This document shows, one piece after another, positions 1 through 64,000 of a stretch of DNA of 64,000 nucleotides (the stretch's first letter is position 1; the number at the start of each line of letters is the position of its first letter). Below the pieces are notes generated by a model, which was not told where the DNA came from, ran no database searches, and saw only the letters and a list, made by a program, of their open reading frames with translations. The DNA comes from a virus, in the IMG/VR virus record IMGVR_UViG_3300045988_120991, positions 32,001 through 96,000 of that record. The stretch is one strand, 5' to 3'. The position numbers and the translations under genes were made by a program.

Positions 1-28
1 AAATTTTATCTGTTTTAGCGTAGATGAC

Positions 29-319
29 ATGGAAGACCATCAATATAATAGTGTTATGAAAATTCAATATATACAATTTGTTGTGTTTTGTCATACGGAT
101 GATATTAAGACTCCGTATGGAATTGAACGACATGATTTACTTGGATATTTAATTCGTGATATTTTTAATTGGTCGAACATGTTTGGTATGCAAGCAAAAC
201 TTGTATATGATAGAGAGGGCGTTACTGATACTGCATACTCTACTCGTACTTTAAAATTTGAGCTTACTAGAACTAATTCTTTAAATAAGGCTATAACGAG
301 GAATAAGCATGAATTCTGA
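29..319 (+). CDS. hypothetical phage protein (96 aa)
   Basis: ORF-track ORF on the same strand as, and tightly packed with, the downstream late genes. Its TGA (317-319) overlaps the next ATG (309) in ATGAATTCTGA, suggesting translational coupling. No motif recognised. Confidence 0.4.
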   Translation: MEDHQYNSVMKIQYIQFVVFCHTDDIKTPYGIERHDLLGYLIRDIFNWSNMFGMQAKLVYDREGVTDTAYSTRTLKFELTRTNSLNKAITRNKHEF

Positions 320-1046
320 TATGTTTGATGTAGATCAGCTTCAATTATATTTTGGAGACGACTATATTATCAATGACAGTATCAAGATCAAGCAACCCAC
401 TATAGGTGATATTGTAAAATTTGGAGAAGCTCAATATTTTAGTATGGTACATACAATTACTGCAATTCCGTCAGACATGAAGTCTCAATTGTGGGACCTT
501 GGTCTTGATTGGATGGAGATTGAAGATTTTGATTTGTTTATAATGTTGGCACCGACATTGCCAAAAGAAAAAACGGCATTATTGTTTGATGATTTAGATT
601 TTACTAAATTGAAACCATATAGAAACCGTGAAAATGGCGATATTGTTTTGGCGGATTTAGAATCTGGTGTAAAGATTGATAAATTGATTTATTTAAGAAT
701 CGTAAGTTATTTAAGAAAAGTTCATAACATTACGCCAAAAATTGAACGTGCAGCAAATAAAACAACAAAACAAATTCTTATTGATGAAGACAGAATGAAG
801 ATTAGGTTAAATAAAGAAAAACCATTTAAATCATATTTATTGCCACTTATTTCTTCTGTAAAAGTTCGTATGGGATATACGAAGGAATATGTTAGAAATG
901 AGGGGTTTGTTGAATTTTTTGATGATGTAAGTCGTCTACAGATTATCCACAATGCAGACCATCTTCTTGCTGGATGTTATGCAGGGACAATAGATATGAA
1001 GAAAATAAATAAGCAAGAATTGAATTGGATGAAAGAGATTAATTAG
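309..1046 (+). CDS. hypothetical phage late-module protein (245 aa)
   Basis: Long ORF coupled to the upstream ORF, followed by an AGGAGG RBS for the next gene. No family motif recognised. Confidence 0.5.
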   Translation: MNSDMFDVDQLQLYFGDDYIINDSIKIKQPTIGDIVKFGEAQYFSMVHTITAIPSDMKSQLWDLGLDWMEIEDFDLFIMLAPTLPKEKTALLFDDLDFTKLKPYRNRENGDIVLADLESGVKIDKLIYLRIVSYLRKVHNITPKIERAANKTTKQILIDEDRMKIRLNKEKPFKSYLLPLISSVKVRMGYTKEYVRNEGFVEFFDDVSRLQIIHNADHLLAGCYAGTIDMKKINKQELNWMKEIN

Positions 1047-1089
1047 TCTCTTCATAATATTAAAATTATTTTTATAGGAGGAAATTATT

Positions 1090-1872
1090 ATGGCTTTTGA
1101 TATTAATAACTTTGTAATTGATAGAGTAACTCGTGGTGTTGCTCTATCCCAGAAGGATGATAGTGTACTATTCTCTATTAACCAGATGCAGAATGTTTCT
1201 CTAAACTGCGCTTCTGAGTCCACAGATGCTGTTGATGCACTAGGCACTCCTATTGCTACTTTCTATCGTGCTAAGAGCGCAGAGTTTTCTGCAGAGAACG
1301 CCATCTTCGACATGAATCTAATGGCTACTCAGCTAGGTACTGCTAAGAAGGTTGCTAGCTCTGGTTCTAAAATTACCGCTCCTGCTATGGAGAGCTTTAC
1401 TTATGGTACTGGCACTTATGAACTAAAGCATGCTCCAAAGGTTGCGCCAAATGAGATTTATGTACTAAACGGCGATAGTACCTTTGGTAAGAAGTTCAAG
1501 AAAGGTACTAATGCTTCTGACTCCGAGTTCTCTATTGCCGACAAGACGGTGAAACTACCTACTGGTCTAAATGCCGATGATGAATTATTTGTAATGTACG
1601 ATTATGAGACCGAGAGCGCTGTTGAAGTTGTCAACTCCGCCACCGAATTCCCTGTAGGCTGCAAGTTCATCATGGAAGTTCTTGGTTGTGACGTATGTGA
1701 CCAGACTACCTTAGTCCACGCTTACGTAATTTTCAATAACTTTAAGCTATCTCCTGATTTTGACTGGAGCATTGCAACCGATGGTGCTCACCCCTTCAGC
1801 GGTAAGGCTCAGCAGGCTTACTGTGATAAGGAGAAGAGACTATTCTCCATCGTTATTCCTAGCGAGGAATAA
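1090..1872 (+). CDS. putative major virion structural protein (tail-tube-like; function from context only)
   Basis: AGGAGG lies 8 nt upstream of the ATG, and a strong stem-loop follows at 1892-1921. Codon use is extreme (12 of 15 Leu codons are CTA by manual count; mostly T-ending Ala/Gly/Thr codons), consistent with a highly expressed late gene. The tube-like call is from memory of similar N-terminal patterns, not from a search. Confidence 0.55.
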   Translation: MAFDINNFVIDRVTRGVALSQKDDSVLFSINQMQNVSLNCASESTDAVDALGTPIATFYRAKSAEFSAENAIFDMNLMATQLGTAKKVASSGSKITAPAMESFTYGTGTYELKHAPKVAPNEIYVLNGDSTFGKKFKKGTNASDSEFSIADKTVKLPTGLNADDELFVMYDYETESAVEVVNSATEFPVGCKFIMEVLGCDVCDQTTLVHAYVIFNNFKLSPDFDWSIATDGAHPFSGKAQQAYCDKEKRLFSIVIPSEE

Positions 1873-1891
1873 TTTAAGGTACTTAATTCGT

Positions 1892-1921
1892 AAAGGCCCC
1901 TGTTATCTCTCAGGGGCCTTT
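1892..1921 (+). terminator. stem-loop after the major structural gene
   Basis: AAAGGCCCCTG (1892-1902) pairs perfectly with CAGGGGCCTTT (1911-1921). The T-run is short (TTTAT), so this is either a weak intrinsic terminator or an RNA-stabilising hairpin. Confidence 0.55.
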
Positions 1922-1968
1922 ATGTAGTATAAAAAGAGAAACAAACTAACATAAAGGAGTGATAGCGA

Positions 1969-2289
1969 ATGAGATATCCACGCAGATGTCTATGTTGCAA
2001 TACAACGTATGAGTATTGCCCTTCGTGCTATGACTATCGCAATCTTCCACTATGGATGAATTCCTTCCATAATGAGAACTGCAAGAATATTTTTGAAATA
2101 TGTACAAATTATAATTTTAAGTTAATCACCAAAGAGCAGGCAAAGAAGGCACTATCTAATTGTGATCTATCTAATCGTGCCAGCTTTAGTGACTGCGTAA
2201 AACGTGATGTAGATGCCATCATGACAGAAGAGAATTCTACTGAGAACTTTTCTTTTAAAAAGGTAAAGTATTCAGATAAGGCTGAATAA
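1969..2289 (+). CDS. Cys-rich small protein (zinc-ribbon-like, 106 aa)
   Basis: AAGGAG RBS. The N-terminus RRCLCCNTTYEYCPSCYDY carries CxCC...CxxC spacing typical of a zinc ribbon. Function unknown. Confidence 0.5.
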   Translation: MRYPRRCLCCNTTYEYCPSCYDYRNLPLWMNSFHNENCKNIFEICTNYNFKLITKEQAKKALSNCDLSNRASFSDCVKRDVDAIMTEENSTENFSFKKVKYSDKAE

Positions 2290-2321
2290 GCCACACACGA
2301 AGTAGTTGCAAATAAAATAAC

Positions 2322-2364
2322 AAGGTGTTGAAGTTTCGTGTGGAACTCAACACCTTATTTTTTT
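2322..2364 (+). terminator. rho-independent terminator
   Basis: AAGGTGTTGAAGTT / AACTCAACACCTT stem (one bulged base) followed by ATTTTTTT. Confidence 0.7.
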
Positions 2365-2389
2365 ACATAGATTAAAAGGAGAAAGAACA

Positions 2390-2614
2390 ATGTCGATTGC
2401 AAAAAGCAATATAATTCCAGGCGTACAATATCAAACAGATTCTGTCGCATATATCGCTAATATGAAACAGTCATATTTGTATCTTCGTAATGGAGCAAAT
2501 CTGCTTGATATTCTTTATTTTAATACAAAGGCAGACTCGCTAGTCTTCGTATTTGAGAAGAATGATGACCTGCGGGAATTATATAAGAAATGGAATAATC
2601 ATGAACTTGAATAA
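2390..2614 (+). CDS. hypothetical protein (74 aa)
   Basis: AAGGAG RBS 8 nt upstream of the ATG. No motif recognised. Confidence 0.45.
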   Translation: MSIAKSNIIPGVQYQTDSVAYIANMKQSYLYLRNGANLLDILYFNTKADSLVFVFEKNDDLRELYKKWNNHELE

Positions 2615-2635
2615 TTTATAAGGGAGGTGGTGTAA

Positions 2636-3178
2636 TTGGCAAATCAAGATTCAACTTTTGCAACTATTATAATTGGTGTTAAGCATAATAGATTATCTGT
2701 AGTGAGAAGTGCTATTGGAACGAGTGGAATTATTGACACATTAATGTGCAAATTTGAATTTAGAACCACCGATTGGGCTGGCATTCAAAAGATGGCAGTA
2801 TTTCAGAGCATGAGTGATTATGTAAAGCATAAAGATGAAAATAAAGTTATTGTTCCATTAAATGAGCAAGGGGAATGTTATGTTCCTGCCGATGTTATGA
2901 CTGGCCAAGGAGAATTTTTAATTGGTGTATTTGGTGTATATGATAACAATAGTAGAATCGTTTCAAACTTTTTGGCATTTAAATGTGATAAAGGCTGTTA
3001 TTGCATTGGATCTACACCTGGTGGCACTACTCCCAGTGATTATGCAGAAATTATTGCTTTAATAGATAAAAAGCAGGATGTATTAATTCCCGGTGATGGA
3101 ATAAGCATTGATGAAAATAATGTAATAAGTTGTACTTGCGAAATTACACTAATAAACGGAGGTGACAGCAATGAGTAA
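2636..3178 (+). CDS. hypothetical virion-module protein (180 aa)
   Basis: TTG start 7-8 nt after GGGAGGTGGTG. The stop overlaps the start of the next fibre gene. Function unknown. Confidence 0.5.
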   Translation: MANQDSTFATIIIGVKHNRLSVVRSAIGTSGIIDTLMCKFEFRTTDWAGIQKMAVFQSMSDYVKHKDENKVIVPLNEQGECYVPADVMTGQGEFLIGVFGVYDNNSRIVSNFLAFKCDKGCYCIGSTPGGTTPSDYAEIIALIDKKQDVLIPGDGISIDENNVISCTCEITLINGGDSNE

Positions 3179-3719
3179 GACATTGAATAATGTTAGAATT
3201 CAACTCAGAAATGATACCGCCACCAATTGGCAAAATTCCACTGTGGTGCTACTGCCTGGTGAATTTGCCGTAGAAAATGATACTGGTTTATTCAAAATTG
3301 GTAATGGAACTGATGTTTTTAAGGATTTAAAATATGCAAATAAGGCTGGAGAAACTTCTCAAGAGCTGGAGAATTTAAAAGCTCAAATTGGTGATATTCC
3401 AGAAGGAAAAACCATAATCAAAATGATTGAGGAAGCGGCTTATGACGATACTACATTGTCCGGCAAAGTAACTGTAAATGAACAGGCGATTGCCTCTTTG
3501 AATAGCAAAATGGACAATATTGAGGCTGGTTCTGTAACATCCGTGAATGGTAAAACTGGCGAGGTTACTATTGCAGCCTCAGATTTAATTAAGTCTTCTT
3601 CTGACACAAATAAAATATCTATTGCTGAAGATGGAACACTTGAAGTTAATTCACTGACTTTTGATAAAATTATGCAATCAGAAGGCGATGAAATTATTCT
3701 TTCTGGTGGCGGAGCCTAA
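3171..3719 (+). CDS. fibre-like protein with Mtd_N/HylP-type N-terminal domain
   Basis: The ORF track starts at GTG 3162. ATG 3171 is preferred because it lies 6 nt after GGAGGTG and overlaps the upstream stop (ATGAGTAA). The N-terminus RIQLRNDTATNWQNSTVVLLPGEFAVENDTGLFKIGNGTDVF fits the R-x-D-T-x-x-N-W ... GE ... DT ... KIGDG pattern of phage fibre N-terminal domains. A coiled-coil-like middle follows. Confidence 0.7.
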   Translation: MSKTLNNVRIQLRNDTATNWQNSTVVLLPGEFAVENDTGLFKIGNGTDVFKDLKYANKAGETSQELENLKAQIGDIPEGKTIIKMIEEAAYDDTTLSGKVTVNEQAIASLNSKMDNIEAGSVTSVNGKTGEVTIAASDLIKSSSDTNKISIAEDGTLEVNSLTFDKIMQSEGDEIILSGGGA

Positions 3720-3743
3720 TTTTTAAAGGAGGGTTTTATTCAT

Positions 3744-5006
3744 ATGGCGACTAAAACACTAAATACGAGAATTATTATGAGAAACGACACCGCAGAGAAT
3801 TGGACTACTAAGAATCCAACTCTATCAAAGGGCGAATTTGGTGTCGAAAATGATACTAACAAGTTTAAGATTGGTGACGGAGCTACTGCATGGAAGGAAC
3901 TAGCCTATGCTGGTGCAGATGAAACCGTTATCAAATCTATTATTAACGCAAACCGCGACGCCTGTACTTATGTTGACTTAACCGAAGGGCAGGAAGATGC
4001 AGATGGCCTAGCCACTATCACATCTCCAAAACAGGGTGATACCGCTATTGTTCGCAAGGCCATTGATGATACTCATAAGTCTTATACTGCTTATGTTTAT
4101 ACTGGTACAGCTTGGTCTGCCATGGATGGCAACTATAATGCAGATAATGTCTATCTTGATATGGATATCACTATGGCTGGTAACTATACTCAGGTTGGTA
4201 ACTTAACCAAAACTCAGAATGGTACAGCTACTTTTGCCACGAAAGGCAAGTCTATTGCTGCGGCTCTAACCGACATTTTCTCTAAGCGTCTACAGCCCGG
4301 TACTCCTACCGCTCCTGCAGTAGCTCTAACTTTCGGTCAGGCTAAGGCTTACGAAGTTGGTACTACTGTATCTCCTTCTTATTCTGCTACTCTAAGCGCA
4401 GGTTCTTATACCTATGGCCCTGCTACTGGTATTACTGCCACTTCTTGGGAGATTACTGATACTGCCGGAAATACTGCGGATACTGCTACTGGTTCTTTTG
4501 CTGATGTAGTCGTTGCTGATAATACCAATTATAAAATTACTGCAAAGGCTAATTATGGTGAAGGTACAGTTGCTAAGGATAACTTAGGTTCTGATTCTAA
4601 TCCTGTAGTCAAGATTGCCGCTGGTTCTGCCACTAAGACTTCTGGTGCTATTACAGGTTATCGTAATACTTTCTATGGCACTGTAGCTGAAAAAGCTGAA
4701 GTTACTAGCACTATTATTCGTGGACTGTCTGGTAAATCTAATGCAGCATGGTCAAATGGTAAGTCTTTTACTGTTAATATTCCTGTTGGCGCAGTTCGTG
4801 TAATTTTTGCATATCCCGCTACTCTACAGGATGTCAGCTCTGTAAAGGACGTAAATGGCCTAAACGCTGAGATTAAGAGCGCTTTCACCAAGTCTGCGGT
4901 AACTGTAGCTGGTGCCGGTGCTGATGCTGGTATTGAATATAAGGTATATGTAACTGACTTTGCAGAACCTGTTGCAAAGGCTAATTCTTATACGGTGAAA
5001 ATCTGA
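3744..5006 (+). CDS. fibre/receptor-binding-like protein with Mtd_N/HylP-type N-terminal domain (420 aa)
   Basis: AGGAGG RBS. The N-terminus RIIMRNDTAENWTTKNPTLSKGEFGVENDTNKFKIGDGATAW is paralogous to the 3171, 6364 and 16983 genes. The remainder is Thr/Ala/Gly-rich and beta-like. Confidence 0.7.
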   Translation: MATKTLNTRIIMRNDTAENWTTKNPTLSKGEFGVENDTNKFKIGDGATAWKELAYAGADETVIKSIINANRDACTYVDLTEGQEDADGLATITSPKQGDTAIVRKAIDDTHKSYTAYVYTGTAWSAMDGNYNADNVYLDMDITMAGNYTQVGNLTKTQNGTATFATKGKSIAAALTDIFSKRLQPGTPTAPAVALTFGQAKAYEVGTTVSPSYSATLSAGSYTYGPATGITATSWEITDTAGNTADTATGSFADVVVADNTNYKITAKANYGEGTVAKDNLGSDSNPVVKIAAGSATKTSGAITGYRNTFYGTVAEKAEVTSTIIRGLSGKSNAAWSNGKSFTVNIPVGAVRVIFAYPATLQDVSSVKDVNGLNAEIKSAFTKSAVTVAGAGADAGIEYKVYVTDFAEPVAKANSYTVKI

Positions 5007-5024
5007 TAAAGGAGGAGAAAGATT

Positions 5025-6329
5025 ATGGCTATGACTTTTGGTACACTTGATTTTGCTGTTGCTTTTAACCGCCAGACGGCTTTCCCTCTGGATGCTAAAA
5101 GCTATTTTGAAAGCTTAGAACTTGCTACCACCGCCGCTGCTTCCGCACAAGAGGCTGGTAGTTCTGAAACTACTTATTATTTTGGTCAGACTATTGCTGT
5201 TGTTGAGGGTGGTAAGGCTACTCTTTATGTAATTCAACCTGATAAGACTCTGAAAGAGGTTGGAGGAAATATTCTTATCAATGAGAATGTTTTTGCCAAG
5301 GACGAAAATGGTGTTTTGAATCTACTTGGTTTTGCCGATGCAGTTGGTGGCGCTCAGTTAGTAAAGACTGAAGACGGTAAGATTTCTTGGGTTAAACCAG
5401 ATACCACTACCGTTGAAGGTCTATCTACTGCTATCGAGTCACTAAAGACTGTTGTTGGTGATGATAAAGGTGGTCTTGTAAAGCAGGTTTCTGACAACAA
5501 GGCAGCTATTGATACACTTAATGGTGACAAAACTGTATCTGGTTCTGTCGCTTATCAGATTGCACAGATTGTTGCCGATGCAGATGAGAGTTTTGATACT
5601 CTAAAAGAAATCGCAGATTGGATTACGACTCATAAGACCGATGCGGCTACAATGAATTCTCAGATTAACACCAACAAGGATGATATTTCAGCTTTAAAAA
5701 CAAAAGTTGGTGATACTTCTGTCGCAGATCAAATTGACGCTGCTCTAAAAGATGGTGATAGCAATAAGTATGCACTAAGCTCTGACTTAGATACTGCTAA
5801 TGGCAAGATTACTTCCCTACAGGAACTAGTTGGAGAAACAAAGGTTGAAACTCAGATTTCTACCGCACTTGACTCTGCTCTAAAGGTCGACGGTGCTGAA
5901 AAGTATGCACCAGCTTCTCACACTCATGAGATTGCTAATGTCACTGGTCTTCAGGGTGTACTTGATGGCAAGGCCTCTGCCTCTGATGTAGAGGCACTAC
6001 AATCTGACGTTGATGGATTAAAGGCTAAGGCCCATGAACACGCCAACAAGACTGTTCTTGACGGTATTACTGAGGATAAGGTTAATTCTTGGGATGCCGC
6101 TCAGCCCAACGTTATCGAGTCTATCAAGATTGGCGGAGCCGCTCTAACTGTTGGTGCAGATAAGGCCGTAAGTATTCCTGCTGCAACTGCTGAGGCTCTT
6201 GGTCTTGTTAAGGCCGACGGAGCGACCATTGAGTCCACCGACGGTGTACTCAGTGTTAAGGCTGTTGGCATTAGCAAGGTCTTCGTCGAGGATGGCGTTG
6301 AGCTTGTTATGGACGGCGGTAATGCTTAA
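5025..6329 (+). CDS. fibre-like coiled-coil protein (434 aa)
   Basis: AAGGAGG RBS. Ala/Thr/Val/Asp-rich composition with long heptad-like stretches and one HxH motif (SHTHE). Sits between fibre paralogues. Confidence 0.6.
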   Translation: MAMTFGTLDFAVAFNRQTAFPLDAKSYFESLELATTAAASAQEAGSSETTYYFGQTIAVVEGGKATLYVIQPDKTLKEVGGNILINENVFAKDENGVLNLLGFADAVGGAQLVKTEDGKISWVKPDTTTVEGLSTAIESLKTVVGDDKGGLVKQVSDNKAAIDTLNGDKTVSGSVAYQIAQIVADADESFDTLKEIADWITTHKTDAATMNSQINTNKDDISALKTKVGDTSVADQIDAALKDGDSNKYALSSDLDTANGKITSLQELVGETKVETQISTALDSALKVDGAEKYAPASHTHEIANVTGLQGVLDGKASASDVEALQSDVDGLKAKAHEHANKTVLDGITEDKVNSWDAAQPNVIESIKIGGAALTVGADKAVSIPAATAEALGLVKADGATIESTDGVLSVKAVGISKVFVEDGVELVMDGGNA

Positions 6330-6363
6330 TTATTATTTTATGATTTAAAGGAGATTGACATAT

Positions 6364-7881
6364 ATGGCTAATAAGACTTTTAATACACGTATTAAGAACA
6401 AAATTGATACTTATGCGAATTGGATTGATAAAGATCCTGTCCTGCTTAATGGTGAAATTGCCGTTGTAGTTATCCCTGCCGAAACTGGTGCTGTACAGGG
6501 CGAACCTGTTACTCTATTTAAGGTCGGTGACGGCACTAAGAACTTTAGCCAGCTAGAGTTTACTGGTGCAAAGGCTGCTGATGTTTATGGTTGGGCTAAG
6601 GCTGCTACCAAGCCAACGTATTCTGCTACCGAAATTACTGGTCTAGAAGCTTATATTGGTGAGAAGATTCAGGATACTGATACCCAGTATAAGCTAGAGG
6701 CTGATGCTGAAGATGGCCACAAGTTCTATCTATATTCCAAAGCCAAGGGTGATGAGGCTTTTGGTACTACGCCTGTAAGCACTATCACTATTCCTGAGAC
6801 TGTATATACTCTAGCTACTGGTACTGCCAATGGTACTGTTAAGTTTAATGGCGAGGATGTAGCTGTTAAGGGTCTAGGCTCTGCTGCTTATACCGACTCT
6901 ACTGCTTATGATACTAAGGGTGCCGCTCAGACCGCAGAAGACAATGCTAAGGCTTATGCTGACGGCAAAGACACTGCTATTGCAGCAGCTAAGAAGGCCG
7001 GCACTGATGCTCAGGATACTGTTAACGCTCTATCTGGTAAGGTGGGCACAGTCCCTGAAAACAAGACTGTTGTTGAAATGATTTCTGATGCTCAGGCTGC
7101 TGCAACTTATAATGATACCGAGGTTAAGGCCGGCATCAAGGCCAATGCTGATGCTATTACTAAGCTAAATGGCACTTCTGCAGTTGAAGGTTCTGTTGAT
7201 AAGAAGGTGGCAGACGCTATTAATGAGTTTGCTACTAAGGTTAGCGATGACCAGACTGTTAACACCTTTAAGGAGCTAATTGATTATGCCGCTGACCATA
7301 AGGACGAGTATAGCACTCTGTCTGGCGAAGTTCAGGCTAACAAGACTGCTATTGCCACTCTAAACGGCAAAGATACTGACGCTGGTTCTGTAGCAAAGAC
7401 TGTTAAGGATGCCGTTGATGCCGCACAGGCTACCCTTCAGGGCAACATTGACAAGAAGGTTGACAAGGTAGAAGGTAAGGGTCTATCTACCAATGATTAT
7501 ACCACTGACGAGAAGACCAAGCTAGAAGGCATCGCCTCTGGTGCTCAGGCCAACGTCATTGAGACTGTTAAGGTTAATGGTGTTGCACTAACTCCTGCCG
7601 ACAAAGCTGTTGACGTTACTGTTCCTACTGGTACTCTTGCTAGTAAGGATAAGGTTGCCGAAACCGACCTTGTAGACACTCTTGCTACAAAGATCAATGG
7701 TAAGCTAGATGCTTCTGAGGTTACTGGGGACCTTCTGACTCATAACGCTTCTGAGTTTGCTACCGCTGATCATAACCATGACACCGTTTATTCTAAGCTA
7801 GACCACAATCATAAGATTGAGGATCTAGAGCAGAGCGCTTATATTATTTTCGACTGTGGTACTGCTAGTACCATTATCTAA
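6364..7881 (+). CDS. fibre protein with Mtd_N/HylP-type N-terminal domain (505 aa)
   Basis: ATG 6364 is preferred over the track's TTG 6355. The N-terminus ANKTFNTRIKNKIDTYANW...GEIAV...FKVGDGTKNF is paralogous to 16983. Contains the GKGLSTNDYTTDEKTKLEGI motif (7474-7548) common in phage fibres, and HxH motifs DHNHD and DHNHK near the C-terminus. Confidence 0.75.
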   Translation: MANKTFNTRIKNKIDTYANWIDKDPVLLNGEIAVVVIPAETGAVQGEPVTLFKVGDGTKNFSQLEFTGAKAADVYGWAKAATKPTYSATEITGLEAYIGEKIQDTDTQYKLEADAEDGHKFYLYSKAKGDEAFGTTPVSTITIPETVYTLATGTANGTVKFNGEDVAVKGLGSAAYTDSTAYDTKGAAQTAEDNAKAYADGKDTAIAAAKKAGTDAQDTVNALSGKVGTVPENKTVVEMISDAQAAATYNDTEVKAGIKANADAITKLNGTSAVEGSVDKKVADAINEFATKVSDDQTVNTFKELIDYAADHKDEYSTLSGEVQANKTAIATLNGKDTDAGSVAKTVKDAVDAAQATLQGNIDKKVDKVEGKGLSTNDYTTDEKTKLEGIASGAQANVIETVKVNGVALTPADKAVDVTVPTGTLASKDKVAETDLVDTLATKINGKLDASEVTGDLLTHNASEFATADHNHDTVYSKLDHNHKIEDLEQSAYIIFDCGTASTII

Positions 7882-7917
7882 GTGGCATTGCCTCTTCACA
7901 TTAAGTAGTTTATTTAA

Positions 7918-7949
7918 TAGGAGGGGCATTACACCTCTCCTATTTTTTT
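7918..7949 (+). terminator. rho-independent terminator
   Basis: TAGGAGGGG...CCTCTCCTA hairpin followed by T7 (7943-7949). Confidence 0.65.
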
Positions 7950-7976
7950 AGACTATACAAGGAGGAATGAAAACTA

Positions 7977-10900
7977 ATGGCCTATATAAATAAAGTTACT
8001 GTTAGAGGCAGAACATACAATTTAGAGAATCTAACGGATGGTACTCACATTGTTAGATTGCCTACTTTAAGTGGAGATGATGTTTTTGTTACAGAAAAGA
8101 CATTACAAACCGGTGTAAAAGCATCTGAGCTTACTGATGGTACTCATACTGTTAGTTTGCCAAAAAATTTAACAAAAGATGATACATTCGTTCTACAAAG
8201 CGCACAAGATAAGGTTAATAACACTAAGGTTGATAAGGTGAATGGCAAGGGATTATCGACCAATGACTATACTACTCCAGAAAAGAATAAACTTTCTGGT
8301 ATTGAAGATGGAGCCAATAAATATATTCACCCTATCTATAACGCAAGAGTATCTGGTCTATATAAAATTACAGTTGATAGTACCGGTCATGTTAGTGATG
8401 TAAGCGAGGTTACAAAGGACGACATTACTGGCCTTGGTATAACTGATGGTACGGATGCAGTTACTCAGGCTAACGCATATACGAATAAGACTATTTCTGA
8501 ATATGAACCTTATTCTATTGAAGTTGTAGACACGCTACCAGAGTCTGGTGAAGACAGAACATTCTATCTTGTTCCTAACGAGTCTAAGACTGGTTATACG
8601 AAATACTGGTGGATTACTGACAATGGTGAACAAAAGTGGGATGAGTTTAAGGGTGCTTCTACTGTAGTTGTGACCGAACTTCCAACAACTGGTGAGAAAG
8701 AAACAGACTATATCCTACATTCTGATGCAGGATGTTTTTATTACAAATGGATTGACAACGAATGGAAGATGGTTGCAGGAACCGTTGCCCATATTGTAAA
8801 TGAATTACCACAGATCGGAAACGAATATTCAGATTACTATGTGAAAAACACCGATGATTCATATGTACATTATCGTTATATTGACGGTGCATTCTGCATA
8901 ATTGGTGGAGACACATATAACAAAACACAAGTAGATAATAAAATTTCAACATTAAAGACTGATATTGATTCAAATACAACAAACATTACTTCTCTAAGCC
9001 GCACAGTTGATGGTATCAGACAAGATTTGGATAGTCTAGATACAGAGGGTTATACTTACTACGCTACTTATGGCAATGCTACTCTTGCGACTGGAGACGA
9101 AGCAGAAAACGTATTTACACTTTATGAAGTTAAAAATGAAAAAGAAGAAGTTAAAAGTCAGTTTGTAATTACTGGTGGAGGTGGCGGAGGCACTACAACC
9201 ACTACTCTTAAGGTTGAGCGTATTACCGAGTCCCCCATTATTGTCACAACAACTGACAAAGTAGAAATAAGCTTCAACTATTCTTCAACAGATAGCGATG
9301 GAGAGTCAGTTGATGGTACTTGTACTTGGAAACTCGGAAATACCGTTCTATCCACTGGAGCATTAGTTCAGGGTGTTAATACTTTTGACATGACTGAACA
9401 TGTGAATATTGGCACTCAAAAATTTGTTTTAACAGTTGTGGACGCCGCTGGTAGTGTTGCAGTTAAATCTTGGACTGTGCAAAAGGTTGATGTCAGACTT
9501 GAATCTTCATTTAGCGACAAGATTGCATATGAAGCTAACAAGTCTGTGAACTTTACATATACACCATATGGTGCAATAAACAAAACTGTGCATTTTGTTC
9601 TTGATGGGGCTGAAATAGGGACTGTTGCTACAAGTTCATCTGGTACACTACAGTCTTATACACTCCCAGCTCAAGAACACGGAGCACATTTACTTGAGTG
9701 CTACATTACCGCAACGATTAACGGAAAGAGTGTTGAAACGGATCATATATTTAAGGATATAATTTGGTATGATGAAAATAGTGAGACCCCCGTCATTGGT
9801 TGTGTTTATAGATATGACCACTATGGCAAGGTGGAGGCTAAGCAGTATAACTCTACAAACATTCCATTCTATGTATTTGATCCAAAGACAGAAACACCAA
9901 CTATTACGAGAAGTGTTGACGGGAAGGTTATCGCAACTCAAACTATGTCTGGAACATCAGATGTTTGGGCGTATAAATCTTCTGATATTGGTGAACATAC
10001 GCTTACTATTACTTGTAAGAGTACAACACTAACGATTGTAATGGACATTAAGGAACTTGGCATTACTATTGAGCCAATTACTGCTAATCTCGCATTTGAC
10101 TTTAACCCAACTGGTCTATCGAACAGTGATGAAGACAGACTATGGAAAGATAATAGCACGAATGTCACTATGACTGTTTCTGATAATTTCGACTGGTCGA
10201 ATGGTGGTTATCAGATTGATAGTGATGGAAATCAATATTTCTGTGTAAAAGCTGGAACGACTGCGACTATTAATTATAACCTATTTGAGAGAGATGCAAA
10301 CACTTATGGTTCTGAGTTTAAGTGCATTTTTAAGACTACGAATGTTAGAAAAGCAAACGCAACGTTTTTGACTTGTCAAGCAGACTCTACCGTTGTTGGT
10401 CTGGAAATGAATGTTCATGAGGCATATTTGAGGTCCAGTATTAAGAGTCTGTATATTCCTTATAGTGAGGAAGATGTTATTGAGTTTGAGTTTAACATTA
10501 ACTCACTCGATAAAGATAATCCAGACGCAACGGCTATTATTATGAGTTATGAGGACGGTGTTGGCTTAAGACCAATGATTTATGATTCTACTCATAGGTT
10601 GTATCAGTACGAGCCTGTACCTATTACTATTGGCTCTACAGATTGTGATGTTCATATTTATCGTATGAAAGCTTATACTTCTGCTCTGACTGATTCTAAC
10701 ATTCTTTCTAACTTTATTGCAGATGCCAGAGATTCTGATGAAATGATTGCAAGATATAACCGTAATCAGATTTATGATGAAAACAATGCTTTAACTCCTG
10801 AATCTGTAGCAAATGCTTGTCCTCAGTTGAGGGTCATTAAGATTGAGTGTCCACACTTTACTAATGATAAGAAAGACTATGTTAAGGGAACGAATGTTGA

Positions 10901-13900
10901 GTGCATTTATAAGGGTGGAGATCCAGTACTAGATAACTGGAAGTTTATTAATTGCTACCATGCGGGGCAGGGCACTACTTCCAATGAATATGGATACGCC
11001 GGTAGAAACATTGATATCATCATGTGCGCGGATGGTAAGAATCAGATTGTTAGCAAGATTCCTCTAGATACAGAATATGTTACAGAACTTATTCTTGGAG
11101 ATGGAACAAAGTATAGCGATGGTTCTGGAAAGGTTAGCTTGACGAGAAATTCTGTGCCAAACAATTGGTTTAATTTAAAAGTCAATATTGCTAGCTCAGA
11201 AAATGCAAACAATGCATTACTTCAGAAGAGATACAATGACTACTTACCATATAAAACTGTCGCTATGGAAAAAGATCCAAAGTGTAAGAATAGCATGGAA
11301 TTTGTAAATTGCGTAATATTCATTAAGGAGACTGACCCTGATATCTCTACACATAGAGAATTTAAGGATAATGATTGGCATTACTACGCTTTGGGCAACA
11401 TCGGTGACTCCAAGAAAACCGATGCAACCAGAGTAAATGATGTAAATGATCTCAAAGAGTTCGTCATTGAAGTAAGTGATAACACTCTTGCAAATAGTAC
11501 GTTCCAAACTGGTGTCACGGATAGTAGTGGTGATATGGTTTATCCTATTACCAAGGAACAATGGAAAGCAGGAAATACTGCTTATGATGCCCTATATAAT
11601 GATTGGGACGGCTCTTTCGAGTTCCGCTATGATATGGGTGGTGAAACCAAAGATGGTGCGAGTTTAGCAACATCTGAAGAAAAAGAAGCACAGAGACTTC
11701 TAAATAAGCAAATATGGCGTGATTTCTATGAGTGGGTTATTACTTCTACTGACGAAGAGTTTGTTTCTAAACTAGGGGATTGGGTTATTAAAGATTCCGC
11801 TCTGTATTGGTATTTGTTCACTGAAAGATATACTATGATTGACAACAGAGCGAAAAACACATTTTGGCACTATGCTAAGTGCTCTGATGGTAAGTATCGT
11901 TTTGAATTGTGGGATTATGATAACGATACAGGCTTGGGAATTAATAACTCAGGTGAGCTAACAATGACTTACGGCAAAGAAGATATAGACTATAAAACAG
12001 ATGGAGATCCATCATCTGGCTACATCTTCAATGCGGCAGATAGTGTATTTTGGTGTCGTATTCGTGATTTGATGAAAAATGATTTAGCAACAATGTATCA
12101 GACTCTTGATAGTAGTGGTTGTTGGAGTGACACTTCTCTAATTAATGAATTTGATAATTGGCAAGCTCAATTCCCAGAAGAACTTTGGAGACTTGATATT
12201 GAGCGTAAGTATTATCGTACATATCAAGGTGGTGGCTTAAATGGTGGTTTAGAGCCAGAGCCAACTCCTCGTTTCCTAGCCTCCATGATGAATGGTCGTA
12301 AGAAGTATCAGCGTAGACAGTTTGAGCGTGACCAAGCTGCTTATATGGGAACAAAATATTTGTCCACAACTATCAAAGCAGACCAAATCATGTTTAGATG
12401 CAACACTCCTTCTGGTGTAGTTGTTGCACCTAATTACACGCTAAACATTGTACCATATTCTGATATGTATTTGTCTGTATTGTTTGGTAATTCTCCAAGT
12501 GCCCAACAGATTCGTGCAAAAGCTGGGCAGACATACGAAATCACCTGCCCACTTACCAAGATGGATGATACAGCAGTACTGATTTATTGTGCTTCTCGTA
12601 TTCAGGCACTAAATGATATTTCTGCTTGTTATATTCACGATAACGACTTCTCAAAGGCTTCCAAGCTTCAGAAACTAATTATCGGTAATAGCACATCTGG
12701 ATATTCTAATCAGTTCTTAACAAACTTAAATCTTGGTAACAATGCACTTTTAGAAGAACTAAATATTCGTAATTGCCCCAATTTGACTGGTTCTATCAAC
12801 CTTTCAAGCTGTGGCAATCTAGAGAAGCTTTATGCCGAAGGTACTTCAATTACTGGTGTATTGTTCGCCTCTAATGGTAAAATTGTCTTGGCTCATCTAC
12901 CAGGAACTATTAATAGTTTGACATTAAAGAATCTGAAGTATCTTACTGATTTATTGGCGACTTATGGGAACCTTGAGTCTTTGACCGTTGAGAATTCTAT
13001 CGTAGACGAATATTCTATTGTTGAGGATGCTATAGACACATTACAAATTTTGAGATTGGTTGGTATTGACTGGACTGTTACAAATACTGATTTGCTAAAC
13101 AAGATTCTTAAGATGAATAGCAGTATGCTTGCCGGTAAGGTCCATATTGCTGGCCAAGCAAGACAGAGAGAATTAGATGCTTATGCGTCTGCATGGCCTG
13201 ATTTAATTGTTACTTATAATGGTATCATTACACAGTACAAAGTTACGTTTATGAACGCAGATGGCACACCAATTAAAGATAAGAAGGGCAATGATTATGT
13301 TCAGTATGTAGACCAAGGTGGAAAGGCTATTGACCCAATTACAAATGGTGATATTAATACTCCTACGATTACTAGTACTGAACAGTACAATTATACCTTC
13401 TCTGGTTGGGATGGCATTGATTCAAATGTAACTTCAGCAATGACTGTTACCGCAAAGTATAATGAGACCGTCAGAACCTATACCGTCCGTTGGTTTAAGC
13501 AGCCTGGTGTTGTTTGGGAAACCAAAGAAAATGTTGAGTATGGCACTGGTGCATGGCCAGACAAGGAAAACCCAACTATGAATGATAATGAGGATTCTTA
13601 TATTTATAATATCTTTACTGGTTGGGATAAAAATACTGGCTTCATTACTGGAAACACTGATGTTTATGCAAAATGGCAAACTCAAAATGGTCTACCTCAG
13701 TCTGGTACAGAGCTAAAAGATATGACTCCTGTTCAGCTATATGCGGTCACAACGGCAGGTAAGACCAATGACTATTTTGAACAGAAGGATTATATTGATG
13801 TCAACATGGGCAATGACTATTCATTTACTAATGTTGCAGAGAACGTTCTAGCAGGAGAGAAGACCTTCGATGGAACTAGTTCTAAAGTTATAGATACTGG

Positions 13901-14927
13901 AATTAAGCTATTTGACGCAGATAGGTCCTTTACCATGGCGATTGATTTTGAGTTTGGTAACAATTCGTTTTCTGATGATACACTGCTATCTTGCTTCGAG
14001 TACGATGGTTCAGAAGGTTTCAGATTGAAGTTCAATGGCACTAGTCCTGAAATTCAGTGGGGTAATTCCAGCCAAGTAGTTGGTTATGGTGCAAAGAGGG
14101 ACCTTGTTGTTTTACGTCATATAAAAGGCGAGGATAAATTATACATCTACTCTTTCAATGCTGGTGCTGGTTCAAGTGACATATATGCAGATGAGATTGA
14201 GTACACCGAGCTGACTCGTAACCGTAGCACTTCTACGGAAGCAACAATTGTTCTTGGTGGATTTAAGTTCTTATCAAATGGTACTATCGACAACATGGGT
14301 AAGGGTTGTATCCATTGGGCAAAGGTATGGCTTGAAGATTTGGGCGATTCTATCGCTAGAGATTTGGCTGCTTGGCCCCATGAAACTATCCGTCTAGAAT
14401 ATTGCGGAAGTGAACGTTATAGATTTGCAAATGACTCTAGTCGTAAGACCGGTGCTTCATTTATTGCAAAAGATTTGCTATCTCACGAGCACAATATGAA
14501 CTCAACGAATACTAATGTTGGTGGTTGGGAAGACACTTCTATGAGACAATTTATGAACTCTAGAGTATATGAAGGATTCCCACTTGTATGGAAGTCAATT
14601 CTTAAGAAGGTACAAGTGCCTACTAGTATTGGCGGAAATTCTACGGAGATTGTATTCTCAAAAGACTATGTTTATGCTCCGTCTTATGTTGAGCTTTCTG
14701 GTATTCAGACAGTACCTTATGTAAACGAAGGTAGTCATATTACGTGGTTTACTGATGATGCTTCAAGAGTAAAGACTAGAAATGGTGTTGCGAAAGGATA
14801 TTATGGTAGATCTGCTATTATCAACTACAATACGTATTTCGTCTATACTAATGAGCAAGGTACATGCAATAACATGTATATAGTGTCGAGCAGAAACAGT
14901 GGTATTTGTATATGTGTTTCAGTGTAA
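7977..14927 (+). CDS. giant multidomain fibre/adhesin (2,316 aa)
   Basis: AAGGAGG RBS and an uninterrupted 6.9-kb ORF. Motifs seen by eye, in order:
- a duplicated LTDGTH.V.LP...DD.F N-terminal module;
- GKGLSTNDYTTPEKNKLSGI;
- three LP..G....Y...... repeats;
- a Gly6-Thr5 linker;
- Ig-like segments;
- a LamG-like segment;
- a CotH-like region (about 10700-12400; IDNRAKNTFWHY...YRFELWDYDNDTGLG);
- LRRs (about 12620-13050);
- two Listeria-Bacteroides repeats (YKVTF...YTFSGWD, YTVRW...IFTGWD; about 13230-13680);
- a second LamG-like segment (about 13850-14350);
- a DUF6273-like end. Confidence 0.85.
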   Translation: MAYINKVTVRGRTYNLENLTDGTHIVRLPTLSGDDVFVTEKTLQTGVKASELTDGTHTVSLPKNLTKDDTFVLQSAQDKVNNTKVDKVNGKGLSTNDYTTPEKNKLSGIEDGANKYIHPIYNARVSGLYKITVDSTGHVSDVSEVTKDDITGLGITDGTDAVTQANAYTNKTISEYEPYSIEVVDTLPESGEDRTFYLVPNESKTGYTKYWWITDNGEQKWDEFKGASTVVVTELPTTGEKETDYILHSDAGCFYYKWIDNEWKMVAGTVAHIVNELPQIGNEYSDYYVKNTDDSYVHYRYIDGAFCIIGGDTYNKTQVDNKISTLKTDIDSNTTNITSLSRTVDGIRQDLDSLDTEGYTYYATYGNATLATGDEAENVFTLYEVKNEKEEVKSQFVITGGGGGGTTTTTLKVERITESPIIVTTTDKVEISFNYSSTDSDGESVDGTCTWKLGNTVLSTGALVQGVNTFDMTEHVNIGTQKFVLTVVDAAGSVAVKSWTVQKVDVRLESSFSDKIAYEANKSVNFTYTPYGAINKTVHFVLDGAEIGTVATSSSGTLQSYTLPAQEHGAHLLECYITATINGKSVETDHIFKDIIWYDENSETPVIGCVYRYDHYGKVEAKQYNSTNIPFYVFDPKTETPTITRSVDGKVIATQTMSGTSDVWAYKSSDIGEHTLTITCKSTTLTIVMDIKELGITIEPITANLAFDFNPTGLSNSDEDRLWKDNSTNVTMTVSDNFDWSNGGYQIDSDGNQYFCVKAGTTATINYNLFERDANTYGSEFKCIFKTTNVRKANATFLTCQADSTVVGLEMNVHEAYLRSSIKSLYIPYSEEDVIEFEFNINSLDKDNPDATAIIMSYEDGVGLRPMIYDSTHRLYQYEPVPITIGSTDCDVHIYRMKAYTSALTDSNILSNFIADARDSDEMIARYNRNQIYDENNALTPESVANACPQLRVIKIECPHFTNDKKDYVKGTNVECIYKGGDPVLDNWKFINCYHAGQGTTSNEYGYAGRNIDIIMCADGKNQIVSKIPLDTEYVTELILGDGTKYSDGSGKVSLTRNSVPNNWFNLKVNIASSENANNALLQKRYNDYLPYKTVAMEKDPKCKNSMEFVNCVIFIKETDPDISTHREFKDNDWHYYALGNIGDSKKTDATRVNDVNDLKEFVIEVSDNTLANSTFQTGVTDSSGDMVYPITKEQWKAGNTAYDALYNDWDGSFEFRYDMGGETKDGASLATSEEKEAQRLLNKQIWRDFYEWVITSTDEEFVSKLGDWVIKDSALYWYLFTERYTMIDNRAKNTFWHYAKCSDGKYRFELWDYDNDTGLGINNSGELTMTYGKEDIDYKTDGDPSSGYIFNAADSVFWCRIRDLMKNDLATMYQTLDSSGCWSDTSLINEFDNWQAQFPEELWRLDIERKYYRTYQGGGLNGGLEPEPTPRFLASMMNGRKKYQRRQFERDQAAYMGTKYLSTTIKADQIMFRCNTPSGVVVAPNYTLNIVPYSDMYLSVLFGNSPSAQQIRAKAGQTYEITCPLTKMDDTAVLIYCASRIQALNDISACYIHDNDFSKASKLQKLIIGNSTSGYSNQFLTNLNLGNNALLEELNIRNCPNLTGSINLSSCGNLEKLYAEGTSITGVLFASNGKIVLAHLPGTINSLTLKNLKYLTDLLATYGNLESLTVENSIVDEYSIVEDAIDTLQILRLVGIDWTVTNTDLLNKILKMNSSMLAGKVHIAGQARQRELDAYASAWPDLIVTYNGIITQYKVTFMNADGTPIKDKKGNDYVQYVDQGGKAIDPITNGDINTPTITSTEQYNYTFSGWDGIDSNVTSAMTVTAKYNETVRTYTVRWFKQPGVVWETKENVEYGTGAWPDKENPTMNDNEDSYIYNIFTGWDKNTGFITGNTDVYAKWQTQNGLPQSGTELKDMTPVQLYAVTTAGKTNDYFEQKDYIDVNMGNDYSFTNVAENVLAGEKTFDGTSSKVIDTGIKLFDADRSFTMAIDFEFGNNSFSDDTLLSCFEYDGSEGFRLKFNGTSPEIQWGNSSQVVGYGAKRDLVVLRHIKGEDKLYIYSFNAGAGSSDIYADEIEYTELTRNRSTSTEATIVLGGFKFLSNGTIDNMGKGCIHWAKVWLEDLGDSIARDLAAWPHETIRLEYCGSERYRFANDSSRKTGASFIAKDLLSHEHNMNSTNTNVGGWEDTSMRQFMNSRVYEGFPLVWKSILKKVQVPTSIGGNSTEIVFSKDYVYAPSYVELSGIQTVPYVNEGSHITWFTDDASRVKTRNGVAKGYYGRSAIINYNTYFVYTNEQGTCNNMYIVSSRNSGICICVSV

Positions 14928-14941
14928 TGAGGTGAAGAATT

Positions 14942-15679
14942 ATGAGATATTATAAGATTATTATTAATAACGAAATTGTTGGAATTGGTACAACAATAGA
15001 CTTAAGAAAGTTCCAAAAGAAGCATGAAATCTTTTTGTCTTGTGATGAATCTGAAGCACAGTACATTCAGTATAAAGAAAAAATGTATCATGCTGTATGG
15101 ATGCTACCAGTGGCTACAGAAGGGTTTTTAGTGGCTGATGTTGTAGAAGTCCAACAGGATGAGTACGAAACGCTTTTGTCTGCAATGGAATCAAATGAAA
15201 CGATTGAGATTGTTCCAGATGAGGAAGCAGACAATGATGATTATGTTGACGAAAATGACAAAATTACTATTGATTATGTAAAAAAGTCGAAAATTAACGA
15301 AATGAAGGCAACTTGTAACAAGATGATTACAAATGGTTTTGATATAAAGCTAAGTGATGGAGAATCTCATCATTTTTCACTTACCATACAAGACCAACTA
15401 AACTTGATTACATCTTCTCAAATGATTTTAGACGGAATTCAAACAATTCCATATCATGCAGATGGGGAACTTTGCAAGTATTATTCTATTACAGACATGG
15501 ATCAGGTCGTTAGTATGGCAAACTCTTTTAAAACATATCATGTGGCATATTTTAATTCATTGAAGTCATATATCAATTCATTACAAGATATAAATAAAAT
15601 TTCAGCCATATCTTATGGCGATGATATTCCAGTTAAATATCAATCAGAAGTTTATATTGCACTAAAATATGAATTTTGA
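14942..15679 (+). CDS. hypothetical acidic protein, possible fibre assembly factor (245 aa)
   Basis: GAGGTG RBS. Lies immediately downstream of the giant adhesin. Has an acidic central stretch (DEEADNDDYVDEND). The C-terminal half resembles DUF4376-type phage domains from memory. A terminator follows. Confidence 0.45.
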   Translation: MRYYKIIINNEIVGIGTTIDLRKFQKKHEIFLSCDESEAQYIQYKEKMYHAVWMLPVATEGFLVADVVEVQQDEYETLLSAMESNETIEIVPDEEADNDDYVDENDKITIDYVKKSKINEMKATCNKMITNGFDIKLSDGESHHFSLTIQDQLNLITSSQMILDGIQTIPYHADGELCKYYSITDMDQVVSMANSFKTYHVAYFNSLKSYINSLQDINKISAISYGDDIPVKYQSEVYIALKYEF

Positions 15680-15696
15680 TTATAAGAAGAAACACT

Positions 15697-15727
15697 AACG
15701 AGAGGTGCTTATGTGCCTCTCGTTTTT
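15697..15727 (+). terminator. rho-independent terminator
   Basis: AACGAGAGG (15697-15705) pairs with CCTCTCGTT (15716-15724) and runs into TTTTT. The ORF-track start at GTG 15713 lies inside this hairpin. Confidence 0.7.
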
Positions 15728-15748
15728 GTAATTCATAGTGGAGGTGAA

Positions 15749-16921
15749 AAAATGTCCTACATAAATACTATTGATATTAATGGAGTAGTATATAATTTAG
15801 GTAGTTTAACTGACGGTAATTATGAAGTTAATTTACCAAATTTAAAAAATAATGATGTTTTCTTATTGCAAGGAGATGTTGTTAGTAATTTGGTTACACA
15901 GTCAAATAAGCCACTTGCTGCAAGTCAAGGCAAGATTCTTAATGACAAGATTAGTGCATTAAGTGAAAGTTCCACAAATCAAGGAACAAGTCTTAAAAGT
16001 GATATTGCCCAGTTAAGGACAGATATGACAACGGGAGATTCTACAACACTATCTAATGCAAAGTCATATGCAGATGGACTAAAATCAGCATCCGATAAAA
16101 AGGACACGGAACTTGATGGTGAAATTACAGCCCTCAGAACAGACATGGGTACTAATGATACGTCAACATTAACATCCGCAAAATCATATACTGACACAAA
16201 GTGCGGGGATACATTGGTTTCTGCAAAAACATATTCGGACAATGGTTTTATAAATAAAACAAATATAGTTGACAATCTTACTACTGATTCTGCTGACAAG
16301 GTTTTATCTGCAAAACAAGGCAAAGTGTTAGAAGATAAAAAGTTTAATAAGGTGGGTGGAACTATTTCTGGAGCAGTAACTATAAATGGCACTCTTACAA
16401 TTGGTGGTTCTAATGGGATTAGTGTTAGTAAGGTTCCGACTGCAAACAATGATGTGGTAAATAAGAAATACGTTGATGACAAAATTTCTGGCTATAGTAT
16501 AGCTGATAATTCGATAACAACTGCAATGATTGTTGATGGTGCAATTACAAAGGCAAAACTAGGAACGGACATTACTTTAGACTCAAGTGAAATTGGTACA
16601 ACAACCGAAGGTTGGACATATATAAAAATGAGTAATGGTGTTGCGATTGCCTGGGGTAGTTTTGAAAATAGTGCCGGAGTTGGTTCTAATGGTGAGTTTT
16701 CTGAAGCATATCCAACCGGATTGTTTATAAATGCACCAGCTTGTACACCATTTTTGTATGCAAGTGGGCAAGATGTTATCCAATTTAGTAAAGATGCTGG
16801 TGATAAGGATAATACACCAAAGATTGGTGTTCACTTATTGAGTTCAATACTTAACCCGGGCACTTCAGAAGCATTGGGAACTATCAAAATTGACTATATT
16901 GCAATTGGTAAATGGAAATAA
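15749..16921 (+). CDS. fibre protein (390 aa) sharing its N-terminal module with the giant adhesin
   Basis: ATG 15749 lies 5 nt after GGAGGTG; the track's GTG 15713 is rejected. MSYINTIDINGVVYNLGSLTDGNYEVNLPNLKNNDVFLLQG parallels MAYINKVTVRGRTYNLENLTDGTHIVRLPTLSGDDVFVTE. Also contains repeated LRTDM...T.L..AKSY.D motifs. Confidence 0.7.
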   Translation, partial: KMSYINTIDINGVVYNLGSLTDGNYEVNLPNLKNNDVFLLQGDVVSNLVTQSNKPLAASQGKILNDKISALSESSTNQGTSLKSDIAQLRTDMTTGDSTTLSNAKSYADGLKSASDKKDTELDGEITALRTDMGTNDTSTLTSAKSYTDTKCGDTLVSAKTYSDNGFINKTNIVDNLTTDSADKVLSAKQGKVLEDKKFNKVGGTISGAVTINGTLTIGGSNGISVSKVPTANNDVVNKKYVDDKISGYSIADNSITTAMIVDGAITKAKLGTDITLDSSEIGTTTEGWTYIKMSNGVAIAWGSFENSAGVGSNGEFSEAYPTGLFINAPACTPFLYASGQDVIQFSKDAGDKDNTPKIGVHLLSSILNPGTSEALGTIKIDYIAIGKWK

Positions 16922-16982
16922 TTTTCAATAAATTTATCGGCATATGTCGGTATTTTTATTTTGTATTAAGGAGGTAACACAA

Positions 16983-17864
16983 GTGGCAAACAAGACATTT
17001 AATACCCGCATTAAGAATAAGCGGGATACGAGTGCGAACTGGACTAGCAAAGACCCTGTTTTGTTAGATGGCGAACTCATTATTGTTGACACAGCAAGTG
17101 GTGAAGTGAGATTTAAAATTGGTGATGGCACTAAGAAGTACTCACAGTTGCCATTCCAAGATGAGATTTTAAGAAATTCAAAAGTAGATTTGGACGCTGG
17201 TGTATATACTGCTACTGCTTCAAGCACTGATGGTATAGCATATTCTGCTACTGTTCCCGGTATTACTGCTTTAACCGCTGGCGCTAGTTTTATTATGATT
17301 CCAAATAAAGCAAGTACAAGCAAGGCACCAACATTAAATGTTAACGGATTAGGCGCAAAGCCAATTAGGCGCAGACTAAGCTCTCTAACAACTAGCTTAC
17401 AGCAAGGATATAGTACTAACTGGATTGCCCTCAATAAGCCGTTTATTGTAGTATATGATGGTATAGCATGGGTTGTTGAAGGTCTGACAAAAACTGATGG
17501 TGCAGATGTGTATGGAGCGGTTGCACAAGCTACGGCAGATGCGAACGGAAACAACATTGCAAAGACATATGCTACGATTGTTATGCTGCAAAGTCTGTTG
17601 CCAAAGGTCACAACAATTACACTGACATCTAATTGGGTTGGAGGTGCAAGCCCATATTATCAGGATGTTGCACTAAGTTGTGTAACAGAGACAAGCATTG
17701 TTGATTTGCAGCCAACGCCAGAGCAGCTTAACTCTTGGCAGGATGATGGGATTGCATTTACAACTTTGAGCGGAAATGGTACTGTGCGTGTTTATGTAGC
17801 TGGCGGTAAGCCAAGCAGCGCAATTTCAGTACAAGTTAGAGTACAGGAGGTGACAGTTATATGA
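16983..17864 (+). CDS. fibre/receptor-binding-like protein with Mtd_N/HylP-type N-terminal domain (293 aa)
   Basis: GTG 16983 lies 7 nt after AAGGAGG. The N-terminus ANKTFNTRIKNKRDTSANWTSKDPVLLDGELIIVDTASGEVRFKIGDGTKKY matches the paralogue family. The long antisense ORF 16934-17611 is a shadow ORF. Confidence 0.7.
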   Translation: MANKTFNTRIKNKRDTSANWTSKDPVLLDGELIIVDTASGEVRFKIGDGTKKYSQLPFQDEILRNSKVDLDAGVYTATASSTDGIAYSATVPGITALTAGASFIMIPNKASTSKAPTLNVNGLGAKPIRRRLSSLTTSLQQGYSTNWIALNKPFIVVYDGIAWVVEGLTKTDGADVYGAVAQATADANGNNIAKTYATIVMLQSLLPKVTTITLTSNWVGGASPYYQDVALSCVTETSIVDLQPTPEQLNSWQDDGIAFTTLSGNGTVRVYVAGGKPSSAISVQVRVQEVTVI

Positions 17865-18061
17865 GTGGTTTATACGGAAATGTATGTGGAGGATTTGGTA
17901 ATCCCAAGACATATGTTTTAACAGATAAAAACGGAAAAGAAATCACTGGTGTTCTAGTTGATAATTTGACTGTCTTTACCGCTACCCCTGAAGATGTTCG
18001 TTTTGGTAAGGTGTTTGCCGGAGATGAAGGCGTAAAGACAGGAACGAATACGTCAATTTAA
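17861..18061 (+). CDS. small fibre-associated protein (66 aa)
   Basis: ATGA overlap with the upstream stop. TATPEDVRFGKVFAGDEGVKTGTN resembles the SDATATANDILAGMTAYTAEGKTTGT module of the 23860 gene. Confidence 0.45.
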   Translation: MSGLYGNVCGGFGNPKTYVLTDKNGKEITGVLVDNLTVFTATPEDVRFGKVFAGDEGVKTGTNTSI

Positions 18062-18110
18062 TAAATTGTTAAACTAATGATAAAGCTTTATTTTAAGGGA
18101 GGAATTTTTT

Positions 18111-19805
18111 ATGCCTAATGGCGATTTTGAGCCTATGTATTCTACTAATAACATATGGTACGATACTTATACAGCGCAGTGCCTCACAAATCATCTTGAA
18201 GATATGGAGGCAGATATTGATACATTACAAACCGGCAAAGCAAATGTAAATCATACGCATAACGAATATTCTCCAATTAACCATGAGCATTCTGAATATG
18301 CTCTGGTAAATCATTCTCATACTGGATATGCTCTTATTGGACATACCCATAGTTATAATGACTTAGAAGATAAGCCAGTTATCCCGACTACTCTTCCTGC
18401 GAATGGCGGCAATTCCGATACTGTAGATGGCAAACATGCCGCAGATTTTGCGACTGTGGAATCAGTAGATATGCTTCAAACCCTTGTTGGAAGTACTAGT
18501 GTCCAGTCTCAGATATCAACTGCAGTTGGTACTATAACTCCGACTAGTATTGGTGCAGCAGAAGAAGATCATGTTCATAACTATAACGATTTAACGAATA
18601 AGCCAACTTCACTCCCGGCTAATGGTGGAAATGCGGACACCGTGGATGGTAAACACGCAAATGACTTTGCCACCGCCGAATCAATGAGTGCCATGGAAAC
18701 TTTAGTTGGCAGCACAAGCGTACAATCGCAGATATCTAACGCAATTGATAATCATACACATAGTTATAATAATCTGACAGATAAACCAACGTCATTGCCA
18801 GCAAACGGAGGCAACGCAGATACAGTAGATGGTAAACATGCTAGTGATTTTGCAACATCTGCTGATATTACCATGCTTCAAAATTTAGTTGGTGACACGG
18901 CTGTTCCTACGCAAATTAATAATGCTATCACTTCTGCCACTAGTGATTTGTCAGATACATATGCTACAAAAGCAAATCCTAAATTTGAAAATAGTATTAG
19001 TATGAATAGAGAAACATGGTCTACTGTCGGAACTAATAGTATTGCTATAGGAAATTATTGCCAAGCAAGTGGAAATTATTCTTATGCCGAAGGGTATTTT
19101 TCAAAAGCGACTACTTCGGAAAGCGTAACTCCAACTAGCTCAAATTCTTCAGATTTAGGGTATTGTTGTCATGCAGAAGGTTATTTTTCTGTAGCTCGTG
19201 GCGCAATTTCTCATGCGGAAGGTAATGGAACATTAGCATCAGGTGGCAATTCTCATTCTGAAGGTTGTAGTACTACTGCGAGTGGTGAATGTTCACATGC
19301 AGAAGGATATCATACTACAGCATCTGGAAAGAATGCACACGCAGAAGGTATTTCAACAAAGGCGACCGGGGATTATACTCATGCCGAAGGGTATTATAGT
19401 GAAGCTACAAAGAATTATGCACACGCGGAAGGATGCCAGACTGTAGCGAGTGGCACATCATCACATGCAGAAGGGGCGAACACAATTGCTTCTGGGTATC
19501 ATTCTCACGCGGAGGGTGATGAAACAATTGCACAAACCTTAAGCCAACATGTAGAGGGTGCATATAATATACCGGATTCAGGAGGCAGTGTGTCTAGATA
19601 TGGTAAATATCTTCATATTGCTGGTAATGGTTCTAATTTGGCTCGTTCCAATGCTTACACTCTAGATTGGGATGGCAATGGTTGGTTTGCAGGAACTATT
19701 GAGGGGACGGCTATGATTTTAAAATCTTCAACACCAAATAGCACAAAACGATTTAAAATCACTGTTGACGATAGTGGCGCTATAAGTACGACAGAGATAA
19801 ATTAA
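18111..19805 (+). CDS. repeat-rich fibre protein (564 aa) with HxH repeats and YadA-head-like HAEG repeats
   Basis: GGGAGG RBS. Contains four NH.H..Y..[IV] decapeptides, three 62-75 aa modules (LPANGGN.DTVDGKHA.DFAT...LVG.T.V..QI), and eight 14-aa repeats centred on [ST]HAEG. The C-terminus reads AYTLDWDGNGWFAG. Confidence 0.8.
   Translation: MPNGDFEPMYSTNNIWYDTYTAQCLTNHLEDMEADIDTLQTGKANVNHTHNEYSPINHEHSEYALVNHSHTGYALIGHTHSYNDLEDKPVIPTTLPANGGNSDTVDGKHAADFATVESVDMLQTLVGSTSVQSQISTAVGTITPTSIGAAEEDHVHNYNDLTNKPTSLPANGGNADTVDGKHANDFATAESMSAMETLVGSTSVQSQISNAIDNHTHSYNNLTDKPTSLPANGGNADTVDGKHASDFATSADITMLQNLVGDTAVPTQINNAITSATSDLSDTYATKANPKFENSISMNRETWSTVGTNSIAIGNYCQASGNYSYAEGYFSKATTSESVTPTSSNSSDLGYCCHAEGYFSVARGAISHAEGNGTLASGGNSHSEGCSTTASGECSHAEGYHTTASGKNAHAEGISTKATGDYTHAEGYYSEATKNYAHAEGCQTVASGTSSHAEGANTIASGYHSHAEGDETIAQTLSQHVEGAYNIPDSGGSVSRYGKYLHIAGNGSNLARSNAYTLDWDGNGWFAGTIEGTAMILKSSTPNSTKRFKITVDDSGAISTTEIN
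18249..18368 (+). repeat. 4 x 30-nt in-frame HxH decapeptide repeats
   Basis: NHTHNEYSPI / NHEHSEYALV / NHSHTGYALI / GHTHSYNDLE, read directly from the translation. Confidence 0.8.
18349..18950 (+). repeat. 3 tandem divergent protein modules (225, 186 and about 190 nt)
   Basis: H.YN.L..KP..LPANGGN.DTVDGKHA.DFAT......L..LVG.T.V..QI occurs three times, starting at 18349, 18574 and 18760. Confidence 0.8.
19165..19530 (+). repeat. about 8 x 42-nt in-frame HAEG repeats
   Basis: SHAEGNGTLASGGN / SHSEGCSTTASGEC / SHAEGYHTTASGKN / AHAEGISTKATGDY / THAEGYYSEATKNY / AHAEGCQTVASGTS / SHAEGANTIASGYH / SHAEGDETIA. Confidence 0.8.
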
Positions 19806-19811
19806 GTACAC

Positions 19812-19838
19812 GGGCGGAGCCAATAACTCCGCCCTTTT
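19812..19838 (+). terminator. rho-independent terminator
   Basis: GGGCGGAG (19812-19819) / CTCCGCCC (19827-19834) followed by TTTT. Confidence 0.7.
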
Positions 19839-19869
19839 AAATATTAAAAATAAGGAGGATGATGTAAAA

Positions 19870-20622
19870 GTGTCAACAAAGAAATTACAGATAGTAACTC
19901 CTATCGTGACATCTGTCAACGGCGAGACAGGTGATGTAGAATTAAATAGCCTAAAAAACCCGAACGCACTAACTTTTACTGGCGGAGTAACTGGCACTTA
20001 TGATGGTTCTTCTGCTAAAACAGTTGCAATTCCAGTGGTTGATTCTGCGTTGTCAACTACGTCTACCAATGCTATTCAAAATAAAGCCGTAAAAACTGCT
20101 CTTGATGGAAAAGCAAACTCTACCCATACTCACGATGAATATCTATCTCACCCAATTCAGCTCCAAGAAACTACCGACTATGGTTCAACCTTACCATCAA
20201 ACCCAACTAACGGTCGTCTATTTTTTCAAGAGACTTCTGTTACGAGTTTAATTGATTTAGTTTATCCTGTTGGTGCAGTATATATCTCAATGAATCAGAC
20301 TTCGCCACAGACACTATTTGGTGGTACTTGGACTCAAATTCAGGGAAGATTCCTAATTGGTGCGGGGACCGCTTATCCTGCTGGTTCAACTGGCGGCGAA
20401 GCAACACACACGTTAACAAAAGATGAAATTCCAGACCACACACATAGCTTCAAATATACTGGGCAATCTGCAACAACTGGTGTTAATGCCATTCGTTTGT
20501 ATCAGGCGGCATCTAACCAGTATAATGCTTATTCTGGCGGCCAGTCATCCAACTGTGGTGGCCAAGCACATAACAACCTTCCTCCATATATGGCAGTCTA
20601 CATGTGGACGAGAACTGCTTAA
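19870..20622 (+). CDS. tail-collar-domain fibre protein (250 aa)
   Basis: GTG start after AAGGAGG. VYPVGAVYISMNQTSPQTLFGGTWTQIQGRFLIGAG...GGEATHTLTKDEIPDHTHSF matches the phage tail collar (MdpB-like) domain pattern. The N-terminal module LKNPNALTFTGGVTGTYDGSSAKTVAIP...STNAIQNKAVKTALDGK is shared with the 21464 gene. Confidence 0.75.
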   Translation: MSTKKLQIVTPIVTSVNGETGDVELNSLKNPNALTFTGGVTGTYDGSSAKTVAIPVVDSALSTTSTNAIQNKAVKTALDGKANSTHTHDEYLSHPIQLQETTDYGSTLPSNPTNGRLFFQETSVTSLIDLVYPVGAVYISMNQTSPQTLFGGTWTQIQGRFLIGAGTAYPAGSTGGEATHTLTKDEIPDHTHSFKYTGQSATTGVNAIRLYQAASNQYNAYSGGQSSNCGGQAHNNLPPYMAVYMWTRTA

Positions 20623-20636
20623 GGAGGTGCATTTAA

Positions 20637-21446
20637 ATGGCAACCTCTGGATATTTTGACGGTGCAAAATCTACATATGGATGGTATTTAAGGCTTGAAT
20701 ATAATGTAGTATCTTCAACATCTGTTAATTTGACGTTGAAGATTTATGATGGTACTGGTGAGTCACATAATAATAATGCAAATAGTTGCTATTATGTTAT
20801 TCAAGGTACGAAAACATACAAAACCTATAGCTATTCTTCAAAGGGCTGGTACACTTTAGGAAGTAAGACCGTTTCTGTTAGTACTTCTACTACGAACTTA
20901 GATATATCTGCTTCTTGGCATAGTGGATTTACGAGCCAATGGACCCCAGAATCACTAAGTGTTTCTGGTACAATTACTGTCAACTCTGCTCCTAAGACAA
21001 TATCAGTTACGAGTTTGAGCGACTGGTCGGGATATGAAAATACTTCAAAGACATTTAGTGTAACAGCTTCTGGAGGTACATCTTATACTTATCAGTGGTA
21101 TTTCAATGGAACAGCTATATCTAATGCAACTTCACGTACTTATACGAGGACCATTAAATATAGTGATGGTGAGGGGCAAATTTATTGCAAAGTTACTGAT
21201 ACTAGTGGTGCGGTGGCGATAACAAATAGAGCAACCCTATATGTTGGACTTGCTTCAAGCAAAAATAAAATTGAAGTTGAGCCAGTTAGTATGGTAGAAA
21301 TAAAAAATTCAAGTGGTTTCACAAAATATATTCCTTGGGTTTATAAAAATGGGACTTGGACTATTTATAGATGGAACGTTCTTGAAGGAACCACTACGGA
21401 AGCGGTTGCTGATTTAGCGGTTGCTGATATAGCTATAGCAACTTAA
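20637..21446 (+). CDS. structural protein with Ig-like domain (269 aa)
   Basis: AAGGAGGTG RBS. The N-terminal part resembles DUF859-type siphovirus proteins (a weak, memory-based call). YQWYFNGTAISNATSRTYT is a typical Ig-like (I-set) strand pattern. Confidence 0.55.
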   Translation: MATSGYFDGAKSTYGWYLRLEYNVVSSTSVNLTLKIYDGTGESHNNNANSCYYVIQGTKTYKTYSYSSKGWYTLGSKTVSVSTSTTNLDISASWHSGFTSQWTPESLSVSGTITVNSAPKTISVTSLSDWSGYENTSKTFSVTASGGTSYTYQWYFNGTAISNATSRTYTRTIKYSDGEGQIYCKVTDTSGAVAITNRATLYVGLASSKNKIEVEPVSMVEIKNSSGFTKYIPWVYKNGTWTIYRWNVLEGTTTEAVADLAVADIAIAT

Positions 21447-21463
21447 AAGGAGGAGATGAATAA

Positions 21464-23860
21464 ATGGCTCTTTCAAAAAGAACTTATGTGGGCGGCACCA
21501 CAAAAATTACTGCCGCAAACTTAAATGATATACAAGATTCGATTATTGCTCTTGAAGATAAGGGTATTACAAAAGAAGAAGTTGTTGATGCATTGGAATA
21601 TACACCTGCAAAAGCTAGTGATATTCCAACTACTGATATTTCTGCTAATACGGCGGCGAGACATTCCCATAGCAATAAGGATGTTTTAGATAATATAACT
21701 GAAATCGCAAGTATTTCTGGTGGATCAGTTACTGGTGGTGTTAATGCGCTTGTTACAAAAGAGGTGCTAGATTCTACTAGTCAACTGATTATGGATGAGA
21801 TCCCATCCGAGTTGAAGAATCCGTATGCACTTACTTTTACCGGTGCATCCTCTGGAACGTATGATGGTTCAAGTGCGGTTACGATAAATATTCCAAGTGG
21901 TGACACTGGAGGAACAGCAGTTACTGTTGACTCGGACTTATCTTCCACATCAACGAATCCAGTCCAAAACAAAGTTATAAAGTCTGCGCTCGATGAGAAG
22001 CTGTCTACCTCTGGTGGTACTTTGACTGGTAACTTAACTGGTAAATATATAGCTGGTACTTGGCTTCAGACTACTGAGGCAACTGAGCTTTCGACGACTC
22101 CAACGAAGATTCCTGTTTTAGATTCTAAAGGATGGATTTACTATAGAACCTTGGAGCATTTTAAGAGTGACCTTGGAGCGAATTGTTTTATAAATGTTAA
22201 GGATTATGGGGCAACAGGTAATGGTACAACTGATGATACAGAAGCGATTCAATCAGCTCTTGATGCTTCAAACACCAAGGGGATCCCATATGTCCGCTTT
22301 CCATCTGGGACTTATAAAATTAGTGCCACATCTACTGATAATAATTTTTATACTGCACTAAATTTATATTCTGGACAACATCTTATTTTTGACCAAGTTA
22401 CTTTACAACTGACTGCTAACAGTTATGATTTTTATGCAATTATAAATATTCACAATATAAGTAATGTTGAATTATCTGGTAATTTGACAATTATTGGTGA
22501 CAGAGAATCTCATACTGGAACAACTGGAGAAAGTGGTCACGGTATCCGTATTGTCAATAGTAAGAATGTATATGTTCATGATATAAATGTACAACATACT
22601 TGGGGTGACGGCGTATGCGTAGGCGGCAACGGGACCATGGATGAGATTTCTAAAAATGTGACCATTGAACGTGTGCAAACATATAAGTGTAGTAGAAATG
22701 GATTATCTATTATTGAAGCACAAGACGTCGTTGTGCGAGATTGCGATTTTTCTTACACCGACCGCACAAATCCTCAATATGGCATTGATATAGAACCGAA
22801 TCTTGGGACTGCCACAAATATTCTGATTGAAAATGTTAGGATGCTGAATAATGGCGTTGGTTCTTTTACATTGTACGTCAAGAAAGCCACCATGCCAGGA
22901 ACTATTGCATTAAGAAATATTGAAACCGATAGTAAAACGAATATTTACACAAGCAGCGATTCCGGTGCGACGTTCGATGTGTCTGTTATTGGTTGGAAAC
23001 ATACTCAGAAATCAACAGTAACCTCATCAAACAGTCCTACGCTTCGTCTTAGCGGTACGGGTAATCTAAAAGTTGACCAATTAACAGTTGTAAACAATAG
23101 TTCAAGAACCGTAATATATCCATACAATGCGAAGAATATTTACATTACGGGTATTAAAGTTATTGACGATCCAAGTGTAAGTACTGCGGGTACTTTATCT
23201 ATTCAATCTTCAGCCGACGTTTCTATAGATAGCGTCATTATTGATGGATTTCTTAGTAGAAATCCTCATGAAGTAACGTGGCATTCAGGTAATAGTATTG
23301 TGGTAAATAATACTCAAGATACCAATGTGAACTTAAATAGCCATCTGACCACAGGCGGCAGTAACGAGAGTTACAAGTTACTGCTGTGCGATAAAACACT
23401 GGTGCTGGGTACTGCCCTCAGTGCAAAGGCTCGTGTATTCATACCGTATACCTATGGCAACGTGAACCCATTCCGAGTGGTGAATACCACGGCCACTGAG
23501 ATACAGCTATATACCACGGTGTCGGCAGGCATTACGTTTGTAGGCGACGTACCCGGCGGTAGTTCGGCCAACTCCGCCGCACTGACAGGAAACGCCAGCT
23601 ATGAGGTCACGCCCATGCTGGTCAACGGTCTGGTGTATGTACGGAAGCTAAATACCCGTGTGCCCGTCAAGACCTCCGAAATCACCAACGACAGCGGGTA
23701 CCAGACAGCAGCACAAGTGGAATCCACCGTGACAGGCAAGGGCTACCAGACGGTGGAACAGGTGGAATCAACAGTGACAGCTAAGGGCTACCAGACAGCA
23801 GCACAGGTCGGCGCCGCTATCACGGCGGCCATCGGCGCAGCAATGGAGGCGAGTTATTAA
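21464..23860 (+). CDS. tailspike-like protein with right-handed beta-helix (pectate-lyase-3-like) depolymerase domain (798 aa)
   Basis: AAGGAGG RBS. INVKDYGATGNGTTDDTEAIQSALDAS is the characteristic N-cap of pectate_lyase_3/tailspike beta-helices, followed by many hydrophobic-N/G-x turns. The C-terminal 173 codons have sharply higher GC and contain 3 x 15-aa GYQT..QV repeats. Confidence 0.8.
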   Translation: MALSKRTYVGGTTKITAANLNDIQDSIIALEDKGITKEEVVDALEYTPAKASDIPTTDISANTAARHSHSNKDVLDNITEIASISGGSVTGGVNALVTKEVLDSTSQLIMDEIPSELKNPYALTFTGASSGTYDGSSAVTINIPSGDTGGTAVTVDSDLSSTSTNPVQNKVIKSALDEKLSTSGGTLTGNLTGKYIAGTWLQTTEATELSTTPTKIPVLDSKGWIYYRTLEHFKSDLGANCFINVKDYGATGNGTTDDTEAIQSALDASNTKGIPYVRFPSGTYKISATSTDNNFYTALNLYSGQHLIFDQVTLQLTANSYDFYAIINIHNISNVELSGNLTIIGDRESHTGTTGESGHGIRIVNSKNVYVHDINVQHTWGDGVCVGGNGTMDEISKNVTIERVQTYKCSRNGLSIIEAQDVVVRDCDFSYTDRTNPQYGIDIEPNLGTATNILIENVRMLNNGVGSFTLYVKKATMPGTIALRNIETDSKTNIYTSSDSGATFDVSVIGWKHTQKSTVTSSNSPTLRLSGTGNLKVDQLTVVNNSSRTVIYPYNAKNIYITGIKVIDDPSVSTAGTLSIQSSADVSIDSVIIDGFLSRNPHEVTWHSGNSIVVNNTQDTNVNLNSHLTTGGSNESYKLLLCDKTLVLGTALSAKARVFIPYTYGNVNPFRVVNTTATEIQLYTTVSAGITFVGDVPGGSSANSAALTGNASYEVTPMLVNGLVYVRKLNTRVPVKTSEITNDSGYQTAAQVESTVTGKGYQTVEQVESTVTAKGYQTAAQVGAAITAAIGAAMEASY
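23696..23830 (+). repeat. 3 x 45-nt in-frame repeats
   Basis: GYQTAAQVESTVTGK / GYQTVEQVESTVTAK / GYQTAAQVGAAITAA. Confidence 0.85.
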
Positions 23861-24471
23861 TGGGAAAGTATAGCACACTAAGTGAGTTGTTTGCAGCGAT
23901 TGCTGATGCCATTAGAACCAAAACTGGTGGAGGGGCGGCTATTGTTGCCGAAAATTTTCCTACTGAGATTAAGAACATACCAACAGGAGGAGGCGTCAAT
24001 CCTTCTGATGCTACGGCAACTGCAAATGATATTCTGGCTGGTATGACAGCGTATACTGCTGAAGGAAAAACAACAGGCACATTACAAATAAGGATTGGCT
24101 CAATAGAATTAACTAAAGCCGTTACATCCTCTTCATATGTTACCATTTCTCATGATTTGGGAATAGTGCCAAGTATAATTCTTGCATATGTTGAGAATGA
24201 TCCTACTTTTGATTCAACTACCACATATAATATTGTAAGTGGATATGCAATCAATTTTCCCACCGGCCTTATTCCTGGAGTGGGAGCAAGTAAGTCAGCC
24301 GCGAATTGTATCAATAGTCAGGGTGGAGGGGCAGGCGACACTACCTCTAACAGTTCTACCGTTTGTATTTGTGACAAAATTACTGCTACTACATTTCGAC
24401 TCAGAGCAAGTGGTTCATCTAGATGCTGGTCTTCTGATGCGATTGTGAAGTACGTAGTTATGGCATTATAA
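23860..24471 (+). CDS. fibre-associated protein (203 aa)
   Basis: The ATG overlaps the upstream TAA by 1 nt (TTAATGG). The N-terminus LFAAIADAIRTKTGGGAAIVAENFPTEIKNI and ATANDILAGMTAYTAEGKTTGT match motifs recurrent in Firmicutes phage fibre-region proteins (memory-based). Confidence 0.5.
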   Translation: MGKYSTLSELFAAIADAIRTKTGGGAAIVAENFPTEIKNIPTGGGVNPSDATATANDILAGMTAYTAEGKTTGTLQIRIGSIELTKAVTSSSYVTISHDLGIVPSIILAYVENDPTFDSTTTYNIVSGYAINFPTGLIPGVGASKSAANCINSQGGGAGDTTSNSSTVCICDKITATTFRLRASGSSRCWSSDAIVKYVVMAL

Positions 24472-24549
24472 TCAAATGAATAGAAAAATTTTTGTAGATT
24501 CATTTCTACGGAGTTTTAGATTAAAATAATAAAAAGGAGAGTGTTTTTT

Positions 24550-25560
24550 ATGGCAAAAGTTTTTTTATCACCAAGTGAGCAGTTTAACAATGCTTATGCA
24601 TGGGGCAATACTACCGAAGGAGTACAATGTGGCAAGATTGCCAATGTTTGTAAGTCTGCACTTGAGCGTTGTGGCATCTCTGTAAAGCTACAACATGAAG
24701 GTACGATGGCTAGTAAGTGTCAAGCTTCTGATGCTTTTGGTGCAGATTTACATGTTTGTATTCATACCAATGCTTGCAATGGCAAGGTGAGTGGCACTCG
24801 TATGTTCTGCCATGACGCAAGCGGTAAAGGTATGAAGGCTTGCAAGGCTATTTTTAGTGTACTTGCACCTTTGACTCCTGGCAAGAGTGAGAATATTTCG
24901 ATTAATCCACAGCTATATGAAATTCGTGTGCCAAATGCTCCTACTGCTTATATTGAGTGTGAGTTCCATGATGTGCCTAGCGTAGCAAAATGGATTGTGG
25001 AACATACTACTGATATTGGCGAGGCTATTGCTCATGGTATTTGTAATTATTTTGGTGTGGCTTATAAAATAAATAGCAGTTCTGATTCTGCTCCTAAGCC
25101 AACACCTACTCCTGCTCCTTCAAAGAAGGAGCTATATCGTGTACGTAAGAGCTGGGCGGATGCTTCTTCTCAGATTGGGGCATTTGCAGTACTTGATAAC
25201 GCTATTCGCGCTTGCAAGGAAGGCTATAAGGTATTTGATAACAAGGGTAACGTTGTATATCCAAAGGCTGCTCCTGCAAAGAAGTCAGTTGCTGTGATTG
25301 CTCAGGAAGTCATTGAAGGTAAGTGGGGCAATGGTCAGGATAGAAAGAACAGACTAACCGCTGCTGGATACAATTACGATGAGGTACAGAATTATGTGAA
25401 CAAGCTATTGTCTGCTCCTGCAAAAAAGAGCATTGATGAGGTCGCAAGAGAAGTTATTGCCGGTAAATGGGGTAATGGTGCAGACCGTAAAAATAGACTA
25501 GTTGCTGCGGGCTATGATTATGACGCAGTACAAAAGAGAGTAAATGAAATCCTCTCATAA
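24550..25560 (+). CDS. endolysin: N-acetylmuramoyl-L-alanine amidase (Amidase_3-like) with two CW_7 wall-binding repeats
   Basis: ATG 24550 lies 8 nt after GGAGAG. DLHVCIHTNA and YIECEFHD fit the Amidase_3 zinc-ligand context. The C-terminus carries two copies of GKWGNG.DRKNRL.AAGY.YD.VQ (Cpl-7-type CW_7). Confidence 0.85.
   Translation: MAKVFLSPSEQFNNAYAWGNTTEGVQCGKIANVCKSALERCGISVKLQHEGTMASKCQASDAFGADLHVCIHTNACNGKVSGTRMFCHDASGKGMKACKAIFSVLAPLTPGKSENISINPQLYEIRVPNAPTAYIECEFHDVPSVAKWIVEHTTDIGEAIAHGICNYFGVAYKINSSSDSAPKPTPTPAPSKKELYRVRKSWADASSQIGAFAVLDNAIRACKEGYKVFDNKGNVVYPKAAPAKKSVAVIAQEVIEGKWGNGQDRKNRLTAAGYNYDEVQNYVNKLLSAPAKKSIDEVAREVIAGKWGNGADRKNRLVAAGYDYDAVQKRVNEILS
25290..25557 (+). repeat. 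2 x CW_7 (Cpl-7-like) repeats within the endolysin
   Basis: VIAQEVIEGKWGNGQDRKNRLTAAGYNYDEVQNYVNKLL and EVAREVIAGKWGNGADRKNRLVAAGYDYDAVQKRVNEIL. Confidence 0.85.
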
Positions 25561-25561
25561 A

Positions 25562-25804
25562 ATGGAGTTCTCAAAGAAAATATTGATAGTTGCCGCAGTA
25601 ATTAATATTGTGGTAATTATCTTTTCTTGTTACATGATGTGGAAGACATGCGACCTGTCTCCACTGGCATATTTGCTACCATCAGTCGGTGCCGAAGTTT
25701 CAGTAGGCACCGGCTTTTATTATGCAAAAGCCAAAGTAGAGAACAAGATTAAACTAATGAAGGAATATGGCGTAGAGCCAAATGATACGAACTTTACGGA
25801 ATAA
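25562..25804 (+). CDS. holin-like membrane protein (80 aa, 2 predicted TM helices)
   Basis: ATG 25562 follows immediately after the endolysin stop. The hydrophobic stretches ILIVAAVINIVVIIFSCYMMW and LAYLLPSVGAEVSVGTGFYY are followed by a charged tail. Position in the lysis cassette supports the call. Confidence 0.65.
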   Translation: MEFSKKILIVAAVINIVVIIFSCYMMWKTCDLSPLAYLLPSVGAEVSVGTGFYYAKAKVENKIKLMKEYGVEPNDTNFTE

Positions 25805-25816
25805 GGAGGAATAATT

Positions 25817-26149
25817 ATGGAAAAGTGGGTTGAACTTATTGTTGCTATTTTAAGTGGTCTTGCTGCTTGCATTCCACTAGTTGTACAGTTGGTAAAGTAT
25901 TGCCAGAAGGCTGTGAAAGAAAAGAACTGGAATCAGCTTTTGAAGTTGGTTATGAACCTAATGGAAGAGGCCGAAACCAAGTTTGAGACTGGAGCCGATA
26001 GAAAAGAATGGGTCATGATGATGATTAAGGCTAGTGCAGACACAATTAACTATGAGATTGATATGGACGAGATTTCTAAGTTGATTGATTCTCTGTGTAG
26101 CATGACCAAGATTGTAAACGGAAATACAGAAGAAACCGCACAAGAATAA
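25817..26149 (+). CDS. holin-like protein (LL-H-type: N-terminal TM helix plus long cytoplasmic tail, 110 aa)
   Basis: AAGGAGG RBS. WVELIVAILSGLAACIPLVVQLV is a single TM helix. ...GADRKEWVMMMIKA resembles the Holin_LLH family (memory-based). Confidence 0.6.
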   Translation: MEKWVELIVAILSGLAACIPLVVQLVKYCQKAVKEKNWNQLLKLVMNLMEEAETKFETGADRKEWVMMMIKASADTINYEIDMDEISKLIDSLCSMTKIVNGNTEETAQE

Positions 26150-26154
26150 TGATT

Positions 26155-26180
26155 AAGGGGAGCTTATGCTCCCCTTTTTT
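26155..26180 (+). terminator. rho-independent terminator
   Basis: AAGGGGAGC (26155-26163) / GCTCCCCTT (26168-26176) followed by TTTT. Confidence 0.8.
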
Positions 26181-26203
26181 AAAAGGATAAAAGGAGAAAG
26201 ATT

Positions 26204-26698
26204 ATGAGGATATTAAGTTTTGACCAGTCAACACGCATTACTGGCTGGTGTTGGTTTGATAAAAATAAATATGTTGATAGCGGCGTTATTGACCTTCATA
26301 AAATTACGGATACAAGTGAAAGGTCAAAGGCAATGGGTTTAGAAATATGTAAATTAATTGAAAGTTTTATGCCAGATTTAGTTGTAATAGAAGAAGTACA
26401 ACAGCAATCAAATGTGGATACAGTAAAAAAATTGGCGCGAATTCAAGGCATGGCTATAGGTTTTGCAACTGCTCACAAGATAGATGTGAAGATTTTGGAG
26501 CCTTCTAAATGGCGTTCAAAACTTGGTTACAAACAAGGTAGGGGTGTTGAGCGTAAAGAACTCAAGAAGCAAAGTATTGATTTCGTGAAGAAAAAATTTG
26601 GGTTCGAGTATTCAGAAGATAGATGCGAAGCTATTTGCATTAATGTGGCTATGCAAAGAATTTTAGGTATATCAAAAGATATTGACATTGAAAACTAA
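26204..26698 (+). CDS. ruvC: RuvC-like Holliday junction resolvase (164 aa)
   Basis: MRILSFDQSTRITGW (catalytic Asp context), LVVIEEVQ (catalytic Glu context) and SEDRCEAICI (C-terminal acidic pair context) match the RuvC/phage RuvC-like resolvase layout. Confidence 0.75.
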   Translation: MRILSFDQSTRITGWCWFDKNKYVDSGVIDLHKITDTSERSKAMGLEICKLIESFMPDLVVIEEVQQQSNVDTVKKLARIQGMAIGFATAHKIDVKILEPSKWRSKLGYKQGRGVERKELKKQSIDFVKKKFGFEYSEDRCEAICINVAMQRILGISKDIDIEN

Positions 26699-26746
26699 CG
26701 ACTAAGGTCGGTTTATATAAAATTTATTTACATGGAGGAGTTATTT

Positions 26747-27304
26747 ATGAAGATTAATGAATTTTTAGATGTAGTTAATGCTAACAAGGCAAAATTGTAC
26801 AACAAAGCAAACAAAAATGCTTTGTCTGATTTTATTAAACAAACATTGAATGTAAAAGAATATTTACCAATTATAGATAAGCAGCATCTTGCCAAAAGAG
26901 TTATTGATGTTTGCACATTTGAAGAGAATGGAGTAATCAAGGTTGATTCATTCCAGAAGTATTTCTTATTTACCATTAATGTGCTACAGATGTATACGGA
27001 TTTAGAGTTTGATGTAGAGGGAGATATTTATGGTGAATATGATGAACTTTGTGCATGTGGTTTGTTAGATGAAATTCTTGGAACATTTAACGAGGATTAT
27101 GAACGTGCAAATACGGTGTTAAATATGCTTTATGCAGACATGATTGAAAACAATAACAGTGTTGCAAATCTTATAGGAAGCGCAATGAGTAGTGTGTCTG
27201 CTAGTGTAGATAGTTTAATTCATAGTCTTTCTGAAAAAATTTCAGAAATGAATACTGATATTAGCAATGAAGACATTGTTAAACTACAAAATTTCCTGAA
27301 GTGA
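26747..27304 (+). CDS. acidic protein upstream of the tape measure gene; possible tail assembly chaperone
   Basis: ATG 26747 lies 8 nt after GGAGG. The protein is acidic and helical and sits two genes before the TMP. No G/GT-type frameshift extension is possible (see rejected items). Confidence 0.4.
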   Translation: MKINEFLDVVNANKAKLYNKANKNALSDFIKQTLNVKEYLPIIDKQHLAKRVIDVCTFEENGVIKVDSFQKYFLFTINVLQMYTDLEFDVEGDIYGEYDELCACGLLDEILGTFNEDYERANTVLNMLYADMIENNNSVANLIGSAMSSVSASVDSLIHSLSEKISEMNTDISNEDIVKLQNFLK

Positions 27305-27315
27305 GGTGATTGTGT

Positions 27316-27810
27316 ATGGATGCAGCTATAAAGAAACTCATCGACCAAATGCGAAAAGATACTCAGGAAAATATTCGTAGGATTATGAGAGAAGCAGCAC
27401 GACAAGCCAGAGGAGATTTTGAAAGAGAAGCAAAACATCACATTGATAAATATTATTCTGAATGTGACCCATGGCCAGATTACAAAAGAACGTACACGCT
27501 TCGTGATTATGGTTACAGTCCATACACATTATGGAACAAAAATAAAGTGCAGGCGGGAGTACGTTTTACCGATAGAGATGCAGATTTCTCGTCTAGATAT
27601 GGAAGAGATATTAGCCCTGATGATGGTTGGAGAACTGGAATTGGTGGAATTGTTATGAGTAATTTTATGATTGGTTCACATGGACGACCAGAATTAAGTG
27701 GAACTGTTAAGGGAGACCCTATTGGAGAAAGAATGGAAGATTTTGAAAGATTGTATGCATATAAAATGGATGCATATTTTACTTCACAGGGTCTTACTAG
27801 AATAATTTGA
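27316..27810 (+). CDS. hypothetical protein immediately upstream of the tape measure gene (164 aa)
   Basis: ATG 27316 lies after GAGGTGA. No motif recognised with confidence. Confidence 0.45.
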   Translation: MDAAIKKLIDQMRKDTQENIRRIMREAARQARGDFEREAKHHIDKYYSECDPWPDYKRTYTLRDYGYSPYTLWNKNKVQAGVRFTDRDADFSSRYGRDISPDDGWRTGIGGIVMSNFMIGSHGRPELSGTVKGDPIGERMEDFERLYAYKMDAYFTSQGLTRII

Positions 27811-27821
27811 GGTGATATATT

Positions 27822-30800
27822 ATGGGTAAAAGAGGTCCCAGCGCACAGTATGCATATGGAATTACCATTGAAGCTGGTAATTATAATGAAGTAATAAATG
27901 GTTTTGAAAAAAGATTAAAGGATTTAGATAAAGTTACAAAAACTACTACTGCAACTTTTGCGGCTTTAAGCGAAGCAATGAAGTCTGGTAAGCGGGTTGA
28001 TTTTAGTAAGGCAGAAGGTCAGCTTACAGGTCTTGTTGCAGAAATGGAAGAAGTTGCTAAGTGGAGAGAACAATTGGCTGGTGGTCAGAAGCTTAGTGAT
28101 ATGTTTGATGGACTTGAACAAGTTAAGCAGAGCTTGGGTCAAGTTACAGGTCAACTTGACAAGTTTGGAGATAATATTGAAGAAATTTTTAGTATCTTGC
28201 AAAGTGTTCCTCAGAATACATCTAAAACATTTGTTGATATTAGAAAGGTTCTAAGCCAAACAGCTTCTGATATGAATAAAATTATAGCAGAACTTAATAA
28301 CCCTACTGAAAAAACTGATGTTTCTGGTTTAAAGAATCAGTTATCTAGTCTTGCTACGGATTTTGTTAATGAATGGAATAAGGCAGCCGCACAAGGTATT
28401 AAGATGGATCAGGTGGTTGATTTTAAACCTTTTGCAAATATAATAAAAACGGCTATAAATGGTGCAAGAAGCCTTGGCACCGAGTTTAATGATGTTTCAG
28501 CGTCTGTAACAGAAGCTACGAAAAATGTTGTTGCATTATATAATGTGAAGCATCCAACTGGTATGTTTAAAGATTTGGCGTCTGGCATATCCAATGTTGG
28601 AACGCAATCTAAAAAGACAGAACAGACCGTTGTTAAATTTAGTTCTGCGTTTAAGGCTGCAATTAGTATTGTTGACAAGTTTAGTAAGTCTGATATGGGT
28701 CTTTCCAAGAAGAACAAGGAAATGGACGAATTCTTGGCAAAACTTAAGAATCCAGAGATTACTATTGATTTAAAAAATAAAGAGGTAGAAGAAGAGTTTT
28801 ATAAATTAGCAGATATATATGACGATATTGTTGGTGCTAATAATATTACTCCAGAATTTTTAAAGAATTTGCCGATTGACAAACTCAAAGAGCTTGGATC
28901 AACATTGCAAAATATAATTGCTATGGGGAAAGAGTTTCCAGAGTTTATTAATACCGATGAGGATAATGAGGTATCAATACTAGATGCATATGGATCCGAT
29001 TTAAAGAAAGTAATTGAGGGAATCAAAGCACTATTAGATGAAGCGAATGCTCAAATAGCGGAATCTGTAAAAACGCTTAAGAGCCAACTTGAAGCACTTG
29101 GCTTAAAAGATATTGAACTTGATGTAAAGCTGGTTGATTTAACTGGCGATAAGGTTCAAGAATATGTAAATCAATTAAATCAGTTTGTTGATGATTTAAC
29201 AGGTCAACTTAAAAATAAGGGAGCTATAGAATTACCAGTAAACATTCAGATGCCCGGCATAACTCCTGATAACGCGGATTCTAAAAAGGCAAAAGATGTT
29301 ATTAGTGCCGCGATGGACGAGTACAGTGAAATTGCAAAGGATGCTAGCAAAGAAGCTACAAAAAATGCAAAAGGTAAAGCTATGTCCAAAATTATTAGTG
29401 GTGCATTTGGCTCAAATGAGAACTTGGACTTATATTTAAGTTATATTAAACAGCAGTTTAGTAAGATCAGAGAAACTGTTAGACAACAAAAAAAAGAAAT
29501 TCAAGATATGCTCTCTTTGGATTTCACTTGGAATAAAGGAGAAGCTAGTAATAGTTTTTCAAATCTTTTTGTTGAACTACAGGATTATTTTGCAGACCCT
29601 GAAAATGCAATAAAAGTTGAAATTGATAGTACTTATTTAAAAGATGGTATTAAAAACGCATTTAAAGATGCTGGGGGAATTGATTTAAAACTACCTTCTA
29701 GCGGTACTCCTATGGATCAATCTCAACTTGCTGCTGCTATAATTTCTGCATTTAGAGGAACTTTACCTACTGGTAGACAATCTTCTACACCAGTAACAAA
29801 ACAAACGACAACTTCTTCTAGCGCGTCTCCAGTAACAGAAGCAGACGTAAAGGATAGATTTGTATTTAACATAAAAGAGTTTATGTCTAAATATAGTGGA
29901 GAATTATCCGAGGGACTAAATCAAACATTAGAAAATATTGTTAATTCTGTAAGAGACGTTGCAAAAACTGCTAATGGCAGTAAAGTAAATCAAGAAGTTC
30001 GTGCAAAAATTCAAGCTGCGTTTGGTTCACTTGATTTATCTAAAGTTGCAGAAATGACAAACGAAGAAATTATTTCGTGGGTTCAAAATGCATTACTAAA
30101 GGCAGACGAATCTGGAAGAGCTATTGGTGCAGATTTACCAAAAGCTTTAGATAATACAAAGGTTTCTTGGAAGAGCGTATCTAATTTTACCAACGCTTTA
30201 AATCAACTCTTTATAAAAATAGAGAATGAAACAAGAGATGTAGAACAGGCCGCTAATGAAAGAAATAAAGTTGCTATTCTAAAAGATTTTGGTTATAGAG
30301 CAAGGGCAATTGATTCGAAGAGTGCCGTTGTAAGAAAGCTAGGTAAGGGTGAAGTAGATACAGACTTCTTAAAATCGCAAATGGAGAGGCTACAAAGTGT
30401 AAAGGCTTATAAAGATAGTCTCGGAGAAGAAGGTAGTAAAATAGTCAAGTGGTTAGATAGTGCAATTGCAATATATCAAAAATTAATAAATATAAGTAAT
30501 GGCACAACCACATTTAATACGGAAGCAGAAAAGCAAGAAGAAATTACGAAGCTTAGAGATGAGCTTTCTAAAATTAGAGTGTCTGACGATAAGAGTCTAA
30601 TAGAAACTCTTTCTGGTGAGATAACTGTATCTAAGAAGTATAAAAATGGAACAAAAAGTAGAGGTCAAAGAAAAGGGTTCACTGGAAGTTCTAGAAGTTT
30701 AGAAAAGGCTCTGTCTCTTATTGAAAAGACCGGTGACGACGGTGTAATCACTATAAAATTCACCTCGGGTCCAAATGATAAGGCATTTAAAGAATGGATA

Positions 30801-33800
30801 GAGTCAGAAAATGAGTATGGCAGAACTGTTAATACACTTAGACGTTCAAAGGACAATAATCTAAGAGGCGAAAGTAAATCTTCGTTGATAAGCCCAAGAG
30901 AAGATAGAGAGCGTTTGCTCGACCAAAAGATAGACTTTAAACCATTTTCGCAATCTAGAAAGCCGATTGATTGGGATGAATATAAAAATGACCTTCAAAG
31001 AAGATTGCAAGAAAATGAAGAGGCTTTAGCCGAGCAGCAAAAAATCGTTGATGAAGCAAGAAAGAATCTAACGTCTGCTAAGAGAGCGGTTTCATCTTCA
31101 TCTAAAAAAGTCTATAGTGGTTCTGGCGATATAAATGATGAATGGATTGCTAAAGAGGAAGATATATTGAAGTTGGCGACAGAAGATAAAAATTCTGGTC
31201 TAAACGATAAGTCAATAAAACAGTTATCTAAATTAGTAAAAAGCTCATATAGTAAAGATTCTAAAAGTTTCAAAAAGGCGTATGCAACCGCTCAAAAGGA
31301 CTTAGAATCTTTAATGTCAAAAGAGGCGACGGAAGATAATATTGCACAAGTTAAGTCTTTATTAGATTTTATTAATAGTTTGAATAGAGCTGCTGAAAAT
31401 TACACGTCTGCTGCTAAATATGTGGATGAAAAATTTGTTATAAACGAAGAAATTGACAAATCATTATTTGAAAGTGCGTCTAAAAGAGTCAGTGATGCCG
31501 GTGAAATAAAAGTAAAATCTAAGAAATACAAAGGGACAGGACTTCCACAAACTAATGTTAGCAAACTGGTTTCTGGAATTAAAAGAAAAGAGTCTATCGA
31601 GGAGTTTTCCAGTTATAGTTCTGCGTATCAAGAGCATATCAAGTCTTTGCTAGATAGTGCTTTGACTGATTTAAAAGAAACAATGCAGGGCAAAGATACT
31701 TCGGCAAACAGAAAAAAGATACAAAGTATACTTCAATATATTGATAATTTGAAGAGACAGTTTGACCAATTTAAAGAAATAGAACAGAAAATATATGAAG
31801 CATATAATTTTGGTAAAACTAAAAAAGATGTCAAATTTGAAAATCTTTCTTCTGTTGATAATATTATAGAAAATTATAAAACAGGGAAAGAAGTTTTACA
31901 AAGAAAAATCGAAGAGATAGATCAGCAGCTTGCGTATTTAGACCAACAAAAGGGTAATATAAAGCATTATACAGATGAACAAAAAGCCATAGCTAAGCTC
32001 CAACTAGATGCTTCAAATTATTATTCTGGAATATCTAAAGTAAAGCAGCTTGAATATAATTTTAATAATGCGCAAACAGAGCAAGAGAAAGAAAAGTTTG
32101 CACAATTATTGCAATCTGCTAAATCTCAAAATGCTAATGATGCTTCAAAAAATATTGGCAATGTAATAAAATTTATAGAAGAATTAGAGAGTAAATTGTC
32201 TGACAAAAACATATCGGAGCAAGATAGAAATACTCTTTCGTCCGTGTTACAAGAAGCTCAAAGTTTATTTAAAGAGCTAAATGTTGCTAATGTTACTGGG
32301 AAGACACCGTTATTTCAGATGTCTCAGTCTAGATACGAAGACATAATTGCAGACAATAGTGCCGAAGCAGAAAGAATTGCAGAAGCAGAGAAAAAAGCAT
32401 TAGCTAGAAGAGCGAAAGTTGTTGAAAAGCTAAATGATTTTGAAGCAAATTCTCCTGGTGCTGAAGCACTACGTAGAGCTTCTTCGGTAAAATCAGGAGA
32501 AAGCTATAGAAGTAAATCTATTTCTACCCAAATAGACAAAACAAATGCACAATCTGTTTTTAATGAGTCTGAAGAAAAATTGCGTGTATTAGAGAAAGAA
32601 AAAGAGGCACTTCAGGCAGAAAAAGAAAAAGTAGCAGAAAAAAAGAAGTACAATAATTTGTTAATTCAAGAAAAAAAATTAAAAGAAGAAATTGCTGCCG
32701 CAGATAAAGCTGGTGTATCTAGCGAAGAGAAAAAGATCGAATTAACAAAACTACAAGAAAAAATTGCAAAGCAAGAGAAAAAACTTGGAATAAACTTTGA
32801 AGAAGTAAGCCCATCAATGACAAAAGAAAAGGCTTTTGATAAAGCTTCTGAATATGATGCTCAAGAGAAATTACTTCGTAGTCAGGTTAAAGCGCTTGAA
32901 TCAAAAGTGGAAAGTGCGCAAGAGTTAATAAATAGCCTTACTGCTAGAGGGTTTAATTCTGCAAAAGGGGAAGCTGAACTTAGAAGGTTCACTAATGATA
33001 GAGTTGCAGATTTTAGAAGCAGTGATTATTTTAGAACAAAAAAAGATGAAATAAGAGATAAGTATCTTAAGGGTGTATATAAAGAAGACGGTACGCTTGA
33101 TAGCAGTGATAGTCTAGAAGGTAAAATACGAGAACTTGCCGATAAATATTCAAAGGATATAGATAAAATATTCTTTAATATAGCAGATGTAAAAGAAGGC
33201 AACGCGCAAGAATTTCTTAGCGGACTCATTGGAGATCAGACCAGGTTCTCTAATGCTTTTAAGGGCAACAATGATGTTGGGCAGAAGTTTATGGCCGATT
33301 ATGAAGAATTTAAATCTTTCTATTGGGAATTAATTAAAGAAGAAGAAAGTAAGGTCGTAGACGATTATAAGAAGTCTATAAAAGTAGATAAGCATAATGG
33401 GACCGTTTCGTATACTTCTTATGATGGAGATACTATCCAAGAGGTTGTTGTAGATTTAAAGAGTCAAATAATTCAAGGATTAAAGGAACAAATAGAGGCA
33501 GAACTTATGCCGACTCTTTCAGAAAAGACTGGTTTATTAGGAAGAGTTTCCGATTCAAAAAAACAAGCACTAGATTTTGCTGGTCTTAAAGAGTCCGATA
33601 TAAGAAATATAGATGTGGATAGCAAAATAGCTAGTCTTAAGTCTGATATTGAAGGTCTAAAATCAACAAACATATCTGCAAAAGATAGAGATATAGAAGG
33701 CGCAAAACAAAGAGATTTAGAACGTCAAAAAAGTATTATAGAAGAGATAGAAAGTGTAAATAGTAGAATAACATATAATGAAATAGATCAGATTAAGCTT

Positions 33801-36800
33801 GTGAGAGAACTGAATGCTGAAAAAGAAAATTATCTCAAAAGTATAAATAAAGATGGTTCGAAGTCTGATGCTGGTAAGATTGCTATAGAGAGACTAAAAA
33901 CGAACGCTACGGCAGAATATGTAAATAGTGATGCTTATAAATCACAAGTTGAAGCAATAAATAATAAGTATTATGGCAAGGGAGAAAATGGTAAATCACT
34001 ATTTGATGAGAGTATTGATAAGATTGTACCGAAATATAAAGATGCTATTTATCGTATTTTATCTAACACTTCTAAATATACAGAAGAAGAAATTGATGGA
34101 TTTTTAAAACTTATTCAAGATAATCCAGAGTTATATTCTAGTAGCGATGCATATTTTAAATTAGGAAAAACGAAAAATGCAGAAATGGCAAAAACTCTTT
34201 CAGACAATAGTGAAAGAGTGTGGTCTAACCTTGTTAGAGAATATTCTTCAATTAAAGGATTTGTAGAGGACGGAATAGAAAGAGATATTAAGGCTTTAAT
34301 TAAAAATTATAGAGACTCATTTGAAATAAATAATGATAACAATACAGTATCATATACTTCATATGTAAACGGTAAGGCAGAAAATGTTGTTAGAAATTTA
34401 AAAGAAACATTGCTATCTGTAATTAAACAAGAGATTGCGGATATATTATCTGGCAAAAATATTGACTCGATTGTAAATGATGTAGTTGGTAGTAAAGCAA
34501 AAGATTTATATAGTAAACGTAATTCTGCTACATATTTGCAAAAACAGTTAAAGGAGTTAGATGCTCAAAAACAAGTAATAGAATCTCGTATTGCAAGTGG
34601 CGCACTTTCTGAAGAAGACCAAAAAGAGGTAGACAAACAGTTAAAAGAAAAGAAAGCAATAGAAGATAAAATAGCTGTTTTGGAAAAAGAAATAGAGGCT
34701 TGGGAGTTTGTTAAAAAGGCAAGAGAAGAAGCAAGAGAATTAGATAAAAAAACCGACCAAGAAAGAGAAGCTACTGAACTTTCTAAGATTGAAAGATATG
34801 AGCAAAGCATTACAGAGAAGAAGGAAAAGCAAAGACAACTTCAAGAAGAACTAAATTTGCTTCGTGGAGAAGAAGTAAAAGATGTTGATACCATTGAAAG
34901 GAAAGAAAGTGAGCTTGAAGAGGTCACTAAGAAAATTACCGAACTAGAAGGAAAGAAGCAAAAATCCGAAGGTAGTCTTGGTAGAATTCGTGAAAGAATT
35001 GAGAATGCTCCAGTCGTATCTGAAGCTAGCTCTTCTGGTGGAGGTATACTTTCTCCCATTGTAAATCTTCTTACTGAAATTAGAGATATTTTGTCTAGAA
35101 TTTCTGGAGTTTCTGTAAAGAGTGGAGAAAGTGGCAAATCTGGTTCTGCTCCTAATTCTGGCGAAAAAACAAAGTCTGAAATAAATTCTATGCTTTCTAA
35201 GTATTGGTACAAGAAGAATGGTAAATCTGCTACACAAGAAGAATGGAAGCAGTTAAAACAAGATTATGTGGATGGAAAGCTAACAGACTTAGACGAGGTA
35301 TTGGCACAAGAGGTGCAGGCAAAAATTGAAAAAGAAAAGAAAGAAGACACAAAGCCTGTTGCAAAGAAAAACGATACAAAGAAGTCAGATGATAGATTTT
35401 CTAATATTCTTCGTCTTGCTGGGTTCAGAGATGAAAATAATAAGGCAATTCAACTAGCGTCGAAGTCTACTGACGAATTTTTAAGTGACGCACAAGCGTT
35501 ATATGATGATGTAAAAAATTGGTCTGGTGACAAAACATCTGATGAATATTTGGCCAAACAGCTTAGTCTGGGCAAAACATTAACGGCGTTGAGAAGTTCC
35601 TTACCAAGAACATATTCTGGAAAAAATGGATATACTAACGCAGAAGAATGGGCCAATTATTTATCCGAGAATGGTCTTTCTGGAGCAATGGAATCTTCTA
35701 TCAAAAACCAGAAGAATTTAAAGGCCGTTATTGAAAATGGCGTCACCGTTGTTGCTGAGGAAGTTGTTGAACAAGGTGTTGAAGAGGGCAAAAATGTTGC
35801 AGAAGAACCCAAACAAGAATCCACCTCTAAAAAACAAAAATATGCTGGTGGGCTAACCTGGTCTAAGGCGAAAGATGCTATTAAAAACGGAGCAAACAAA
35901 CCAGAAGATGGACTTTCGTTAGAGGAATATATTACTAAAGCTCAGTCTTTGTATAATGAAATAAATTCTTGGGTTGGGGAAAAGAATATAGAATACTTCT
36001 CTAAGAGACTTGAGCTTGGTTCTGTAATGCAAAAGGCTGCGGTCGCAGTAAAACAGGCAAATCCAGATAAAAAGTTTAAAAATACAGATTTGTATAATTA
36101 CTTTGCAAAACAGTACAACATGGAGAATGTCAATAGTCTTGCATTAACAGCAAAAAGACTTGATGGCAACAAAGAAATTATGGAAGCCTTGGCTGATGTT
36201 AAACCAGTAGATACAACTCCAGTAACTCAGTCGGTAGAGAACACTGACAATGCCGTCGTTGAACATGTGGCTGAAACTGCTAAGACTGTTGAAGAAGAAG
36301 TTAGGCAGACTGCTGAACAACAGAAACAAGTAGAATTAAGTAATGCAGAAAAGCTAAAACTCGCTAAAAAGGAACTTCAAAAACGTTTGGATGCTGCTAA
36401 GAGTATACAAGATGGCACAACGTTAAAAAGCAATAAAGTTATTGTTACGCATTCTGATGAATCAAAAAAAGGTGTAAAGTACTCATTAGACGAAAATATT
36501 GAATCAATAGATGAATTTGCCGAAGGAGTATGGAAACTGACAGAGGCGTTTAAGGATGGAGCAGACGCTGCAAATATTGAATATGGTTTTGCGACACAAA
36601 ATGGTAAGCGTATTCAGTTGGCAAAAGGCGATAATGATTCTGTAAACTTTACAAGATTCCATGGAGATATTGATTCTTTAACTCACTCACATTCGTACAC
36701 TAAAGGTGTAAACAATATGGTCTTCTCATTGGCGGATATTGACCAATTAGAAACATTAGGTACTAGAAATAATCTAAAGAGATATAATTTGATTTACGAC

Positions 36801-39800
36801 AATGAGATGATGTCATTAAATCTTGGCAAAAACAGCCAAGAAGCAGCAGAAGCTATTGCAGATTGTTATCCACAAATTAATGATGTTGTAATGGCTATGC
36901 TATCTAGAGAAGACGGTAATAGTATTCCTGCTGAAAATACAGAAGAAATGGCTCGTATTCTCAATGGATATCTGCAAAAGGTTGTTGAAGATGCTGGCGG
37001 TCGTTTATCGGTTGTTAATTCCAAAGGTGAAAATGTCACTTCTAAATATTCTATCACCGATGATGAGTATAACAAATTTAATAATGTTCTTGCCAAATTT
37101 CAGAGTTATTATGACAATAATTTTGGTTCAGTCAGTAAATCTGATCATGTATCAGTAATTAGACAGTATTTGTCAGAAGAGTTCGGTAAAGAATTCATGG
37201 CAAATATTACAAGTAAGAGCAATGCTAATCCTCATGGTGGACTTTATACAGAATTTTCAGCAATTCCAGAATACGACGATGAAGACAAAAAGATGCTAGA
37301 CTATGCAGAACAAGTTACTTTATATAGTAAAAAAATTGTTGCTGCAGAAAAGGCTTTTGTTGAATCTCTTCAAAAGATGTCCAACGAAGACCTTATGTCA
37401 TTCATTAATCAAGCCGAGGAAACACTTGGAGTAAAGAAGGAGCCAGAAGTTAAGCCTACTTTAACTAAGGCACAAATTGCTGCTTTAAATCCAGATGATG
37501 TTACAGCATTGCAAAAGGCATCAATCAAGCAATTCTCAAAGGTTCGTAATTGGAATGAGAATAATGTTGGGAATATTGAAGGATTCTTAGGTGCAGACAA
37601 TAAGACATTGGTTGCATATAAGACACAATTTGAAGAATTAGCCAAAATTGCCCTTGATTTAAAGGCAAAAGGTGAATCTGGTACTATTATAACTAAGGAC
37701 GATATCTCTCAATTAGATATTGCTATCTCTAAGACTAAAGAACTTCAGACTGCACTTACTAAAGAAGCTCAATTCAAACAGATGAAAGATGCTGGTCTGA
37801 TTGTAAGCGGTAAAACAAAAATAAAGTCTACTGATAGCTATAGTGAACGTCAAGATATAATGGCTCAATATGCCAAAAAGTATGCTGCTCAAAATAAGAG
37901 TGAATATCAATTTGGTCAATATGACTTCATTAATGATAAGATATCTTTTAATATGATTGATAGTGCAGGTCAGGTAACTAAGGTTATTATGGGCTGGAGT
38001 GATGCTTTTAATACTGCATATATTCAATCCTCAAAGTTGCAAGGTTCTTTAGATAAGATTACTCAAGAAGTTTACAAAACAGATGAAGCCATTAAAGCAG
38101 GAGAAGAATATGGATTCTTCCAAGAACAAAGCGAAGGAGTAAAAGCTTATAAAGATGCTCTGGCAGAATATGAAGCACAAGTAAAAGCTGTTGCTAAGAG
38201 TTCGCAAAAAGACTTGGCACAAAATTTTGAAGAGTTACATACGGCGCAAGAAAAAGCAATAAATGCTGGTAGGGATTTATTAGACAAACAAAAGGATGCT
38301 TATGGATTTAATAATGCTCAGAAAGTTCTCGGTAGAACTGGAGATGTCGATGCTGTTTTGCAGAATTATAGAGATCAAGGCATAAATGTTAATGACATTG
38401 AACTTGTTCGTAATTATAACGATGCAATGGGTGATTTAAACAAAAAAATTGAAGAACTGAAGAAAAACGGTAAACTTTGGGATGCCAATGAACAACCTGG
38501 ACTAAAGCTTTTAGCTGATCGTGCTATCGAAGCAGAAAAAGCACTATTAAAAGCAGATGAAGCACAAAGACAGTTAAACGGAGAAGTAATTAAAGGAAAA
38601 AATGCAAAATTCTTTGAGGGCATTAATCCTAATAATGTAGATCAAGTAAAACAGGCAATGGAGCAATATGCTAGGTCTATTAATGGTGTAGATGCTCAAA
38701 GTATTAAATGGAGTGAAGACCAAAAGACTCTTTCTTATAGTGTTAGAACTGGTAAACGCGAAGTTTCTGACTTTACAATTGGAGTAAAAGAACTTACAAA
38801 TGAGTTCTATGAGGCAAGAACTGGTACTAGGGCCGTTAAAACAGGAATGGAAGAATTCCTTGGTAGTATTGGTGACAAGTTCAAAGAAGTTGGTCGTTAT
38901 CTATTATCCTTCGGTAGTTTTTATCGTGTATGGGGTGAAATTCAAAAGGGTGTCACCTATGTTAGAGAAATAGACTCCGCATTGACAGAACTTAAGAAGG
39001 TTACTGATGAAACCGATGAAACTTATGCACAGTTCTTAAACACAATGTCTCAAACTGGTGCCGAGGTCGGAGCCACAGTGAAAGATTTAACAAATATGGC
39101 TGCAAACTGGGCAAGGCTTGGTTACTCCATTCAAGAGGCAGGTGAACTTGCTAAAAGTACTGCTGTTCTATTAAATGTATCTGAGTTTACTGATGCAGAT
39201 ACGGCGTCAAAGGCATTAATCAGTACTATGCAGGCATATGGATATGCCGCAGAAGATAGTATGCACGTTGTTGACGTACTTAACGAAATAGGAAATAATT
39301 TTGCGATTTCTAGCGATGGCATAGCAACTGCACTACAAGATTCTGCAAGTTCCTTAATGGCAGCCGGCAATAATCTTGAACAAAGTGTAGCAATGATTGC
39401 TGCAGCTAACAAAGTACTTCAGGACCCTAATTCTGTAGGAAGTGCGTTGCGTACAATTTCGCTAAGAATTAGAGGAACTAGCGTAAAAGTGTTAGAAGAG
39501 ATGGGCGAGGAAACTGATGGCGTTATCGAGAGCGTCAGTAAACTCCAAGCCAAAGTCAAAGGTCTAAGCGGTGTCGATATACTAACTGATACCGGTGCAT
39601 ATAAAGATACGTATACAATTATCAAAGAAATTGGCCAAGTATGGGAACAAATGAACGACATTAACCGTGCCGCGTTGCTTGAATTATTAGCGGGTAAGAA
39701 TCGTTCGAATGCAATGGCAGCCCTACTCACAAACATGGAAGACCTTGAGGGTGCGTATGAAGATGCTATGGCCGCACAAGGTTCGGCAGAAGCAGAGAAC

Positions 39801-42800
39801 GAAAAATACATGAATAGTATTCAAGGTAGAATTGATCAATTTAACAATGCTTTACAAACAATGTGGTCAAGCGAACTTGATTCTGGTTTTGTAAAATTTA
39901 TTGTTAGCGCTGGTACTGCATTAGTAAAATTTATAGATACAATTGGTTTACTTCCATCTATCCTTACTATGATTGGAGCAATTAAACTTGGTAAAATCTT
40001 TTTGCCAAAAATGTGGACATCTTTAACTATTGCGGTTACAACCCATATTGCTGCACTTTCTGGAGAGACGGCTGCTATTGAAGCCTTAAATGGAGCAAAA
40101 GTAAAAGCTGCAATTATGGATTCTACTAGTATTAGTAATGATGTAAAAGAGATTGCGATTAAAACTTTATTAACTGGAGAAATCGGTAATGAAACAGTTG
40201 TAACTGATTTAAATACTGTCTCTAAAATTAAAGCAGCTTTAGCTCAACAGGGGCTTAACGATGCGCAAATTTCTGGTGTTCTTTCAGCTATGGGTTTAAC
40301 GACTGCAAATGTTGGTCTGGGCACATCTTTTAAATTGCTTGCTGCAAATATATGGAAGTCAATTAAAGCAATATTGGTATATATAGCTACAAATCCGTGG
40401 ACATGGGTTGCAATTGGAGCTACTGCAGCTATTATAGTAATAGCTAAGCTTACTAAAACTCACCAAGAGTATGTAAAAGAACTTAAAGAAACATCTGATG
40501 AAATATCTGATGTAAAATCTAATTTAAGCTCACTTGAAGATGAACTAAAATCCGTAAGCGATCGTATTGACGAGCTAAATTCCAAAGACAAACTTTCTTT
40601 CACGGAAAAAGAAGAATTAAAAAATCTAAAAGCACAAAATGCCGAACTTGAACGTTCAATTCGTATTGAGGAGCAAAAAGAAAAGAGGCTACAAAAGAAA
40701 GCTGCCAAGAACTTAAATGATGCCGTTAAAACAGATTATTCTATAAATGGTAAATCAACCGTATACAAAGATTCTGATGGGAATTATGTATCTCAAACGG
40801 TTGCAGTTGATCAGAGTGCTAATAATTATGCTCCTGGCAATGAAAAGCTAAATGATGGTTATTCCAAAGAAACTGTTTCTTCTATTCAAGCAAAAATTAT
40901 TGAATACGAAAGAACACAAAAAGAATTAGAAGAAGCGAAAGATGAATTGGAAAAACTTGGAGATGAAGCCGAAGATAAAGAAGTAAAAAATGCACAAGCG
41001 AAAGTAGATAGACTTCAAAGATCAGCAGATAGTGCGTATGATGCCATATCAAACACAATGGATAAATTTAATGAGGACTATTTAAGCCAAGATGGTGTTG
41101 AATGGCAATATGGTAATCCTGACGAATTAGAGGATTGGCAAAAGCAAATGAATGCCAACCTAAAGATAATTTATGATGCACAAGATAAATTAGCTATTGG
41201 GGCGGACAATACTGGGAAAGCCATCAAATCAGCATTTTCTCGTGTGACATTACAAACAGAATTCCGGGATGAATTAAAAGAAATTCAAGATACCGCCGGA
41301 ATTACCGGAGAGAAATTAAAAGAAATGTATGAAGCCGATAATTCTACTGACAATACCGGTATGAAGGCGTTAATTCAATCTCTTATGGATTGTGGTGTTA
41401 TTGCTAATGCATCTGCCGAAGAGTTGCAAAAGGTAGTAGATTTGTCATTAGAATTAGGAGATTCTGCATCTGATGCCGCAACGGCAAATAAAAAACTTGC
41501 TCGTTCTCAAAAAATGCTACAGTATAGCAGACTATATAAAGAACTCCATAAATATACAGATGCATTAAGAGACGGACGCAAAAGATCCGGAGAATTATTT
41601 GCCCAAGATAAAAAGTCTGTGCAAGCCATTAGAGAAAAAATGGCGGCTCTTTCAGAAGAAATATCTAAATATGATATTCTGGGCGACCAGATGAATGAAG
41701 CAAAAGAAGCATTTACAGATTTTGAAAATGCAAAAAAGTCATCAGAAGAAAATCCTGAATATATAGATACTGCCGGAGAAATGTTCCAAGCGGTAATTGA
41801 TGGGTTCCATAGTGCAGAAATGGGTTCCGAAACATTTAAGGCTGCATTTAAAGGACTAATACCAGAAAGTGTATATAAGGATTTAGATACATTAGAAGAA
41901 AGATATACTGCCGCAGGTGAATATGTCAAGAATACACTTAGCAGATATTTCAAGATTGAATATGATGATGATGGTGCAGTTAAGAGTGTTGAAACGACAA
42001 CTAAAAATATTGAAACATTTATAGAGGATGCAAAAGAAAAAGGTCTAATGTCTTTCTCTGATGGTGTTTGGACTGTTGAAGAAACTGATTTTAAAAAGTT
42101 TGCAGACAAAATGGGCATCACAGAGTCTATGCTGGTCGCTATTGGCACACAGATGGATAATATTGATGCGGACTGGATTATGGGGGATAATAGTAGCTTC
42201 TTTGATTCGTTTGATATGGGTACAGAAGCTAATATTTATAAAACCACAAAAGCTTTAACTGATTTAGATCAACAGTTTATAGACGGCAAAATAAGTGTAG
42301 ATGAATATACTCAAAAATATCAAGAGTTGCAAGATAAATTATCAGAAAATAAAGAAAATGCTATAAACGACATTATAAATTATGATAATGCAACGAAAAA
42401 AGTGGATGAGCTTCAAAATAGTCTTAAGGCTGCTACGGATAAATTAAATGAATTAAAAAATAATCCTGAAGCAACCGAAGATCAAATTGCTGAAGCGGCA
42501 AAAAATGCTAATGAGATAGCAACGAATTTGCAGACTGCTCTTCAGAATAAATCTGCTCTTGAAAAGCCATCGCAGGTACTTGTAGAATTTGCAGTTGCTA
42601 ATATTGAAGACGAAAAAGCAAAAATTGTTGCGGAATTAGGAACAATAGATGCTTCAATTAAACTTACTACTACCGATAAAGATGGTAAGGAACAAATAAA
42701 TAGTAGCATAATAAAACAACTTGATGATGGTACATACGAAATAAATGTTGATGCAAATCTTACAGAAGAATCAAAAGCAAAAGTGCAATCATATGTTGAT

Positions 42801-45800
42801 TTGTTAAACAAAGAAGCACAAATAAATTCGTATGTTGAAGGAGATCAAGGAGCAAAAGAAAGTGCAGATGATTTAAAAAAGACTTACGAAGATTTGTCTC
42901 AGGTAATAAAAGATTTGCCAAGTCCAAAAATCAATACATCTCTAGCACAATCTGCGGTTAATACTTTAAAGAAGACCGTAGATAACCTAAAGGATTCTTT
43001 TGATGATTTACCAACAGAAGTTACTACTACTGTTACTACTGTTAATAGAACTGTAAACGAAACAGTAGAGAGAAAGAGTACTGGATTTGGATGGATAGAT
43101 AAAATTCTTGGCCTTAACTTTGATGGCAATGCCCATTTTGATGGAGCTGCTAATGCCTCTGGTACTTTGGGTGCAGAAAAAACTGAAACATCTCTTGTTG
43201 GTGAGTTAGGCCCAGAGCTTCGTGTTCGTGGCAATCGTTGGGAAATGCTAGGAGAAAATGGCACAGAATTTGCAGACGTACAAAAGGGAGATATCATTTT
43301 TAACCATAAGCAAACCGAAGAACTTCTTAAAAACGGTCATATAAGTTCTCGTGGCAAGGCTTTTGTAGGTGGCACAGCGTATGCTGGTACAAGTGGAACA
43401 ATATTTACAAAATATGCGACAGAAAAAGACTATGGCGGTAAAGTTCCTGATTGGTATGGCCATGCCGATCTTCTTTATGATGCTGCTAATTCAGTATCTG
43501 ATGCTGCCGATGACATTTCTGATGCCGCTGATGACTTCGAAGAAGTATTTGATTGGTTCGAAGTTCTTCTAGAAGAAATTGAAGACAATATTAGCTTAAT
43601 GAATGCCAAGTTAGAAAATACAGTTGGTATAAGTGCAAAGAAAGGTATTTATTCTGAAATTTTAAATACAGAACAATTTAAGCTACAAGAATTATATGAG
43701 GGCATCAAACTATATTCTGATTATGCCAATAAGCTTCTTGCTAAAGTTCCAGATCAGTACAAAGAAATGGCTAAAAATGGCGCGGTCGCTATCACAGACT
43801 TCCTTGGTGAAGCAAACGAAGAAGTTGTAGACTCAATTAATAACTATCGTGAGTGGGCAAAGAAGGTATCTGACCTTAATCAGCAATTAGAAGAAACAAA
43901 GACGAAAATTTCTGACACCCACGTAGAAATACAGAATATGCTTAAAGATGAATATGACAATCGTATATCTTTAATTACTTCTGTAAATGACCGTATACAA
44001 GGTACAATAGATTTGCTTGATGAAGAAGGCAAACGTTCTTCTGCCGTAATGTATGAAGAAATGATAAAAAATAGTACAAAACAATTATCAGAACTTCAAA
44101 GCAAACGTGCAGAAATGCAGAGAGCATTGGACGAAGCCGTGAGAAGCGGAGACGTAGCTAGAGAAAGCACACAATGGTACGAGATGGTCAATGCAATCAA
44201 TGATGTCGATAGTGAAATTAATGATTGTAGAATTGACCTTGAAGGGTTCCAAAACTCTATTAATCAGCTTCATTGGGATAACTTTGAAAAGTTCATTGAT
44301 GCTATTGACAATGTTGGCAACGAAATCTCCAATCTAGGAGACCTAATCGACGAAGAAGACGTTGTTGATGAAGTCGGTAATTGGACAGATAAAGGTATTA
44401 CTGCACTTGGTTTGTACGCCCAAGAAATGGAACGTGCCAAATACAGAGCTGGACAATATGGTAAAGAAATTGAGTATCTAAATCAAGAATATGCGGCTGG
44501 AAAATATAGTGTTGATGAATACAATGAGAAGCTACAGGAACTAAAAGATGGTCAATGGGATAGCATTAAATCTTATGAAGCTGCAAAGAAGTCTATCATT
44601 GATTTGAATAAGACTCGTGTTGAGGCTATAAAAGATGGCATTCAGAAAGAAATAGATGCTTATTCAGAGCTTATTGACAAAAAGAAAGAAGAGTTAAGCT
44701 TACAAAAGGATGCGCATGACTTTTCTAAGCAAGTAACTGAACAGCAAAAAAATATTGCAAACATTCAAAAACAATTGGCTGCAATGGCCGGAGATAACTC
44801 TGCATCTGCAATTGCTAGGAGAAAACAATTAGAAGCAGAACTTGCTGCAGCACAAGAAGAACTCGATGAGCTATATTACAATCATAGTGTTGAAAAGCAG
44901 CAAGAAGCACTTGATAAATCCTTAGAGAATTATCAGGACGATAAGCAGAACGAAATGGATGCCCTTGACGAATCTCTCAAGAACGAAGAACAAATTATTG
45001 CAGATAGTTATGCCACTATTACGGCAAATACGGAATCTGTAGCACAAACATTATCTGATATAGCAAGTCAGTATGGGATTACCCTATCTGATTCTGTTAT
45101 GCAGCCTTGGCTAGATGGTGCTAATGCGATTGGTACTTATCAAGAGCAGTTAGACACCTCTATGAGTTCTTTCACTCAACAACTAGAGGCTCTCAAGCAG
45201 ATGTATGCCGACTTACAAAATCAGGCTGATAGTGCCGGTAGGAGTATGGTTGATGCGATAAATGGTAACAAATCCAAGACAGAGGGTGCAACATATACGC
45301 CGCCAACTCCATCGCAACCAAGCACTCCATCAAAGCCATCAAAACCGTCTGCTCCATCTACTGGCTCGTCTGTTACAGTGAAAAAATCTGCAACACGCTT
45401 TTCAAGAGATGGCGGCAATGGTACTAGAATGCAGTCATGGGTCCCTGGTTCAACGTTTACTGTTTATCAGGTTAGTGATTCAGAAGTTCTAATTGGAAGA
45501 AATGGTCAATATACTGGATGGGTGCGTCTATCTGATATTGAAGGATATGCAAAGGGTACTAAAGAAATTCAAAATAACCAATTAGCAATGCTAGACGAAC
45601 TTGGAGACGAGTTGGTTTTACATGCCGGTAAGAATGGCAGGTTAGAATATCTAACCAAGGGTACATCTGTTGTTCCAGCAGATATTACAAGCAACTTAAT
45701 GAAGCTTGGCTCCCTAGACCCGAAGGATATTCTTGAAAGAAATAGACCTTCTATTGGTGCTCCACATGTTATTGATAATAGTATAGAGTTAAAAATGGAA

Positions 45801-45929
45801 TTTGGCAGTCTTGTACATGTTGATACTGTTTCAAACGATACATTGCCATACTTGCAAAAGATGGTCAGAAATGAGTTTGATAATTGCATGAAACACGTAA
45901 ATCAAGGGCTAAAGAAATTTGTTCGTTAA
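27822..45929 (+). CDS. tmp: giant tape-measure-type protein (6,035 aa)
   Basis: GAGGTG RBS and a single uninterrupted 18,108-nt ORF.
- A TP901-type TMP core sits at about 38920-39880 (ALTELKKVTDETDETYAQFLNTMSQTGAEVGATVKDL...NFAISSDGIATALQDSASSLMAAGNNLEQSVAMIAAANKVLQDP...LRTISLRIRG).
- Hydrophobic helices follow at about 39910-40450.
- K/E-rich helical sequence lies on both sides of the core.
- A Pro/Ser/Thr linker is at 45291-45372, followed by an SH3b-like segment at 45373-45545.
- A typical TMP C-terminal tail closes the ORF.
- Dit-like and Tal-like genes follow. Confidence 0.85.
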   Translation: MGKRGPSAQYAYGITIEAGNYNEVINGFEKRLKDLDKVTKTTTATFAALSEAMKSGKRVDFSKAEGQLTGLVAEMEEVAKWREQLAGGQKLSDMFDGLEQVKQSLGQVTGQLDKFGDNIEEIFSILQSVPQNTSKTFVDIRKVLSQTASDMNKIIAELNNPTEKTDVSGLKNQLSSLATDFVNEWNKAAAQGIKMDQVVDFKPFANIIKTAINGARSLGTEFNDVSASVTEATKNVVALYNVKHPTGMFKDLASGISNVGTQSKKTEQTVVKFSSAFKAAISIVDKFSKSDMGLSKKNKEMDEFLAKLKNPEITIDLKNKEVEEEFYKLADIYDDIVGANNITPEFLKNLPIDKLKELGSTLQNIIAMGKEFPEFINTDEDNEVSILDAYGSDLKKVIEGIKALLDEANAQIAESVKTLKSQLEALGLKDIELDVKLVDLTGDKVQEYVNQLNQFVDDLTGQLKNKGAIELPVNIQMPGITPDNADSKKAKDVISAAMDEYSEIAKDASKEATKNAKGKAMSKIISGAFGSNENLDLYLSYIKQQFSKIRETVRQQKKEIQDMLSLDFTWNKGEASNSFSNLFVELQDYFADPENAIKVEIDSTYLKDGIKNAFKDAGGIDLKLPSSGTPMDQSQLAAAIISAFRGTLPTGRQSSTPVTKQTTTSSSASPVTEADVKDRFVFNIKEFMSKYSGELSEGLNQTLENIVNSVRDVAKTANGSKVNQEVRAKIQAAFGSLDLSKVAEMTNEEIISWVQNALLKADESGRAIGADLPKALDNTKVSWKSVSNFTNALNQLFIKIENETRDVEQAANERNKVAILKDFGYRARAIDSKSAVVRKLGKGEVDTDFLKSQMERLQSVKAYKDSLGEEGSKIVKWLDSAIAIYQKLINISNGTTTFNTEAEKQEEITKLRDELSKIRVSDDKSLIETLSGEITVSKKYKNGTKSRGQRKGFTGSSRSLEKALSLIEKTGDDGVITIKFTSGPNDKAFKEWIESENEYGRTVNTLRRSKDNNLRGESKSSLISPREDRERLLDQKIDFKPFSQSRKPIDWDEYKNDLQRRLQENEEALAEQQKIVDEARKNLTSAKRAVSSSSKKVYSGSGDINDEWIAKEEDILKLATEDKNSGLNDKSIKQLSKLVKSSYSKDSKSFKKAYATAQKDLESLMSKEATEDNIAQVKSLLDFINSLNRAAENYTSAAKYVDEKFVINEEIDKSLFESASKRVSDAGEIKVKSKKYKGTGLPQTNVSKLVSGIKRKESIEEFSSYSSAYQEHIKSLLDSALTDLKETMQGKDTSANRKKIQSILQYIDNLKRQFDQFKEIEQKIYEAYNFGKTKKDVKFENLSSVDNIIENYKTGKEVLQRKIEEIDQQLAYLDQQKGNIKHYTDEQKAIAKLQLDASNYYSGISKVKQLEYNFNNAQTEQEKEKFAQLLQSAKSQNANDASKNIGNVIKFIEELESKLSDKNISEQDRNTLSSVLQEAQSLFKELNVANVTGKTPLFQMSQSRYEDIIADNSAEAERIAEAEKKALARRAKVVEKLNDFEANSPGAEALRRASSVKSGESYRSKSISTQIDKTNAQSVFNESEEKLRVLEKEKEALQAEKEKVAEKKKYNNLLIQEKKLKEEIAAADKAGVSSEEKKIELTKLQEKIAKQEKKLGINFEEVSPSMTKEKAFDKASEYDAQEKLLRSQVKALESKVESAQELINSLTARGFNSAKGEAELRRFTNDRVADFRSSDYFRTKKDEIRDKYLKGVYKEDGTLDSSDSLEGKIRELADKYSKDIDKIFFNIADVKEGNAQEFLSGLIGDQTRFSNAFKGNNDVGQKFMADYEEFKSFYWELIKEEESKVVDDYKKSIKVDKHNGTVSYTSYDGDTIQEVVVDLKSQIIQGLKEQIEAELMPTLSEKTGLLGRVSDSKKQALDFAGLKESDIRNIDVDSKIASLKSDIEGLKSTNISAKDRDIEGAKQRDLERQKSIIEEIESVNSRITYNEIDQIKLVRELNAEKENYLKSINKDGSKSDAGKIAIERLKTNATAEYVNSDAYKSQVEAINNKYYGKGENGKSLFDESIDKIVPKYKDAIYRILSNTSKYTEEEIDGFLKLIQDNPELYSSSDAYFKLGKTKNAEMAKTLSDNSERVWSNLVREYSSIKGFVEDGIERDIKALIKNYRDSFEINNDNNTVSYTSYVNGKAENVVRNLKETLLSVIKQEIADILSGKNIDSIVNDVVGSKAKDLYSKRNSATYLQKQLKELDAQKQVIESRIASGALSEEDQKEVDKQLKEKKAIEDKIAVLEKEIEAWEFVKKAREEARELDKKTDQEREATELSKIERYEQSITEKKEKQRQLQEELNLLRGEEVKDVDTIERKESELEEVTKKITELEGKKQKSEGSLGRIRERIENAPVVSEASSSGGGILSPIVNLLTEIRDILSRISGVSVKSGESGKSGSAPNSGEKTKSEINSMLSKYWYKKNGKSATQEEWKQLKQDYVDGKLTDLDEVLAQEVQAKIEKEKKEDTKPVAKKNDTKKSDDRFSNILRLAGFRDENNKAIQLASKSTDEFLSDAQALYDDVKNWSGDKTSDEYLAKQLSLGKTLTALRSSLPRTYSGKNGYTNAEEWANYLSENGLSGAMESSIKNQKNLKAVIENGVTVVAEEVVEQGVEEGKNVAEEPKQESTSKKQKYAGGLTWSKAKDAIKNGANKPEDGLSLEEYITKAQSLYNEINSWVGEKNIEYFSKRLELGSVMQKAAVAVKQANPDKKFKNTDLYNYFAKQYNMENVNSLALTAKRLDGNKEIMEALADVKPVDTTPVTQSVENTDNAVVEHVAETAKTVEEEVRQTAEQQKQVELSNAEKLKLAKKELQKRLDAAKSIQDGTTLKSNKVIVTHSDESKKGVKYSLDENIESIDEFAEGVWKLTEAFKDGADAANIEYGFATQNGKRIQLAKGDNDSVNFTRFHGDIDSLTHSHSYTKGVNNMVFSLADIDQLETLGTRNNLKRYNLIYDNEMMSLNLGKNSQEAAEAIADCYPQINDVVMAMLSREDGNSIPAENTEEMARILNGYLQKVVEDAGGRLSVVNSKGENVTSKYSITDDEYNKFNNVLAKFQSYYDNNFGSVSKSDHVSVIRQYLSEEFGKEFMANITSKSNANPHGGLYTEFSAIPEYDDEDKKMLDYAEQVTLYSKKIVAAEKAFVESLQKMSNEDLMSFINQAEETLGVKKEPEVKPTLTKAQIAALNPDDVTALQKASIKQFSKVRNWNENNVGNIEGFLGADNKTLVAYKTQFEELAKIALDLKAKGESGTIITKDDISQLDIAISKTKELQTALTKEAQFKQMKDAGLIVSGKTKIKSTDSYSERQDIMAQYAKKYAAQNKSEYQFGQYDFINDKISFNMIDSAGQVTKVIMGWSDAFNTAYIQSSKLQGSLDKITQEVYKTDEAIKAGEEYGFFQEQSEGVKAYKDALAEYEAQVKAVAKSSQKDLAQNFEELHTAQEKAINAGRDLLDKQKDAYGFNNAQKVLGRTGDVDAVLQNYRDQGINVNDIELVRNYNDAMGDLNKKIEELKKNGKLWDANEQPGLKLLADRAIEAEKALLKADEAQRQLNGEVIKGKNAKFFEGINPNNVDQVKQAMEQYARSINGVDAQSIKWSEDQKTLSYSVRTGKREVSDFTIGVKELTNEFYEARTGTRAVKTGMEEFLGSIGDKFKEVGRYLLSFGSFYRVWGEIQKGVTYVREIDSALTELKKVTDETDETYAQFLNTMSQTGAEVGATVKDLTNMAANWARLGYSIQEAGELAKSTAVLLNVSEFTDADTASKALISTMQAYGYAAEDSMHVVDVLNEIGNNFAISSDGIATALQDSASSLMAAGNNLEQSVAMIAAANKVLQDPNSVGSALRTISLRIRGTSVKVLEEMGEETDGVIESVSKLQAKVKGLSGVDILTDTGAYKDTYTIIKEIGQVWEQMNDINRAALLELLAGKNRSNAMAALLTNMEDLEGAYEDAMAAQGSAEAENEKYMNSIQGRIDQFNNALQTMWSSELDSGFVKFIVSAGTALVKFIDTIGLLPSILTMIGAIKLGKIFLPKMWTSLTIAVTTHIAALSGETAAIEALNGAKVKAAIMDSTSISNDVKEIAIKTLLTGEIGNETVVTDLNTVSKIKAALAQQGLNDAQISGVLSAMGLTTANVGLGTSFKLLAANIWKSIKAILVYIATNPWTWVAIGATAAIIVIAKLTKTHQEYVKELKETSDEISDVKSNLSSLEDELKSVSDRIDELNSKDKLSFTEKEELKNLKAQNAELERSIRIEEQKEKRLQKKAAKNLNDAVKTDYSINGKSTVYKDSDGNYVSQTVAVDQSANNYAPGNEKLNDGYSKETVSSIQAKIIEYERTQKELEEAKDELEKLGDEAEDKEVKNAQAKVDRLQRSADSAYDAISNTMDKFNEDYLSQDGVEWQYGNPDELEDWQKQMNANLKIIYDAQDKLAIGADNTGKAIKSAFSRVTLQTEFRDELKEIQDTAGITGEKLKEMYEADNSTDNTGMKALIQSLMDCGVIANASAEELQKVVDLSLELGDSASDAATANKKLARSQKMLQYSRLYKELHKYTDALRDGRKRSGELFAQDKKSVQAIREKMAALSEEISKYDILGDQMNEAKEAFTDFENAKKSSEENPEYIDTAGEMFQAVIDGFHSAEMGSETFKAAFKGLIPESVYKDLDTLEERYTAAGEYVKNTLSRYFKIEYDDDGAVKSVETTTKNIETFIEDAKEKGLMSFSDGVWTVEETDFKKFADKMGITESMLVAIGTQMDNIDADWIMGDNSSFFDSFDMGTEANIYKTTKALTDLDQQFIDGKISVDEYTQKYQELQDKLSENKENAINDIINYDNATKKVDELQNSLKAATDKLNELKNNPEATEDQIAEAAKNANEIATNLQTALQNKSALEKPSQVLVEFAVANIEDEKAKIVAELGTIDASIKLTTTDKDGKEQINSSIIKQLDDGTYEINVDANLTEESKAKVQSYVDLLNKEAQINSYVEGDQGAKESADDLKKTYEDLSQVIKDLPSPKINTSLAQSAVNTLKKTVDNLKDSFDDLPTEVTTTVTTVNRTVNETVERKSTGFGWIDKILGLNFDGNAHFDGAANASGTLGAEKTETSLVGELGPELRVRGNRWEMLGENGTEFADVQKGDIIFNHKQTEELLKNGHISSRGKAFVGGTAYAGTSGTIFTKYATEKDYGGKVPDWYGHADLLYDAANSVSDAADDISDAADDFEEVFDWFEVLLEEIEDNISLMNAKLENTVGISAKKGIYSEILNTEQFKLQELYEGIKLYSDYANKLLAKVPDQYKEMAKNGAVAITDFLGEANEEVVDSINNYREWAKKVSDLNQQLEETKTKISDTHVEIQNMLKDEYDNRISLITSVNDRIQGTIDLLDEEGKRSSAVMYEEMIKNSTKQLSELQSKRAEMQRALDEAVRSGDVARESTQWYEMVNAINDVDSEINDCRIDLEGFQNSINQLHWDNFEKFIDAIDNVGNEISNLGDLIDEEDVVDEVGNWTDKGITALGLYAQEMERAKYRAGQYGKEIEYLNQEYAAGKYSVDEYNEKLQELKDGQWDSIKSYEAAKKSIIDLNKTRVEAIKDGIQKEIDAYSELIDKKKEELSLQKDAHDFSKQVTEQQKNIANIQKQLAAMAGDNSASAIARRKQLEAELAAAQEELDELYYNHSVEKQQEALDKSLENYQDDKQNEMDALDESLKNEEQIIADSYATITANTESVAQTLSDIASQYGITLSDSVMQPWLDGANAIGTYQEQLDTSMSSFTQQLEALKQMYADLQNQADSAGRSMVDAINGNKSKTEGATYTPPTPSQPSTPSKPSKPSAPSTGSSVTVKKSATRFSRDGGNGTRMQSWVPGSTFTVYQVSDSEVLIGRNGQYTGWVRLSDIEGYAKGTKEIQNNQLAMLDELGDELVLHAGKNGRLEYLTKGTSVVPADITSNLMKLGSLDPKDILERNRPSIGAPHVIDNSIELKMEFGSLVHVDTVSNDTLPYLQKMVRNEFDNCMKHVNQGLKKFVR

Positions 45930-45936
45930 ATGATAT

Positions 45937-45966
45937 GGAGGGGTGCTTCGGCACCTCTCCTTTAAT
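45937..45966 (+). terminator. stem-loop / weak terminator after the TMP gene
   Basis: GGAGGGGTGC TTCG GCACCTCTCC hairpin followed by TTTAATT. Confidence 0.5.
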
Positions 45967-45997
45967 TACATAAAGTAGTTATAGGAGGTGTGGTCTG

Positions 45998-47101
45998 TTG
46001 ATTTATCACCCTAAAATTAGATTTAGAGAAAGAAGTAATTACGATGAAAGACTCGTGGTTTCTACATTTGAACCAGATTCTGGAGAGGCCGATTCATATT
46101 TAACTATGGAACCAGTTTATACAGATAGCTATGATGGTGCGATTCGTACAGATTATGGAGCCAAGTATAGCGATGTTGCAAGACCATCTGTTACTCTTAT
46201 AGATGTTGATGGAGAGGATATCATACCATCTAAAGTTAGGTCGGTTTTGAGATGGCTTACTGGTTCAAGACAAAATTCCTGGATGGATGTTTATAATGTA
46301 GATGATGAGATTGTTTGTTCTTATCTTGGCAGATTTACAGATGTTAAATTGCAAAAGATGGACTCAAGGGTTATTGGTATTAGAGCCGAATTTACGTCTG
46401 TTAGTCCTTGGGCTTATTCAGAAGTGAAAGAAGTAGAAATGGAGATAGATGGGAAAACGGATTTCAGTATAGATAATGATAGCGATGATTTATATTCTTG
46501 TGTTTATCCGCAAATGACATTTACGAACAATCAAAATGGAGCAGGACTTTCTGTTAAGAATAATACGATTGGAGAAGAAACGAAGTTTAGTGGTCTTCAG
46601 CAAGAAGAAATTGTGACGATAGATAACAATTTTGTTGTATATTCCGATAATAAATCACGAATTTTCAACAATGATTTCAATTTCATATTTCCTGCGCTAT
46701 CTTCTGGAACAAACAGTTTTGAAGCAAATGGAAATGGTACTTTGATAATGAGGTTTCGTTATCCTATGAAAGTATCAGATGGCTTATTGGATGAATATGA
46801 AACAAGGAATAAGGTCGTTGTTTATGTCAAAGAGAAAACTGTCAAAATTAAGGGAGACACAAGTAAGAATCCACCAAGTGGTGTAAATATTAAAGTTGAC
46901 GGTACGACTATGTTTATAAGAGGAGAACTAAAAGGCGTGAGTAAGGTTTCAAGTGAAAACTCTGTATTCAGCGAAAATAATGGTACATTGACAATTGATG
47001 ATAGCAACAATGTATGCCCGTTTGATGAGTTTAATGCAGAAGTAAGAAACGGAATATTGATTATAAAAAAAGATTTTAAAGATGCAGAGATTAAAGAATA
47101 G
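45998..47101 (+). CDS. dit: distal tail protein (Dit)-like (367 aa)
   Basis: TTG start 7 nt after AGGAGGTG. Lies directly after the TMP. The N-terminal part (...VTLIDVDGEDIIPSKVRSVLRWLTGSRQNSWMDVY...FTSVSPWAYS) resembles the siphovirus Dit/Sipho_tail layout. Confidence 0.6.
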   Translation: MIYHPKIRFRERSNYDERLVVSTFEPDSGEADSYLTMEPVYTDSYDGAIRTDYGAKYSDVARPSVTLIDVDGEDIIPSKVRSVLRWLTGSRQNSWMDVYNVDDEIVCSYLGRFTDVKLQKMDSRVIGIRAEFTSVSPWAYSEVKEVEMEIDGKTDFSIDNDSDDLYSCVYPQMTFTNNQNGAGLSVKNNTIGEETKFSGLQQEEIVTIDNNFVVYSDNKSRIFNNDFNFIFPALSSGTNSFEANGNGTLIMRFRYPMKVSDGLLDEYETRNKVVVYVKEKTVKIKGDTSKNPPSGVNIKVDGTTMFIRGELKGVSKVSSENSVFSENNGTLTIDDSNNVCPFDEFNAEVRNGILIIKKDFKDAEIKE

Positions 47102-47115
47102 GGAGGTGGCATAAA

Positions 47116-50100
47116 ATGATATTACCTAAAGACTTATTGTCAGAGAGTTATAGAAAACCAAAGGTTATATTGTGTCAAACAAACAAGGATAAAATTTGTC
47201 AATTAGATGCAACCGGACTGACTGGAACCTTTAAGTTTAATAGCTATAGTGAAATTTCATTTAATGTTGCCTCTATTTATCATGATTTAATTACTGGTGA
47301 ACAAAAGCGTACTCCATATTATGATTATATTGAAGGGCTTAGATTAGTTTATCTTGAAGGCTTTGGATACTTTCAGCTTCAGAATCCAGAGTTATATAGT
47401 GATGGTATTCAGGAATATAAACAAATAAATGCTTATTCTTTGGAGTATACACTATCTCAAAAATATCTAGAAACATTTATTATAAATAAGGGAGATGTAG
47501 GAGATACAATCGGCAGTATTGATGGAGTTGTTTTATATAACCCATTAGATGTTGACCATAGTTTGCTTCATCTTGTATTACAAAAGGCATACGGTTGGAC
47601 TATTGGACATGTTGATGATGAATTAGCATCACAAAGCCGTAGTTTCGAAGTTGATAGAGAGTCTATTTATGATTTTATCATGAATGATATGTGCGATACA
47701 TTTAAATGTTATGTTGAATTTGATACTATCAACAATACAGTAAATGTGTATTCTGAAAATGAAATTGAGCGCTTTATCGGAGATGGAGAAACAGATACGT
47801 TTAAATTATCAAATGGGATTTCTGAAACTACTACTGTTACCATCAATGGTCATGTAGTTACACAGTATAAATACAATGAAGATACAAAAGAGCTAATACT
47901 TACTCCTGCTCCGGCTCAAGGAGATATTGTAGAGGTTACGGATGAATTCAAGCACAAATATGACACAGATATAATTATTGCATTTGAAAATCTGTCAAAT
48001 GAAATGAAAGTAAACTATTCTTCAGATGATATAAAGACAGTTCTTACGGTAAAAGGCGCAGACGACCTAGACATTCGTAATGTTAATTTTGGATTGCCTA
48101 CAATTATGAATCTTGACTACTATTGCACTCCAGAATGGATGGGCGAGAAGCTTTATAATGAATACCTTTCATATGTTGACAAACAAGATAAATATATGAG
48201 CGGATTCTATAGTAGAGACATTGCAGGTTCTACAGAGGAAACATTTAATGTTGAAACAACTAAAGAAAGTTTTGTTGTTGGTAACACGCAAGAATTTATA
48301 GCAAAAGGATCACAAGAATCTTTTAATGCAAATGGTGATGTGTCATATTTTAATATAGATAAAGCACAAGTAACTTATCAGATAAATAGTGTAGTTGAAA
48401 AATTAGATGTCAAGGCAGAATCAATGGTATTTGTTCAGCCAAAACTTTTATCAGAGAAGCATACTGTTGAGCTTGATGAAAAAACATTTATTCTTAAAAA
48501 TAAAATTATTGTTCCAAAAGATACGAAGGTTTATGTTAATGACGAAGAAATAAACGAAAATCAGTATGAATATGATGCTAATAAAAAAGAGTTGACAATT
48601 GTTGATGATTCACTTCAATTATCGACGGGAGATATAATTAAGATAGAAACACCAGAAAATAGCATTCAAACTAATTTTATCTTTGATAATCCTGATAACA
48701 AAAATATAGTCGTTAAAGTTAACGGAGAAGAAACTGAAAAATATGAAACCAACACAACCGGATTAAAAATTGCTGACGATGCAATTTTAAACTATGGAGA
48801 CACTGTTATTGTAGAATTGATTGATAACAAGTTCAATTTAAGTAGTACAAAAGATAGAATTATTTCTGTAACTGTAAACGATAGAGATGTGGAGAAATAT
48901 ATTAGGAACGGAAACGTCTTATCTATAACCGACAATAGTTTGCGTAGTGGTAATATAGTTTCTGTAAAGTCTGTTGGCACAGAAAATACTATTGATTTGT
49001 CTCAACATAAAGATAAGGTCGTTGTATCTGTTAGTGTTGGTGAGAATGAAATTGATTCATATACATTAGAAAATTATAGGCTAACAGTTAATTATGAAGT
49101 CAGCCCTGGTGATGAAATAGTTGTTAAGTTGGTCAACAACAAATTCGCTGTGCCTCAAGTAAAAGACAGAATATTGTCAGCCGAGATTGATTCTAATAAC
49201 ATCCAAGATTATTTTTTTTCTTTTATTGATGACGTACTAACCATCAATGAATTGAAAGCTCTATACAATGGCACACAAGTTATATTGAAGTCTGTTGACG
49301 AATACTTTATTTTGAATAAAGAAGGTAGGGCTACATCTGTTTTTATTGATGGTATAGAAATTGGTGATAGTGAGTTTGATTATGATGGTAATAAGTTAAC
49401 TATCACATCAAATGTAATAACACCAGAAAGTAATATAATAGTAGAGTTTGTAGACACCTCTTTTCATTTAACCATAAGTGGAAGAATTAGTTCTGTTAGT
49501 ATCAATGGAAAGAAAATAGAAAATTATAGCTTTGATGAATCAAAAAGAATGTTAATTATTGATGATGAAAGTTTAATTTCGAATTGTAAAGTTAGTGTAG
49601 AAATAATTAACAATATGTTTTATTTATCAAATGTTCAGGAAAATGTGTCACTATATGTTTATATCAATGAAATAGAAACGAAAAATTATGAACTTAAAAA
49701 TAATGAATTAACTATAAAAGACACTCTGAAAATAGAAGATACTGTGTCTGCTGAATATACAGACAACCATTTCCAAATATCAGGAGATATTGGATTAAGG
49801 CATGTAGTCGAAAAAGAATCGGCAGATGGCTCTTCCGAAAGTATTCAAGAAGGAACTGGATATGAATATGATGACACTACTAAAATATTGACAATTAATG
49901 TCCCTCTTAAAAATGGAGAAAAGATAATAGTTAAAAATATTGATACTACAAACGCTTTAAGGGTTGTTCAATCAAATGCAAAAGAAGGAGAAATTTTGCT
50001 CGAAGATGTAACTCCAACATTGAAGTCATATGAACCAAAGGTCGGAGACTATGTTATAAAAATAGAAAGCTATACAACTATTTTGAAACAACTGTACGAG

Positions 50101-52008
50101 TTGATAGATAAACAGTTAACAGAAGAAAACTCCGTGCCAGATGAATATGAAATTACAGAAATAAAACTAAATCCAGATAACTTCAATGATGGTGATAAAT
50201 TTTTACCAGAAGCTGACATAGAGCATCTTGGAAATGTTTATAAGATTACTAACCAAGAGAAAATCGTTGATGAAAGTGGTGGTGTTTCATATAATGACAT
50301 AGCTTATAAGTATTATGTCTGTGAAATGAAGATGTCAACATATGTAGGTGATGATGGAAAAGAACAACAACAGTATAAGTATGTTTGGAATGAAAGAGAA
50401 TTAGTGTTTGGTGGAGATGGTATAAACTCTCTTAAGGAAAGAATAGATATTTATTCTGCTATTAATGATATACAAATTGCTGCAGAATGGGATCAAAAGC
50501 CGCAGGATAGTGATGAATATCAAAGCTATTCTGATAACTTGAAAAAGCTACAAGACACCAAAAAGGAATTAGAAGAGAAACAAAAGGCAGTTGATAGTAT
50601 AGAAGAAGAAATAAAAAGTGCCCAAGATGAAATTAGAATGATATCAGAAGATATCAATGTTAATAAAAACTTTTCGCCAGAGAGCTTAGATAGGCTTTCT
50701 TTATTCTTACGTGAAGATGAATATTCTGATGATTGTTTCTGTACCACAGACATTGATACGGATTTAGACATAATCAACACACAGAAAGAGCTATTAGTTG
50801 CTGGATATAAAAAGTTGAAGACCATCTCAAGGCCAACATTATCATTCTCTGCTTCTATGAAAAACATTTATGCAATCCAAGAGTTTGAGCCAATATTACA
50901 TCAATTCAAACTTGGAAATTTTATAAAAGTTAGAATCAGAAAAGATTTTATTAAGAAGGCAAGATTGCTTGAGGTACAATTAGATTTTGACGATTTAAGC
51001 AATTTCTCATGTACATTTGGAGATTTACTGTCTGCAAAAGATCAAGGAGATATTCACGCTGATTTGTTGGCACAAGCAATTAATGCCGGAAAAGCCGTAG
51101 CAAGTGGTTCTGCAAACTGGCAAAAGGGCTATAATGTTGCTACTGCAATTGATGAAAAAATTAAGCAAGGATTGATTGATGCAACGACTTCTATAAAATC
51201 AAATTCTGCTGGTCAGGACATTTCATGGGATAATTATGGTATTCATTTACGTAAAGTCGTTGATGGCATTCTAGACAAACATGAAGGATGGATTACGAAC
51301 AATAAGTTTTTATATTCTGATGATAATTTCCAAACTACAAAGTCTGTATTTGGTAATTATACTATTGAAGGAGAAACGTACTGGGGTATTCTTGCTGGAT
51401 GCGTTAGTGCTGGTCTTATCGAAGGTAGTCATATTATCGGTGGAGAAATATGTATTGGCCTACAAGAAGATGGAACTTATGCGTTTAAAGTAGATAAAGA
51501 CGGAACGGTAACGATGAATAAAGGTGATGCAGCGGAAAAGTTATCCTACTTTAGTTTTGATGGAGATAACGGTTTAATTGTTGGCGAAAATAAAGAAGGA
51601 GATTATTTCTCAAGAGTTTCTGCGCAAAAAATTGAATTTTGTCGCAAAGCAAGAATTATTGTTGTAACATCTGAACCAACACATAAATACGATAATTATG
51701 ATTATGTTCTATATCAACACACAGAAGGTTCAACTACTTATTTTGATTATTATAAGAATCCAGACTTCATATATAAAAATGAAGAACCATCATATGAGGC
51801 ACGTGCCATTGGAGAAAATTTTGAAGACCCTGAAATAAAATTTGGCATCCCAATTACTTATTTTGCAAATAATACAGCGTATATGAAACAGGCAGAAATA
51901 GAAGGAAGTTTAAAAGTTGGTACAGAAGAAGAAACTCCATATATTTCTTTGAAGAATTTTAGAATACAAATAGAAAGCAATGGTAGTTTGTCCATTGTAG
52001 CAACATAA
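47116..52008 (+). CDS. tal: Tal-like tail tip / minor structural protein (1,630 aa) with internal tandem domain array
   Basis: GGGAGGTGG RBS. Third gene of the TMP-Dit-Tal order. The N-terminal roughly 215 aa and the C-terminal roughly 380 aa resemble phage minor structural protein / Prophage_tail families (memory-based). The central part holds about 10 copies of a roughly 50-aa unit plus a coiled coil. Confidence 0.7.
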   Translation: MILPKDLLSESYRKPKVILCQTNKDKICQLDATGLTGTFKFNSYSEISFNVASIYHDLITGEQKRTPYYDYIEGLRLVYLEGFGYFQLQNPELYSDGIQEYKQINAYSLEYTLSQKYLETFIINKGDVGDTIGSIDGVVLYNPLDVDHSLLHLVLQKAYGWTIGHVDDELASQSRSFEVDRESIYDFIMNDMCDTFKCYVEFDTINNTVNVYSENEIERFIGDGETDTFKLSNGISETTTVTINGHVVTQYKYNEDTKELILTPAPAQGDIVEVTDEFKHKYDTDIIIAFENLSNEMKVNYSSDDIKTVLTVKGADDLDIRNVNFGLPTIMNLDYYCTPEWMGEKLYNEYLSYVDKQDKYMSGFYSRDIAGSTEETFNVETTKESFVVGNTQEFIAKGSQESFNANGDVSYFNIDKAQVTYQINSVVEKLDVKAESMVFVQPKLLSEKHTVELDEKTFILKNKIIVPKDTKVYVNDEEINENQYEYDANKKELTIVDDSLQLSTGDIIKIETPENSIQTNFIFDNPDNKNIVVKVNGEETEKYETNTTGLKIADDAILNYGDTVIVELIDNKFNLSSTKDRIISVTVNDRDVEKYIRNGNVLSITDNSLRSGNIVSVKSVGTENTIDLSQHKDKVVVSVSVGENEIDSYTLENYRLTVNYEVSPGDEIVVKLVNNKFAVPQVKDRILSAEIDSNNIQDYFFSFIDDVLTINELKALYNGTQVILKSVDEYFILNKEGRATSVFIDGIEIGDSEFDYDGNKLTITSNVITPESNIIVEFVDTSFHLTISGRISSVSINGKKIENYSFDESKRMLIIDDESLISNCKVSVEIINNMFYLSNVQENVSLYVYINEIETKNYELKNNELTIKDTLKIEDTVSAEYTDNHFQISGDIGLRHVVEKESADGSSESIQEGTGYEYDDTTKILTINVPLKNGEKIIVKNIDTTNALRVVQSNAKEGEILLEDVTPTLKSYEPKVGDYVIKIESYTTILKQLYELIDKQLTEENSVPDEYEITEIKLNPDNFNDGDKFLPEADIEHLGNVYKITNQEKIVDESGGVSYNDIAYKYYVCEMKMSTYVGDDGKEQQQYKYVWNERELVFGGDGINSLKERIDIYSAINDIQIAAEWDQKPQDSDEYQSYSDNLKKLQDTKKELEEKQKAVDSIEEEIKSAQDEIRMISEDINVNKNFSPESLDRLSLFLREDEYSDDCFCTTDIDTDLDIINTQKELLVAGYKKLKTISRPTLSFSASMKNIYAIQEFEPILHQFKLGNFIKVRIRKDFIKKARLLEVQLDFDDLSNFSCTFGDLLSAKDQGDIHADLLAQAINAGKAVASGSANWQKGYNVATAIDEKIKQGLIDATTSIKSNSAGQDISWDNYGIHLRKVVDGILDKHEGWITNNKFLYSDDNFQTTKSVFGNYTIEGETYWGILAGCVSAGLIEGSHIIGGEICIGLQEDGTYAFKVDKDGTVTMNKGDAAEKLSYFSFDGDNGLIVGENKEGDYFSRVSAQKIEFCRKARIIVVTSEPTHKYDNYDYVLYQHTEGSTTYFDYYKNPDFIYKNEEPSYEARAIGENFEDPEIKFGIPITYFANNTAYMKQAEIEGSLKVGTEEETPYISLKNFRIQIESNGSLSIVAT
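48461..49950 (+). repeat. 9 consecutive divergent repeats of about 150 nt (about 50 aa) inside the Tal-like gene, plus one isolated copy at about 47790-47945
   Basis: The recurrent pattern is [F]-x-[LI]...V-x-V-N-[GD]-x-E-[IV]...Y-x-x-x-x-x-x-L-x-I...G-D-x-I-x-V-x. Examples: KFNLSSTKDRIISVTVNDRDVEKYIRNGNVLSITDNSLRSGNIVSVKSV and SFHLTISGRISSVSINGKKIENYSFDESKRMLIIDDESLISNCKVSVEII. Confidence 0.75.
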
Positions 52009-52023
52009 TGGAGGTGAAATAGA

Positions 52024-53784
52024 GTGGGAGTATCAAGTGGAGCGTTTGAAACAAACGCAGTTGACACAGAAGGGTCTGGATACCCTAATAGAATCAGAGT
52101 AGAGTGGTCGTCTTCTCAAAGTGTTGCAAATAACACATCCACTATATATTGGACGGTTAAATCAGCAGGTGGTTCACATGGATTTACTATGACTGGGCCA
52201 GTAACAGTTAATATAGCAGGAGTCACCGTTGTCAGCAGATCAGATAGATTTGAAATGTGGTATAATACGGTTCTTGGTTCCGGCAGTTTTACCTTAACGC
52301 ACGATTCTCAAGGAAATAAAACACTAACAGCATGGGCGGAAGCGGCTGTTTATACATATGCAATTAGTAGCACAAGATATGGTTATTCTGTTGATTTGCC
52401 ACAAATTCCAAGGTCGTCTAATTTTAGTATAAATGGAAGTACAATGGGTTCTCCATTAACTATTCAAATTTCAAAAGCAGTATCTTCCTTTACACATACA
52501 TTAACTTGGCAGTTTGGAAATAAAACAGGCACAATAGCAAACCAAACTTCTAATTCCTCCGTAACATGGACTCCTCCATTAGATTTGGCAGATCAGATTC
52601 CAAACGCTGCATCTGGATATGGAACCATCTGGTGCACAACTTATAATGGTGGTACTAGTGTAGGACAAAAATCATCTAATTTTACTTTAAATGTTCCTTC
52701 TAATATAACTCCGTCAATCAGTAGCTTTACATCATCTATTGCAAGTACTAAGCCATCTGGATGTGGAATGTATGTTAAAAATAATTCAACAGTAAGATGG
52801 AATGCGTCAGTATCTGGGATTTATGGGTCAACCATAAAAAAATGTGTTATTAATGGACCTAGTTTATATTATGAAACTACAAGTTCTTCTAACTCATATA
52901 GTGCAACGAGTTCTACATTAACAACTTATGGTAGAAAAGAATATACAATTACGATTACAGATAGTCGTGGAAGAACAGCAAGCAGAACACAGAGAATTGA
53001 TGTAGTAGATTATAATACTCCGTTAATTACTTCATACACTTCGTTTAGAAGTGATTCATCTGGTAATATTAATGGGTCAGGTACATATGTAACTCATAAA
53101 ATTACAGCGTCATTCTATACGTTAAGTGGTAAAAATAATATAAAAATTGTTGCGTATAGCAAAGAGGGAACGTCTGATATATATGGCAATAGTGTAACCA
53201 TCAAAAATGATGCAAATAATACAATAAGTTATACGCGTATATTTAGTTCTTTTGATACATCAAAAACATATGATTTTAAATTTGTAATTTCTGATAGTGT
53301 CGGAGGATCTTATACGGCTTATACGCATGTTGGCACTAAAAACTTGCCAATAAACATTGCTGGAGATAATAACTCTATAGCAATCGGTGGATTTGCACAA
53401 ACATCTAAAAATAATACCGGCAGATTTGATTGTTTTTGGGAGACACATTTGCCATCGGAACCTATAATTGGTTCAGATAGAAAGTTAAAGACAGACGTTG
53501 AAGATATTGATATTGACATAATAGACCTTCTTCATCCAGTGAAATATAGGCTAATCAATGAATCTTCTGGAGCTATTCATTACGGACTTATTGCACAAGA
53601 TGTAGAAGATACTTTTTCTAGTGTTGGAGTAAATTATAAAACTGGAATTGTTCATTATGATGAAGACGACGAAACAAATGAACGTTCAAATTATGCATTG
53701 GCATATGGCGAAATCATCCCCCTGTTAGTAAAAAAGTGTCAGGAGCTTCAACAGGAAATAAATGAGTTGAAGAAAAAACAATAA
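52024..53784 (+). CDS. tail fibre with C-terminal intramolecular chaperone (peptidase S74) domain (586 aa)
   Basis: GTG start after GGAGGTG. The C-terminus IIG|SDRKLKTDVEDIDIDIIDLLHPVKYRL...HYGLIAQDVEDTF...YALAYGEIIPLLVKKCQELQQEINELKK matches the S74 auto-cleaving chaperone domain. The predicted cleavage falls between 53472 and 53473. The N-terminus is DUF859-like. Confidence 0.8.
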   Translation: MGVSSGAFETNAVDTEGSGYPNRIRVEWSSSQSVANNTSTIYWTVKSAGGSHGFTMTGPVTVNIAGVTVVSRSDRFEMWYNTVLGSGSFTLTHDSQGNKTLTAWAEAAVYTYAISSTRYGYSVDLPQIPRSSNFSINGSTMGSPLTIQISKAVSSFTHTLTWQFGNKTGTIANQTSNSSVTWTPPLDLADQIPNAASGYGTIWCTTYNGGTSVGQKSSNFTLNVPSNITPSISSFTSSIASTKPSGCGMYVKNNSTVRWNASVSGIYGSTIKKCVINGPSLYYETTSSSNSYSATSSTLTTYGRKEYTITITDSRGRTASRTQRIDVVDYNTPLITSYTSFRSDSSGNINGSGTYVTHKITASFYTLSGKNNIKIVAYSKEGTSDIYGNSVTIKNDANNTISYTRIFSSFDTSKTYDFKFVISDSVGGSYTAYTHVGTKNLPINIAGDNNSIAIGGFAQTSKNNTGRFDCFWETHLPSEPIIGSDRKLKTDVEDIDIDIIDLLHPVKYRLINESSGAIHYGLIAQDVEDTFSSVGVNYKTGIVHYDEDDETNERSNYALAYGEIIPLLVKKCQELQQEINELKKKQ

Positions 53785-53820
53785 AAAATGGATTAAAAGG
53801 AGATAATTTATTATGAATGG

Positions 53821-54291
53821 GTGATTTTTATGGAATTGATAAAAGATATCGCGGCTGTTATTGGCTGTATATCTGCATTTATCGCACTTATTACTACAAT
53901 TTTTAAACCAATAAGGAAAAGGATTGTTAACTGGATTAAGTACACATCTGAGGCAAGTGAAACTTCTGCTACAATTAAAGATATTAACGCTAGCATTATT
54001 GGGCTTAAAGGCAACATAGAGGCTATTCTCAAACGTTTAGAACAAATAGAAAAGAGTATTAAAACGTTAGATGGGAGAGTATTTGAGAATGAGCGCGATA
54101 GAATTAAAGCAGAATTATCAGAGTGTGCGTCTCGTTGTGCTCGTGGTATAAAACTTTATCCAGAAGAGAAACTTCATATTGATGAAATTTATTCTAAATA
54201 TAGCAATGAACTTCACTGTAACTCTACCGGATCTGAGGCGTATCATGAAATAGTGAAATATTATGAAAGCCAAAATTGGCTAAAAGTATAA
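53821..54291 (+). CDS. membrane-anchored coiled-coil protein (moron candidate, about 153-156 aa)
   Basis: The start is ambiguous between GTG 53821 (overlaps the stop of a 3-codon leader ORF, 53813-53824) and ATG 53830. The N-terminal TM helix is IAAVIGCISAFIALITTIF, followed by helical sequence. It is the last plus-strand gene before the lysogeny region. Confidence 0.55.
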   Translation: MIFMELIKDIAAVIGCISAFIALITTIFKPIRKRIVNWIKYTSEASETSATIKDINASIIGLKGNIEAILKRLEQIEKSIKTLDGRVFENERDRIKAELSECASRCARGIKLYPEEKLHIDEIYSKYSNELHCNSTGSEAYHEIVKYYESQNWLKV

Positions 54292-54300
54292 TAAATATTT

Positions 54301-54336
54301 AAGGGCTGAGATTAATTTCTCAGTCCTTATTTTTTT
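54301..54336 (+). terminator. rho-independent terminator (possibly bidirectional)
   Basis: AAGGGCTGAGA / TCTCAGTCCTT forms an 11-bp stem with one G-U pair, followed by T7 on the plus strand. It overlaps the stop codon of the convergent small minus-strand ORF. Confidence 0.75.
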
Positions 54337-54491
54337 GCGTTATTATAATTATCTATATATTCTTTTAGCACCATATTAATTAAATTAGTTACTGTTCTAC
54401 TCTCTTTCATTGCAATTTGCTCCAATTGAAAGCGCTGTGAAGCCGGCATTCTTAATGTGAAATTTACACTATCTTTAGCTTTTATTTCCAA
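54327..54491 (-). CDS. small ribbon-helix-helix (Arc/CopG-like) protein, 54 aa, not in the ORF track
   Basis: Manual translation gives (M)EIKAKDSVNFTLRMPASQRFQLEQIAMKESRTVTNLINMVLKEYIDNYNNAKK. TTG 54491 lies 9 nt after GAGGGGA (an in-frame GTG 54500 is the alternative). The beta-strand/helix/helix layout is typical of RHH repressors and antitoxins. Confidence 0.5.
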   Translation of the reverse strand: MEIKAKDSVNFTLRMPASQRFQLEQIAMKESRTVTNLINMVLKEYIDNYNNAKK

Positions 54492-54514
54492 CTTTATCAC
54501 TCCCCTCTTATATA

Positions 54515-54543
54515 ATTTTACTTCATTCTCGTGTCATTTGCAA
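54515..54543 (-). promoter_or_regulatory. sigma-A-type promoter candidate for the RHH ORF
   Basis: On the minus strand: TTGCAA (54543-54538), a 17-nt spacer, then TAAAAT (54520-54515). Located between the integrase terminator and the RHH RBS. Confidence 0.45.
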
Positions 54544-54544
54544 T

Positions 54545-54578
54545 GCAAAAATAAAAAGAGTGGTTGAAACCACTCTTT
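54545..54578 (-). terminator. rho-independent terminator of the integrase gene
   Basis: On the minus strand: AAAGAGTGG TTTCAA CCACTCTTT followed by TTATTTTTG. The stem overlaps the int stop codon. Confidence 0.75.
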
Positions 54579-55728
54579 ACTTAAGATTTTTTATAACAGA
54601 CATAGATGCATTTTGTGTTTCTTGCAACAAATGAGAATATACTGTCATTGTAACGTCAATTTTTGCGTGTCCAACTATTTTCGAAATCATTGTTATTGGA
54701 ACACCTTGGTCAATAAGCGTACTTACGAACGTGTGCCTCAATGAGTGTGGCCCACACTGTTCTATGTCTGCTTGTTTTAATATACGCTGAAATACCTTAT
54801 ACGCATCAGCAGGGCGAACTATTGTATTATATCTTGAGCGCACAATGTACTGTTCTGGATCATATCCTTTTTCTTTTTTCAAATCGTTAAGAGCCTCTAT
54901 TGCCATGTCTGATAAAAATACGGTTCTCCCTCTTCCTCCTTTTGTAGTTGATTGATCAATAAGAATTTTGCTTCCATCATTTTTTGTTCGGTCTTTTACA
55001 TATACTATGGTTCTTGATACATAGACTGTTCTTTTTTCAAAGTCAATATATTTCCACTTAAGTGCGAGTCCTTCGCCAAGTCTAAGCCCAGTATACATTA
55101 AGAAAACATAAAATGCACCATATTTAAATCTTCTTTCCCCGTTACTATATTTCATATAGCAGGCGTTTACCAACCTAGCTCTTTCCTCTTCTGAAAAGAA
55201 TCTTTGCTCTTTTTCTTCAAATAGTTCTCGTTTTGGCATCACTACATTATCTATTGGGTTTTTGTTTACTTTTCCTCTGGCTATAGCATAATCAAAAATT
55301 TGTCCCAATGTTCCATAAGCTTTGCGAATTGTTGAACGTGAATACCCGTCTGTTTTAAACTTATTTATTATCATGGTTTGAATTAAACTATCGTCTATTT
55401 GCTGCAATGCCAAATCCCCTAACTGTTTAATTAAAAAATTTTCTGTTATGTCTGCAAGTCTATCATATGAGGTTGGCTTAATTGATGGCTGTTTAATATT
55501 TTTAAGCCATGAACGAGCAAAATCCTTAAACAAAACGTCTTTCTCTCCAACAATACCTGTTGACAATAACGCTTCAAATTCTTGCTTTTTGTTTAAGCAC
55601 TCTTGCTTGGTGCCATAGAAATATTTCCTGCCAAACCCCTTGTATGATATAGATAACTTCCATTTACCATTATCACGCTGCGTCCAAGATCCTTCTCCGT
55701 TCATTCTCTTCTTTGCCACAATAACCAC
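54577..55728 (-). CDS. int: tyrosine recombinase / phage integrase
   Basis: The N-terminal arm-binding-type segment is NGEGSWTQRDNGKWKLSISYKGFGRKYFYG. Catalytic contexts are TGLRLGEGLALKW (Arg), HSLRHTFVS (His-x-x-Arg) and GHAKIDVTMTVYSHL (His...Tyr). The true start may be GTG 55719 or ATG 55704 rather than GTG 55728. Confidence 0.9.
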   Translation of the reverse strand: MVIVAKKRMNGEGSWTQRDNGKWKLSISYKGFGRKYFYGTKQECLNKKQEFEALLSTGIVGEKDVLFKDFARSWLKNIKQPSIKPTSYDRLADITENFLIKQLGDLALQQIDDSLIQTMIINKFKTDGYSRSTIRKAYGTLGQIFDYAIARGKVNKNPIDNVVMPKRELFEEKEQRFFSEEERARLVNACYMKYSNGERRFKYGAFYVFLMYTGLRLGEGLALKWKYIDFEKRTVYVSRTIVYVKDRTKNDGSKILIDQSTTKGGRGRTVFLSDMAIEALNDLKKEKGYDPEQYIVRSRYNTIVRPADAYKVFQRILKQADIEQCGPHSLRHTFVSTLIDQGVPITMISKIVGHAKIDVTMTVYSHLLQETQNASMSVIKNLK

Positions 55729-55760
55729 TCCTTTAACAATACAAAATTAATTGTACTACT

Positions 55761-55790
55761 ATTATAATTTATGTTAACTGATGTGGTCAA
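55761..55790 (-). promoter_or_regulatory. promoter candidate for int
   Basis: On the minus strand: TTGACC (55790-55785), an 18-nt spacer, then TATAAT (55766-55761). The -35 element is embedded in the GATGTGGTCAA repeat. Confidence 0.45.
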
Positions 55791-56082
55791 GTTGTAAATT
55801 TCGTACCACATTTATACCACAATTATGGTATTAAATATGGTGAAAAAATATCAAAAACAATGAATGTTAGCGAAATGCCTATGATTTATATATTAGGGCT
55901 AATCCATTGAAAATACTAGACTTGTTGATCCTATAATGATAATATTTATTGCACTAATATTTATTCAAATGGATATACTAAACCTACCTATGTAAGAACC
56001 TCAAAGCATTGATTCAACTAGTGTTTGTGTAAATGTGTTTTGTGTTTGACCACATCATTTACCACAATTTTATTGTACCACA
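55780..56082. other. candidate attP / recombination-regulatory spacer with clustered ACCACA repeats
   Basis: A 382-bp non-coding gap lies between int and xis.
- GTACCACA occurs at 55803-55810 and 56075-56082.
- TACCACAATT occurs at 55815-55824 and 56060-56069.
- The inverted pair GATGTGGTCAA (55780-55790) / TTGACCACATC (56046-56056) flanks the region.
- The 11-nt direct repeat TAATATTTATT occurs at 55940-55950 and 55955-55965 in the AT-rich centre. Confidence 0.5.
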
Positions 56083-56110
56083 ACTTGCAATGCATAGCAA
56101 GGCTTAATAA

Positions 56111-56305
56111 TTATTTTTTATAAGCTAAAGCTTTCTTTTCAAACCAAGTATCAACTTTATCCTCAATGATAAGAAATTTGTTACCTATTCTTACTGAAGG
56201 GAAATCTTTTCTTTTGACAAGATCATATACAGAATTGATTCCTATTATTCCTGGATGTTGTGCATTTAGTTTTTCGTATAGTTGTTTTACTGTTATATAC
56301 TTCAT
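56111..56305 (-). CDS. xis: excisionase-family HTH DNA-binding protein (64 aa)
   Basis: MKYITVKQLYEKLN...INSVYDLVKRKDFPSVRIGNKFLIIEDKVDTWFEKK fits the winged-helix excisionase/MerR-like HTH_17 pattern. Adjacent to int and the attP-like spacer. Confidence 0.7.
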   Translation of the reverse strand: MKYITVKQLYEKLNAQHPGIIGINSVYDLVKRKDFPSVRIGNKFLIIEDKVDTWFEKKALAYKK

Positions 56306-56378
56306 TATATCATCTCCTTGAATATTTTTAATGAAATATGGAAAATATTAAAATAGTTGCATTGTTATATATAAATTT

Positions 56379-56411
56379 ACGGGGCTACTGGTTTTATTCC
56401 AGTAGTCCCGT
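56379..56411. terminator. strong hairpin between dut and xis (orientation ambiguous)
   Basis: ACGGGGCTACTGG (56379-56391) pairs with CCAGTAGTCCCGT (56399-56411) in 13 bp with one G-U. The T-run is better on the plus strand (ATTTTTTATT) than on the minus strand (AAATTTAT). Confidence 0.55.
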
Positions 56412-56427
56412 ATTTTTTATTTAATTG

Positions 56428-56883
56428 TTATACACCTGTAGAACCAAACCCACCATTTCTAGTAGATGTAGCATCGTCATCGTCCGTCATTAAATATTTA
56501 ATAAACATACCCTGTCCAATGCGATCACCTATATGAATTGTATAAATGGTTTTGCCAAGATTGAATAGTCTAAATCCAATATTTCCATCGTTATCAGGAT
56601 TGTTTGCATAGTCACTTTCAATCCACCCTTGGGTATTTGCAATCATTACTGGCTGTTTACCCATAGAACTACGAACATTGATAAGTAAAGCCTCGTCATT
56701 CTCAAAAATTGCTTTAACATCTGTCCAAATCATTTGAGAACACATTGGCTCAATGTCCACACTAATTGGACTATAGAAGTCATATGCGATACTATTCTTT
56801 GTAGCACGAGTGGGGAGTTTAATGTCTCCACTATTTTTCCTGTGTTTGTCTTTAACTACTTCAAAGTGTCTCATTAGAACCAC
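56428..56883 (-). CDS. dut: dUTPase (trimeric dUTP diphosphatase)
   Basis: All five motifs are recognisable: IAYDF, VRSSMG, GWIESDY...DGNIG, GDRIGQGMF and RNGGFGSTG. Confidence 0.9.
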   Translation of the reverse strand: MVLMRHFEVVKDKHRKNSGDIKLPTRATKNSIAYDFYSPISVDIEPMCSQMIWTDVKAIFENDEALLINVRSSMGKQPVMIANTQGWIESDYANNPDNDGNIGFRLFNLGKTIYTIHIGDRIGQGMFIKYLMTDDDDATSTRNGGFGSTGV

Positions 56884-57230
56884 CCGCCAAGTAGCTTAGA
56901 TAGAGCAGGAAAATCATCGAAATAATGAGATTCTCCAAGCTGTATGGAGCCATAATCCTTACAATAGTCATTTATAAGTTCTACTAGTTCCTTATACTTC
57001 TTTTCAATTTCAGCCTTACTAGCAGCCTTCTTTCTATCTTTCATTTCCTTCTCTAGCTTTTCCTTAGCCTTCTTTCTCTCTGCAATACACTTAGTCTCAC
57101 AAGCCGCACGTTCACCAACTGTCTTATAAGACTTTCCACAGATTCCACAATGATACAGTGGCTTATCAGATAGATTCTTATCGCCATAATTTGAAGCAAA
57201 AGTCTTGTTAATGTTGTCATTATTATTCAT
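56874..57230 (-). CDS. hypothetical zinc-finger / coiled-coil protein (118 aa)
   Basis: Contains HCGICGKSYKTVGERAACETKC followed by a K/E-rich helix. Overlaps the dut start by 10 nt (same operon). Confidence 0.5.
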   Translation of the reverse strand: MNNNDNINKTFASNYGDKNLSDKPLYHCGICGKSYKTVGERAACETKCIAERKKAKEKLEKEMKDRKKAASKAEIEKKYKELVELINDYCKDYGSIQLGESHYFDDFPALSKLLGGWF

Positions 57231-57259
57231 AATATCAATCCTCCATTAATTTTGTATTA

Positions 57260-58729
57260 TTAACCACAGTGGCTATACCCACATGATTTACAAATGTCAC
57301 ATCCGCCTTCGTGCTCAAGCGGTTCTCCACACTCTGGGCATCTCCCGTCATTTTCAGTAACCATCTTAACATCATTAGAGACTCTAGGTTTATCGCATTC
57401 AGCCTCGGAACCTGTGTCATAGGTATCATCAATTTCATCTTGCATCTCCTTCCACATGTCTACAAGAGCATTTCCAATAGCCATAGGACAACAAGAACCT
57501 TTTGATGTGTCGTGCTTTGTAGCTGTTCTTGCCGCGTAGCTTGGGCATACACCGGTTGAATCTAGCTGGTCTTTAATTGTCATGATGTCAACACCGGCTC
57601 TACATAGCAATGATATTGTACGGCTTAAACCAATCATAAAATTGGCACATCCTCCACTGCTTCCTTTGTTGAAATAAACTTCTTGTAAATCACCATTATA
57701 TGGATCAAAGAAGGCCAATACATGAAGACTTCCGCATCCAGTAGTCAGCTTACGCTTTTTACCAACAAGGTCATCGGAACAGTTCATGATTGCACCACGA
57801 GGAATAGATTCTTCTGTCTGAATTTCTTCTTTGTTTTTATCTTCTACAATCAATACACCTTCACGCTTACAGCCAGAACGATAAATTGTAATACCTTTTA
57901 GACCATTCTTCCAAGCGGACATATAAATGTTTTTAACATCATCAATCGTCGCTTCGTTTGGTAGATTTACAGTAGAGCTAATACTTGCGTCAATACCCTT
58001 TTGCCAAGCAGCCTGCATAGCTACACGTTTGTTATAGTCAATTTCGGAAGAATCAACAAACCAATCAGGGAATTTATCGTTGACAGTAAGTCCGTGTTCG
58101 TCTGCATACTTTTGATAAATAGGGGTAAGCACATCATAGTACTGCGTTGTTTCGTGCAGAGATTCTGTCTTACGCCTGTAGCTCTTTGCGAAAATAGGCT
58201 CAATACCACCACTGATTCCAAGCATCGTTGAGATGGTTCCGGTTGGAGCAATGGTTAGAAGTTGACTATTGCGTAGACCATAATTATCAACCATGTTTCT
58301 TGTTAGGGTGTCTGCATTTGCTCTAAAGAATGGGGTATCAATTGTTGCATTTGTATATTTAGGATATATACCCTTTTCACAAGCTAAGTGAGAAGAAACA
58401 TAAATTGCGTGGTTGGCCATTGCCATAGAAATATCACGGCAGTGTTCGATTGCCTCGTCACTATCATAACGTAAATGCATCTTGATGAGCATATCAGCAA
58501 CGCCCATAACTCCTAAGCCAACCTGTCTCCAGTCTCTTACGCTATCTCTTTGCTCTTGTAATGGATGTAGAGGAAGTCCTTCATCTAGAACCTCATTTAA
58601 GTATCTAATACCAATATCTACTGTATCGTAGAAATCATCATACATAAAATTGCCATAATCATCTACAAAGGCAGACAGATTAATTGATGCTAGGAGACAG
58701 CTCCCCCCTGCGGGTAATGGTTCTTCTGC
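57260..58729 (-). CDS. nrdJ: class II (B12-dependent) ribonucleotide reductase NrdJ, exon 2 (489 codons)
   Basis: The reading frame is open upstream of the track's ATG (58645) back to 58729, where it reads AEEPLPAGGSCLLASINLSAFV. This continues the TNPC active-site motif that ends exon 1. The C-terminus has the Zn-ribbon tail CPECGEPLEHEGGCDICKSCGYSHCG typical of NrdJ. Confidence 0.85.
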   Translation of the reverse strand, partial: AEEPLPAGGSCLLASINLSAFVDDYGNFMYDDFYDTVDIGIRYLNEVLDEGLPLHPLQEQRDSVRDWRQVGLGVMGVADMLIKMHLRYDSDEAIEHCRDISMAMANHAIYVSSHLACEKGIYPKYTNATIDTPFFRANADTLTRNMVDNYGLRNSQLLTIAPTGTISTMLGISGGIEPIFAKSYRRKTESLHETTQYYDVLTPIYQKYADEHGLTVNDKFPDWFVDSSEIDYNKRVAMQAAWQKGIDASISSTVNLPNEATIDDVKNIYMSAWKNGLKGITIYRSGCKREGVLIVEDKNKEEIQTEESIPRGAIMNCSDDLVGKKRKLTTGCGSLHVLAFFDPYNGDLQEVYFNKGSSGGCANFMIGLSRTISLLCRAGVDIMTIKDQLDSTGVCPSYAARTATKHDTSKGSCCPMAIGNALVDMWKEMQDEIDDTYDTGSEAECDKPRVSNDVKMVTENDGRCPECGEPLEHEGGCDICKSCGYSHCG

Positions 58730-59623
58730 CTTGGTGAACCATAAACCATAGACTATATCTTATCCCTCAGCATTATCTGTTAGGGTAATCGCACTTTGTA
58801 AATTTTTTTGGAGATTCCACATATTATCACTCATCCATTTTGGCTGGTATTCATACCCAAGATATAATTTGTACATCATTGTATCTACCATATATGGATA
58901 AATTAAATTAATAAACTTTTCATAACTACTTTGACTAACTCTCAGACGATAAAACTTTCCACGTTTAACAATAGATGTTTGTATGTCAAATCTTTTATTA
59001 AACATATCCTTCATTGATTCTATTACATTTAAACTATATCTATCTGTACAAAAATCAATTCTACGATTTTTAATAACACCTTTTGTTCTACCAACAAGAC
59101 AAACATATCCATCACACATATACCAATTAGCAATACCATTTGGTGTAATCCAACTAAGTGCTTCTTTGGATGCAATTCTATTTTTATAATCATCATAGAA
59201 ATGGTGATATTTTTTATTAAAATACGGATGTGCTTTAATTCTTAATGTCCATGATTCTTTGTGATTACATCCGCATCTTTCATGTGCTAGAATATGTTTA
59301 ATGTTTATTTGAAAGTTTGTACAAGATTTAATATCATTTTTAATTTTATCTATAAAGTTTTTATCAACGCTTTTTATTTCAAAAGCTCTTTTAGTTATTC
59401 CTTTATCAATGCAACCGTCTCCAAAAATCAGTCCCGTCAAATATCCTTTTAACTCTGAACTATTCATACATTATAGCCTCCTATAATTTTGTATGTATTA
59501 AATTTACATTAGTCGTTGAACCTTCCTATCTTACATAGGCTTGGCTGCTGATTAACCTTCGTCTTCCAGCAATTCACGATTGATTATTTCTTAAAGTTTC
59601 CTTTAAGCCCTGCACAGATGCTT
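58730..59623 (-). mobile_element. group I intron (894 nt) carrying a LAGLIDADG homing endonuclease ORF
   Basis: Exon 1 ends CCCUGU. An intron internal guide GCAGGG, 10 nt downstream, pairs with it, including the U-G wobble at the splice site (P1). The adjacent UCUGU pairs with the exon 2 start GCAGA (P10). The last intron base is G (58730). Joining the exons restores TNPC|AEEPLP in frame. Confidence 0.8.
58760..59467 (-). CDS. intron-encoded LAGLIDADG homing endonuclease (235 aa)
   Basis: AGGAGG RBS inside the intron. Two LAGLIDADG motifs are present: LTGLIFGDGCI and IANWYMCDGYV. Confidence 0.85.
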   Translation of the reverse strand: MNSSELKGYLTGLIFGDGCIDKGITKRAFEIKSVDKNFIDKIKNDIKSCTNFQINIKHILAHERCGCNHKESWTLRIKAHPYFNKKYHHFYDDYKNRIASKEALSWITPNGIANWYMCDGYVCLVGRTKGVIKNRRIDFCTDRYSLNVIESMKDMFNKRFDIQTSIVKRGKFYRLRVSQSSYEKFINLIYPYMVDTMMYKLYLGYEYQPKWMSDNMWNLQKNLQSAITLTDNAEG

Positions 59624-61570
59624 ACAGGGATTAGTACCAGCATATTCAAAATCTGGGTTATTACTTAGTAAATTATAATTTTCAATGTTATTCCAAAATA
59701 GAATACCTGGTTCTGCCCAGTTCCAATTGTTCTCACATAGCTTATCAAAAATATCTCTTGCTTTTGCAGTCTTTGTGATTGTTTCACCAGTTTCTGGACG
59801 AGTAAAAGACATTACCCAATCGGTATTATCTTCGACCGCTTGCATAAAATCATCTGTTACACGTACAGAGATATTAGCTTTAGTAACACTGTTCTCTTTA
59901 GTCTTGATGTCAATAAAGTCCATTAGGTCTGGATGATGACAATCAAGGCTAATCATTAAAGCTCCTCTGCGGCCATTCTGACCGATCTCCTCAGTTGTCT
60001 GACTGTAGCCCTGCATAAAACTTACAGCTCCACTAGTCTTTTCTGCTTGATTATGGACCTTTGCACCAGCGGGGGCAAGCTTAGAAATGTCGATTCCACA
60101 GCCTCCACCATACGAATATGTTCTTGCTAGCTTCTTACGACTTTCAAAAATAGACTCAATATTATCCTCTGGAGGAGCAATAACATAGCAATTATGAACA
60201 ATAACACCATTTACATTATATGTATGCGTGTCTTCTACAGATAAGTTGTATACTTTGCAGTGGCAATCTTCAGATATGCTAATTGAACTTAGAGCCGCAT
60301 ACTCAAAATCGCCACGTACATCAAGGTTATTTCTTCCATCACTATATTGTTTAGATAATAGTGGATTTAAAAATTTATTAGAAATAGCTACCCCGACACG
60401 AAATTCATATGTATCGGCTTGACGCTCTACAGAATGAATAGGAGATGCGTTAATACCATTCATCCACATTGTATAATATAGCCAATCAATTAATTTACGA
60501 TTTTTTAGCACAATACGAAATGCACCGTGTGTGTCGAGCGTACCATCTGCGTCACATAGTCCGACCATCATTGGAACACAACCAAGATATTCGTTAGGAA
60601 CAAATTTGCCGTCGCATTTTTCTCCAAAATGGTTAACAAACCAAGATGCTATAATTTCACTTTCAAACCTTAAAGCAATAACATTCTGATTGGTTTCACG
60701 ATAAGATGCATGAATACCAAAAACATTTTCACCAATAGACTTACAACGTTCAAATGCATCACGCTCTGTGGTTGCGTTGAATACGATTTGTAGAATAGAT
60801 GGATTTTTATAACCACGGCGTGCCGTTATACTACCATCACCCAACCAACGACCAATAAAATATGCAAAATCATCATCAAATACCCACTCAGCACGTACAG
60901 AATTGCCTCTATGCTGATATGTTGTAGTTCCGCGGTCATTTACAAGCGTATAAATTTGAGCCATTCCGTCTTTTACTTCAACCTTGCTATTGTCTCTAGC
61001 CTTAAATCCATCAAGAGCGGATACAATCTTTGGCGTAAACTTAATCATATGGTGTTGTGCCATCTTAATTTTATCCTGTGCTTTAATTTGCTCAGAACAA
61101 GCAAGTATACGGTCTGCTCGTTTCCAACCGTGGTTTGTCAAAATTTTATGATTCGGAGTACATTTGATTGGTTCCATAAAATTTATACTTTCAAGACAAT
61201 AAATATCTCCAGTATATTCACGACACATAATGTCATTTACACGATGAAACTGTTCATCATGAGATAGCACCATGTCTCCAATAGCAATATCTTCAATGTT
61301 TTTAAATCCGTCAATCGTAAGTACTTTGGAACCAGCCATAAAACAATTTGAGTATGTAACCCTAGTGTCTTTAATACCTCGGTTGCTAAGAATACGACCA
61401 CCAGGAACAAACTTCTTGCTGATAATTGCATTTTTTACTCTCTTGTTGCCGCCGCTTACTCTGTCTAGCCATTCATCAAATGACTCTTCACCCTTACGAT
61501 ATTTTCTCATCCAAATATCAATACCGAGTAGGTTGTCTTTCCCTAGCCACTGTTCTACTGTCATAGGCAT
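59624..61570 (-). CDS. nrdJ: NrdJ exon 1 (264 extein codons) including an in-frame 385-codon intein
   Basis: The N-terminus reads MPMTVEQWLGKDN...FDEWLDRVSGGN...FVPGGRILSNRG...TYSN. After the intein it resumes CYVIAPPEDNIESIF...YGGGCGIDIS...AGTNPC. The track ORF's last residues, KHLCRA, are intron read-through. Confidence 0.85.
60191..61345 (-). mobile_element. intein (385 aa) with LAGLIDADG homing endonuclease domain
   Basis: Starts CFMAGSKVLTIDG (Cys1, Hint N-terminal block) and ends GVIVHN, followed by the +1 Cys (CYVIAPP). The internal motifs FIGRWLGDGSI and MMVGLCDADGTL are LAGLIDADG blocks. Removing it restores the conserved TYSN|CYV RNR sequence. Confidence 0.85.
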
Positions 61571-62271
61571 CTCTCCTTATCAATAATTTCTTTAAGTTGC
61601 TTCTTAGTTGGATATGCGCCACAAGATTTTTTGCCCTCGGGACACCATAGTAAATACTGACACTCTGGCACAAGTCTAGATTCAAGGTTTGGCAAAATCC
61701 TAACAACCTCTTTCTTCATTTCTACTGCCAACTGACGAATAATATCCTCTGCACGAGAACATAGTCTTTTATGCATAAAGTGGATTAATCCTTCGATGGT
61801 AAAACCAATTACAAAAGCAGTATGTGTTGAAATAGGTAATACATATCTCGCCTGTTCATTTGCTCTTTCTTGTGTCTTGCCCTTAGATAAAACATAAGAT
61901 TGAATATCTTCATATAGGCTCATTGTGTCTTGCATATGCTTATCATACTTTGCTAGTAGTTCAGGATTATCAGTAATTTCTACTGGTACTTCATATGAAA
62001 AACAATCCTTATCTACATAGCGAAACGACTGGACGTTTTTGAACACCCCAATCTCATGTCGCACTGCTTGGTCAACAGTGAAGCGAGGAATGTCTGTAAC
62101 TAAAAACTTGATAAAGTCGCCACGACTACCACTAAAATGCCCATTTGCCATACAACCTTTACCAATTGGAGTTGGATCATCTGTGTGAGTATTATAACAA
62201 ATTGCACTTGTTTCACCCCAATTGGTGAATAGTTTTGATACGGCATCTGGATTTAAAATTTTTACATTCAA
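61561..62271 (-). CDS. thyX: ThyX-like flavin-dependent thymidylate synthase family protein (non-canonical signature)
   Basis: GHFSGSRGDFIKFLVTDIPRFTVDQAVRHEIGVFKNVQSFRYV aligns to the ThyX GH.S..E / ..SR...Q..RHR.......S.RY region, but reads RHE instead of RHR and has one extra residue. The C-terminal ARYVLP...FMHKRLCSRAEDIIRQLA is also ThyX-like. Confidence 0.7.
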   Translation of the reverse strand: MNVKILNPDAVSKLFTNWGETSAICYNTHTDDPTPIGKGCMANGHFSGSRGDFIKFLVTDIPRFTVDQAVRHEIGVFKNVQSFRYVDKDCFSYEVPVEITDNPELLAKYDKHMQDTMSLYEDIQSYVLSKGKTQERANEQARYVLPISTHTAFVIGFTIEGLIHFMHKRLCSRAEDIIRQLAVEMKKEVVRILPNLESRLVPECQYLLWCPEGKKSCGAYPTKKQLKEIIDKERCL

Positions 62272-62837
62272 CTCTTCATCAACTCCTCGTCATTCTTGTA
62301 AAATTCTTCTACCGCAGCGACAATCTCGTCCCAATTTGTACAACGCTTAATGCCATAAACTTCATCATGCGTGTTTCGGTTCCAAGGATAATCCATAACA
62401 ATCCTATCATAATATGGCTTTGCCAAAAGATTTTGTAGATTATCTTCAATCATAACATCACATCTGAAATACTCTTTGTACTTCATTGCAACAATGTGAA
62501 ATTCATCAATAAATGGGAAATAATGTTTAATAAAGGCAACCTTTTCTCCATATGTATTAGGGATTGCATCTGTGACAATAAATACGTTATGACCATTATC
62601 AATAAGTTTTCTGATGCCGTTTTGTGCTCCATCAATTGGTTTAATTGTCTCATATAGACCAGATTCACCGTAAATGCTCTTAAAGTCTATGGCTTCTTGT
62701 ACAGGTAAATTATTTTCAATATTGTAATCAGTAAAATCATCTAAAGTATAATTCTTATTGTATCTACTATTAAAGATTTCAATTACACGCTCTTGTAACA
62801 TACATATTACATTATCACAATCAACAAGTACTACCAT
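62268..62837 (-). CDS. 5'(3')-deoxyribonucleotidase (NT5C/HAD family)
   Basis: ATG 62837 lies 5 nt after GGAGGG; the track's upstream start at 62900 is rejected. MVVLVDCDNVICML carries the HAD DxDxV nucleophile motif. Size and layout match phage NT5C-type nucleotidases. Confidence 0.65.
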   Translation of the reverse strand: MVVLVDCDNVICMLQERVIEIFNSRYNKNYTLDDFTDYNIENNLPVQEAIDFKSIYGESGLYETIKPIDGAQNGIRKLIDNGHNVFIVTDAIPNTYGEKVAFIKHYFPFIDEFHIVAMKYKEYFRCDVMIEDNLQNLLAKPYYDRIVMDYPWNRNTHDEVYGIKRCTNWDEIVAAVEEFYKNDEELMKS

Positions 62838-64000
62838 CTTTGCCCTCCGTTCCTCCGTTAATTTTGTACTGTACAATATAATCAGACCAATTAGTGCCAT
62901 TATCGTTGAATAGCAGAGAATAGAAGATGGCCACCAAACAGGATGTTACGATAGAATTACCAGCCTGTTTATAAAGGGCAGAGTCACTCACATATTTAGA
63001 GGCACGATTGCAATCCTCATCAGAGAAGCTCATCAATCTCCAGCACTCGGTTGGGGTTAATTTTCTAATCCTCCACTTAACATTATCCACTACAAGTGGC
63101 TGTCTATTGCCGCCTTGTGCGGTCATAATAGTGGGAGAAACGGAATCCTGATCCCACACATTACCAGCATATCCAGTACCAAACTGTTTGCCATAGATGT
63201 TCCCAATTCTCACAGGATTGACATCCTCGTCTTTAACTAAAACTTTTGGTTCGGTATTACCACCGCTACCGACTCCACATAAAGTTGGAGATATCCCATC
63301 TGCATCATACACTCTTCTGCGAATTTCATGCCCGTTCCCGTCAATAGTTCCAATTTGTGTCAGTTCTGGCTCAATTACTCTCTTGTCGCCACAAGCATCA
63401 ATAGTACGAAGAGTGCCAACAACATCATCCTTGAAGAATCTTAGTCCTTCATCATAACGCTGCTCACAAACGACAGGCTCCATTACATAATTATCCTTGG
63501 CAATAGTAGTAATCGTATTGGTAACTCCATTCGTATTGGCTTCAAGTCTCTGCTCAGTAGGAGAACCAGTAGTTCTGTCTGATGGATTTTTTGGATTGCG
63601 ACCACGAGAAGCTACAATGAATGGCTCAACATTTTCTGAAACAATAATCTTTTCGTTTTGTCCACAAGTAATTGTTGGAGAAATGCCATTTTCTAAATAA
63701 CATCTATTACTCTTCTCAAATACTCCAAGTCTTTCCTCAAATGTAGTGATGCTTTCATCAAAGTCATCTGTTGTAATATTGAGAAGTTCTTTTAGGCTCA
63801 TCCACACATCTGGAGACGGAATGCTAAAGCATTCATCGGTTCTAAACCAATGCTCTACTGTTGTCAAAGATTGGTCGAGTTTTTCTGCAATATCTTTATT
63901 GGTAAATGATGACTTAGATTTTGCATCACGAAGTAGCTTTTGAAGAGCATCTATGTCTACTTCGTGCTTTCTAACATTGACCGTTTGTGGTACTTCAACC
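62821..64000 (-). CDS. DNA (cytosine-5) methyltransferase, C-terminal part (5' end lies beyond the window)
   Basis: The frame stays open from 63867 up to the window edge. The C-terminal motifs are RKLTPTECWRLMSFSD (motif IX) and YKQAGNSIVTSC (motif X). The long variable region contains several T-[IL]-containing TRD-like blocks. An HTH-like stretch (NKDIAEKLDQSLTTVEHWF) lies upstream. Confidence 0.8.
   Translation of the reverse strand, partial: VEVPQTVNVRKHEVDIDALQKLLRDAKSKSSFTNKDIAEKLDQSLTTVEHWFRTDECFSIPSPDVWMSLKELLNITTDDFDESITTFEERLGVFEKSNRCYLENGISPTITCGQNEKIIVSENVEPFIVASRGRNPKNPSDRTTGSPTEQRLEANTNGVTNTITTIAKDNYVMEPVVCEQRYDEGLRFFKDDVVGTLRTIDACGDKRVIEPELTQIGTIDGNGHEIRRRVYDADGISPTLCGVGSGGNTEPKVLVKDEDVNPVRIGNIYGKQFGTGYAGNVWDQDSVSPTIMTAQGGNRQPLVVDNVKWRIRKLTPTECWRLMSFSDEDCNRASKYVSDSALYKQAGNSIVTSCLVAIFYSLLFNDNGTNWSDYIVQYKINGGTEGKDGSTC

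Follow-up and report, generated by a model that had tools for sequence, protein, structure and literature searches.

A four-module array of fibre-type genes in an uncultured gut siphophage may encode a modular, multivalent adsorption apparatus

We analysed a 64-kb stretch of phage DNA (the window), in which 14 consecutive ORFs occupy positions 3171-24471, as described in the first-pass annotation, almost all of whose domain calls were reproduced. All 14 are on the plus strand, and neighbouring ORFs are spaced by -8 to 95 nt. An additional fibre-type gene, g04, was found to precede this run, giving an array of 15 genes that spans about 22 kb (2636-24471). For four genes (f01, f04, f07 and f08) the start was revised to agree with the genes called on the source contig; the revised coordinates are used here, and features are on the plus strand unless stated otherwise. 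Family or structure support for a fibre-type identity was obtained for most of the 15 products; f03 and f14 have weak support and f09 has none. The proposal that every ORF encodes a fibre, an adhesin or an accessory protein is retained for the dense run as such, with reservations for these three genes. No array product was given a clearly non-structural role in profile searches, the nearest exception being a CotH-kinase fold in f05.

The array lies after the tail tube gene (1090..1872) and before the lysis, RuvC and tape measure genes. The tube assignment comes from a precomputed Pfam annotation, PF27173 YomU_Tube, on an identical 260-aa product, whereas a direct Pfam search with the tube protein gave no match. 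The downstream boundary is an endolysin gene (24550..25560; Amidase_3 1.2e-11, CW_7 6.2e-45), followed by a holin candidate (25817..26149; Phage_holin_6_1 5.4e-5, slightly under cut-off) and by the gene for a tape measure protein of 6035 aa (27822..45929; PhageMin_Tail 1.2e-22). A conventional tail-tip module, comprising Dit (DUF6558), a putative Tal of 1630 aa and a DUF859/Peptidase_S74 fibre, is located at 45998..53784, physically apart from the array. The S74 fibre had been anticipated downstream of the tape measure gene; the Tal described as repeat-expanded does exhibit degenerate repeats of about 100 aa (aa 484-890), although its identity as a Tal was assigned by position. A tyrosine integrase gene on the minus strand (54577..55728; Phage_integrase 4.7e-26) confers temperate potential, in agreement with the earlier description of a temperate phage. 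The carrier is best read as an uncultured temperate siphophage of about 166 kb from human-gut Firmicutes; its kinship with SPbeta is distant only, the head and tail-tube genes of the two being distantly alike. Two independent assemblies (166,042 and 166,050 bp) contain identical genes, and the gene arrangement is real and recurrent across samples. The index of the collection lists a conserved neighbour gene, g00, in 232 blocks. Given that the GC3 of the array genes (0.22-0.36) falls inside the overall range of the phage, we consider them residents of its genome.

Three hairpin terminators, each with a T-run after the stem, divide the array into four modules: g04-f01-f02-f03-f04, f05-f06, f07-f08-f09-f10 and f11-f12-f13-f14. 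They close module 1 (7916..7944, 11-bp stem), module 2 (15697..15724, 12-bp stem) and module 3 (19812..19834, 8-bp stem with 7 GC pairs, top-ranked), while module 4 ends at the lysis genes. These terminators, first reported at 7918, 15697 and 19812, are the best-scoring of 17 found, where shuffles lead one to expect 10.5 +/- 3.2. They need not mean separate operons, since intergenic hairpins are also annotated throughout SPbeta, between its late structural genes.

With regard to module 1, g04 (2636..3178, 180 aa) encodes a short fibre-type protein with an N-terminal anchor domain and a short tail, and its end overlaps the start of f01 by 8 nt. Its N-terminal domain of about 145 aa also begins the proteins of 625 representative clusters (180-1396 aa), whose C-terminal parts include LRR_5, collagen, YadA_head, Fibritin_C, GDSL and PTR. 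The product of f01 (3171..3719, 182 aa) is an Mtd_N-anchored short fibre segment (8.8e-11, 42 bits) which also matches PHROG tail-fibre families. In f02 (3744..5006, 420 aa), an Mtd_N anchor (2.7e-10, 40.4 bits) is joined to a globular C-terminal domain, a candidate receptor-binding tip; aa 93-418 match phrog_35541 (3.4e-73), and the C-terminal domain is 44% identical to gp26 of Faecalibacterium phage FP_Brigit, which is encoded between terL and portal. The f03 product (5025..6329, 434 aa) may be a fibre shaft, as suggested by a sub-threshold PTR match (5e-4), weak PHROG tail-fibre matches and segments that recur in f04 and f10 in BLASTP. The last gene, f04 (6364..7881, 505 aa), encodes an Mtd_N-type anchor with an insertion and a long shaft; its N-terminal part matches phrog_19976, and its Pfam search returned no match. 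The C-terminal 45 aa of f01 resemble those of f03 (z=8), and each of these two genes is directly followed by one for an Mtd_N protein, an arrangement that fits end-to-end joining.

Module 2 comprises the giant gene f05 (7977..14927; phrog_14959 1.7e-78) and its partner f06. The 2,316-aa multidomain adhesin of the first-pass annotation was recovered at exactly this length, with DUF6273 at its C-terminus (2.7e-11), a weak Big_3_5 match and CotH at cut-off. LRR, Flg_new and LamG-like stretches were also noted by eye. The CotH region (10974..12386, about aa 1000-1470; 3.7e-5, with 23.8 bits exactly at the cut-off) is predicted to adopt a CotH-kinase fold: its AF2 model (pLDDT 83.4, pTM 0.87) has B. 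cereus CotH (5jda/5jd9, E ~1.5e-6) as its sole significant PDB fold matches, and phage entries named 'CotH kinase' and 'spore coat protein' are among its BFVD matches. In this family, Lys, Glu and Asp/Asn positions are near-invariant. The N-terminal 40 aa of f05 are 47.5% identical to those of fibre f07 and, by eye, are unlike a signal peptide, which we counted in favour of a host-adhesion role for the array. The product of f06 (14942..15679, 245 aa) is a candidate accessory protein or chaperone (phrog_1348 'tail fiber protein' 5e-14; DUF4376 2.9e-4, under its cut-off). A 245-aa ORF lies 3' of the DUF6273 protein gene in all three relatives in which the junction is visible (L015, L017 and L029).

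Module 3 opens with f07 (15752..16921, 389 aa), a fibre with Phage_fiber_rpt repeats (3.2e-14) and a class-2 N-terminus, followed by f08 (16983..17864, 293 aa, GTG start), in which an Mtd_N anchor (4.1e-6; 27.1 bits, cut-off 26.3) precedes a C-terminal knob; f08 also matches phrog_19976 (1.3e-12). The small f09 (17861..18061, 66 aa) gave no family match in profile searches and was assigned as a partner of f08 by co-variation. The fibre f10 (18111..19805, 564 aa; phrog_25468 5e-40) bears both the HxH and the HAEG repeats previously ascribed to it, together with three repeats of about 70 aa and a YadA-like head. Its C-terminal half resembles trimeric-autotransporter heads in a PDB sequence search (BpaC 3e-10, also CbpF), and its NCBIfam matches to Ata and EmaA are far under their cut-offs.

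In module 4, the expected tail-collar fibre, Ig-domain protein and beta-helix tailspike were all identified. The tail-collar/Gp10_C domain (2.3e-24) forms the C-terminus of the short fibre f11 (19870..20622, 250 aa). The f12 product (20637..21446, 269 aa) comprises a beta-sandwich and an Ig-like domain: its 148 homologue clusters include many with Ig_2/Ig_3, I-set also occurs among homologues, and its AF2 model (pLDDT 83.5) retrieves tandem Ig domains in Foldseek, including N4 and Moo19 capsid-reconstruction chains. Weak Hoc-like PHROG matches were also obtained, and f12 is 87-100% conserved among close relatives. The tailspike-like f13 (21464..23860, 798 aa; Pect-lyase_RHGA_epim 4.4e-12, Beta_helix) consists of a conserved N-terminal third, an exchangeable pectate-lyase-type beta-helix and three C-terminal repeats of 15 aa (45 nt). 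Its best match is the crAss001 gp22 tail fibre (7qoj_J, 5.6e-18). With weak PHROG matches only, f14 (23860..24471, 203 aa) was assigned by co-variation as a partner of the f13 C-terminal domain.

An all-vs-all BLASTP among the array proteins revealed that N-terminal anchors are reused. Four types were distinguished: the g04-type domain, the Mtd_N beta-prism (four proteins), a 'YIN...YNL..LTDG' N-terminus (f05 and f07) and a 69-aa module (f11 aa 26-85 and f13 aa 115-183, 55% over 69 aa). Mtd_N is predicted in f01, f02 and f08 by Pfam above cut-off and in f04 by transitive homology; f01 and f02 share 56% over 55 aa, and the first 66 aa of f04 match f08 at 59% identity (E 2.6e-15). The earlier count of four Mtd_N/HylP-type fibres therefore stands, but 'HylP-type' fits only the shared N-terminal module; no hyaluronidase domain was found. 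Further along, f04 aa 363-419 and f05 aa 82-140 are 49% identical.

Comparison of the locus across relatives, as the first-pass annotation had proposed, disclosed swapped cassettes, with modules gained, lost or exchanged as units. Homologues of f11 and f12 occur in all 20 wider-clade loci examined and form, with the endolysin, a universal core, the endolysin following the array in 15 of the 20. The genes f01, f02 and f04 are found together in the main relative group and are jointly missing from L025, L030, L034 and L038; in a third group (L035-37, L042-44), an f02-like gene is the only one of the three present. The genes f05, f06 and f07 are restricted to this lineage; among the wider-clade loci, they are found in one (L029). 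The f13 slot is occupied in relatives by products of 798, 1402, 1393, 892, 598, 458+262, 294, 280, 194+409 and 194+271 aa, and L012, L015, L016, L017 and L020 retain only the N-terminal ~18-31%, at 87-99% identity, with the rest replaced. The small ORFs vary in step with the fibre gene beside them. Full-length f14 (99-100% identical) is present only where the beta-helix is kept (L013, L014, L018 and L019); L017, without this beta-helix, retains only the first 28% of f14, and other relatives have a different ORF of 162-164 aa in its place. Likewise, f09 is 97-100% identical where f08 is 97-100% identical and 58% identical where f08 is at 78-79%, and f06 accompanies the f05-type C-terminus. Among wider relatives, the array adjoins RNA-repair genes rather than tail genes, so that synteny does not imply a baseplate location.

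Domain identities, shared anchors and module boundaries were observed, as were the exchange of cassettes and the presence or absence of genes by module. On this basis, we propose that 2636-24471 is a host-adhesion array which probably encodes a modular, multivalent adsorption apparatus. The earlier suggestion of a dense multi-valent host-recognition set was right as to composition, but about four or five appendage types are a better estimate than 14 independent receptor-binders, because the modules are gained and lost as units, each with an anchor, a shaft, a tip and small proteins. Each module would most likely form one kind of virion appendage from several proteins. One would be the anchor and others shaft segments; a distal tip would bind or act enzymatically, and a small cognate protein would serve as partner or chaperone. 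A few reusable N-terminal anchors are joined to diverse distal parts, such as the beta-helix glycan-degrading domain, the YadA-like head, the tail-collar domain and the Ig-like domain, with f05 as a giant arm in which the CotH fold is combined with DUF6273 and an LRR-like region. The locus evolves both by gain or loss of whole modules and by replacement of distal parts 3' of conserved anchors. Homology suggests that the products are incorporated in the virion, where we infer that they would be displayed together at their docking sites. If so, the apparatus could bind, and partly degrade, several different cell-surface structures. Judged by its genes, the array ranks among the most extensive putative sets for host attachment seen so far in a sipho-type, long-tailed phage.

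Some or most of the products might instead decorate the capsid, the neck or the tail tube, which is very long, as whiskers, head fibres or a means of mucus or glycan adherence, without triggering infection. We regard this as possible, if unlikely. Several observations that favour it were counted against our modular adsorption reading: the array is separate from the Dit-Tal-S74 block and, in relatives, lies away from tail genes altogether; the f02-type gene of FP_Brigit lies between terL and portal; and the Ig-like domain of f12 resembles capsid-reconstruction chains as much as tail-borne proteins. Decoration is further favoured by the weak Hoc-like matches of f12 and by the position of the array directly after head and tube genes. 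However, in phages that have been characterised, the beta-helix spike, tail-collar, Phage_fiber_rpt and Mtd_N modules typically belong to tails, Mtd itself sitting at tail-fibre ends (PMC2408619); the best match of f13 is a tail fibre, and the rapid swapping of its tip is the signature of a host-range determinant. The weak or missing family support for f03, f09 and f14 was also counted against the modular reading. Parallel display of 14-15 separate receptor-binders on one branched baseplate, as in the Klebsiella jumbo phages phiKp24, RaK2 and K64-1, appears unlikely. The gene count is similar to that of phiKp24 and of the Alcyoneusvirus adsorption complex (PMC9700779, PMC10253068), and the repeated anchors could place several proteins in equivalent sockets, yet the C-terminal Gp10_C domain of f11 is the only T4 gp10-type branching domain found. 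Moreover, g04, f01 and f09 are too short or featureless for independent binding, gain and loss proceed by multi-gene modules rather than gene by gene, and the motif shared by f01 and f03 fits end-to-end joining.

It is quite unlikely that parts of the array are non-virion, moron-like blocks, with f05 an effector or surface protein benefiting host or phage and f13 a depolymerase set free in soluble form at lysis. The position of f05-f06 between two terminators, their restriction to this lineage, the kinase-type fold with its near-invariant family residues and the resemblance of distal f05 domains to bacterial surface proteins would all agree with such a role. In contrast, f05 is tightly packed on the same strand inside the late structural run, and hairpins are also common between late genes of SPbeta; by eye, its N-terminus is unlike a signal peptide, its first 40 aa match fibre f07 and its aa 82-140 match fibre f04, and f13 keeps a conserved N-terminal anchor that it shares with f11. 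Alternative or diversified receptor-binders, of which one or few per virion would be chosen by DNA inversion or varied by a DGR, are highly improbable. Mtd_N takes its name from the DGR target of BPP-1 (PMC2408619), and CotH-lectin fusions are known phage DGR targets (PMC8008677); but no long inverted repeats or invertase were found in or near the array, no DGR template/variable repeat pair anywhere in the window and no Pfam match to a reverse transcriptase among the window ORFs scanned. The array genes are all on one strand, and L015 and L017 show 100% identity in the f05 C-terminus.

The best-supported reading of this analysis is that the genes at 3171–24471 would encode a modular, multivalent adsorption apparatus. 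Genes on the + strand run unbroken from the window start to about 54.3 kb in the ORF listing, and this part of the run comprises 14 genes (f01–f14), with intergenic gaps of −8 to 95 nt and a coding density of 98%. Four longest-ORF starts were corrected by N-terminal homology and by gene calls on the source contig: f01 begins at 3171, f04 at 6364, f07 at 15752 (the GTG at 15713 falls within a terminator stem) and f08 at the GTG at 16983. The terminator scan returned 17 sites, compared with 10.5 ± 3.2 expected, and its three best-ranked hairpins, at 7916, 15697 and 19812, are those that the first-pass annotation had placed at 7918, 15697 and 19812. As the units gained and lost among relatives match these three terminators, we divide the array, together with the upstream gene g04 (2636–3178), into four modules: M1 (g04–f04), M2 (f05–f06), M3 (f07–f10) and M4 (f11–f14). 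Since their GC3 falls inside the range of the phage itself, a foreign origin of the modules is unsupported and there is no sign of recent acquisition.

Nearly all the gene labels of the first-pass annotation were reproduced by Pfam, PHROGs and PDB sequence searches and by two AlphaFold models. The four proposed Mtd_N fibres were recovered, f01, f02 and f08 with Mtd_N (PF18454) scores of 42, 40.4 and 27.1 bits (gathering threshold, 26.3 bits), and f04, which has no Pfam match, through 59% identity to f08 over its first 66 aa. Their description as HylP-type holds for the shared Mtd_N anchor but not for a hyaluronidase domain, which Pfam did not detect. The PHROG 'hyaluronidase' matches are confined to the first ~60–120 residues, which correspond to the common anchor, and the Pfam search gave no lyase domain for a HylP-type hyaluronate lyase region (a triple-stranded beta-helix). 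Elsewhere in the array, f05 is a 2316-aa protein with DUF6273 at its end, f07 carries Phage_fiber_rpt, f10 has HxH and HAEG repeats and a head resembling trimeric autotransporters, and f11 contains a Gp10_C/tail-collar domain. The model of the Ig-like protein f12 (AF2 pLDDT 83.5) matches tandem Ig domains in Foldseek, and its homologues contain Ig_2/Ig_3. For f03 and f14 the family matches are weak, and f09 has none. Next to nothing was gained from NCBIfam, against which 19 window proteins were scanned, 17 of these being ORFs of the array or its neighbourhood.

The protein f13 contains a pectate-lyase-type beta-helix, with Pect-lyase_RHGA_epim at 46.7 bits and Beta_helix at 26.1 bits, each over its cut-off. 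Its closest solved relative is the crAss001 tail fibre gp22 (7qoj_J, E 5.6e-18), and glucanases and epimerases were also found in the PDB; judged by its sequence, f13 is a beta-helix, tailspike-like protein and putative depolymerase. Three tandem 45-nt (15-aa) repeats, GYQT(A/V)(A/E)QVES(T)VT..K, lie at its extreme C-terminus (23696–23830) and are the sole tandem repeat found by TRF in 1–54500. With regard to f02 (3744–5006), PDB sequence searches returned no relatives, and its C-terminal domain (aa 96–420) is 44% identical to gp26 of the cultured Faecalibacterium phage FP_Brigit. The gp26 gene (9001–10029 of the FP_Brigit locus, L047) has the large terminase gene (terL) on one side and the portal gene on the other, where a domain resembling a fibre tip would not usually be expected.

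All-vs-all BLASTP revealed that a few modules are used repeatedly across the array proteins. The Mtd_N-type N-terminus is common to f01, f02, f04 and f08, a second N-terminus, M(A/S)YIN...YNL..LTDG, is common to f05 and f07, a 69-aa module links f11 (aa 26–85) to f13 (aa 115–183), and f04 and f05 have a 59-aa stretch in common. A similar C-terminal motif ends f01 and f03 (z = 8 vs shuffles), and a protein headed by Mtd_N comes next after each. In branched RBP systems of the CBA120, G7C, KP32 and RaK2 type, a primary RBP bears a branching domain like that of T4 gp10, and secondary RBPs bear conserved docking peptides; in the array, Gp10_C occurs in f11 only, and by BLASTP N-terminal modules are common to several proteins. 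The N-domain of g04 (~145 aa) was found at the head of 625 representative protein clusters of 180–1396 aa, whose C-terminal parts include LRR_5, collagen, YadA_head, fibritin foldon, GDSL esterase and phage tail repeats. This domain accordingly behaves as a fibre anchor domain, and g04 belongs to the array.

When the giant protein f05 was scanned in 10 segments, Pfam CotH (PF08757) scored 23.8 bits, exactly the gathering score, and the same family is present in three f05 homologues. An AlphaFold model of aa 1000–1560, built with 32 homologues, reached a pLDDT of 83.4 and a pTM of 0.87. A fold search of the PDB gave two significant matches, both to the Bacillus cereus CotH kinase (5jda/5jd9; Foldseek E ~1.5e-6, probability 1.00, target-normalised TM 0.57). 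PDB sequence searches with f05 and with its kinase segment or profile found no relatives, the link to CotH in that database coming from the fold search alone. Near-invariant residues of the f05 family are K1146, E1165, D1289-N-R-A-K-N1294 and D1315/D1317 (D-x-D), and the spacing of the conserved aspartates is compatible with that of the two catalytic aspartates of B. subtilis CotH, D228 and D251 (PMC7821199). By Pfam score and modelled fold, aa ~1000–1470 of f05 (window 10974–12386) form a CotH-kinase fold, and any kinase activity is putative.

In BFVD, proteins of ~1000–1300 aa from other phages have this fold; they bear the labels spore coat protein, CotH kinase, LRR protein or DUF1566 protein, and include gp353 of Bacillus phage G and a protein of a crAss-like phage. 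PMC8008677 mentions CotH-lectin fusions of phages and notes that they had not been studied. Like these CotH-lectin/LRR proteins, phage G gp353 and the crAss-like cr272_1, f05 holds its CotH fold within a multidomain protein of more than 1000 aa and also has an LRR-like region, with DUF6273 at the C-terminus. In contrast to other phage CotH proteins, it is about twice as long, has a fibre-type N-terminus and lies in a fibre array, and, unlike the CotH-lectin proteins, it shows no hypervariability and has no DGR partner within the window; its C-terminus is identical in two relatives. The array thus gives these unstudied phage proteins a concrete, testable structural context.

Diversification of receptor binding was sought directly. 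Neither a template/variable repeat pair nor long inverted repeats were found by repeat searches of 1–27000 or by whole-window self-BLAST, and no reverse transcriptase was found among the window ORFs scanned. Diversification of the Mtd type by a DGR, which would call for a variable repeat at the 3' end of a gene, a matching template repeat and a reverse transcriptase nearby, is rejected for the window, and so is phase variation.

Variation is visible between relatives. Identical copies of g00 (a conserved neighbour of the array), RuvC and f06 served to anchor their loci, others were drawn from an IMG/VR scan with an f12 alignment, and the comparison used blastn bins, tblastn, blastp of the ORFs and phmmer. 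Swapped cassettes, which a comparison across related phages had been expected to reveal, were found: gain and loss proceed module by module, and the distal part of f13 is replaced. The genes f01, f02 and f04 occur together in the main group of relatives and are all absent from four loci (L025, L030, L034, L038), and a third group (L035–37, L042–44) keeps, of these three, only an f02-like gene, together with an f03-like one. The genes f05, f06 and f07 are confined to the window's own lineage, and the f10 region is either retained or has another four-gene set in its place. In f13, the N-terminal ~18–31% is kept at 87–99% identity and the remainder is exchanged between relatives, the products of this slot measuring 798, 1402, 1393, 892, 598, 458+262, 294, 280, 194+409 and 194+271 aa. 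Full-length f14 occurs only alongside the beta-helix of f13 itself, with a 28% remnant in L017; f09 co-varies with f08, and f06 with the DUF6273 protein.

In the wider clade (contigs of 70–155 kb), f11 and f12 were found in all 20 loci and an array followed by an endolysin in 15 of the 20. The array there comprises only about 5–8 genes and adjoins polynucleotide-kinase and RNA-ligase genes, not tail genes. From these small arrays and their other neighbours it follows that a mobile 'fibre + lysin' module has expanded to 15 genes in this one lineage. In one 120-kb relative (L028, IMGVR_UViG_3300045988_179162), f12 is 92% identical to that of the window, yet the layout is that of the small arrays, without RuvC or TMP (tape measure protein) after the endolysin; this indicates that parts of the array have recombined between the ~120-kb and ~166-kb lineages.

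The window lies on a contig of 166,050 bp assembled from a human-gut metagenome (ERZ918909). The same genes are present on a 166,042-bp contig of a different sample, but this contig breaks within the f05 gene, which suggests, but does not prove, that the phage genome is complete and circularly permuted. An assembly artefact was ruled out because the gene order is identical in independent assemblies. The g00 gene is indexed in 232 collection blocks, on contigs of up to ~167 kb. A megablast search against 50,697 phage records gave one match only, of 374 bp, and hence no close cultured phage; this stretch (23342–23715, in f13) is near-identical to MT835537, from human faeces, the sole such deposited phage record.

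The 3' side of the array holds an endolysin (Amidase_3 + CW_7), a holin candidate, a RuvC resolvase and two small ORFs, then a 6035-aa TMP, Dit (DUF6558), a 1630-aa putative Tal and a DUF859 + Peptidase_S74 fibre (Dit to S74 fibre, 45998–53784). An S74 fibre and a Tal had been proposed downstream of the TMP; the fibre was recovered with its domains, and the Tal is putative only. This gene order places the array between the tube gene (1090–1872) and the TMP gene, away from the conventional tail-tip module. A tyrosine integrase, consistent with a temperate phage, and nucleotide-metabolism genes lie on the strand opposite to the array, and all the contigs are stand-alone (~110–167 kb), with no host flank visible. 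The endolysin type, its best hits and the 44% identity of the f02 C-terminal domain to FP_Brigit gp26 suggest Gram-positive gut Clostridia as probable hosts, as does one of the two MAG bins from a single genome scan, labelled Faecalimonas; the other is labelled 'Prevotella', and each is a contig of phage size that stands alone.

Pfam families derived from SPbeta (YonD_N, YonB, YomW and YomU_Tube) have precomputed matches among the genes directly upstream, YomU_Tube at the tube gene; in our separate Pfam scan the tube protein had no match, and tblastn with it found none. The phage therefore appears SPbeta-like in its head, connector and tube profile families. As tblastn and phmmer gave no match to SPbeta structural or slot proteins that would indicate Spbetavirus-level similarity, the kinship is distant and shows in profiles alone. 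In the large temperate siphophage SPbeta, the slot enclosed by yomU (tube) and yomI (TMP) holds yomS-yomR-yomQ-yomP, annotated as XepA-, XkdV-, XkdW- and XkdX-like (PBSX homologues). Like the array, this block has a fibre-like gene (one) with small partners, and hairpins stand between the late genes. It comprises four small genes, whereas the array comprises 15 genes in 22 kb, and the SPbeta lysis genes lie 3' of the tail-tip genes rather than within the tube–TMP slot. Pfam on ten SPbeta slot proteins gave XkdX only, phmmer with SPbeta proteins as queries found no meaningful match among the window proteins, and with the tblastn result this makes the parallel positional only. No useful literature was found on the structure of the SPbeta virion or on what YomR does.

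If the array is an adsorption apparatus, it would specify four multi-protein appendage types, each consisting of an anchor, shaft segments, a tip and a small cognate partner, and the S74 fibre at the tail tip would be additional to these. The sequence data show the composition of the array, the reuse of modules, their boundaries and their exchange; we infer the incorporation of these products into the virion, their simultaneous display and their attachment sites. The first-pass annotation's supercluster of about 14 fibre/adhesin/depolymerase genes stands as a dense composition, but the module structure points to probably four or five independent receptor-binders rather than 14. A fully parallel, hyperbranched arrangement such as that of phiKp24 and RaK2 (PMC9700779, PMC10253068), in which each gene would contribute its own arm, fits this module structure less readily, and we consider it quite unlikely. 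It is also unlikely that the products decorate the head, neck or tail, a reading favoured by the resemblance of f12 to chains of phage capsid reconstructions, by the separation of the array from Dit and Tal and by the terL–portal location of the FP_Brigit homologue. A partly non-virion role of the terminator-flanked f05–f06 block is likewise unlikely. The most far-reaching form of the adsorption reading, in which four appendages are displayed together on a gut siphophage with a tail of possibly ~0.9 micrometre and a 2,316-aa arm carries an active CotH-type kinase that phosphorylates host-surface molecules at adsorption, is improbable. If true, it would mean enzymatic receptor engagement by the virion, beyond binding, which is not known from other phages.

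Klebsiella jumbo myophages (phiKp24; RaK2/K64-1, Alcyoneusvirus) likewise carry at least 10 consecutive fibre/spike genes (PMC9700779, PMC10253068), with conserved N-terminal anchors, exchangeable distal parts, at least one beta-helix enzyme and multivalent recognition as the presumed purpose. Those phages are virulent and infect a capsulated Gram-negative host with arms that are nearly all capsule depolymerases, whereas this putatively temperate siphovirus, probably of Gram-positive gut Clostridia, has a single clear beta-helix enzyme, tips otherwise of a non-enzymatic adhesin type, and genes in four terminator-delimited modules. Mtd_N, which heads four array proteins, is shared with the N-terminal modules of streptococcal prophage HylP and with the Mtd of BPP-1, whose trimers occupy the tail-fibre ends (PMC2408619). 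Unlike in BPP-1, no C-type-lectin variable region was identified behind the array modules and there is no DGR signal, and the hyaluronidase domain of HylP was not found.

In the long tail fibre of T4, the segments gp34-gp35-gp36-gp37 are joined end to end and the chaperones gp38/gp57A are encoded alongside. This fibre, with no sequence kinship, is our model for a serial joining of proteins in M1 and M3, which gene order, shared C-terminal motifs and module co-occurrence would allow. In the Gram-positive siphophages TP901-1/Tuc2009 (BppU-BppA-BppL) and 80alpha (FibL/FibU), multiple RBP trimers are carried via an N-terminal adaptor, and these lactococcal and staphylococcal baseplate systems occupy 2–4 genes directly 3' of Dit and Tal. 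The anchor-only architecture of g04 is reminiscent of their adaptors, and no BppU or related Pfam family was detected in the array.

Multi-RBP phages and anchor/tip modularity are well known. What is new here is the size of the array in a putatively temperate siphophage whose gut hosts are probably Gram-positive, its division into four modules bounded by hairpins, its place in the tube–TMP interval together with the lysis genes, tips that are mostly adhesin-like rather than enzymatic, and the predicted CotH-fold arm. Very large fibre arsenals thus extend beyond virulent jumbo myoviruses of capsulated Gram-negatives. Host range is the chief unknown for gut phages and, to our knowledge, almost nothing is known of host recognition by large temperate phages of gut Clostridia. 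The lineage recurs in many human-gut assemblies, and its arrays grade naturally from a core of two genes up to 15, a comparative resource with clear anchor/tip junctions and module boundaries. This resource could help to predict from metagenomic data when a host is switched, and to design receptor-binding chimaeras against Gram-positive anaerobes.

Several minor observations concern the neighbouring regions. The endolysin, an 80-aa ORF, the holin candidate and RuvC (24550–27810) sit in the middle of the tail-morphogenesis region, and two unannotated ORFs (185 and 164 aa) 3' of RuvC occupy the slot of tail assembly chaperones before the TMP. On the − strand, at 57260–61570, the ribonucleotide reductase large subunit is split over two ORFs, the upstream one with a LAGLIDADG intein, and a 235-aa ORF (58760–59467) lies between the halves. 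The YonB-like capsid gene and the tube gene of several relatives are interrupted or split by ORFs for homing endonucleases of the GIY-YIG, HNH and LAGLIDADG types, at sites 5' of window position 1 (L004, L005, L006, L008) and between the tube gene and g02 (L003/L005/L008), which suggests intron- or intein-type invasion of their structural genes.

In the TMP gene (27822–45929), tandem repeats of the DNA are absent and internal repeats of the protein are faint; PhageMin_Tail lies near aa 3740–3960. The TMPs of relatives with an identical RuvC measure 5759, 5483, 3339 and 3221 aa, and the stretch at ~29000–36500 has no counterpart in any relative compared, whether its TMP is short or long. At ~0.15 nm of tail length per TMP residue, the 6035 aa predict a tail of ~0.9 micrometre, unless part of the protein serves another function; in P23-45, an RNAP is fused to the TMP.

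Follow-up and report, generated by a model that had tools for sequence, protein, structure and literature searches.

A giant gene within a block of tail-fibre genes

The window analysed is a 64-kb stretch of viral DNA. On its + strand a single uninterrupted open reading frame (7977–14927) specifies a protein of 2,316 aa plus stop. The frame is intact, and every motif quoted in the preliminary description of this locus is present at its place in the translation. A strong Shine–Dalgarno sequence, AGGAGG, lies 11 nt 5′ of the ATG (7960–7965, + strand); 5′ of this, a terminator-like hairpin (7916–7944) follows the upstream gene. The GC content across the gene is unremarkable. A megablast search against phage genomes gave no match. 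Homologues extending over the full length of the protein, with 54–97% identity, were found on contigs of 150–190 kb. The complete frame and these full-length homologues point to a giant modular tail-fibre or adhesin protein.

The order of the modules is as follows. Fibre motifs at the N-terminus lead into three LPxxG repeats and a Gly/Thr linker, beyond which lies a ConA-like jelly roll (a lectin-like fold). The CotH-type domain, with its kinase fold, is next, and a small sandwich separates it from a leucine-rich-repeat (LRR)-like region. Two Flg_new repeats, a second ConA-like sandwich, which resembles CBM40, and the DUF6273 tip complete the protein.

The surrounding block of fibre genes has the tube gene on one side and the tape measure gene on the other, which is an unusual order. 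The neighbouring fibre-like ORFs carry Mtd_N-type N-termini, Phage_fiber_rpt, the phrog_1348 ‘tail fiber’ family and a pectate-lyase-like beta-helix protein, and the genes downstream are also fibres. Some members of the protein's family contain Phage_fiber_rpt or BppU_N. Both its position in this block and its fibre motifs point to a tail fibre, in keeping with the earlier reading of a phage adhesin, and no other reading fits as well. A 6,035-aa ORF had raised the suspicion of a crAss-like phage; this was ruled out, the ORF being the tape measure (PhageMin_Tail) and the tail genes being of the YomU/YomW type. The endolysin of the phage combines Amidase_3 and CW_7, and a homologue of the 2,316-aa protein, 2,295 aa long, is encoded among prophage-like tail genes in the Clostridium transplantifaecale isolate Marseille-P8228; the host is probably among the gut Clostridia.

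Targeting of this gene by a diversity-generating retroelement (DGR) was considered and dropped: neither a variable/template repeat nor a reverse transcriptase was found in the 64-kb window. The C-terminal 928 nt occur only once in the window, in which no template-like repeat was seen, and comparison with the relative L001 revealed no cluster of mismatches at the C-terminus.

N-terminal fibre modules, stalk and spacers

The first 185 residues (7977–8531) form a fibre-type module, as the preliminary description had proposed; PHROG 18608 and 38190 match it. The sequence LTDGTH occurs twice, at aa 19 and 52, and is followed by the motif KVDKVxGKGLSTNDYTTxEKxKLxGI, with KGLSTNDYT at aa 91. GKGLSTNDYT also occurs in the fibre-like ORF upstream, at 6355–7881 (BLASTP 60% identity over 45 aa, E 1e-11). 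In relatives of 2,550 aa the N-terminal segment has been swapped, and their match begins at aa 161. Attachment to the tail is presumably via the N-terminus.

Three LPxxG...Y repeats of ∼45 aa each follow (aa 183–315; 8523–8921), located at aa 187, 235 and 277. Residues 316–399 are probably a coiled-coil stalk, judging from a weak Pfam match to Fib_alpha, and lead into a Gly6-Thr5 linker at aa 400–410 (stalk and linker together, 8922–9206). The next stretch (aa 411–699; 9207–10073) falls within phrog_14959 and gave weak profile matches to collagenase PKD domains (E 0.035), suggesting Ig/PKD-like beta-sandwich spacers.

Structure of the CotH-type core

When the whole 2,316-aa protein and six segments of it were searched against Pfam, with segment searches read to E ≤ 10 and the whole-protein CotH search to E ≤ 1, DUF6273 was the sole match above threshold; CotH, Flg_new and Laminin_G/LamG were absent, and LRR models gave only the insignificant scores quoted below. 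A search of NCBIfam gave no match. The preliminary description had itself named the absence of CotH, LRR and Flg_new profile matches as grounds for abandoning its domain assignments, and by that measure they would fall. Evidence of other kinds, given below, supports these domains.

An AlphaFold model of aa 700–1740 had a pLDDT of 90.2 and a pTM of 0.87. Its first 205 residues (aa 700–904; 10074–10688) are all-beta and form the first ConA/LamG-like jelly roll. Foldseek searches with the core model returned botulinum-toxin Hc lectin-like domains and viral proteins named ConA-like or LamG-like, and these matches most probably belong to the aa 700–904 portion of the model.

The CotH-type protein-kinase-like domain, together with helical linkers, occupies aa 905–1470 (10689–12386). 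In the Foldseek comparison the core model matched Bacillus cereus CotH (5JD9, E 3.9e-9, TMt 0.69; 5JDA, the structure with Mg2+/AMP, E 2.7e-9, TMt 0.64), so the predicted model has the atypical protein-kinase-like fold of the solved CotH structures. Viral structural neighbours of the core bear names such as CotH kinase or spore coat protein. A small beta-sandwich, defined by the secondary structure of the model, completes this region (aa 1471–1545; 12387–12611).

The CotH-like region had been put forward from the translation, and the claim holds at the level of fold and of relatives rather than for Pfam on the protein itself, where PF08757 gave no match to the whole sequence (E ≤ 1) or to aa 901–1500 (E ≤ 10). 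Four relatives with 47–88% identity to aa 991–1583 pass the Pfam CotH cut-off of 23.8 bits (P0125, 24.9; P0127, 25.1; P0154, 31.4; P0221, 27.5), which makes the present domain a CotH homologue by transitivity. Across the family the cut-off is seldom reached: it was passed by one of 20 diverse members. Searches of PDB sequences with phmmer and with two family profiles did not find CotH and gave weak PKD-like matches alone. When the family alignment was compared with two CotH sequences by hhalign, the result was not significant, nor was that of an HMM built from two CotH sequences and run against all of the proteins collected.

The Bacillus CotH spore-coat kinase (PF08757; 5JD9/5JDA) thus has in common with the present domain a kinase-like fold and the D-x4-N and D-x-D motifs, which in Bacillus read NYDGFVHN and PWDYD. 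The sequence identity is ∼10%, and the Pfam model and profile searches miss the present protein. Against 360 aa for Bacillus CotH, the domain described here has ∼520–560 aa with large insertions, and it sits inside a 2,316-aa fibre.

Catalytic-type motifs and their interruption in relatives

The motifs first noted in the translation are QGTTSNEYGY at aa 998, 11-residue motifs at aa 1064 and 1137, a 12-residue motif at aa 1288 and YRFELWDYDNDTGLG at aa 1307. Two stretches resemble catalytic motifs. The first, D1289-N-R-A-K-N1294 (11841–11858), is of the catalytic-loop type and is the proposed equivalent of D228...N233 in Bacillus subtilis CotH. The second, Y1314-D-N-D-T-G-L-G1321 (11916–11939), is the proposed equivalent of the CotH metal-binding motif W-D251-Y-D-A-T-W-G.

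The B. subtilis CotH sequence used for the comparison was checked by its strong match to 5JD9. A local pairwise alignment placed D1289 on D228 with a score of 63, a value that was reached by one of 200 shuffled sequences; the alignment against B. cereus CotH was not significant. Mutation of D228 or D251 inactivates B. subtilis CotH (PMC7821199). The register at D251 is ambiguous by two residues: the pairwise alignment pairs D251 with D1313, a position occupied by Asp in just 31 of the 51 sequences, whereas the conservation pattern favours D1315.

This pattern is seen in family alignment A1, where D1289, K1293, N1294 and G1321 are each conserved in 49 of 49 sequences, K1068 in 42 of 42 and K1146 in 46 of 46; D1315 and D1317 are each found in 49 of 51. 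The catalytic-type residues were also invariant in 20 diverse representatives. The catalytic-loop motif is DQRAKN in the Hankyphage variable protein (VP) and DSRAKN in the homologue from NatCom_3357, and across the family DxRAKN and YDxDTxxG are invariant or nearly so. At the level of motifs, the CotH catalytic aspartate, the asparagine five residues on and the metal-binding aspartate therefore appear to be retained, in line with the check suggested in the preliminary description: D1289-x4-N1294 and D1315-x-D1317 are invariant or nearly so.

In close relatives the conserved kinase motifs are interrupted by precise intron-like insertions of ∼1.05 kb that contain endonuclease ORFs. Such an insertion lies at the position corresponding to 11927/11928 of the window, within the Y1314...G1321 motif. 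An Rfam search of the insertion in L001 identified no group I or group II intron; splicing of the insertions is presumed. Stop-codon recoding and frameshifts had been considered as the origin of split homologues and were dropped in favour of these insertions. That the motifs are invariant or nearly so, and that in relatives they serve as homing sites, argues that the active site matters.

LRR-like region and Flg_new repeats

An LRR-like region extends over aa 1549–1742 (12621–13202) and contains the sequence LQKLIIGNS at aa 1564. Five regular-expression matches to LxxLxLxxN were found between aa 1581 and 1700, the model shows short repeated LRR-like strands over aa 1549–1740, and among the structural neighbours are proteins annotated as leucine-rich repeat or internalin-like. 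The LRR assignment made from the translation is therefore supported by periodicity, model and neighbours, whereas the Pfam LRR scores were below threshold (LRR_1, E 1.1; LRR_4, E 2.6).

Two Flg_new (Listeria-Bacteroides) repeats follow, at aa 1743–1832 and 1834–1904 (13203–13688), where the model of the C-terminal third has two beta units. PF09479 gave no match to aa 1701–1900 at E ≤ 10. The repeats were recovered by BLASTP, in which aa 1742–1901 aligned to four proteins (P0306, E 5.6e-22; P0315, P0308 and P0300) over regions overlapping their Pfam-annotated Flg_new stretches, so that the earlier claim of two such repeats is upheld through annotated homologues (E values to 6e-22) and not by Pfam on the protein itself. 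The matched proteins also contain Peptidase_M4, LRR_5, DUF285 or ankyrin domains, as is typical for bacterial surface proteins. These repeats are the only specific link to such proteins, and the matches cover 13–31% of the C-terminal query.

A lectin-like C-terminus with a variable tip

The C-terminal third (aa 1701–2316) was modelled with a pLDDT of 93.5. Foldseek matched this model to the CBM40 of R. gnavus (6ER3, E 6e-7, TMt 0.59–0.64), the NanJ CBM40 (2V73), legume lectins and a pentraxin. The CBM40 and legume-lectin matches most likely belong to the beta-sandwich at aa 1939–2145 (13791–14411), the second ConA/LamG-like jelly roll. Of the two LamG-like domains previously suggested, both are thus recognizable as ConA/LamG-like sandwiches at the level of fold, whereas Pfam Laminin_G_3 matched neither the protein nor its segments.

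The tip (aa 2150–2316; 14424–14924) is a DUF6273 domain, as had been anticipated: PF19789 matched aa 2168–2299 with an E value of 6e-10 and 39.7 bits against a cut-off of 23.5. DUF6273 is reported to resemble C-type lectins and to be a DGR target in other phages (PMC10743442, PMC11792537). In full-length relatives whose core is mostly 80–97% identical (68% for P0002), the tip is the least conserved part, with 38–54% identity. A most conserved core and a least conserved tip are the usual pattern for receptor-binding proteins. The distal CBM40-like sandwich and the C-type-lectin-like DUF6273 domain may bind host-surface glycans and set the host range. DUF6273 is likewise the distal binding domain of the tentaclins (PMC10743442) and of DGR targets in Faecalibacterium prophages (PMC11792537), also structural proteins of gut phages; these have no CotH/LRR core, fall far short of the present protein in size and undergo diversification by DGRs.

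A large family of giant phage proteins

An exhaustive search recovered ∼2,700 clusters at 50% identity, which places giant kinase-fold fibre proteins among the commonest large gut-phage proteins. The best 150 of these matches are, fragments aside, mostly giant proteins of 1,300–3,975 aa. Wherever the context of relatives could be checked, they lie on phage-size contigs or in prophage-like loci. The ConA-like/CotH/LRR core is also present in the DGR target protein of Hankyphage and in a Heliusvirales phage, and the CotH-like part also in gp353 of Bacillus phage G (found by tblastn with 27% identity) and in crAss-like phages. The core thus defines a family of giant proteins that is both large and old, and that belongs to phages wherever context is checkable. 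The preliminary description had seen an architecture of bacterial surfaces rather than of phage fibres, and hence capture of a host cassette or a new receptor-binding strategy; membership of the core in this phage family lends no support to that view.

The architecture is in fact already known, and the protein described here is a further member of the giant CotH/LamG/LRR phage proteins, which have been described, as unstudied (PMC5758913, PMC8008677, bioRxiv 10.1101/2020.04.01.020958 and 10.1101/2024.11.15.621889). The group of the Hankyphage VP corresponds to DGR target category f1 (Wu et al. 2018, PMC5758913), to PC_00012 (bioRxiv 10.1101/2020.04.01.020958) and to the Bacteroides ‘domain group 3’ (bioRxiv 10.1101/2024.11.15.621889). 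With more than 2,000 aa, CotH-like, ConA/LamG-like and LRR parts and homology to Hankyphage, the present protein belongs with this group.

The VP of Hankyphage (Bacteroides phage p00, BK010646.1) is also giant (2,245 aa) and encoded in a tail module, where the genes for tape measure, hub and minor tail proteins precede it; in NatCom_3357 the genes before the homologue are those of the tape measure and Dit. The VP is homologous to aa 440–1713 of the present protein (tblastn 24% identity; family HMM E 6e-72), and aa 700–1740, which run from jelly roll no. 1 to the end of the LRR, are homologous to this DGR-diversified protein. ConA/LamG-like, CotH-like and LRR parts occur in the same order, the LRR having been described in the literature, and the DxRAKN and YDxDT motifs and a C-terminal lectin-type tip are shared. 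The differences are that the VP is a DGR target, with the variable repeat at its C-terminus, whereas no DGR was found in the window; that the N-termini differ; that the present protein has a DUF6273 tip preceded by two Flg_new repeats and a CBM40-like sandwich; and that the hosts are Bacteroides and, probably, Clostridia.

Structural relatives in BFVD are a ‘Spore coat protein H kinase fold’ protein (Myoviridae sp. ctrCp2), an ‘Internalin-like protein’ (crAss-like cr52_1) and phage G gp353, with structural E values of 1e-28 to 3e-39 over 715–968 aligned columns, 14–19% identity and other N- and C-terminal modules. To a family that includes the diversified protein by which Hankyphage, a phage of worldwide distribution, recognizes its host, the present sequence adds a member without a DGR in view, with a conserved core and a highly variable lectin tip; structural models, both of high confidence, for the ConA-like/CotH/LRR core and the C-terminal third; and kinase-type motifs that are invariant or nearly so and that in relatives are even homing sites for mobile endonuclease elements.

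Possible function of the core

We favour, with a probability of roughly 65%, a giant modular tail-fibre/receptor-binding protein of a phage of ∼150–167 kb that has siphovirus-type tail genes and probably infects gut Clostridia. Against this reading weigh the negative Pfam and profile searches given above and the unusual place of the fibre block in the gene order. Within such a fibre the conserved core would be functional in its own right. Our most likely guess, at somewhat less than even odds, is that the core is an active nucleotide-dependent phosphotransferase. Its substrate could be a component of the host envelope or, as for CotH acting on spore-coat proteins, virion proteins during assembly. 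Otherwise, the core would be a ligand-binding or scaffold pseudo-enzyme. A catalytic core would define a new class of enzymatic receptor-binding protein; a non-catalytic core, a widespread pseudo-kinase adhesin.

A more specific version, which we consider rather unlikely, is that the phosphotransferase is virion-borne and acts at the cell surface during adsorption, phosphorylating some part of the host envelope (glycan, teichoic acid or protein) that the flanking lectin and LRR modules would present to the core. If true, these fibres would modify their receptor in a way that has not been described for any phage fibre, and thousands of gut-phage lineages, Hankyphage among them, would have conserved this step. 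ATP is scarce outside the cell, where a fibre works, which argues against kinase activity during adsorption.

The alternative that survives best, though we think it less probable than catalysis, is a tail fibre whose CotH-like domain has no catalytic role and instead binds a ligand or acts as a scaffold, its conserved pocket holding, for example, a phosphorylated or nucleotide-like surface component. The CotH proteins of Mucorales, which act as invasins, provide a parallel. Such a role would suit a domain that sits in an extracellular fibre between lectin-like and LRR modules, that is too far from enzymatic CotH for Pfam and PDB profile searches and in which the residue in register with D251 varies. 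It does not account so readily for D-x4-N, D-x-D and several Lys/Arg residues being invariant or nearly so across a family of ∼2,700 clusters, as expected of a working active site, or for homing endonucleases in relatives targeting exactly these motifs.

The ends of the protein are difficult to reconcile with an effector kinase, delivered by the virion or acting inside the cell, whose task would be to manipulate host signalling. An effector role has been speculated for the PC_00012 DGR targets (bioRxiv 10.1101/2020.04.01.020958), and the kinase-like fold and conserved catalytic-type residues are compatible with one. We regard it as very improbable here: the N-terminus has fibre motifs, the last third is made up of lectin-like binding domains and ends in a hypervariable tip, the Hankyphage tip is DGR-diversified in a manner typical of receptor recognition, and ejection of 2,316 aa with many globular domains through the tail would be unlikely.

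Equally improbable is recent capture of the whole protein as a bacterial cell-surface adhesin cassette, since the Flg_new repeats that most resemble those of typical bacterial surface proteins account for so little of the C-terminal query, while the checkable relatives are in phage or prophage-like contexts, the best 150 matches are themselves mostly giant proteins, the core is common to two other phage groups and its CotH-like part to several more, and the gene does not stand out in GC content.

Domain composition of the fibre protein

The fibre protein is encoded by a single unbroken ORF of 2,316 codons (window 7977–14927, + strand), with AGGAGG 11 nt 5′ of its ATG; the preceding gene is followed by a terminator-like hairpin. 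This confirmed the ORF of the preliminary description, and all of the peptide motifs quoted there were found in place. Full-length homologues, 54–97% identical, were recovered on contigs of 150–190 kb in a search of ∼5.8 billion proteins; the protein is therefore genuine and no assembly oddity.

The sole Pfam match was DUF6273 at aa 2168–2299 (E 6e-10), so that the proposed DUF6273-like end was detected directly. When the whole protein and six overlapping segments were searched, CotH, Flg_new and Laminin_G gave no match at E ≤ 10, and LRR profiles reached E 1.1 (LRR_1) and 2.6 (LRR_4) at best. NCBIfam gave no match, and the PHROGs matches were all to families of unknown function. Of the five domain types, four have diverged beyond the reach of curated profiles. 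On the Pfam profiles, the earlier interpretation would have failed because CotH, LRR and Flg_new were not matched; its domain list, including 'two LamG-like' regions, holds because of deeper evidence, from the Pfam scores of homologues, AlphaFold2/Foldseek and BLASTP.

For the CotH-like region, four homologues (47–88% identical to aa 991–1583) exceed the Pfam CotH gathering score, with 24.9–31.4 bits versus 23.8. An AlphaFold2 model of aa 700–1740, built on 55 sequences, was confident (pLDDT 90.2, pTM 0.87), and its Foldseek matches in the PDB included the Bacillus cereus CotH kinase structures 5JD9 (E 3.9e-9, target-normalised TM 0.69) and 5JDA (E 2.7e-9, TM 0.64). Predicted viral structures matching this model carry the UniProt names 'Spore coat protein H kinase fold', 'CotH kinase protein', 'Leucine-rich repeat protein' and 'Internalin-like protein' (crAss-like cr52_1); Bacillus phage G gp353 was also among them. 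The first 205 residues of the model form an all-beta segment. The model also gave botulinum-toxin lectin-like matches and viral 'ConA-like/LamG-like' matches; since Foldseek gave no coordinates, we infer that these belong to the beta segment, which would be the first LamG-like domain. Short repeated strands run across the last 190 residues, and the sequence of this region has the LxxLxLxxN periodicity of the LRRs that had been proposed.

A second model, of aa 1701–2316 (pLDDT 93.5), contains two small beta units followed by a beta-sandwich and then DUF6273. The beta units (aa 1743–1904) gave BLASTP matches, with E down to 5.6e-22, to Pfam-annotated Flg_new repeats of other proteins, in agreement with the two repeats described. 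The best PDB matches of the model were sialic-acid-binding CBM40 modules (6ER3 and 2V73, TM 0.59–0.64) and legume lectins; we assign these to the predicted sandwich, which would correspond to the second LamG-like region. DUF6273 has been reported to be C-type-lectin-like and a frequent DGR (diversity-generating retroelement) target in gut-phage receptor-binding proteins (PMC10743442, PMC11792537).

A large family of giant phage fibre proteins

A tblastn search of phage genomes paired aa 440–1713 with a Bacteroides phage p00 (Hankyphage; BK010646.1) protein and aa 465–1901 with one from phage NatCom_3357; our family HMM matched the two at E 6e-72 and 9e-167, respectively. The Hankyphage ORF that holds the match, 2,245 aa long, comes after genes for the tape measure, hub and minor tail proteins; its C-terminus carries a DGR variable repeat, and the template repeat and reverse transcriptase follow closely. 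The NatCom_3357 protein has 1,673 aa and is encoded downstream of the tape measure and Dit genes.

An exhaustive HMMER search with a CotH-region profile returned 2,696 clusters at E ≤ 0.001, 901 of them at E ≤ 1e-30. Among the best 150, fragments aside, the proteins are 1,300–3,975 aa long with the domain mid-protein. Pfam searches of 20 diverse members found DUF6273 in nine, Phage_fiber_rpt in three, LRR_5, LRR_8 and CBM_5_12 in two each, and BppU_N and CotH in one each.

Such proteins have been noticed before: DGR targets of ∼2,000 aa, probably structural proteins of phages, that match CotH and Laminin_G_3 weakly (Wu et al. 2018, PMC5758913); a viral target of 2,284 aa that includes a CotH-like kinase domain (Roux et al., bioRxiv 10.1101/2020.04.01.020958); phage CotH kinase domains fused to hypervariable C-type lectins, 'currently unstudied' (Benler et al. 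2021, PMC8008677); and Bacteroides DGR 'domain group 3' proteins of >2,000 aa, which combine LRRs and carbohydrate-binding motifs with the active-site motifs of CotH (2024 preprint, 10.1101/2024.11.15.621889). As far as the window shows, the fibre protein is a non-DGR member of this very large CotH/LamG/LRR family. One of the earlier suggestions, the new capture by a phage of an architecture from bacterial surface proteins, does not hold; the Flg_new repeats are the only feature that points to exchange with bacterial surface proteins.

Catalytic-type residues of the CotH-like core

For comparison we used a B. subtilis CotH sequence, checked by its match to 5JD9 (E 5e-142), in which D228 lies in NYDGFVHN and D251 in PWDYD. 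In a local alignment (score 63, reached by one of 200 shuffles), D1289 of the fibre protein (IDNRAKN) falls on D228, N1294 on N233, and WDYD on WDYD. The local alignment to B. cereus CotH was not significant by the same shuffle test. D1289, K1293, N1294 and G1321 are each conserved in 49/49 family sequences, K1068 in 42/42, K1146 in 46/46 and R1010 in 39/40. Because D1315 and D1317 are each present in 49/51 and position D1313 is Asp in just 31/51, we favour, on conservation, a register that pairs Y-D1315-x-D1317-x-x-x-G with W-D251-x-D253-x-x-x-G. In 20 representatives with 26–51% identity to the first of them, these residues do not vary, and the corresponding motifs are DQRAKN and YDGDT in Hankyphage and DSRAKN and YDFDT in NatCom_3357. 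The D-x4-N and D-x-D elements of the catalytic site thus appear to be kept at the motif level; B. subtilis CotH is inactivated by D228Q and D251A (PMC7821199).

Kinase-type motifs nearly invariant across thousands of lineages argue for an active phosphotransferase, to which we give a probability of about 0.45, and against a non-catalytic binding or scaffold module, which we consider somewhat less likely. The binding or scaffold role is favoured over catalysis by the scarcity of ATP at the extracellular site and by the domain's extreme divergence from CotH enzymes.

Sequence variation and proposed function

Compared with relatives, aa 800–1600 are the best-conserved part of the protein and the DUF6273 tip the least. 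The tip is 38–54% identical in full-length relatives whose core is mostly 80–97% identical (68% in one, P0002). Lineages have swapped the N-terminal 160 residues, and one of the relatives is a clear mosaic. An exchangeable anchor, conserved body and fast-evolving tip are the usual pattern of a receptor-binding protein. The N-terminus would serve for attachment to the tail, whereas the CBM40-like sandwich and C-type-lectin-like DUF6273 may bind surface glycans and set specificity, and the conserved ConA-like/CotH/LRR body probably serves a separate function. Within the window there is no sign of a DGR acting on the gene: the 64 kb hold no second copy of its last 928 nt and no C-terminal cluster of differences separates it from a 98%-identical relative.

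Insertions in close relatives

In many close relatives the gene is called as two or three ORFs, with breaks at aa 1069, 1138, 1180, 1301 and 1317–1322, all within invariant motifs except 1180. Two split cases were examined. In the first, locus L001 (98% identical DNA), a 1,048-bp insertion (L001 13953–15000) sits precisely at window nt 11927/11928, between YDND and TGLG. Its 255-aa ORF is homologous to phage homing/HNH endonucleases and finds matches in 663 phage records; when the insertion is taken out, a 2,316-aa ORF with 16 substitutions is restored. Of 73 nucleotide differences, 36 fall within −253 to +62 nt of the insertion site, mostly synonymous, a cluster resembling a co-conversion tract. 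The insertion's boundaries allow the notation exon...U/intron...G; as Rfam, run on this insertion, made no group I or II intron call, splicing is something we infer. In the second case (L027), a precise ∼1.05 kb insertion (about 12173–13222) with a 244-aa NUMOD4 ORF, likewise of homing-endonuclease type, splits the gene at ∼codon 1070, again inside an invariant motif of the CotH-like domain. Because the window carries the uninterrupted allele, the concern that the ORF might be split does not apply to it.

The tail tube (YomU_Tube) region of L001 has a ∼1.6-kb element, absent from the window (at 1842/1943). Rfam calls a group I intron there (L001 2327–2671; E 1e-12, 58.6 bits), and an HNH/DUF4379 ORF of 358 aa comes next (2910–3986).

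Gene neighbourhood and host

The gene sits within an unusually large block of fibre/spike genes (window 3162–24471, +), between those for a YomU-type tail tube and a 6,035-aa tape measure. The block includes three ORFs with Mtd_N-type N-termini (3162–3719, 3744–5006 and 16944–17864), a Phage_fiber_rpt protein (15713–16921), a YadA-head-like protein (18111–19805) and a pectate-lyase-like beta-helix protein (21464–23860), all on the + strand, and phrog_1348 'tail fiber'. The KVDKVxGKGLSTNDYTT motif is common to the fibre protein and the ORF directly upstream.

The 6,035-aa ORF (27822–45929, +; PhageMin_Tail domain at about aa 3,740–3,960) is an extraordinarily long tape measure protein. Tail length usually scales at ∼1.5 Å per residue; if this holds, the tail would be near a micrometre long. 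Downstream lie a Dit-like gene (DUF6558; 45998–47101), a 1,630-aa ORF with no Pfam match (47116–52008) and a DUF859 plus Peptidase_S74 fibre (52024–53784), in this order.

The endolysin (24541–25560, +) combines Amidase_3 with CW_7 cell-wall-binding repeats, which is typical of phages of Gram-positive bacteria and points to such a host. In bacterial genome collections, the family occurs mostly on ∼150 kb contigs binned into various metagenome-assembled genomes; the two isolates Clostridium transplantifaecale and Clostridium sp. chh4-2 have it as well. A host among Clostridia is our best guess. In C. transplantifaecale Marseille-P8228 (NZ_UYZY01000001.1), a homologue of 2,295 aa that ends in a DUF6273 tip (locus L018, 5139–12026) adjoins phage tail-family genes. 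This locus may be an inducible prophage, which would make the giant fibre family experimentally tractable.

At window ∼54000, GC skew and AT skew flip sign and coding passes from the + to the − strand (ORFs 54577–63867); this switch is a module boundary, or a replication origin or terminus.

Follow-up and report, generated by a model that had tools for sequence, protein, structure and literature searches.

That a protein ruler controls tail length is textbook knowledge. Tape measure proteins (TMPs) of the TP901-1 type are typically ~900-2,000 aa in size, with the core no more than a few hundred residues from the N-terminus. The upper limit and the make-up of very long rulers rest essentially on one system, the phages P23-45 and P74-26. 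Their TMP, gp96, comprises 5,002 aa, goes with a tail of ~0.8-0.9 µm and bears an N-terminal virion RNA polymerase, for fragments of which crystal structures have been reported (PMC10770324). Measured phages with TMPs of up to this size have ~1.5-1.6 Å of tail per residue, in agreement with the ~1.5 Å assumed in an earlier note on the DNA described here. Phage PMBT24 has a TMP of 1,508 aa and a tail of 238 nm, or 1.58 Å/aa (PMC11035940), and the 9,984-bp gene of Gordonia phage Hotorobo specifies 3,327 aa for a tail of ~540 nm, or 1.62 Å/aa (PMC4982279). For P23-45, the 5,002 aa (PMC10770324) correspond to 1.6 Å/aa if the tail is taken as ~800 nm, as stated in the bioRxiv version (10.1101/2022.12.01.518664).

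The TMP gene analysed here lies in a 64,000-nucleotide stretch of viral DNA, hereafter the window (Table 1). It belongs to a temperate-looking phage of the siphovirus type, ~145-170 kb in size, that infects human-gut Bacillota. The gene is real and intact. The earlier note had described an uninterrupted 18,108-nt ORF with a good ribosome binding site (RBS), directly upstream of Dit-like and Tal-like genes, and the ORF, its GAGGTGA element and the DUF6558 and phrog_6211 matches of the neighbours all agree with this description. There are no internal stops, and the longest ORF in any other frame of the same interval is 213 aa. Base composition predicts stops at ~8% of random codons, and the probability of 6,035 codons staying open by chance is therefore ~e^-500. 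The start context is identical in three relatives (L005-L007). The protein has a K+E content of 0.16-0.30 and ~1.3% proline along its whole length. Its size is extreme, as had been noted, being 20% above that of the P23-45 TMP (PMC10770324), and the known range of TMPs is widened by this proportion in common human-gut phages. The earlier note placed a ~0.9 µm tail far outside the usual range, but P23-45 and P74-26 provide precedent both for tails of 0.8-1 µm and for TMPs with an N-terminal enzyme.

Table 1. Features of the TMP gene and its neighbours in the window (residue numbers refer to the TMP).
Feature	Position	Strand	Residues or size	Basis and remarks
Putative tail assembly chaperone	26732..27304	+	190 aa	Position only; sole family match is a weak PHROG match
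Second putative chaperone-like gene	27310..27810	+	166 aa	Position; likely start ATG 27316 after GAGGTGA RBS
RBS GAGGTGA	27809..27815	+		6 nt 5′ of TMP ATG
Tape measure protein gene	27822..45929	+	6,035 codons	672 kDa, pI 5.0
Module N1, conserved N-terminal end	27822..29372	+	aa 1-517	
Module V, hypervariable exchangeable cassette	29373..36257	+	aa ~518-2812	~2,300 aa
Internal duplication in V	32928..34856	+	aa 1703-1998 and 2005-2345	~300-aa units, 25% identity
Module M, conserved, giant TMPs only	36258..38723	+	aa 2813-3634	~820 aa
Predicted folded α/β domain, weakly resembling JAB/MPN	36489..37241	+	aa 2890-3140	In module M; AF2, Foldseek
TP901-type TMP core	38946..39926	+	aa 3709-4035	TIGR01760 match; PF10145 part aa 3742-3958
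Hydrophobic, transmembrane-like segments	39897..40454	+	aa 4026-4061, 4193-4211	Kyte-Doolittle
C-terminal helical, coiled-coil-rich TMP body	40455..45296	+	aa 4212-5825	phrog_4211 alignment
Pro/Ser/Thr-rich linker	45297..45362	+	aa 5826-5847	Seen in translation
Small conserved domain, possibly SH3-like, unproven	45363..45566	+	aa ~5848-5915	Conservation among relatives
Conserved TMP C-terminal end	45534..45926	+	aa 5905-6035	46% identical even in L009
Dit-like distal tail protein	45998..47101	+		DUF6558 N- and C-terminal domains above cut-off; position of SPbeta yomH
Tal-like minor tail protein	47116..52008	+	1,630 aa	phrog_6211, E = 2.6e-34, N-terminal 220 aa; position of SPbeta yomG
Tail protein with DUF859 (siphovirus family) and Peptidase_S74 chaperone domain	52024..53784	+		Domain matches

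The protein is a TMP of the TP901 type. Its core matches both TIGR01760 (tape_meas_TP901; 112.3 bits, cut-off 28.8) and PF10145 (PhageMin_Tail; 82.7 bits, cut-off 33.2), and Kyte-Doolittle peaks above 1.5 are confined to the two segments that follow it. With TP901-1-type TMPs it shares a core above the cut-offs, hydrophobic helices thereafter, a gene located between chaperone-like ORFs and Dit/Tal, and a low-proline, helical appearance; unlike them, it places 3,708 aa before the core. The core is almost invariant throughout the clade. It is uninterrupted in the window and broken by inserts at five or more sites in relatives, by a group I intron in one relative and by ORF-carrying inserts in others.

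A described relative is YomI of SPbeta, likewise a large, temperate-looking phage with an integrase near its tail genes. The order of chaperone-like ORFs, TMP, Dit-like and Tal-like genes is that of SPbeta yomK/J-yomI-yomH-yomG; the pair of small ORFs, equivalent to yomK/yomJ, also precedes the TMP in L001, L002, L004, L008 and L009, and the 166-aa member finds no family match in PHROG or Pfam. Over its C-terminal ~2,750 aa, the protein matches phrog_4211, the family of SPbeta/YomI-like long TMPs, with profile positions 205-2572 (of 2625) aligning to aa 3287-6035 and positions 1-204 having no detectable counterpart. YomI itself (2,285 aa) aligns over the core with 24% identity (E = 6.5e-41), but has ~400 aa before its core, as against ~3,300 further residues in the window protein. 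The earlier note had thus placed the core (aa ~3,700-4,020) and the hydrophobic helices correctly, yet was mistaken in taking the core for the sole TMP family signature.

The C-terminal body is 93% identical to that of L008, 58% to L005 and 44% to L009; within it, aa ~4290-4560 are variable, and its SMC/Rad50 coiled-coil matches are all below threshold. The Pro/Ser/Thr linker proposed earlier is present, and so is a discrete conserved domain after it, whose reading as SH3b-like finds no significant Pfam or PDB match. This domain is conserved in L005-L008, L034, L036 and L021, occurs twice in L016 and is absent in L009. SH3_16 matches it at E = 0.046 in two of seven homologues, the window sequence not among them; the window sequence gives nothing in Pfam at E ≤ 10, and single-sequence and profile searches of the PDB return chance antibody and NS3 matches only. 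The typical TMP C-terminal tail seen in the earlier reading is conserved down to L009. The window TMP has no detectable lytic transglycosylase, nor any other muralytic domain.

The remainder of the protein is an extension with a modular build, in which conserved modules N1 and M flank an exchangeable module V. N1 is 68% identical in L001, L005 and L007, and 27-34% in the most distant relatives. In its first ~30 aa, a strand is followed by a helix, a pattern that, compared by eye, also occurs at the N-termini of YomI, L008, L009 and P0012. Module V has no detectable similarity to the 1,750 aa that take its place in L001 and L005, even though the DNA on either side is 98% identical; in nucleotide terms, the break relative to L001 spans 28928-36292. 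The same type of V occurs in L011 (84% aa identity), L014 (94.5% nt), L015 (85% nt) and P0001 (80%), and searches of Pfam, PHROG, NCBIfam and the PDB give no match to it. In tile-versus-protein BLASTP, its internal duplication is supported at E = 1.7e-9 and 1.3e-7, and aa 2549-2587 and aa 2699-2736 form another, short repeat (E = 3e-6). Module M is 79-97% identical in L001, L005, L007 and P0004, and 41% in P0005 and L004. Among 1.84 billion representatives searched exhaustively with HMMER, only six proteins contain it in full, all of 3,124-5,652 aa. The ~3,300-aa extension probably grew as helical modules were duplicated and exchanged by recombination.

Pfam, PHROG and NCBIfam give no TMP family match for the N-terminal 3,280 aa. 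Proline stands at ~1.1-1.5%, and the helix propensity of the extension cannot be told apart from that of the bona fide C-terminal TMP body. The earlier note described K/E/S-rich, helical-looking flanks, but the extension is not plain helix, given the duplications and the predicted α/β domain. Nor is the extension an N-terminal block of 3,700 aa, as had been supposed; the extra sequence lies between an N-terminus that looks TMP-like by eye and the core. In PDB sequence searches, aa 1-2900 give no match at E ≤ 1, aa 2813-3713 nothing relevant, and aa 4201-6035 one sub-threshold SMC match. SMC/Rad50-type coiled-coil matches, and PDB matches at E ≤ 1, are found for none of the extension, whereas the C-terminal body has such matches, a difference that speaks against a ruler of full length. 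Swaps of the cassette or of the N-terminal region, as in L001 and L008, likewise have the look of an exchangeable accessory region rather than of a tuned ruler.

Within module M, structure prediction points to a folded domain, in which a motif resembling a metal site is conserved. The AF2 model, built from nine sequences, has a pLDDT of 83 and a pTM of 0.80, and E2920, H2955, H2957, S2969 and D2972 are invariant in these sequences, whose identity goes down to 41%. The JAB/MPN (JAMM) metal-binding signature reads E … H-x-H-x(7)-S-x(2)-D. The domain has E…HxH…S..D with 11 residues rather than ~7 between HxH and S, and lacks a proline after HxH. Its best fold matches in the PDB are all JAMM/MPN proteins, but the top Foldseek hits, STAMBP/AMSH, Sst2 and Prp8 Jab1, are weak (E 0.13-0.5, probability 0.54-0.87, TM 0.2-0.38). 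Matches in BFVD comprise uncharacterised phage proteins (E 1e-5 to 1e-3), a Clandestinovirus deubiquitination hydrolase (E 8.5e-3) and RadC (E 0.16). Pfam gives no significant match to the domain, and a PDB profile search nothing relevant. The assignment of the modelled domain to JAB/MPN is thus weak. A precedent for a JAB domain in tail morphogenesis is the lambda tail assembly protein gpK (JAB plus NlpC/P60); hhalign places motif on motif, with a non-significant probability of only 0.3%.

Situated ~600 aa before the core, the domain could be a putative virion-delivered enzyme, used in TMP processing or directed against proteins of the host or of defence systems, a role comparable to that of the lysin domains and RNA polymerase borne by other TMPs. 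If active, it would constitute a new kind of TMP-borne enzyme. No other enzymatic or effector domain was found in the ~3,300-aa extension by Pfam, PHROG, NCBIfam, PDB and motif scans. A tail lumen is ~4 nm wide. A folded α/β domain of ~250 aa, in at least three copies, would fit poorly into such a lumen and counts against a full-length ruler, so that part of the protein may not extend at 1.5 Å/aa.

Among related contigs, TMPs of 2,123, 2,246, 2,318, 2,373, 2,584, 2,615, 2,647, 3,395, 3,530, 3,647, 3,947, ~3,990 and ~4,150 aa are found, followed by those of 5,483-6,035 aa. Pre-core lengths rise in steps, from ~240-740 through ~1,415-1,722 and ~3,000-3,200 to ~3,710 aa; the core anchor stands at aa 3716 in the window protein, ~400 aa from the N-terminus in YomI, and at 240-740 aa in most related gut contigs. 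L008, which shares the C-terminal half at 93% identity, has an N-terminal region that is 2,170 aa shorter and unrelated in sequence. Among phages with near-identical backbones (98% in flanking DNA), the central cassettes are unrelated in sequence and their lengths are ~550 aa apart. The N-termini of standard relatives map to aa ~3,080-3,330 of the window protein, right after the modelled domain. The family thus provides a natural allelic series that starts at ~2,100 aa, with a near-identical backbone carrying ~3,900 to 6,035 aa and exchangeable cassettes of ~2,000 aa. It is suited to asking whether 1.5 Å per residue holds to ~1 µm, whether a tail tube can accommodate folded domains, and whether TMP extensions are injected cargo.

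The earlier note offered two options, a full-length ruler with a tail of ~0.9 µm or an N-terminal region with another role. Both stand, and are in part supported, the gene being genuine and unbroken, subject to purifying selection, and its product a true TMP. We lean towards the first, in which the protein measures a tail of ~0.9-1.0 µm over its whole length. The C-terminal ~2,900 aa would represent a standard long TMP of the SPbeta-YomI/phrog_4211 kind, with TP901 core, membrane-inserting helices and helical body, and the conserved C-terminal end would dock on the Dit/Tal tip. The extra ~3,300 aa would sit between the TMP-like N-terminal end and the core as part of the same ruler, not as a foreign gene. 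The whole polypeptide would occupy the tail lumen and set length at ~1.5-1.6 Å per residue, with predicted tails of ~0.9-1.0 µm for this phage and 0.58-0.92 µm for its sister phages, and would be expelled before the DNA at infection.

Two described groups are informative for this full-length reading. The Gordonia phages Hotorobo, Woes and Monty have very long TMPs (3,327 aa) with ~540-nm tails that obey ~1.6 Å/aa, but these proteins are about half as long and come from a different, unrelated lineage, and no embedded enzyme has been reported in them. Gp96 of P23-45 and P74-26 is a precedent for a giant, enzyme-bearing TMP that still scales with tail length, and resembles the window protein in size and in having, before the membrane and TMP parts, a long N-terminal region with a folded, enzyme-like domain, which in the window protein is a predicted one. 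The window protein differs in lacking sequence similarity to gp96 and its DxDxD motif (DFDGD), in being 1,033 aa longer, in belonging to a phage of a mesophilic gut Bacillota host, and in that its predicted domain is internal and JAB/MPN-like. A TMP of the P23-45 type, fused to a two-barrel virion RNA polymerase, finds no support: DxDxD occurs nowhere in the 6,035 aa, and aa 1-3713 have no relevant PDB sequence match.

The alternative that survives best, which we consider less probable than not while giving it real weight, is that the C-terminal ~2,900 aa alone measure a tail of ~0.43-0.47 µm, and that the N-terminal ~3,100 aa form an exchangeable accessory part of a polyprotein that is cut off or delivered. 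The cut might be made during assembly or after ejection, possibly by the JAB/MPN-like domain at the junction, or the accessory part might be effector or anti-defence cargo. By analogy, this arrangement may be likened to the TMP-fused RNA polymerase of P23-45 (PMC10770324) and to phage polyvalent proteins with RadC/JAB domains, which are injected with DNA and split by embedded peptidases (PMC5512222). It is favoured by the mapping of standard N-termini just past the predicted domain, by cassette-like replacement with large length differences among near-identical phages, by an enzyme-like fold that is incompatible with a simple extended ruler, and by the lack of coiled-coil-type matches in the extension. 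Against it, the measured P23-45 tail fits all 5,002 aa including the enzyme at 1.6 Å/aa, and there is no such fit once the enzyme is left out. By eye, the very start of the window protein looks like that of other TMPs, and no part is more strongly conserved (dN/dS 0.05); there is no conserved strong internal start for separate expression; and the 3,300 aa hold no second enzymatic or effector domain. Moreover, no JAB/MPN-like domain is present in P0012, a giant of another type with 3,761 aa before its core, or in L008 and L009, with extensions of ~1,500 aa, so processing by this domain is not general. If the tail proves ordinary, TMP gene length could not be used blindly to predict the tail length of metagenomic phages.

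The polyvalent proteins with a RadC-type JAB (Iyer et al. 2017, PMC5512222) are similar in placing a JAB-fold domain in a giant, modular, fast-reshuffled virion polypeptide whose entry into the host along with the DNA is predicted. They differ in usually being MuF- or head-associated and in bearing many enzyme domains, whereas the extension has one candidate in 3,300 aa, with a JAB likeness that consists of a weak fold and motif match. Sle1 modular effectors of contractile injection systems (CIS) offer a further precedent of TMP-related proteins with swappable functional domains (PMC13277306). The likeness, one of layout, lies in a TMP-like scaffold with exchangeable modules that is loaded in the tube and ejected; the Sle1 effectors belong to contractile systems of Actinobacteria and have their functional domains at the C-terminus.

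A more elaborate version, which we put forward tentatively and think rather unlikely, is that a widespread clade of ~150-kb human-gut phages carries a two-part TMP. A conserved standard ruler would be joined to a swapped N-terminal ‘payload arm’ of 1,500-3,700 aa that is expelled before the DNA, and a candidate JAB/MPN-like metallopeptidase in it might process the protein itself or attack host defence factors. Some bacterial defence systems attach ubiquitin-like conjugates to phage tail proteins, and such conjugates are a candidate target. Should the arm also act in measuring, tails of ~0.9-1.0 µm would make these phages the longest-tailed of all known viruses.

Much less probable is that the first ~3,300 aa represent a separate gene, devoid of TMP function, that became joined in frame to a normal TMP. 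The lack of a TMP family match in the N-terminal 3,280 aa would suit this idea, as would the calling of the region as four genes in L004, but the breaks in L004 are frameshifts inside continuous homology (one at an A8 run), not gene boundaries. A fused, unrelated N-terminal gene had been named in the earlier note as an outcome to look for, and such a gene stands apart in no relative: in 16 related loci where the TMP is shorter, its 5′ neighbours are small chaperone-like ORFs only, never a large gene. Graded pre-core lengths in the absence of such a gene, internal duplications, and an N-terminal pattern shared by eye with ordinary TMPs argue for expansion instead of fusion.

That the gene is an artefact, be it through chimeric assembly, through the collapse of a repeat or as a pseudogene in decay that is open by accident, is scarcely credible: the DNA comes from a metagenome, the nearest relatives of the segments that make up the mosaic gene lie in different contigs, and the related ENA contig L010 turns to unrelated sequence past aa 1211, but an open run of 18.1 kb is beyond chance, long exact internal repeats are absent (self-BLAST at E ≤ 1e-3 gives only diverged duplications of ~25% identity), every mosaic junction is covered by independent assemblies and selection is measurable along the whole region. 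The junctions N1-V-M are bridged by L011 and L015, M-core by L001 and P0004, and the stretch from core to C-terminus by L008. Independent human-gut assemblies contain uninterrupted giant homologues in the range of 5,483-5,681 aa, among them ones of 5,671, 5,679, 5,652 and 5,483 aa, and in two other human-gut contigs an N-terminal region of the window's type stays open for 3,667 and 1,611 codons to the locus ends; such assemblies support the contiguity that the earlier note wished to see confirmed. Purifying selection acts across the N-terminal ~3,760 aa: dN/dS is 0.05-0.24 in all 250-codon windows of aa 1-3763 (13 codons unaligned), with 0.05 for aa 1-250 and 0.11-0.24 for module V.

The gene at 27822-45929 (+) is a single open reading frame of 6,035 codons with zero internal stops in an ORF scan of the window, and a ribosome-binding site (GAGGTGA) precedes its ATG by 6 nt, in full agreement with the earlier note, which had reported an uninterrupted 18,108-nt ORF with a good ribosome-binding site. 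Stops are expected at ~8% of random codons at the local base composition, so that a frame open for this long is not due to chance; the largest ORF in another frame within the interval has 213 aa. The product, a tape measure protein (TMP) of 672 kDa and pI 5.0, contains 1.3% proline, and its K+E fraction is 0.16-0.30 along the whole protein. The giant ORF is real, and contigs from independent projects share its architecture: Logan contig L001 has a TMP of the same architecture called at 5,483 aa, IMG/VR contigs L005 and L006 (146-168 kb) have unbroken frames of 5,671 and 5,679 codons, and database representative P0006 has 5,652 aa. Precisely the window's N-terminal type is also present in the related contig L011 (84% aa identity over aa 1-3773), in human-gut contig L014 (94.5% at the nucleotide level) and in the 142-kb contig L015 (85% at the nucleotide level); up to the end of the locus, the frame stays open for 1,611 codons in L014 and for 3,667 in L015. 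Between the window and L011, dN/dS is 0.05-0.24 in all 250-codon windows over aa 1-3763, with only 13 unaligned codons; hence the extension ahead of the standard TMP part is a translated polypeptide constrained in sequence and length.

All-against-all comparison of relatives divided the TMP into six parts, N1 to the C-terminal body in the table. The TP901-type core followed by hydrophobic helices that the earlier note had described is borne out by TIGR01760 (tape_meas_TP901) at aa 3709-4035 (112.3 bits, cut-off 28.8), by PF10145 at aa 3742-3958 (82.7 bits, cut-off 33.2) and by the only strongly hydrophobic segments of the protein, aa 4026-4061 and 4193-4211. YomI, the 2,285-aa TMP of Bacillus phage SPbeta, aligns to this core. 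The core had been taken for the only recognisable TMP signature, which no longer stands: the long-TMP family phrog_4211 (a profile of 2,625 positions for tail length tape measure proteins) is collinear with aa ~3287 to the C-terminus, so that the TMP-like part is broader than first thought. Residues 1-3280 gave no match in Pfam, PHROGs, NCBIfam or PDB sequences. At the other end, the Pro/Ser/Thr linker noted previously is plain in the translation, and the last 130 aa, described there as a typical TMP tail, are conserved across the clade. The intervening SH3b-like segment holds as a discrete unit, kept in L005-L008, L034, L036 and L021 and absent in L009; its SH3b identity is unproven, the sole hint being SH3_16 (E = 0.046) in two of seven homologues. 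This unit is tandem-duplicated in L016 (20121-20567).

Parts of the TMP, core interruptions in related loci (L) and database proteins (P), and neighbouring genes
Feature	Location	Remarks
N1	aa 1-~517	68% identity to most relatives
V	aa ~518-2812	exchangeable; no detectable similarity to L001 counterpart apart from one stretch
M	aa 2813-3634	79-97% identical; 41% in most distant relative
Core	aa ~3635-4290	hardly varies within the clade
Variable stretch	aa ~4290-4560	
C-terminal body	aa 4560-6035	identity 93% to L008, 58% to L005, 44% to L009
Pro/Ser/Thr linker	aa 5826-5847	read directly from sequence
Small discrete domain, possibly SH3-like	~68 aa after linker	from conservation pattern
Core insert	L004:14529-14947	
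Core insert	L007:11420-12624	
Core insert	L008:10769-11998	ORF 10901-11857
Core insert	L009:10844-12032	ORF 10942-11880
Core insert	L011:12934-14117	ORF 13046-13954
Core interruption	C-terminal ends of P0008, P0010-P0012	
Genes 5′ of TMP, in order		tail-fibre-like genes; Amidase_3/CW_7 endolysin; holin-like gene; RuvC resolvase; 190- and 166-aa ORFs
Dit-like protein	directly 3′ of TMP	N- and C-terminal DUF6558 domains, each scoring above its cut-off
Minor tail protein, 1,630 aa	after Dit-like gene	phrog_6211
Tail protein	after phrog_6211 gene	DUF859/Peptidase_S74
Tyrosine integrase; nucleotide-metabolism genes	beyond tail genes	opposite strand
RNR large-subunit gene (-)	57260-61570	pieces 59603-61570 and 57260-58645
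LAGLIDADG endonuclease ORF	58760-59467	separates the RNR pieces
Fibre/spike-like genes (+)	3162-3719, 3744-5006, 6355-7881, 16944-17864	common ~60-aa N-terminal module

TMP length sets tail length, as established with Katsura's lambda gpH deletions (cited in PMC9022992). The scaling is 1.58 Å/aa in PMBT24 (TMP 1,508 aa, tail 238 nm; PMC11035940) and 1.62 Å/aa in Gordonia phage Hotorobo (9,984-bp gene, 3,327 aa, tail ~540 nm; PMC4982279). For P23-45, two sources give a TMP of 5,002 aa (PMC10770324) and a tail of ~800 nm (bioRxiv 10.1101/2022.12.01.518664), or 1.6 Å/aa, and this holds although the N-terminal ~1,100 aa of that TMP are a folded RNA polymerase. By the same arithmetic, 6,035 aa would specify a tail of 0.91-0.98 µm, and sister phages would have tails of 0.58-0.92 µm. 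We lean, with modest confidence, towards the whole window TMP acting as the ruler, a reading favoured by its TMP-like N-terminus, by an extension whose composition is indistinguishable from that of the true TMP body, by the graded series of TMP lengths and by the P23-45 precedent.

A ruler of standard size with N-terminal cargo, or with an arm that is processed off, is a possible but less probable arrangement. Near-identical phages differ by 550-2,170 aa through cassette-like exchange, the extension lacks coiled-coil-type matches, and a folded domain should not fit an extended, lumen-filling trimer. A candidate for such a domain lies within M, where aa 2890-3140 are strongly conserved. HMMER, run exhaustively over 1.84 billion representatives, retrieved the full M module from six proteins only, all giant (3,124-5,652 aa). 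AlphaFold2 with nine sequences predicted a confident α/β domain (pLDDT 83, pTM 0.80), and this model was used in place of one from three sequences (pLDDT 45). E2920, H2955, H2957, S2969 and D2972 are invariant in homologues down to 41% identity and recall the JAMM motif (E…HxH…S..D), although the spacing from HxH to S is 11 residues rather than ~7. The best Foldseek matches in the PDB are all JAMM/MPN proteins (STAMBP/AMSH, Sst2, Prp8 Jab1) and are weak (E 0.13-0.5, TM 0.2-0.38), with cytidine deaminases ranked next. In BFVD the fold matched uncharacterised phage proteins (E 1e-5 to 1e-3), and in addition several entries named ‘minor capsid protein’, a Clandestinovirus deubiquitination hydrolase (E 8.5e-3) and RadC (E 0.16). 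There was no significant match in Pfam, in a profile search of the PDB or by hhalign to the lambda tail assembly protein gpK; the non-significant hhalign alignment places IDSLTHSHSY of the domain against IVALVHSHPG of gpK. The modelled domain thus resembles JAB/MPN, its identity not being established. Also on the side of the cargo model, this protease-like domain sits exactly where the standard TMP begins, the N-termini of standard family members mapping to aa ~3,080-3,330, just past it. The closest precedents for cargo are the injected, multi-domain polyvalent proteins (PMC5512222), which bear RadC/JAB domains and rely on embedded peptidases for their separation, and the TMP-fused RNA polymerase of P23-45.

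Other enzymatic contents were considered and rejected. For an RNA polymerase as in P23-45, DxDxD/DFDGD occurs nowhere in the protein and neither aa 1-2900 nor aa 2813-3713 matches a PDB sequence; for a zincin or M23 peptidase, a lysin or a transglycosylase, there is no HExxH, and Pfam, NCBIfam and PHROG matches are to TMP families only.

When the core alignment was used to scan GTDB genomes, it drew out 32 contigs from gut MAGs, many of them 147-165 kb long and probably whole phage genomes. Among these and other loci the stretch ahead of the core measures about 240-740, 1,415-1,722, 3,000-3,200 or 3,710 aa, and whole TMPs range from 2,123, 2,246, 2,318, 2,373, 2,584, 2,615 and 2,647 aa through 3,395, 3,530, 3,647, 3,947, ~3,990 and ~4,150 aa to 5,483-6,035 aa. 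Judged qualitatively, the first ~30 residues of the window TMP (…YAYGITIEAGNYNEVINGFEKRLKDLDK) have the alternating-hydrophobic strand and helix also found in YomI, L008, L009 and the database protein P0012. That the N-terminal region is an unrelated upstream gene fused to the TMP, as the earlier note had contemplated, is very unlikely given the graded lengths, and none of 16 related loci has a large separate gene 5′ of the TMP. The TMP region of the distant relative L004 (8700-13680) is called as four genes; its breaks fall within continuous homology, and one of three lies at an A8 run (13570-13580), so that they are frameshifts rather than boundaries of separate genes, and they may stem from errors in sequencing A-rich coding regions or mark a decaying copy. 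From the graded lengths, the lack of a large upstream gene and the shared N-terminal pattern, we conclude that the additional residues arose by insertion and expansion, between the core and an N-terminus of TMP type, and not by fusion of a foreign gene at the 5′ end. No strong SD+ATG that could start a separate standard TMP occurs near aa 3,000-3,400, where in-frame candidates are weak (TTG or GTG).

Judged by its sequence relationships, the window TMP is a mosaic, the nearest relatives of its pieces sitting in different phages. L001 DNA shares 98% identity with the window on either side of a break, up to 28927 and from 36293 onwards; the 7.4 kb that the window has in this interval and the 5.7 kb that replace it in L001 have no detectable similarity, except for one collinear stretch of 27-29% identity. 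L008 and L009 have no N1, V or M, and carry an unrelated ~1,465-aa N-terminal region in TMPs of ~3,860 aa; P0012 has a further unrelated type, 3,761 aa ahead of the core. V contains two internal duplications, both diverged: aa 1703-1998 and 2005-2345 (E = 1.7e-9 in a tile search), and aa 2549-2587 and 2699-2736. Exact or tandem repeats of the kind left by misassembly were rejected: full-length self-BLAST was empty at E ≤ 1e-3, and tile searches gave diverged duplications only. An artefactual giant ORF, whether a chimera, a collapsed repeat or a decaying pseudogene, is scarcely credible, each mosaic junction being covered by at least one independent assembly. ENA contig L010 tracks the window TMP (80% aa) to aa 1211 and is then abruptly unrelated (5545-5817), appearing to code on the opposite strand; either a chimeric end of the contig or an insert within the V cassette may account for the switch.

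Giant TMPs, and TMPs carrying enzymes, were already known. What is new is the record length, the occurrence of a giant TMP in common human-gut phages of ~150 kb, a natural series of swappable N-terminal cassettes on near-identical backbones, and a candidate JAB/MPN-like enzyme within a TMP, of which a full-text literature search found no report. The clade would allow the ruler rule to be tested close to 1 µm, which makes electron microscopy and proteomics worthwhile.

The window gene is uninterrupted; many relatives have inserts that split the TMP gene within the near-invariant PF10145 core. At least five different sites are used (window equivalents aa ~3766, 3773, 3823, 3870 and 3890), and the inserts are ~0.6-1.3 kb, three carrying ORFs of 302-318 aa; the ORF types are treble-clef Zn-finger, CapR, DUF723, DUF2726 or DUF5889. 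The L004 insert matched group I intron RF00028 with 39.9 bits (E = 8.7e-7), short of the gathering score of 50; at gathering thresholds Rfam gave nothing in the window, L004, L007, L008 or L009, and in L011, searched in E-value mode only, there was no intron match. The extreme core conservation may reflect homing-associated co-conversion. The TMP of the isolate Thomasclavelia phage TR-TP1 is split in the same way and comes with two ‘HNH endonuclease’ ORFs of the DUF2726 type. In the window itself, the LAGLIDADG-bearing interruption of the ribonucleotide reductase (RNR) gene is probably an intron, and Hint/intein-splicing domains in the upstream RNR piece point to an intein. The lineage is heavily colonised by self-splicing elements.

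The Dit-like gene that had been placed downstream of the TMP is confirmed by its DUF6558 domains, and the order of two small ORFs, TMP, tail protein and minor tail protein, with an integrase near, is the one seen in SPbeta (yomK/J, yomI, yomH, yomG). The integrase (54577-55728) directly follows the tail genes, likewise an SPbeta-like arrangement. The lysis cassette and RuvC (24541-26698) lie between the fibre genes and the TMP, an unusual order. Window DNA had no megablast match among isolate phages, and no tRNA genes were found in the window. The similarities of the endolysin and the tail proteins indicate gut Clostridia and cell walls of the Streptococcus type. The GTDB bins holding TMP-family contigs of 147-165 kb (L016-L047) are Faecalimonas, Roseburia and Clostridia/Lachnospiraceae, yet also Prevotella, Alistipes, Paludibacteraceae and Odoribacter; several of these contigs are probably complete phage genomes mis-binned by chance. 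As the bins span very different phyla, their host labels are not to be trusted, and the host is left as gut Bacillota.

At 61561-63867 (-), genes for ThyX thymidylate synthase, a deoxyribonucleotidase of the NT5C type and a C5 cytosine methyltransferase-like protein adjoin the RNR genes, the whole making up a block for nucleotide metabolism and DNA modification. Among the tail-fibre-like genes is a second very large gene (7977-14927, +; 2,316 aa), matching phrog_14959/24896 (function unknown) with a C-terminal DUF6273. The N-terminal module common to four fibre-like genes matches phrog_19976/6049/31660/24754/2332, which suggests alternative fibres docking through one common anchor.
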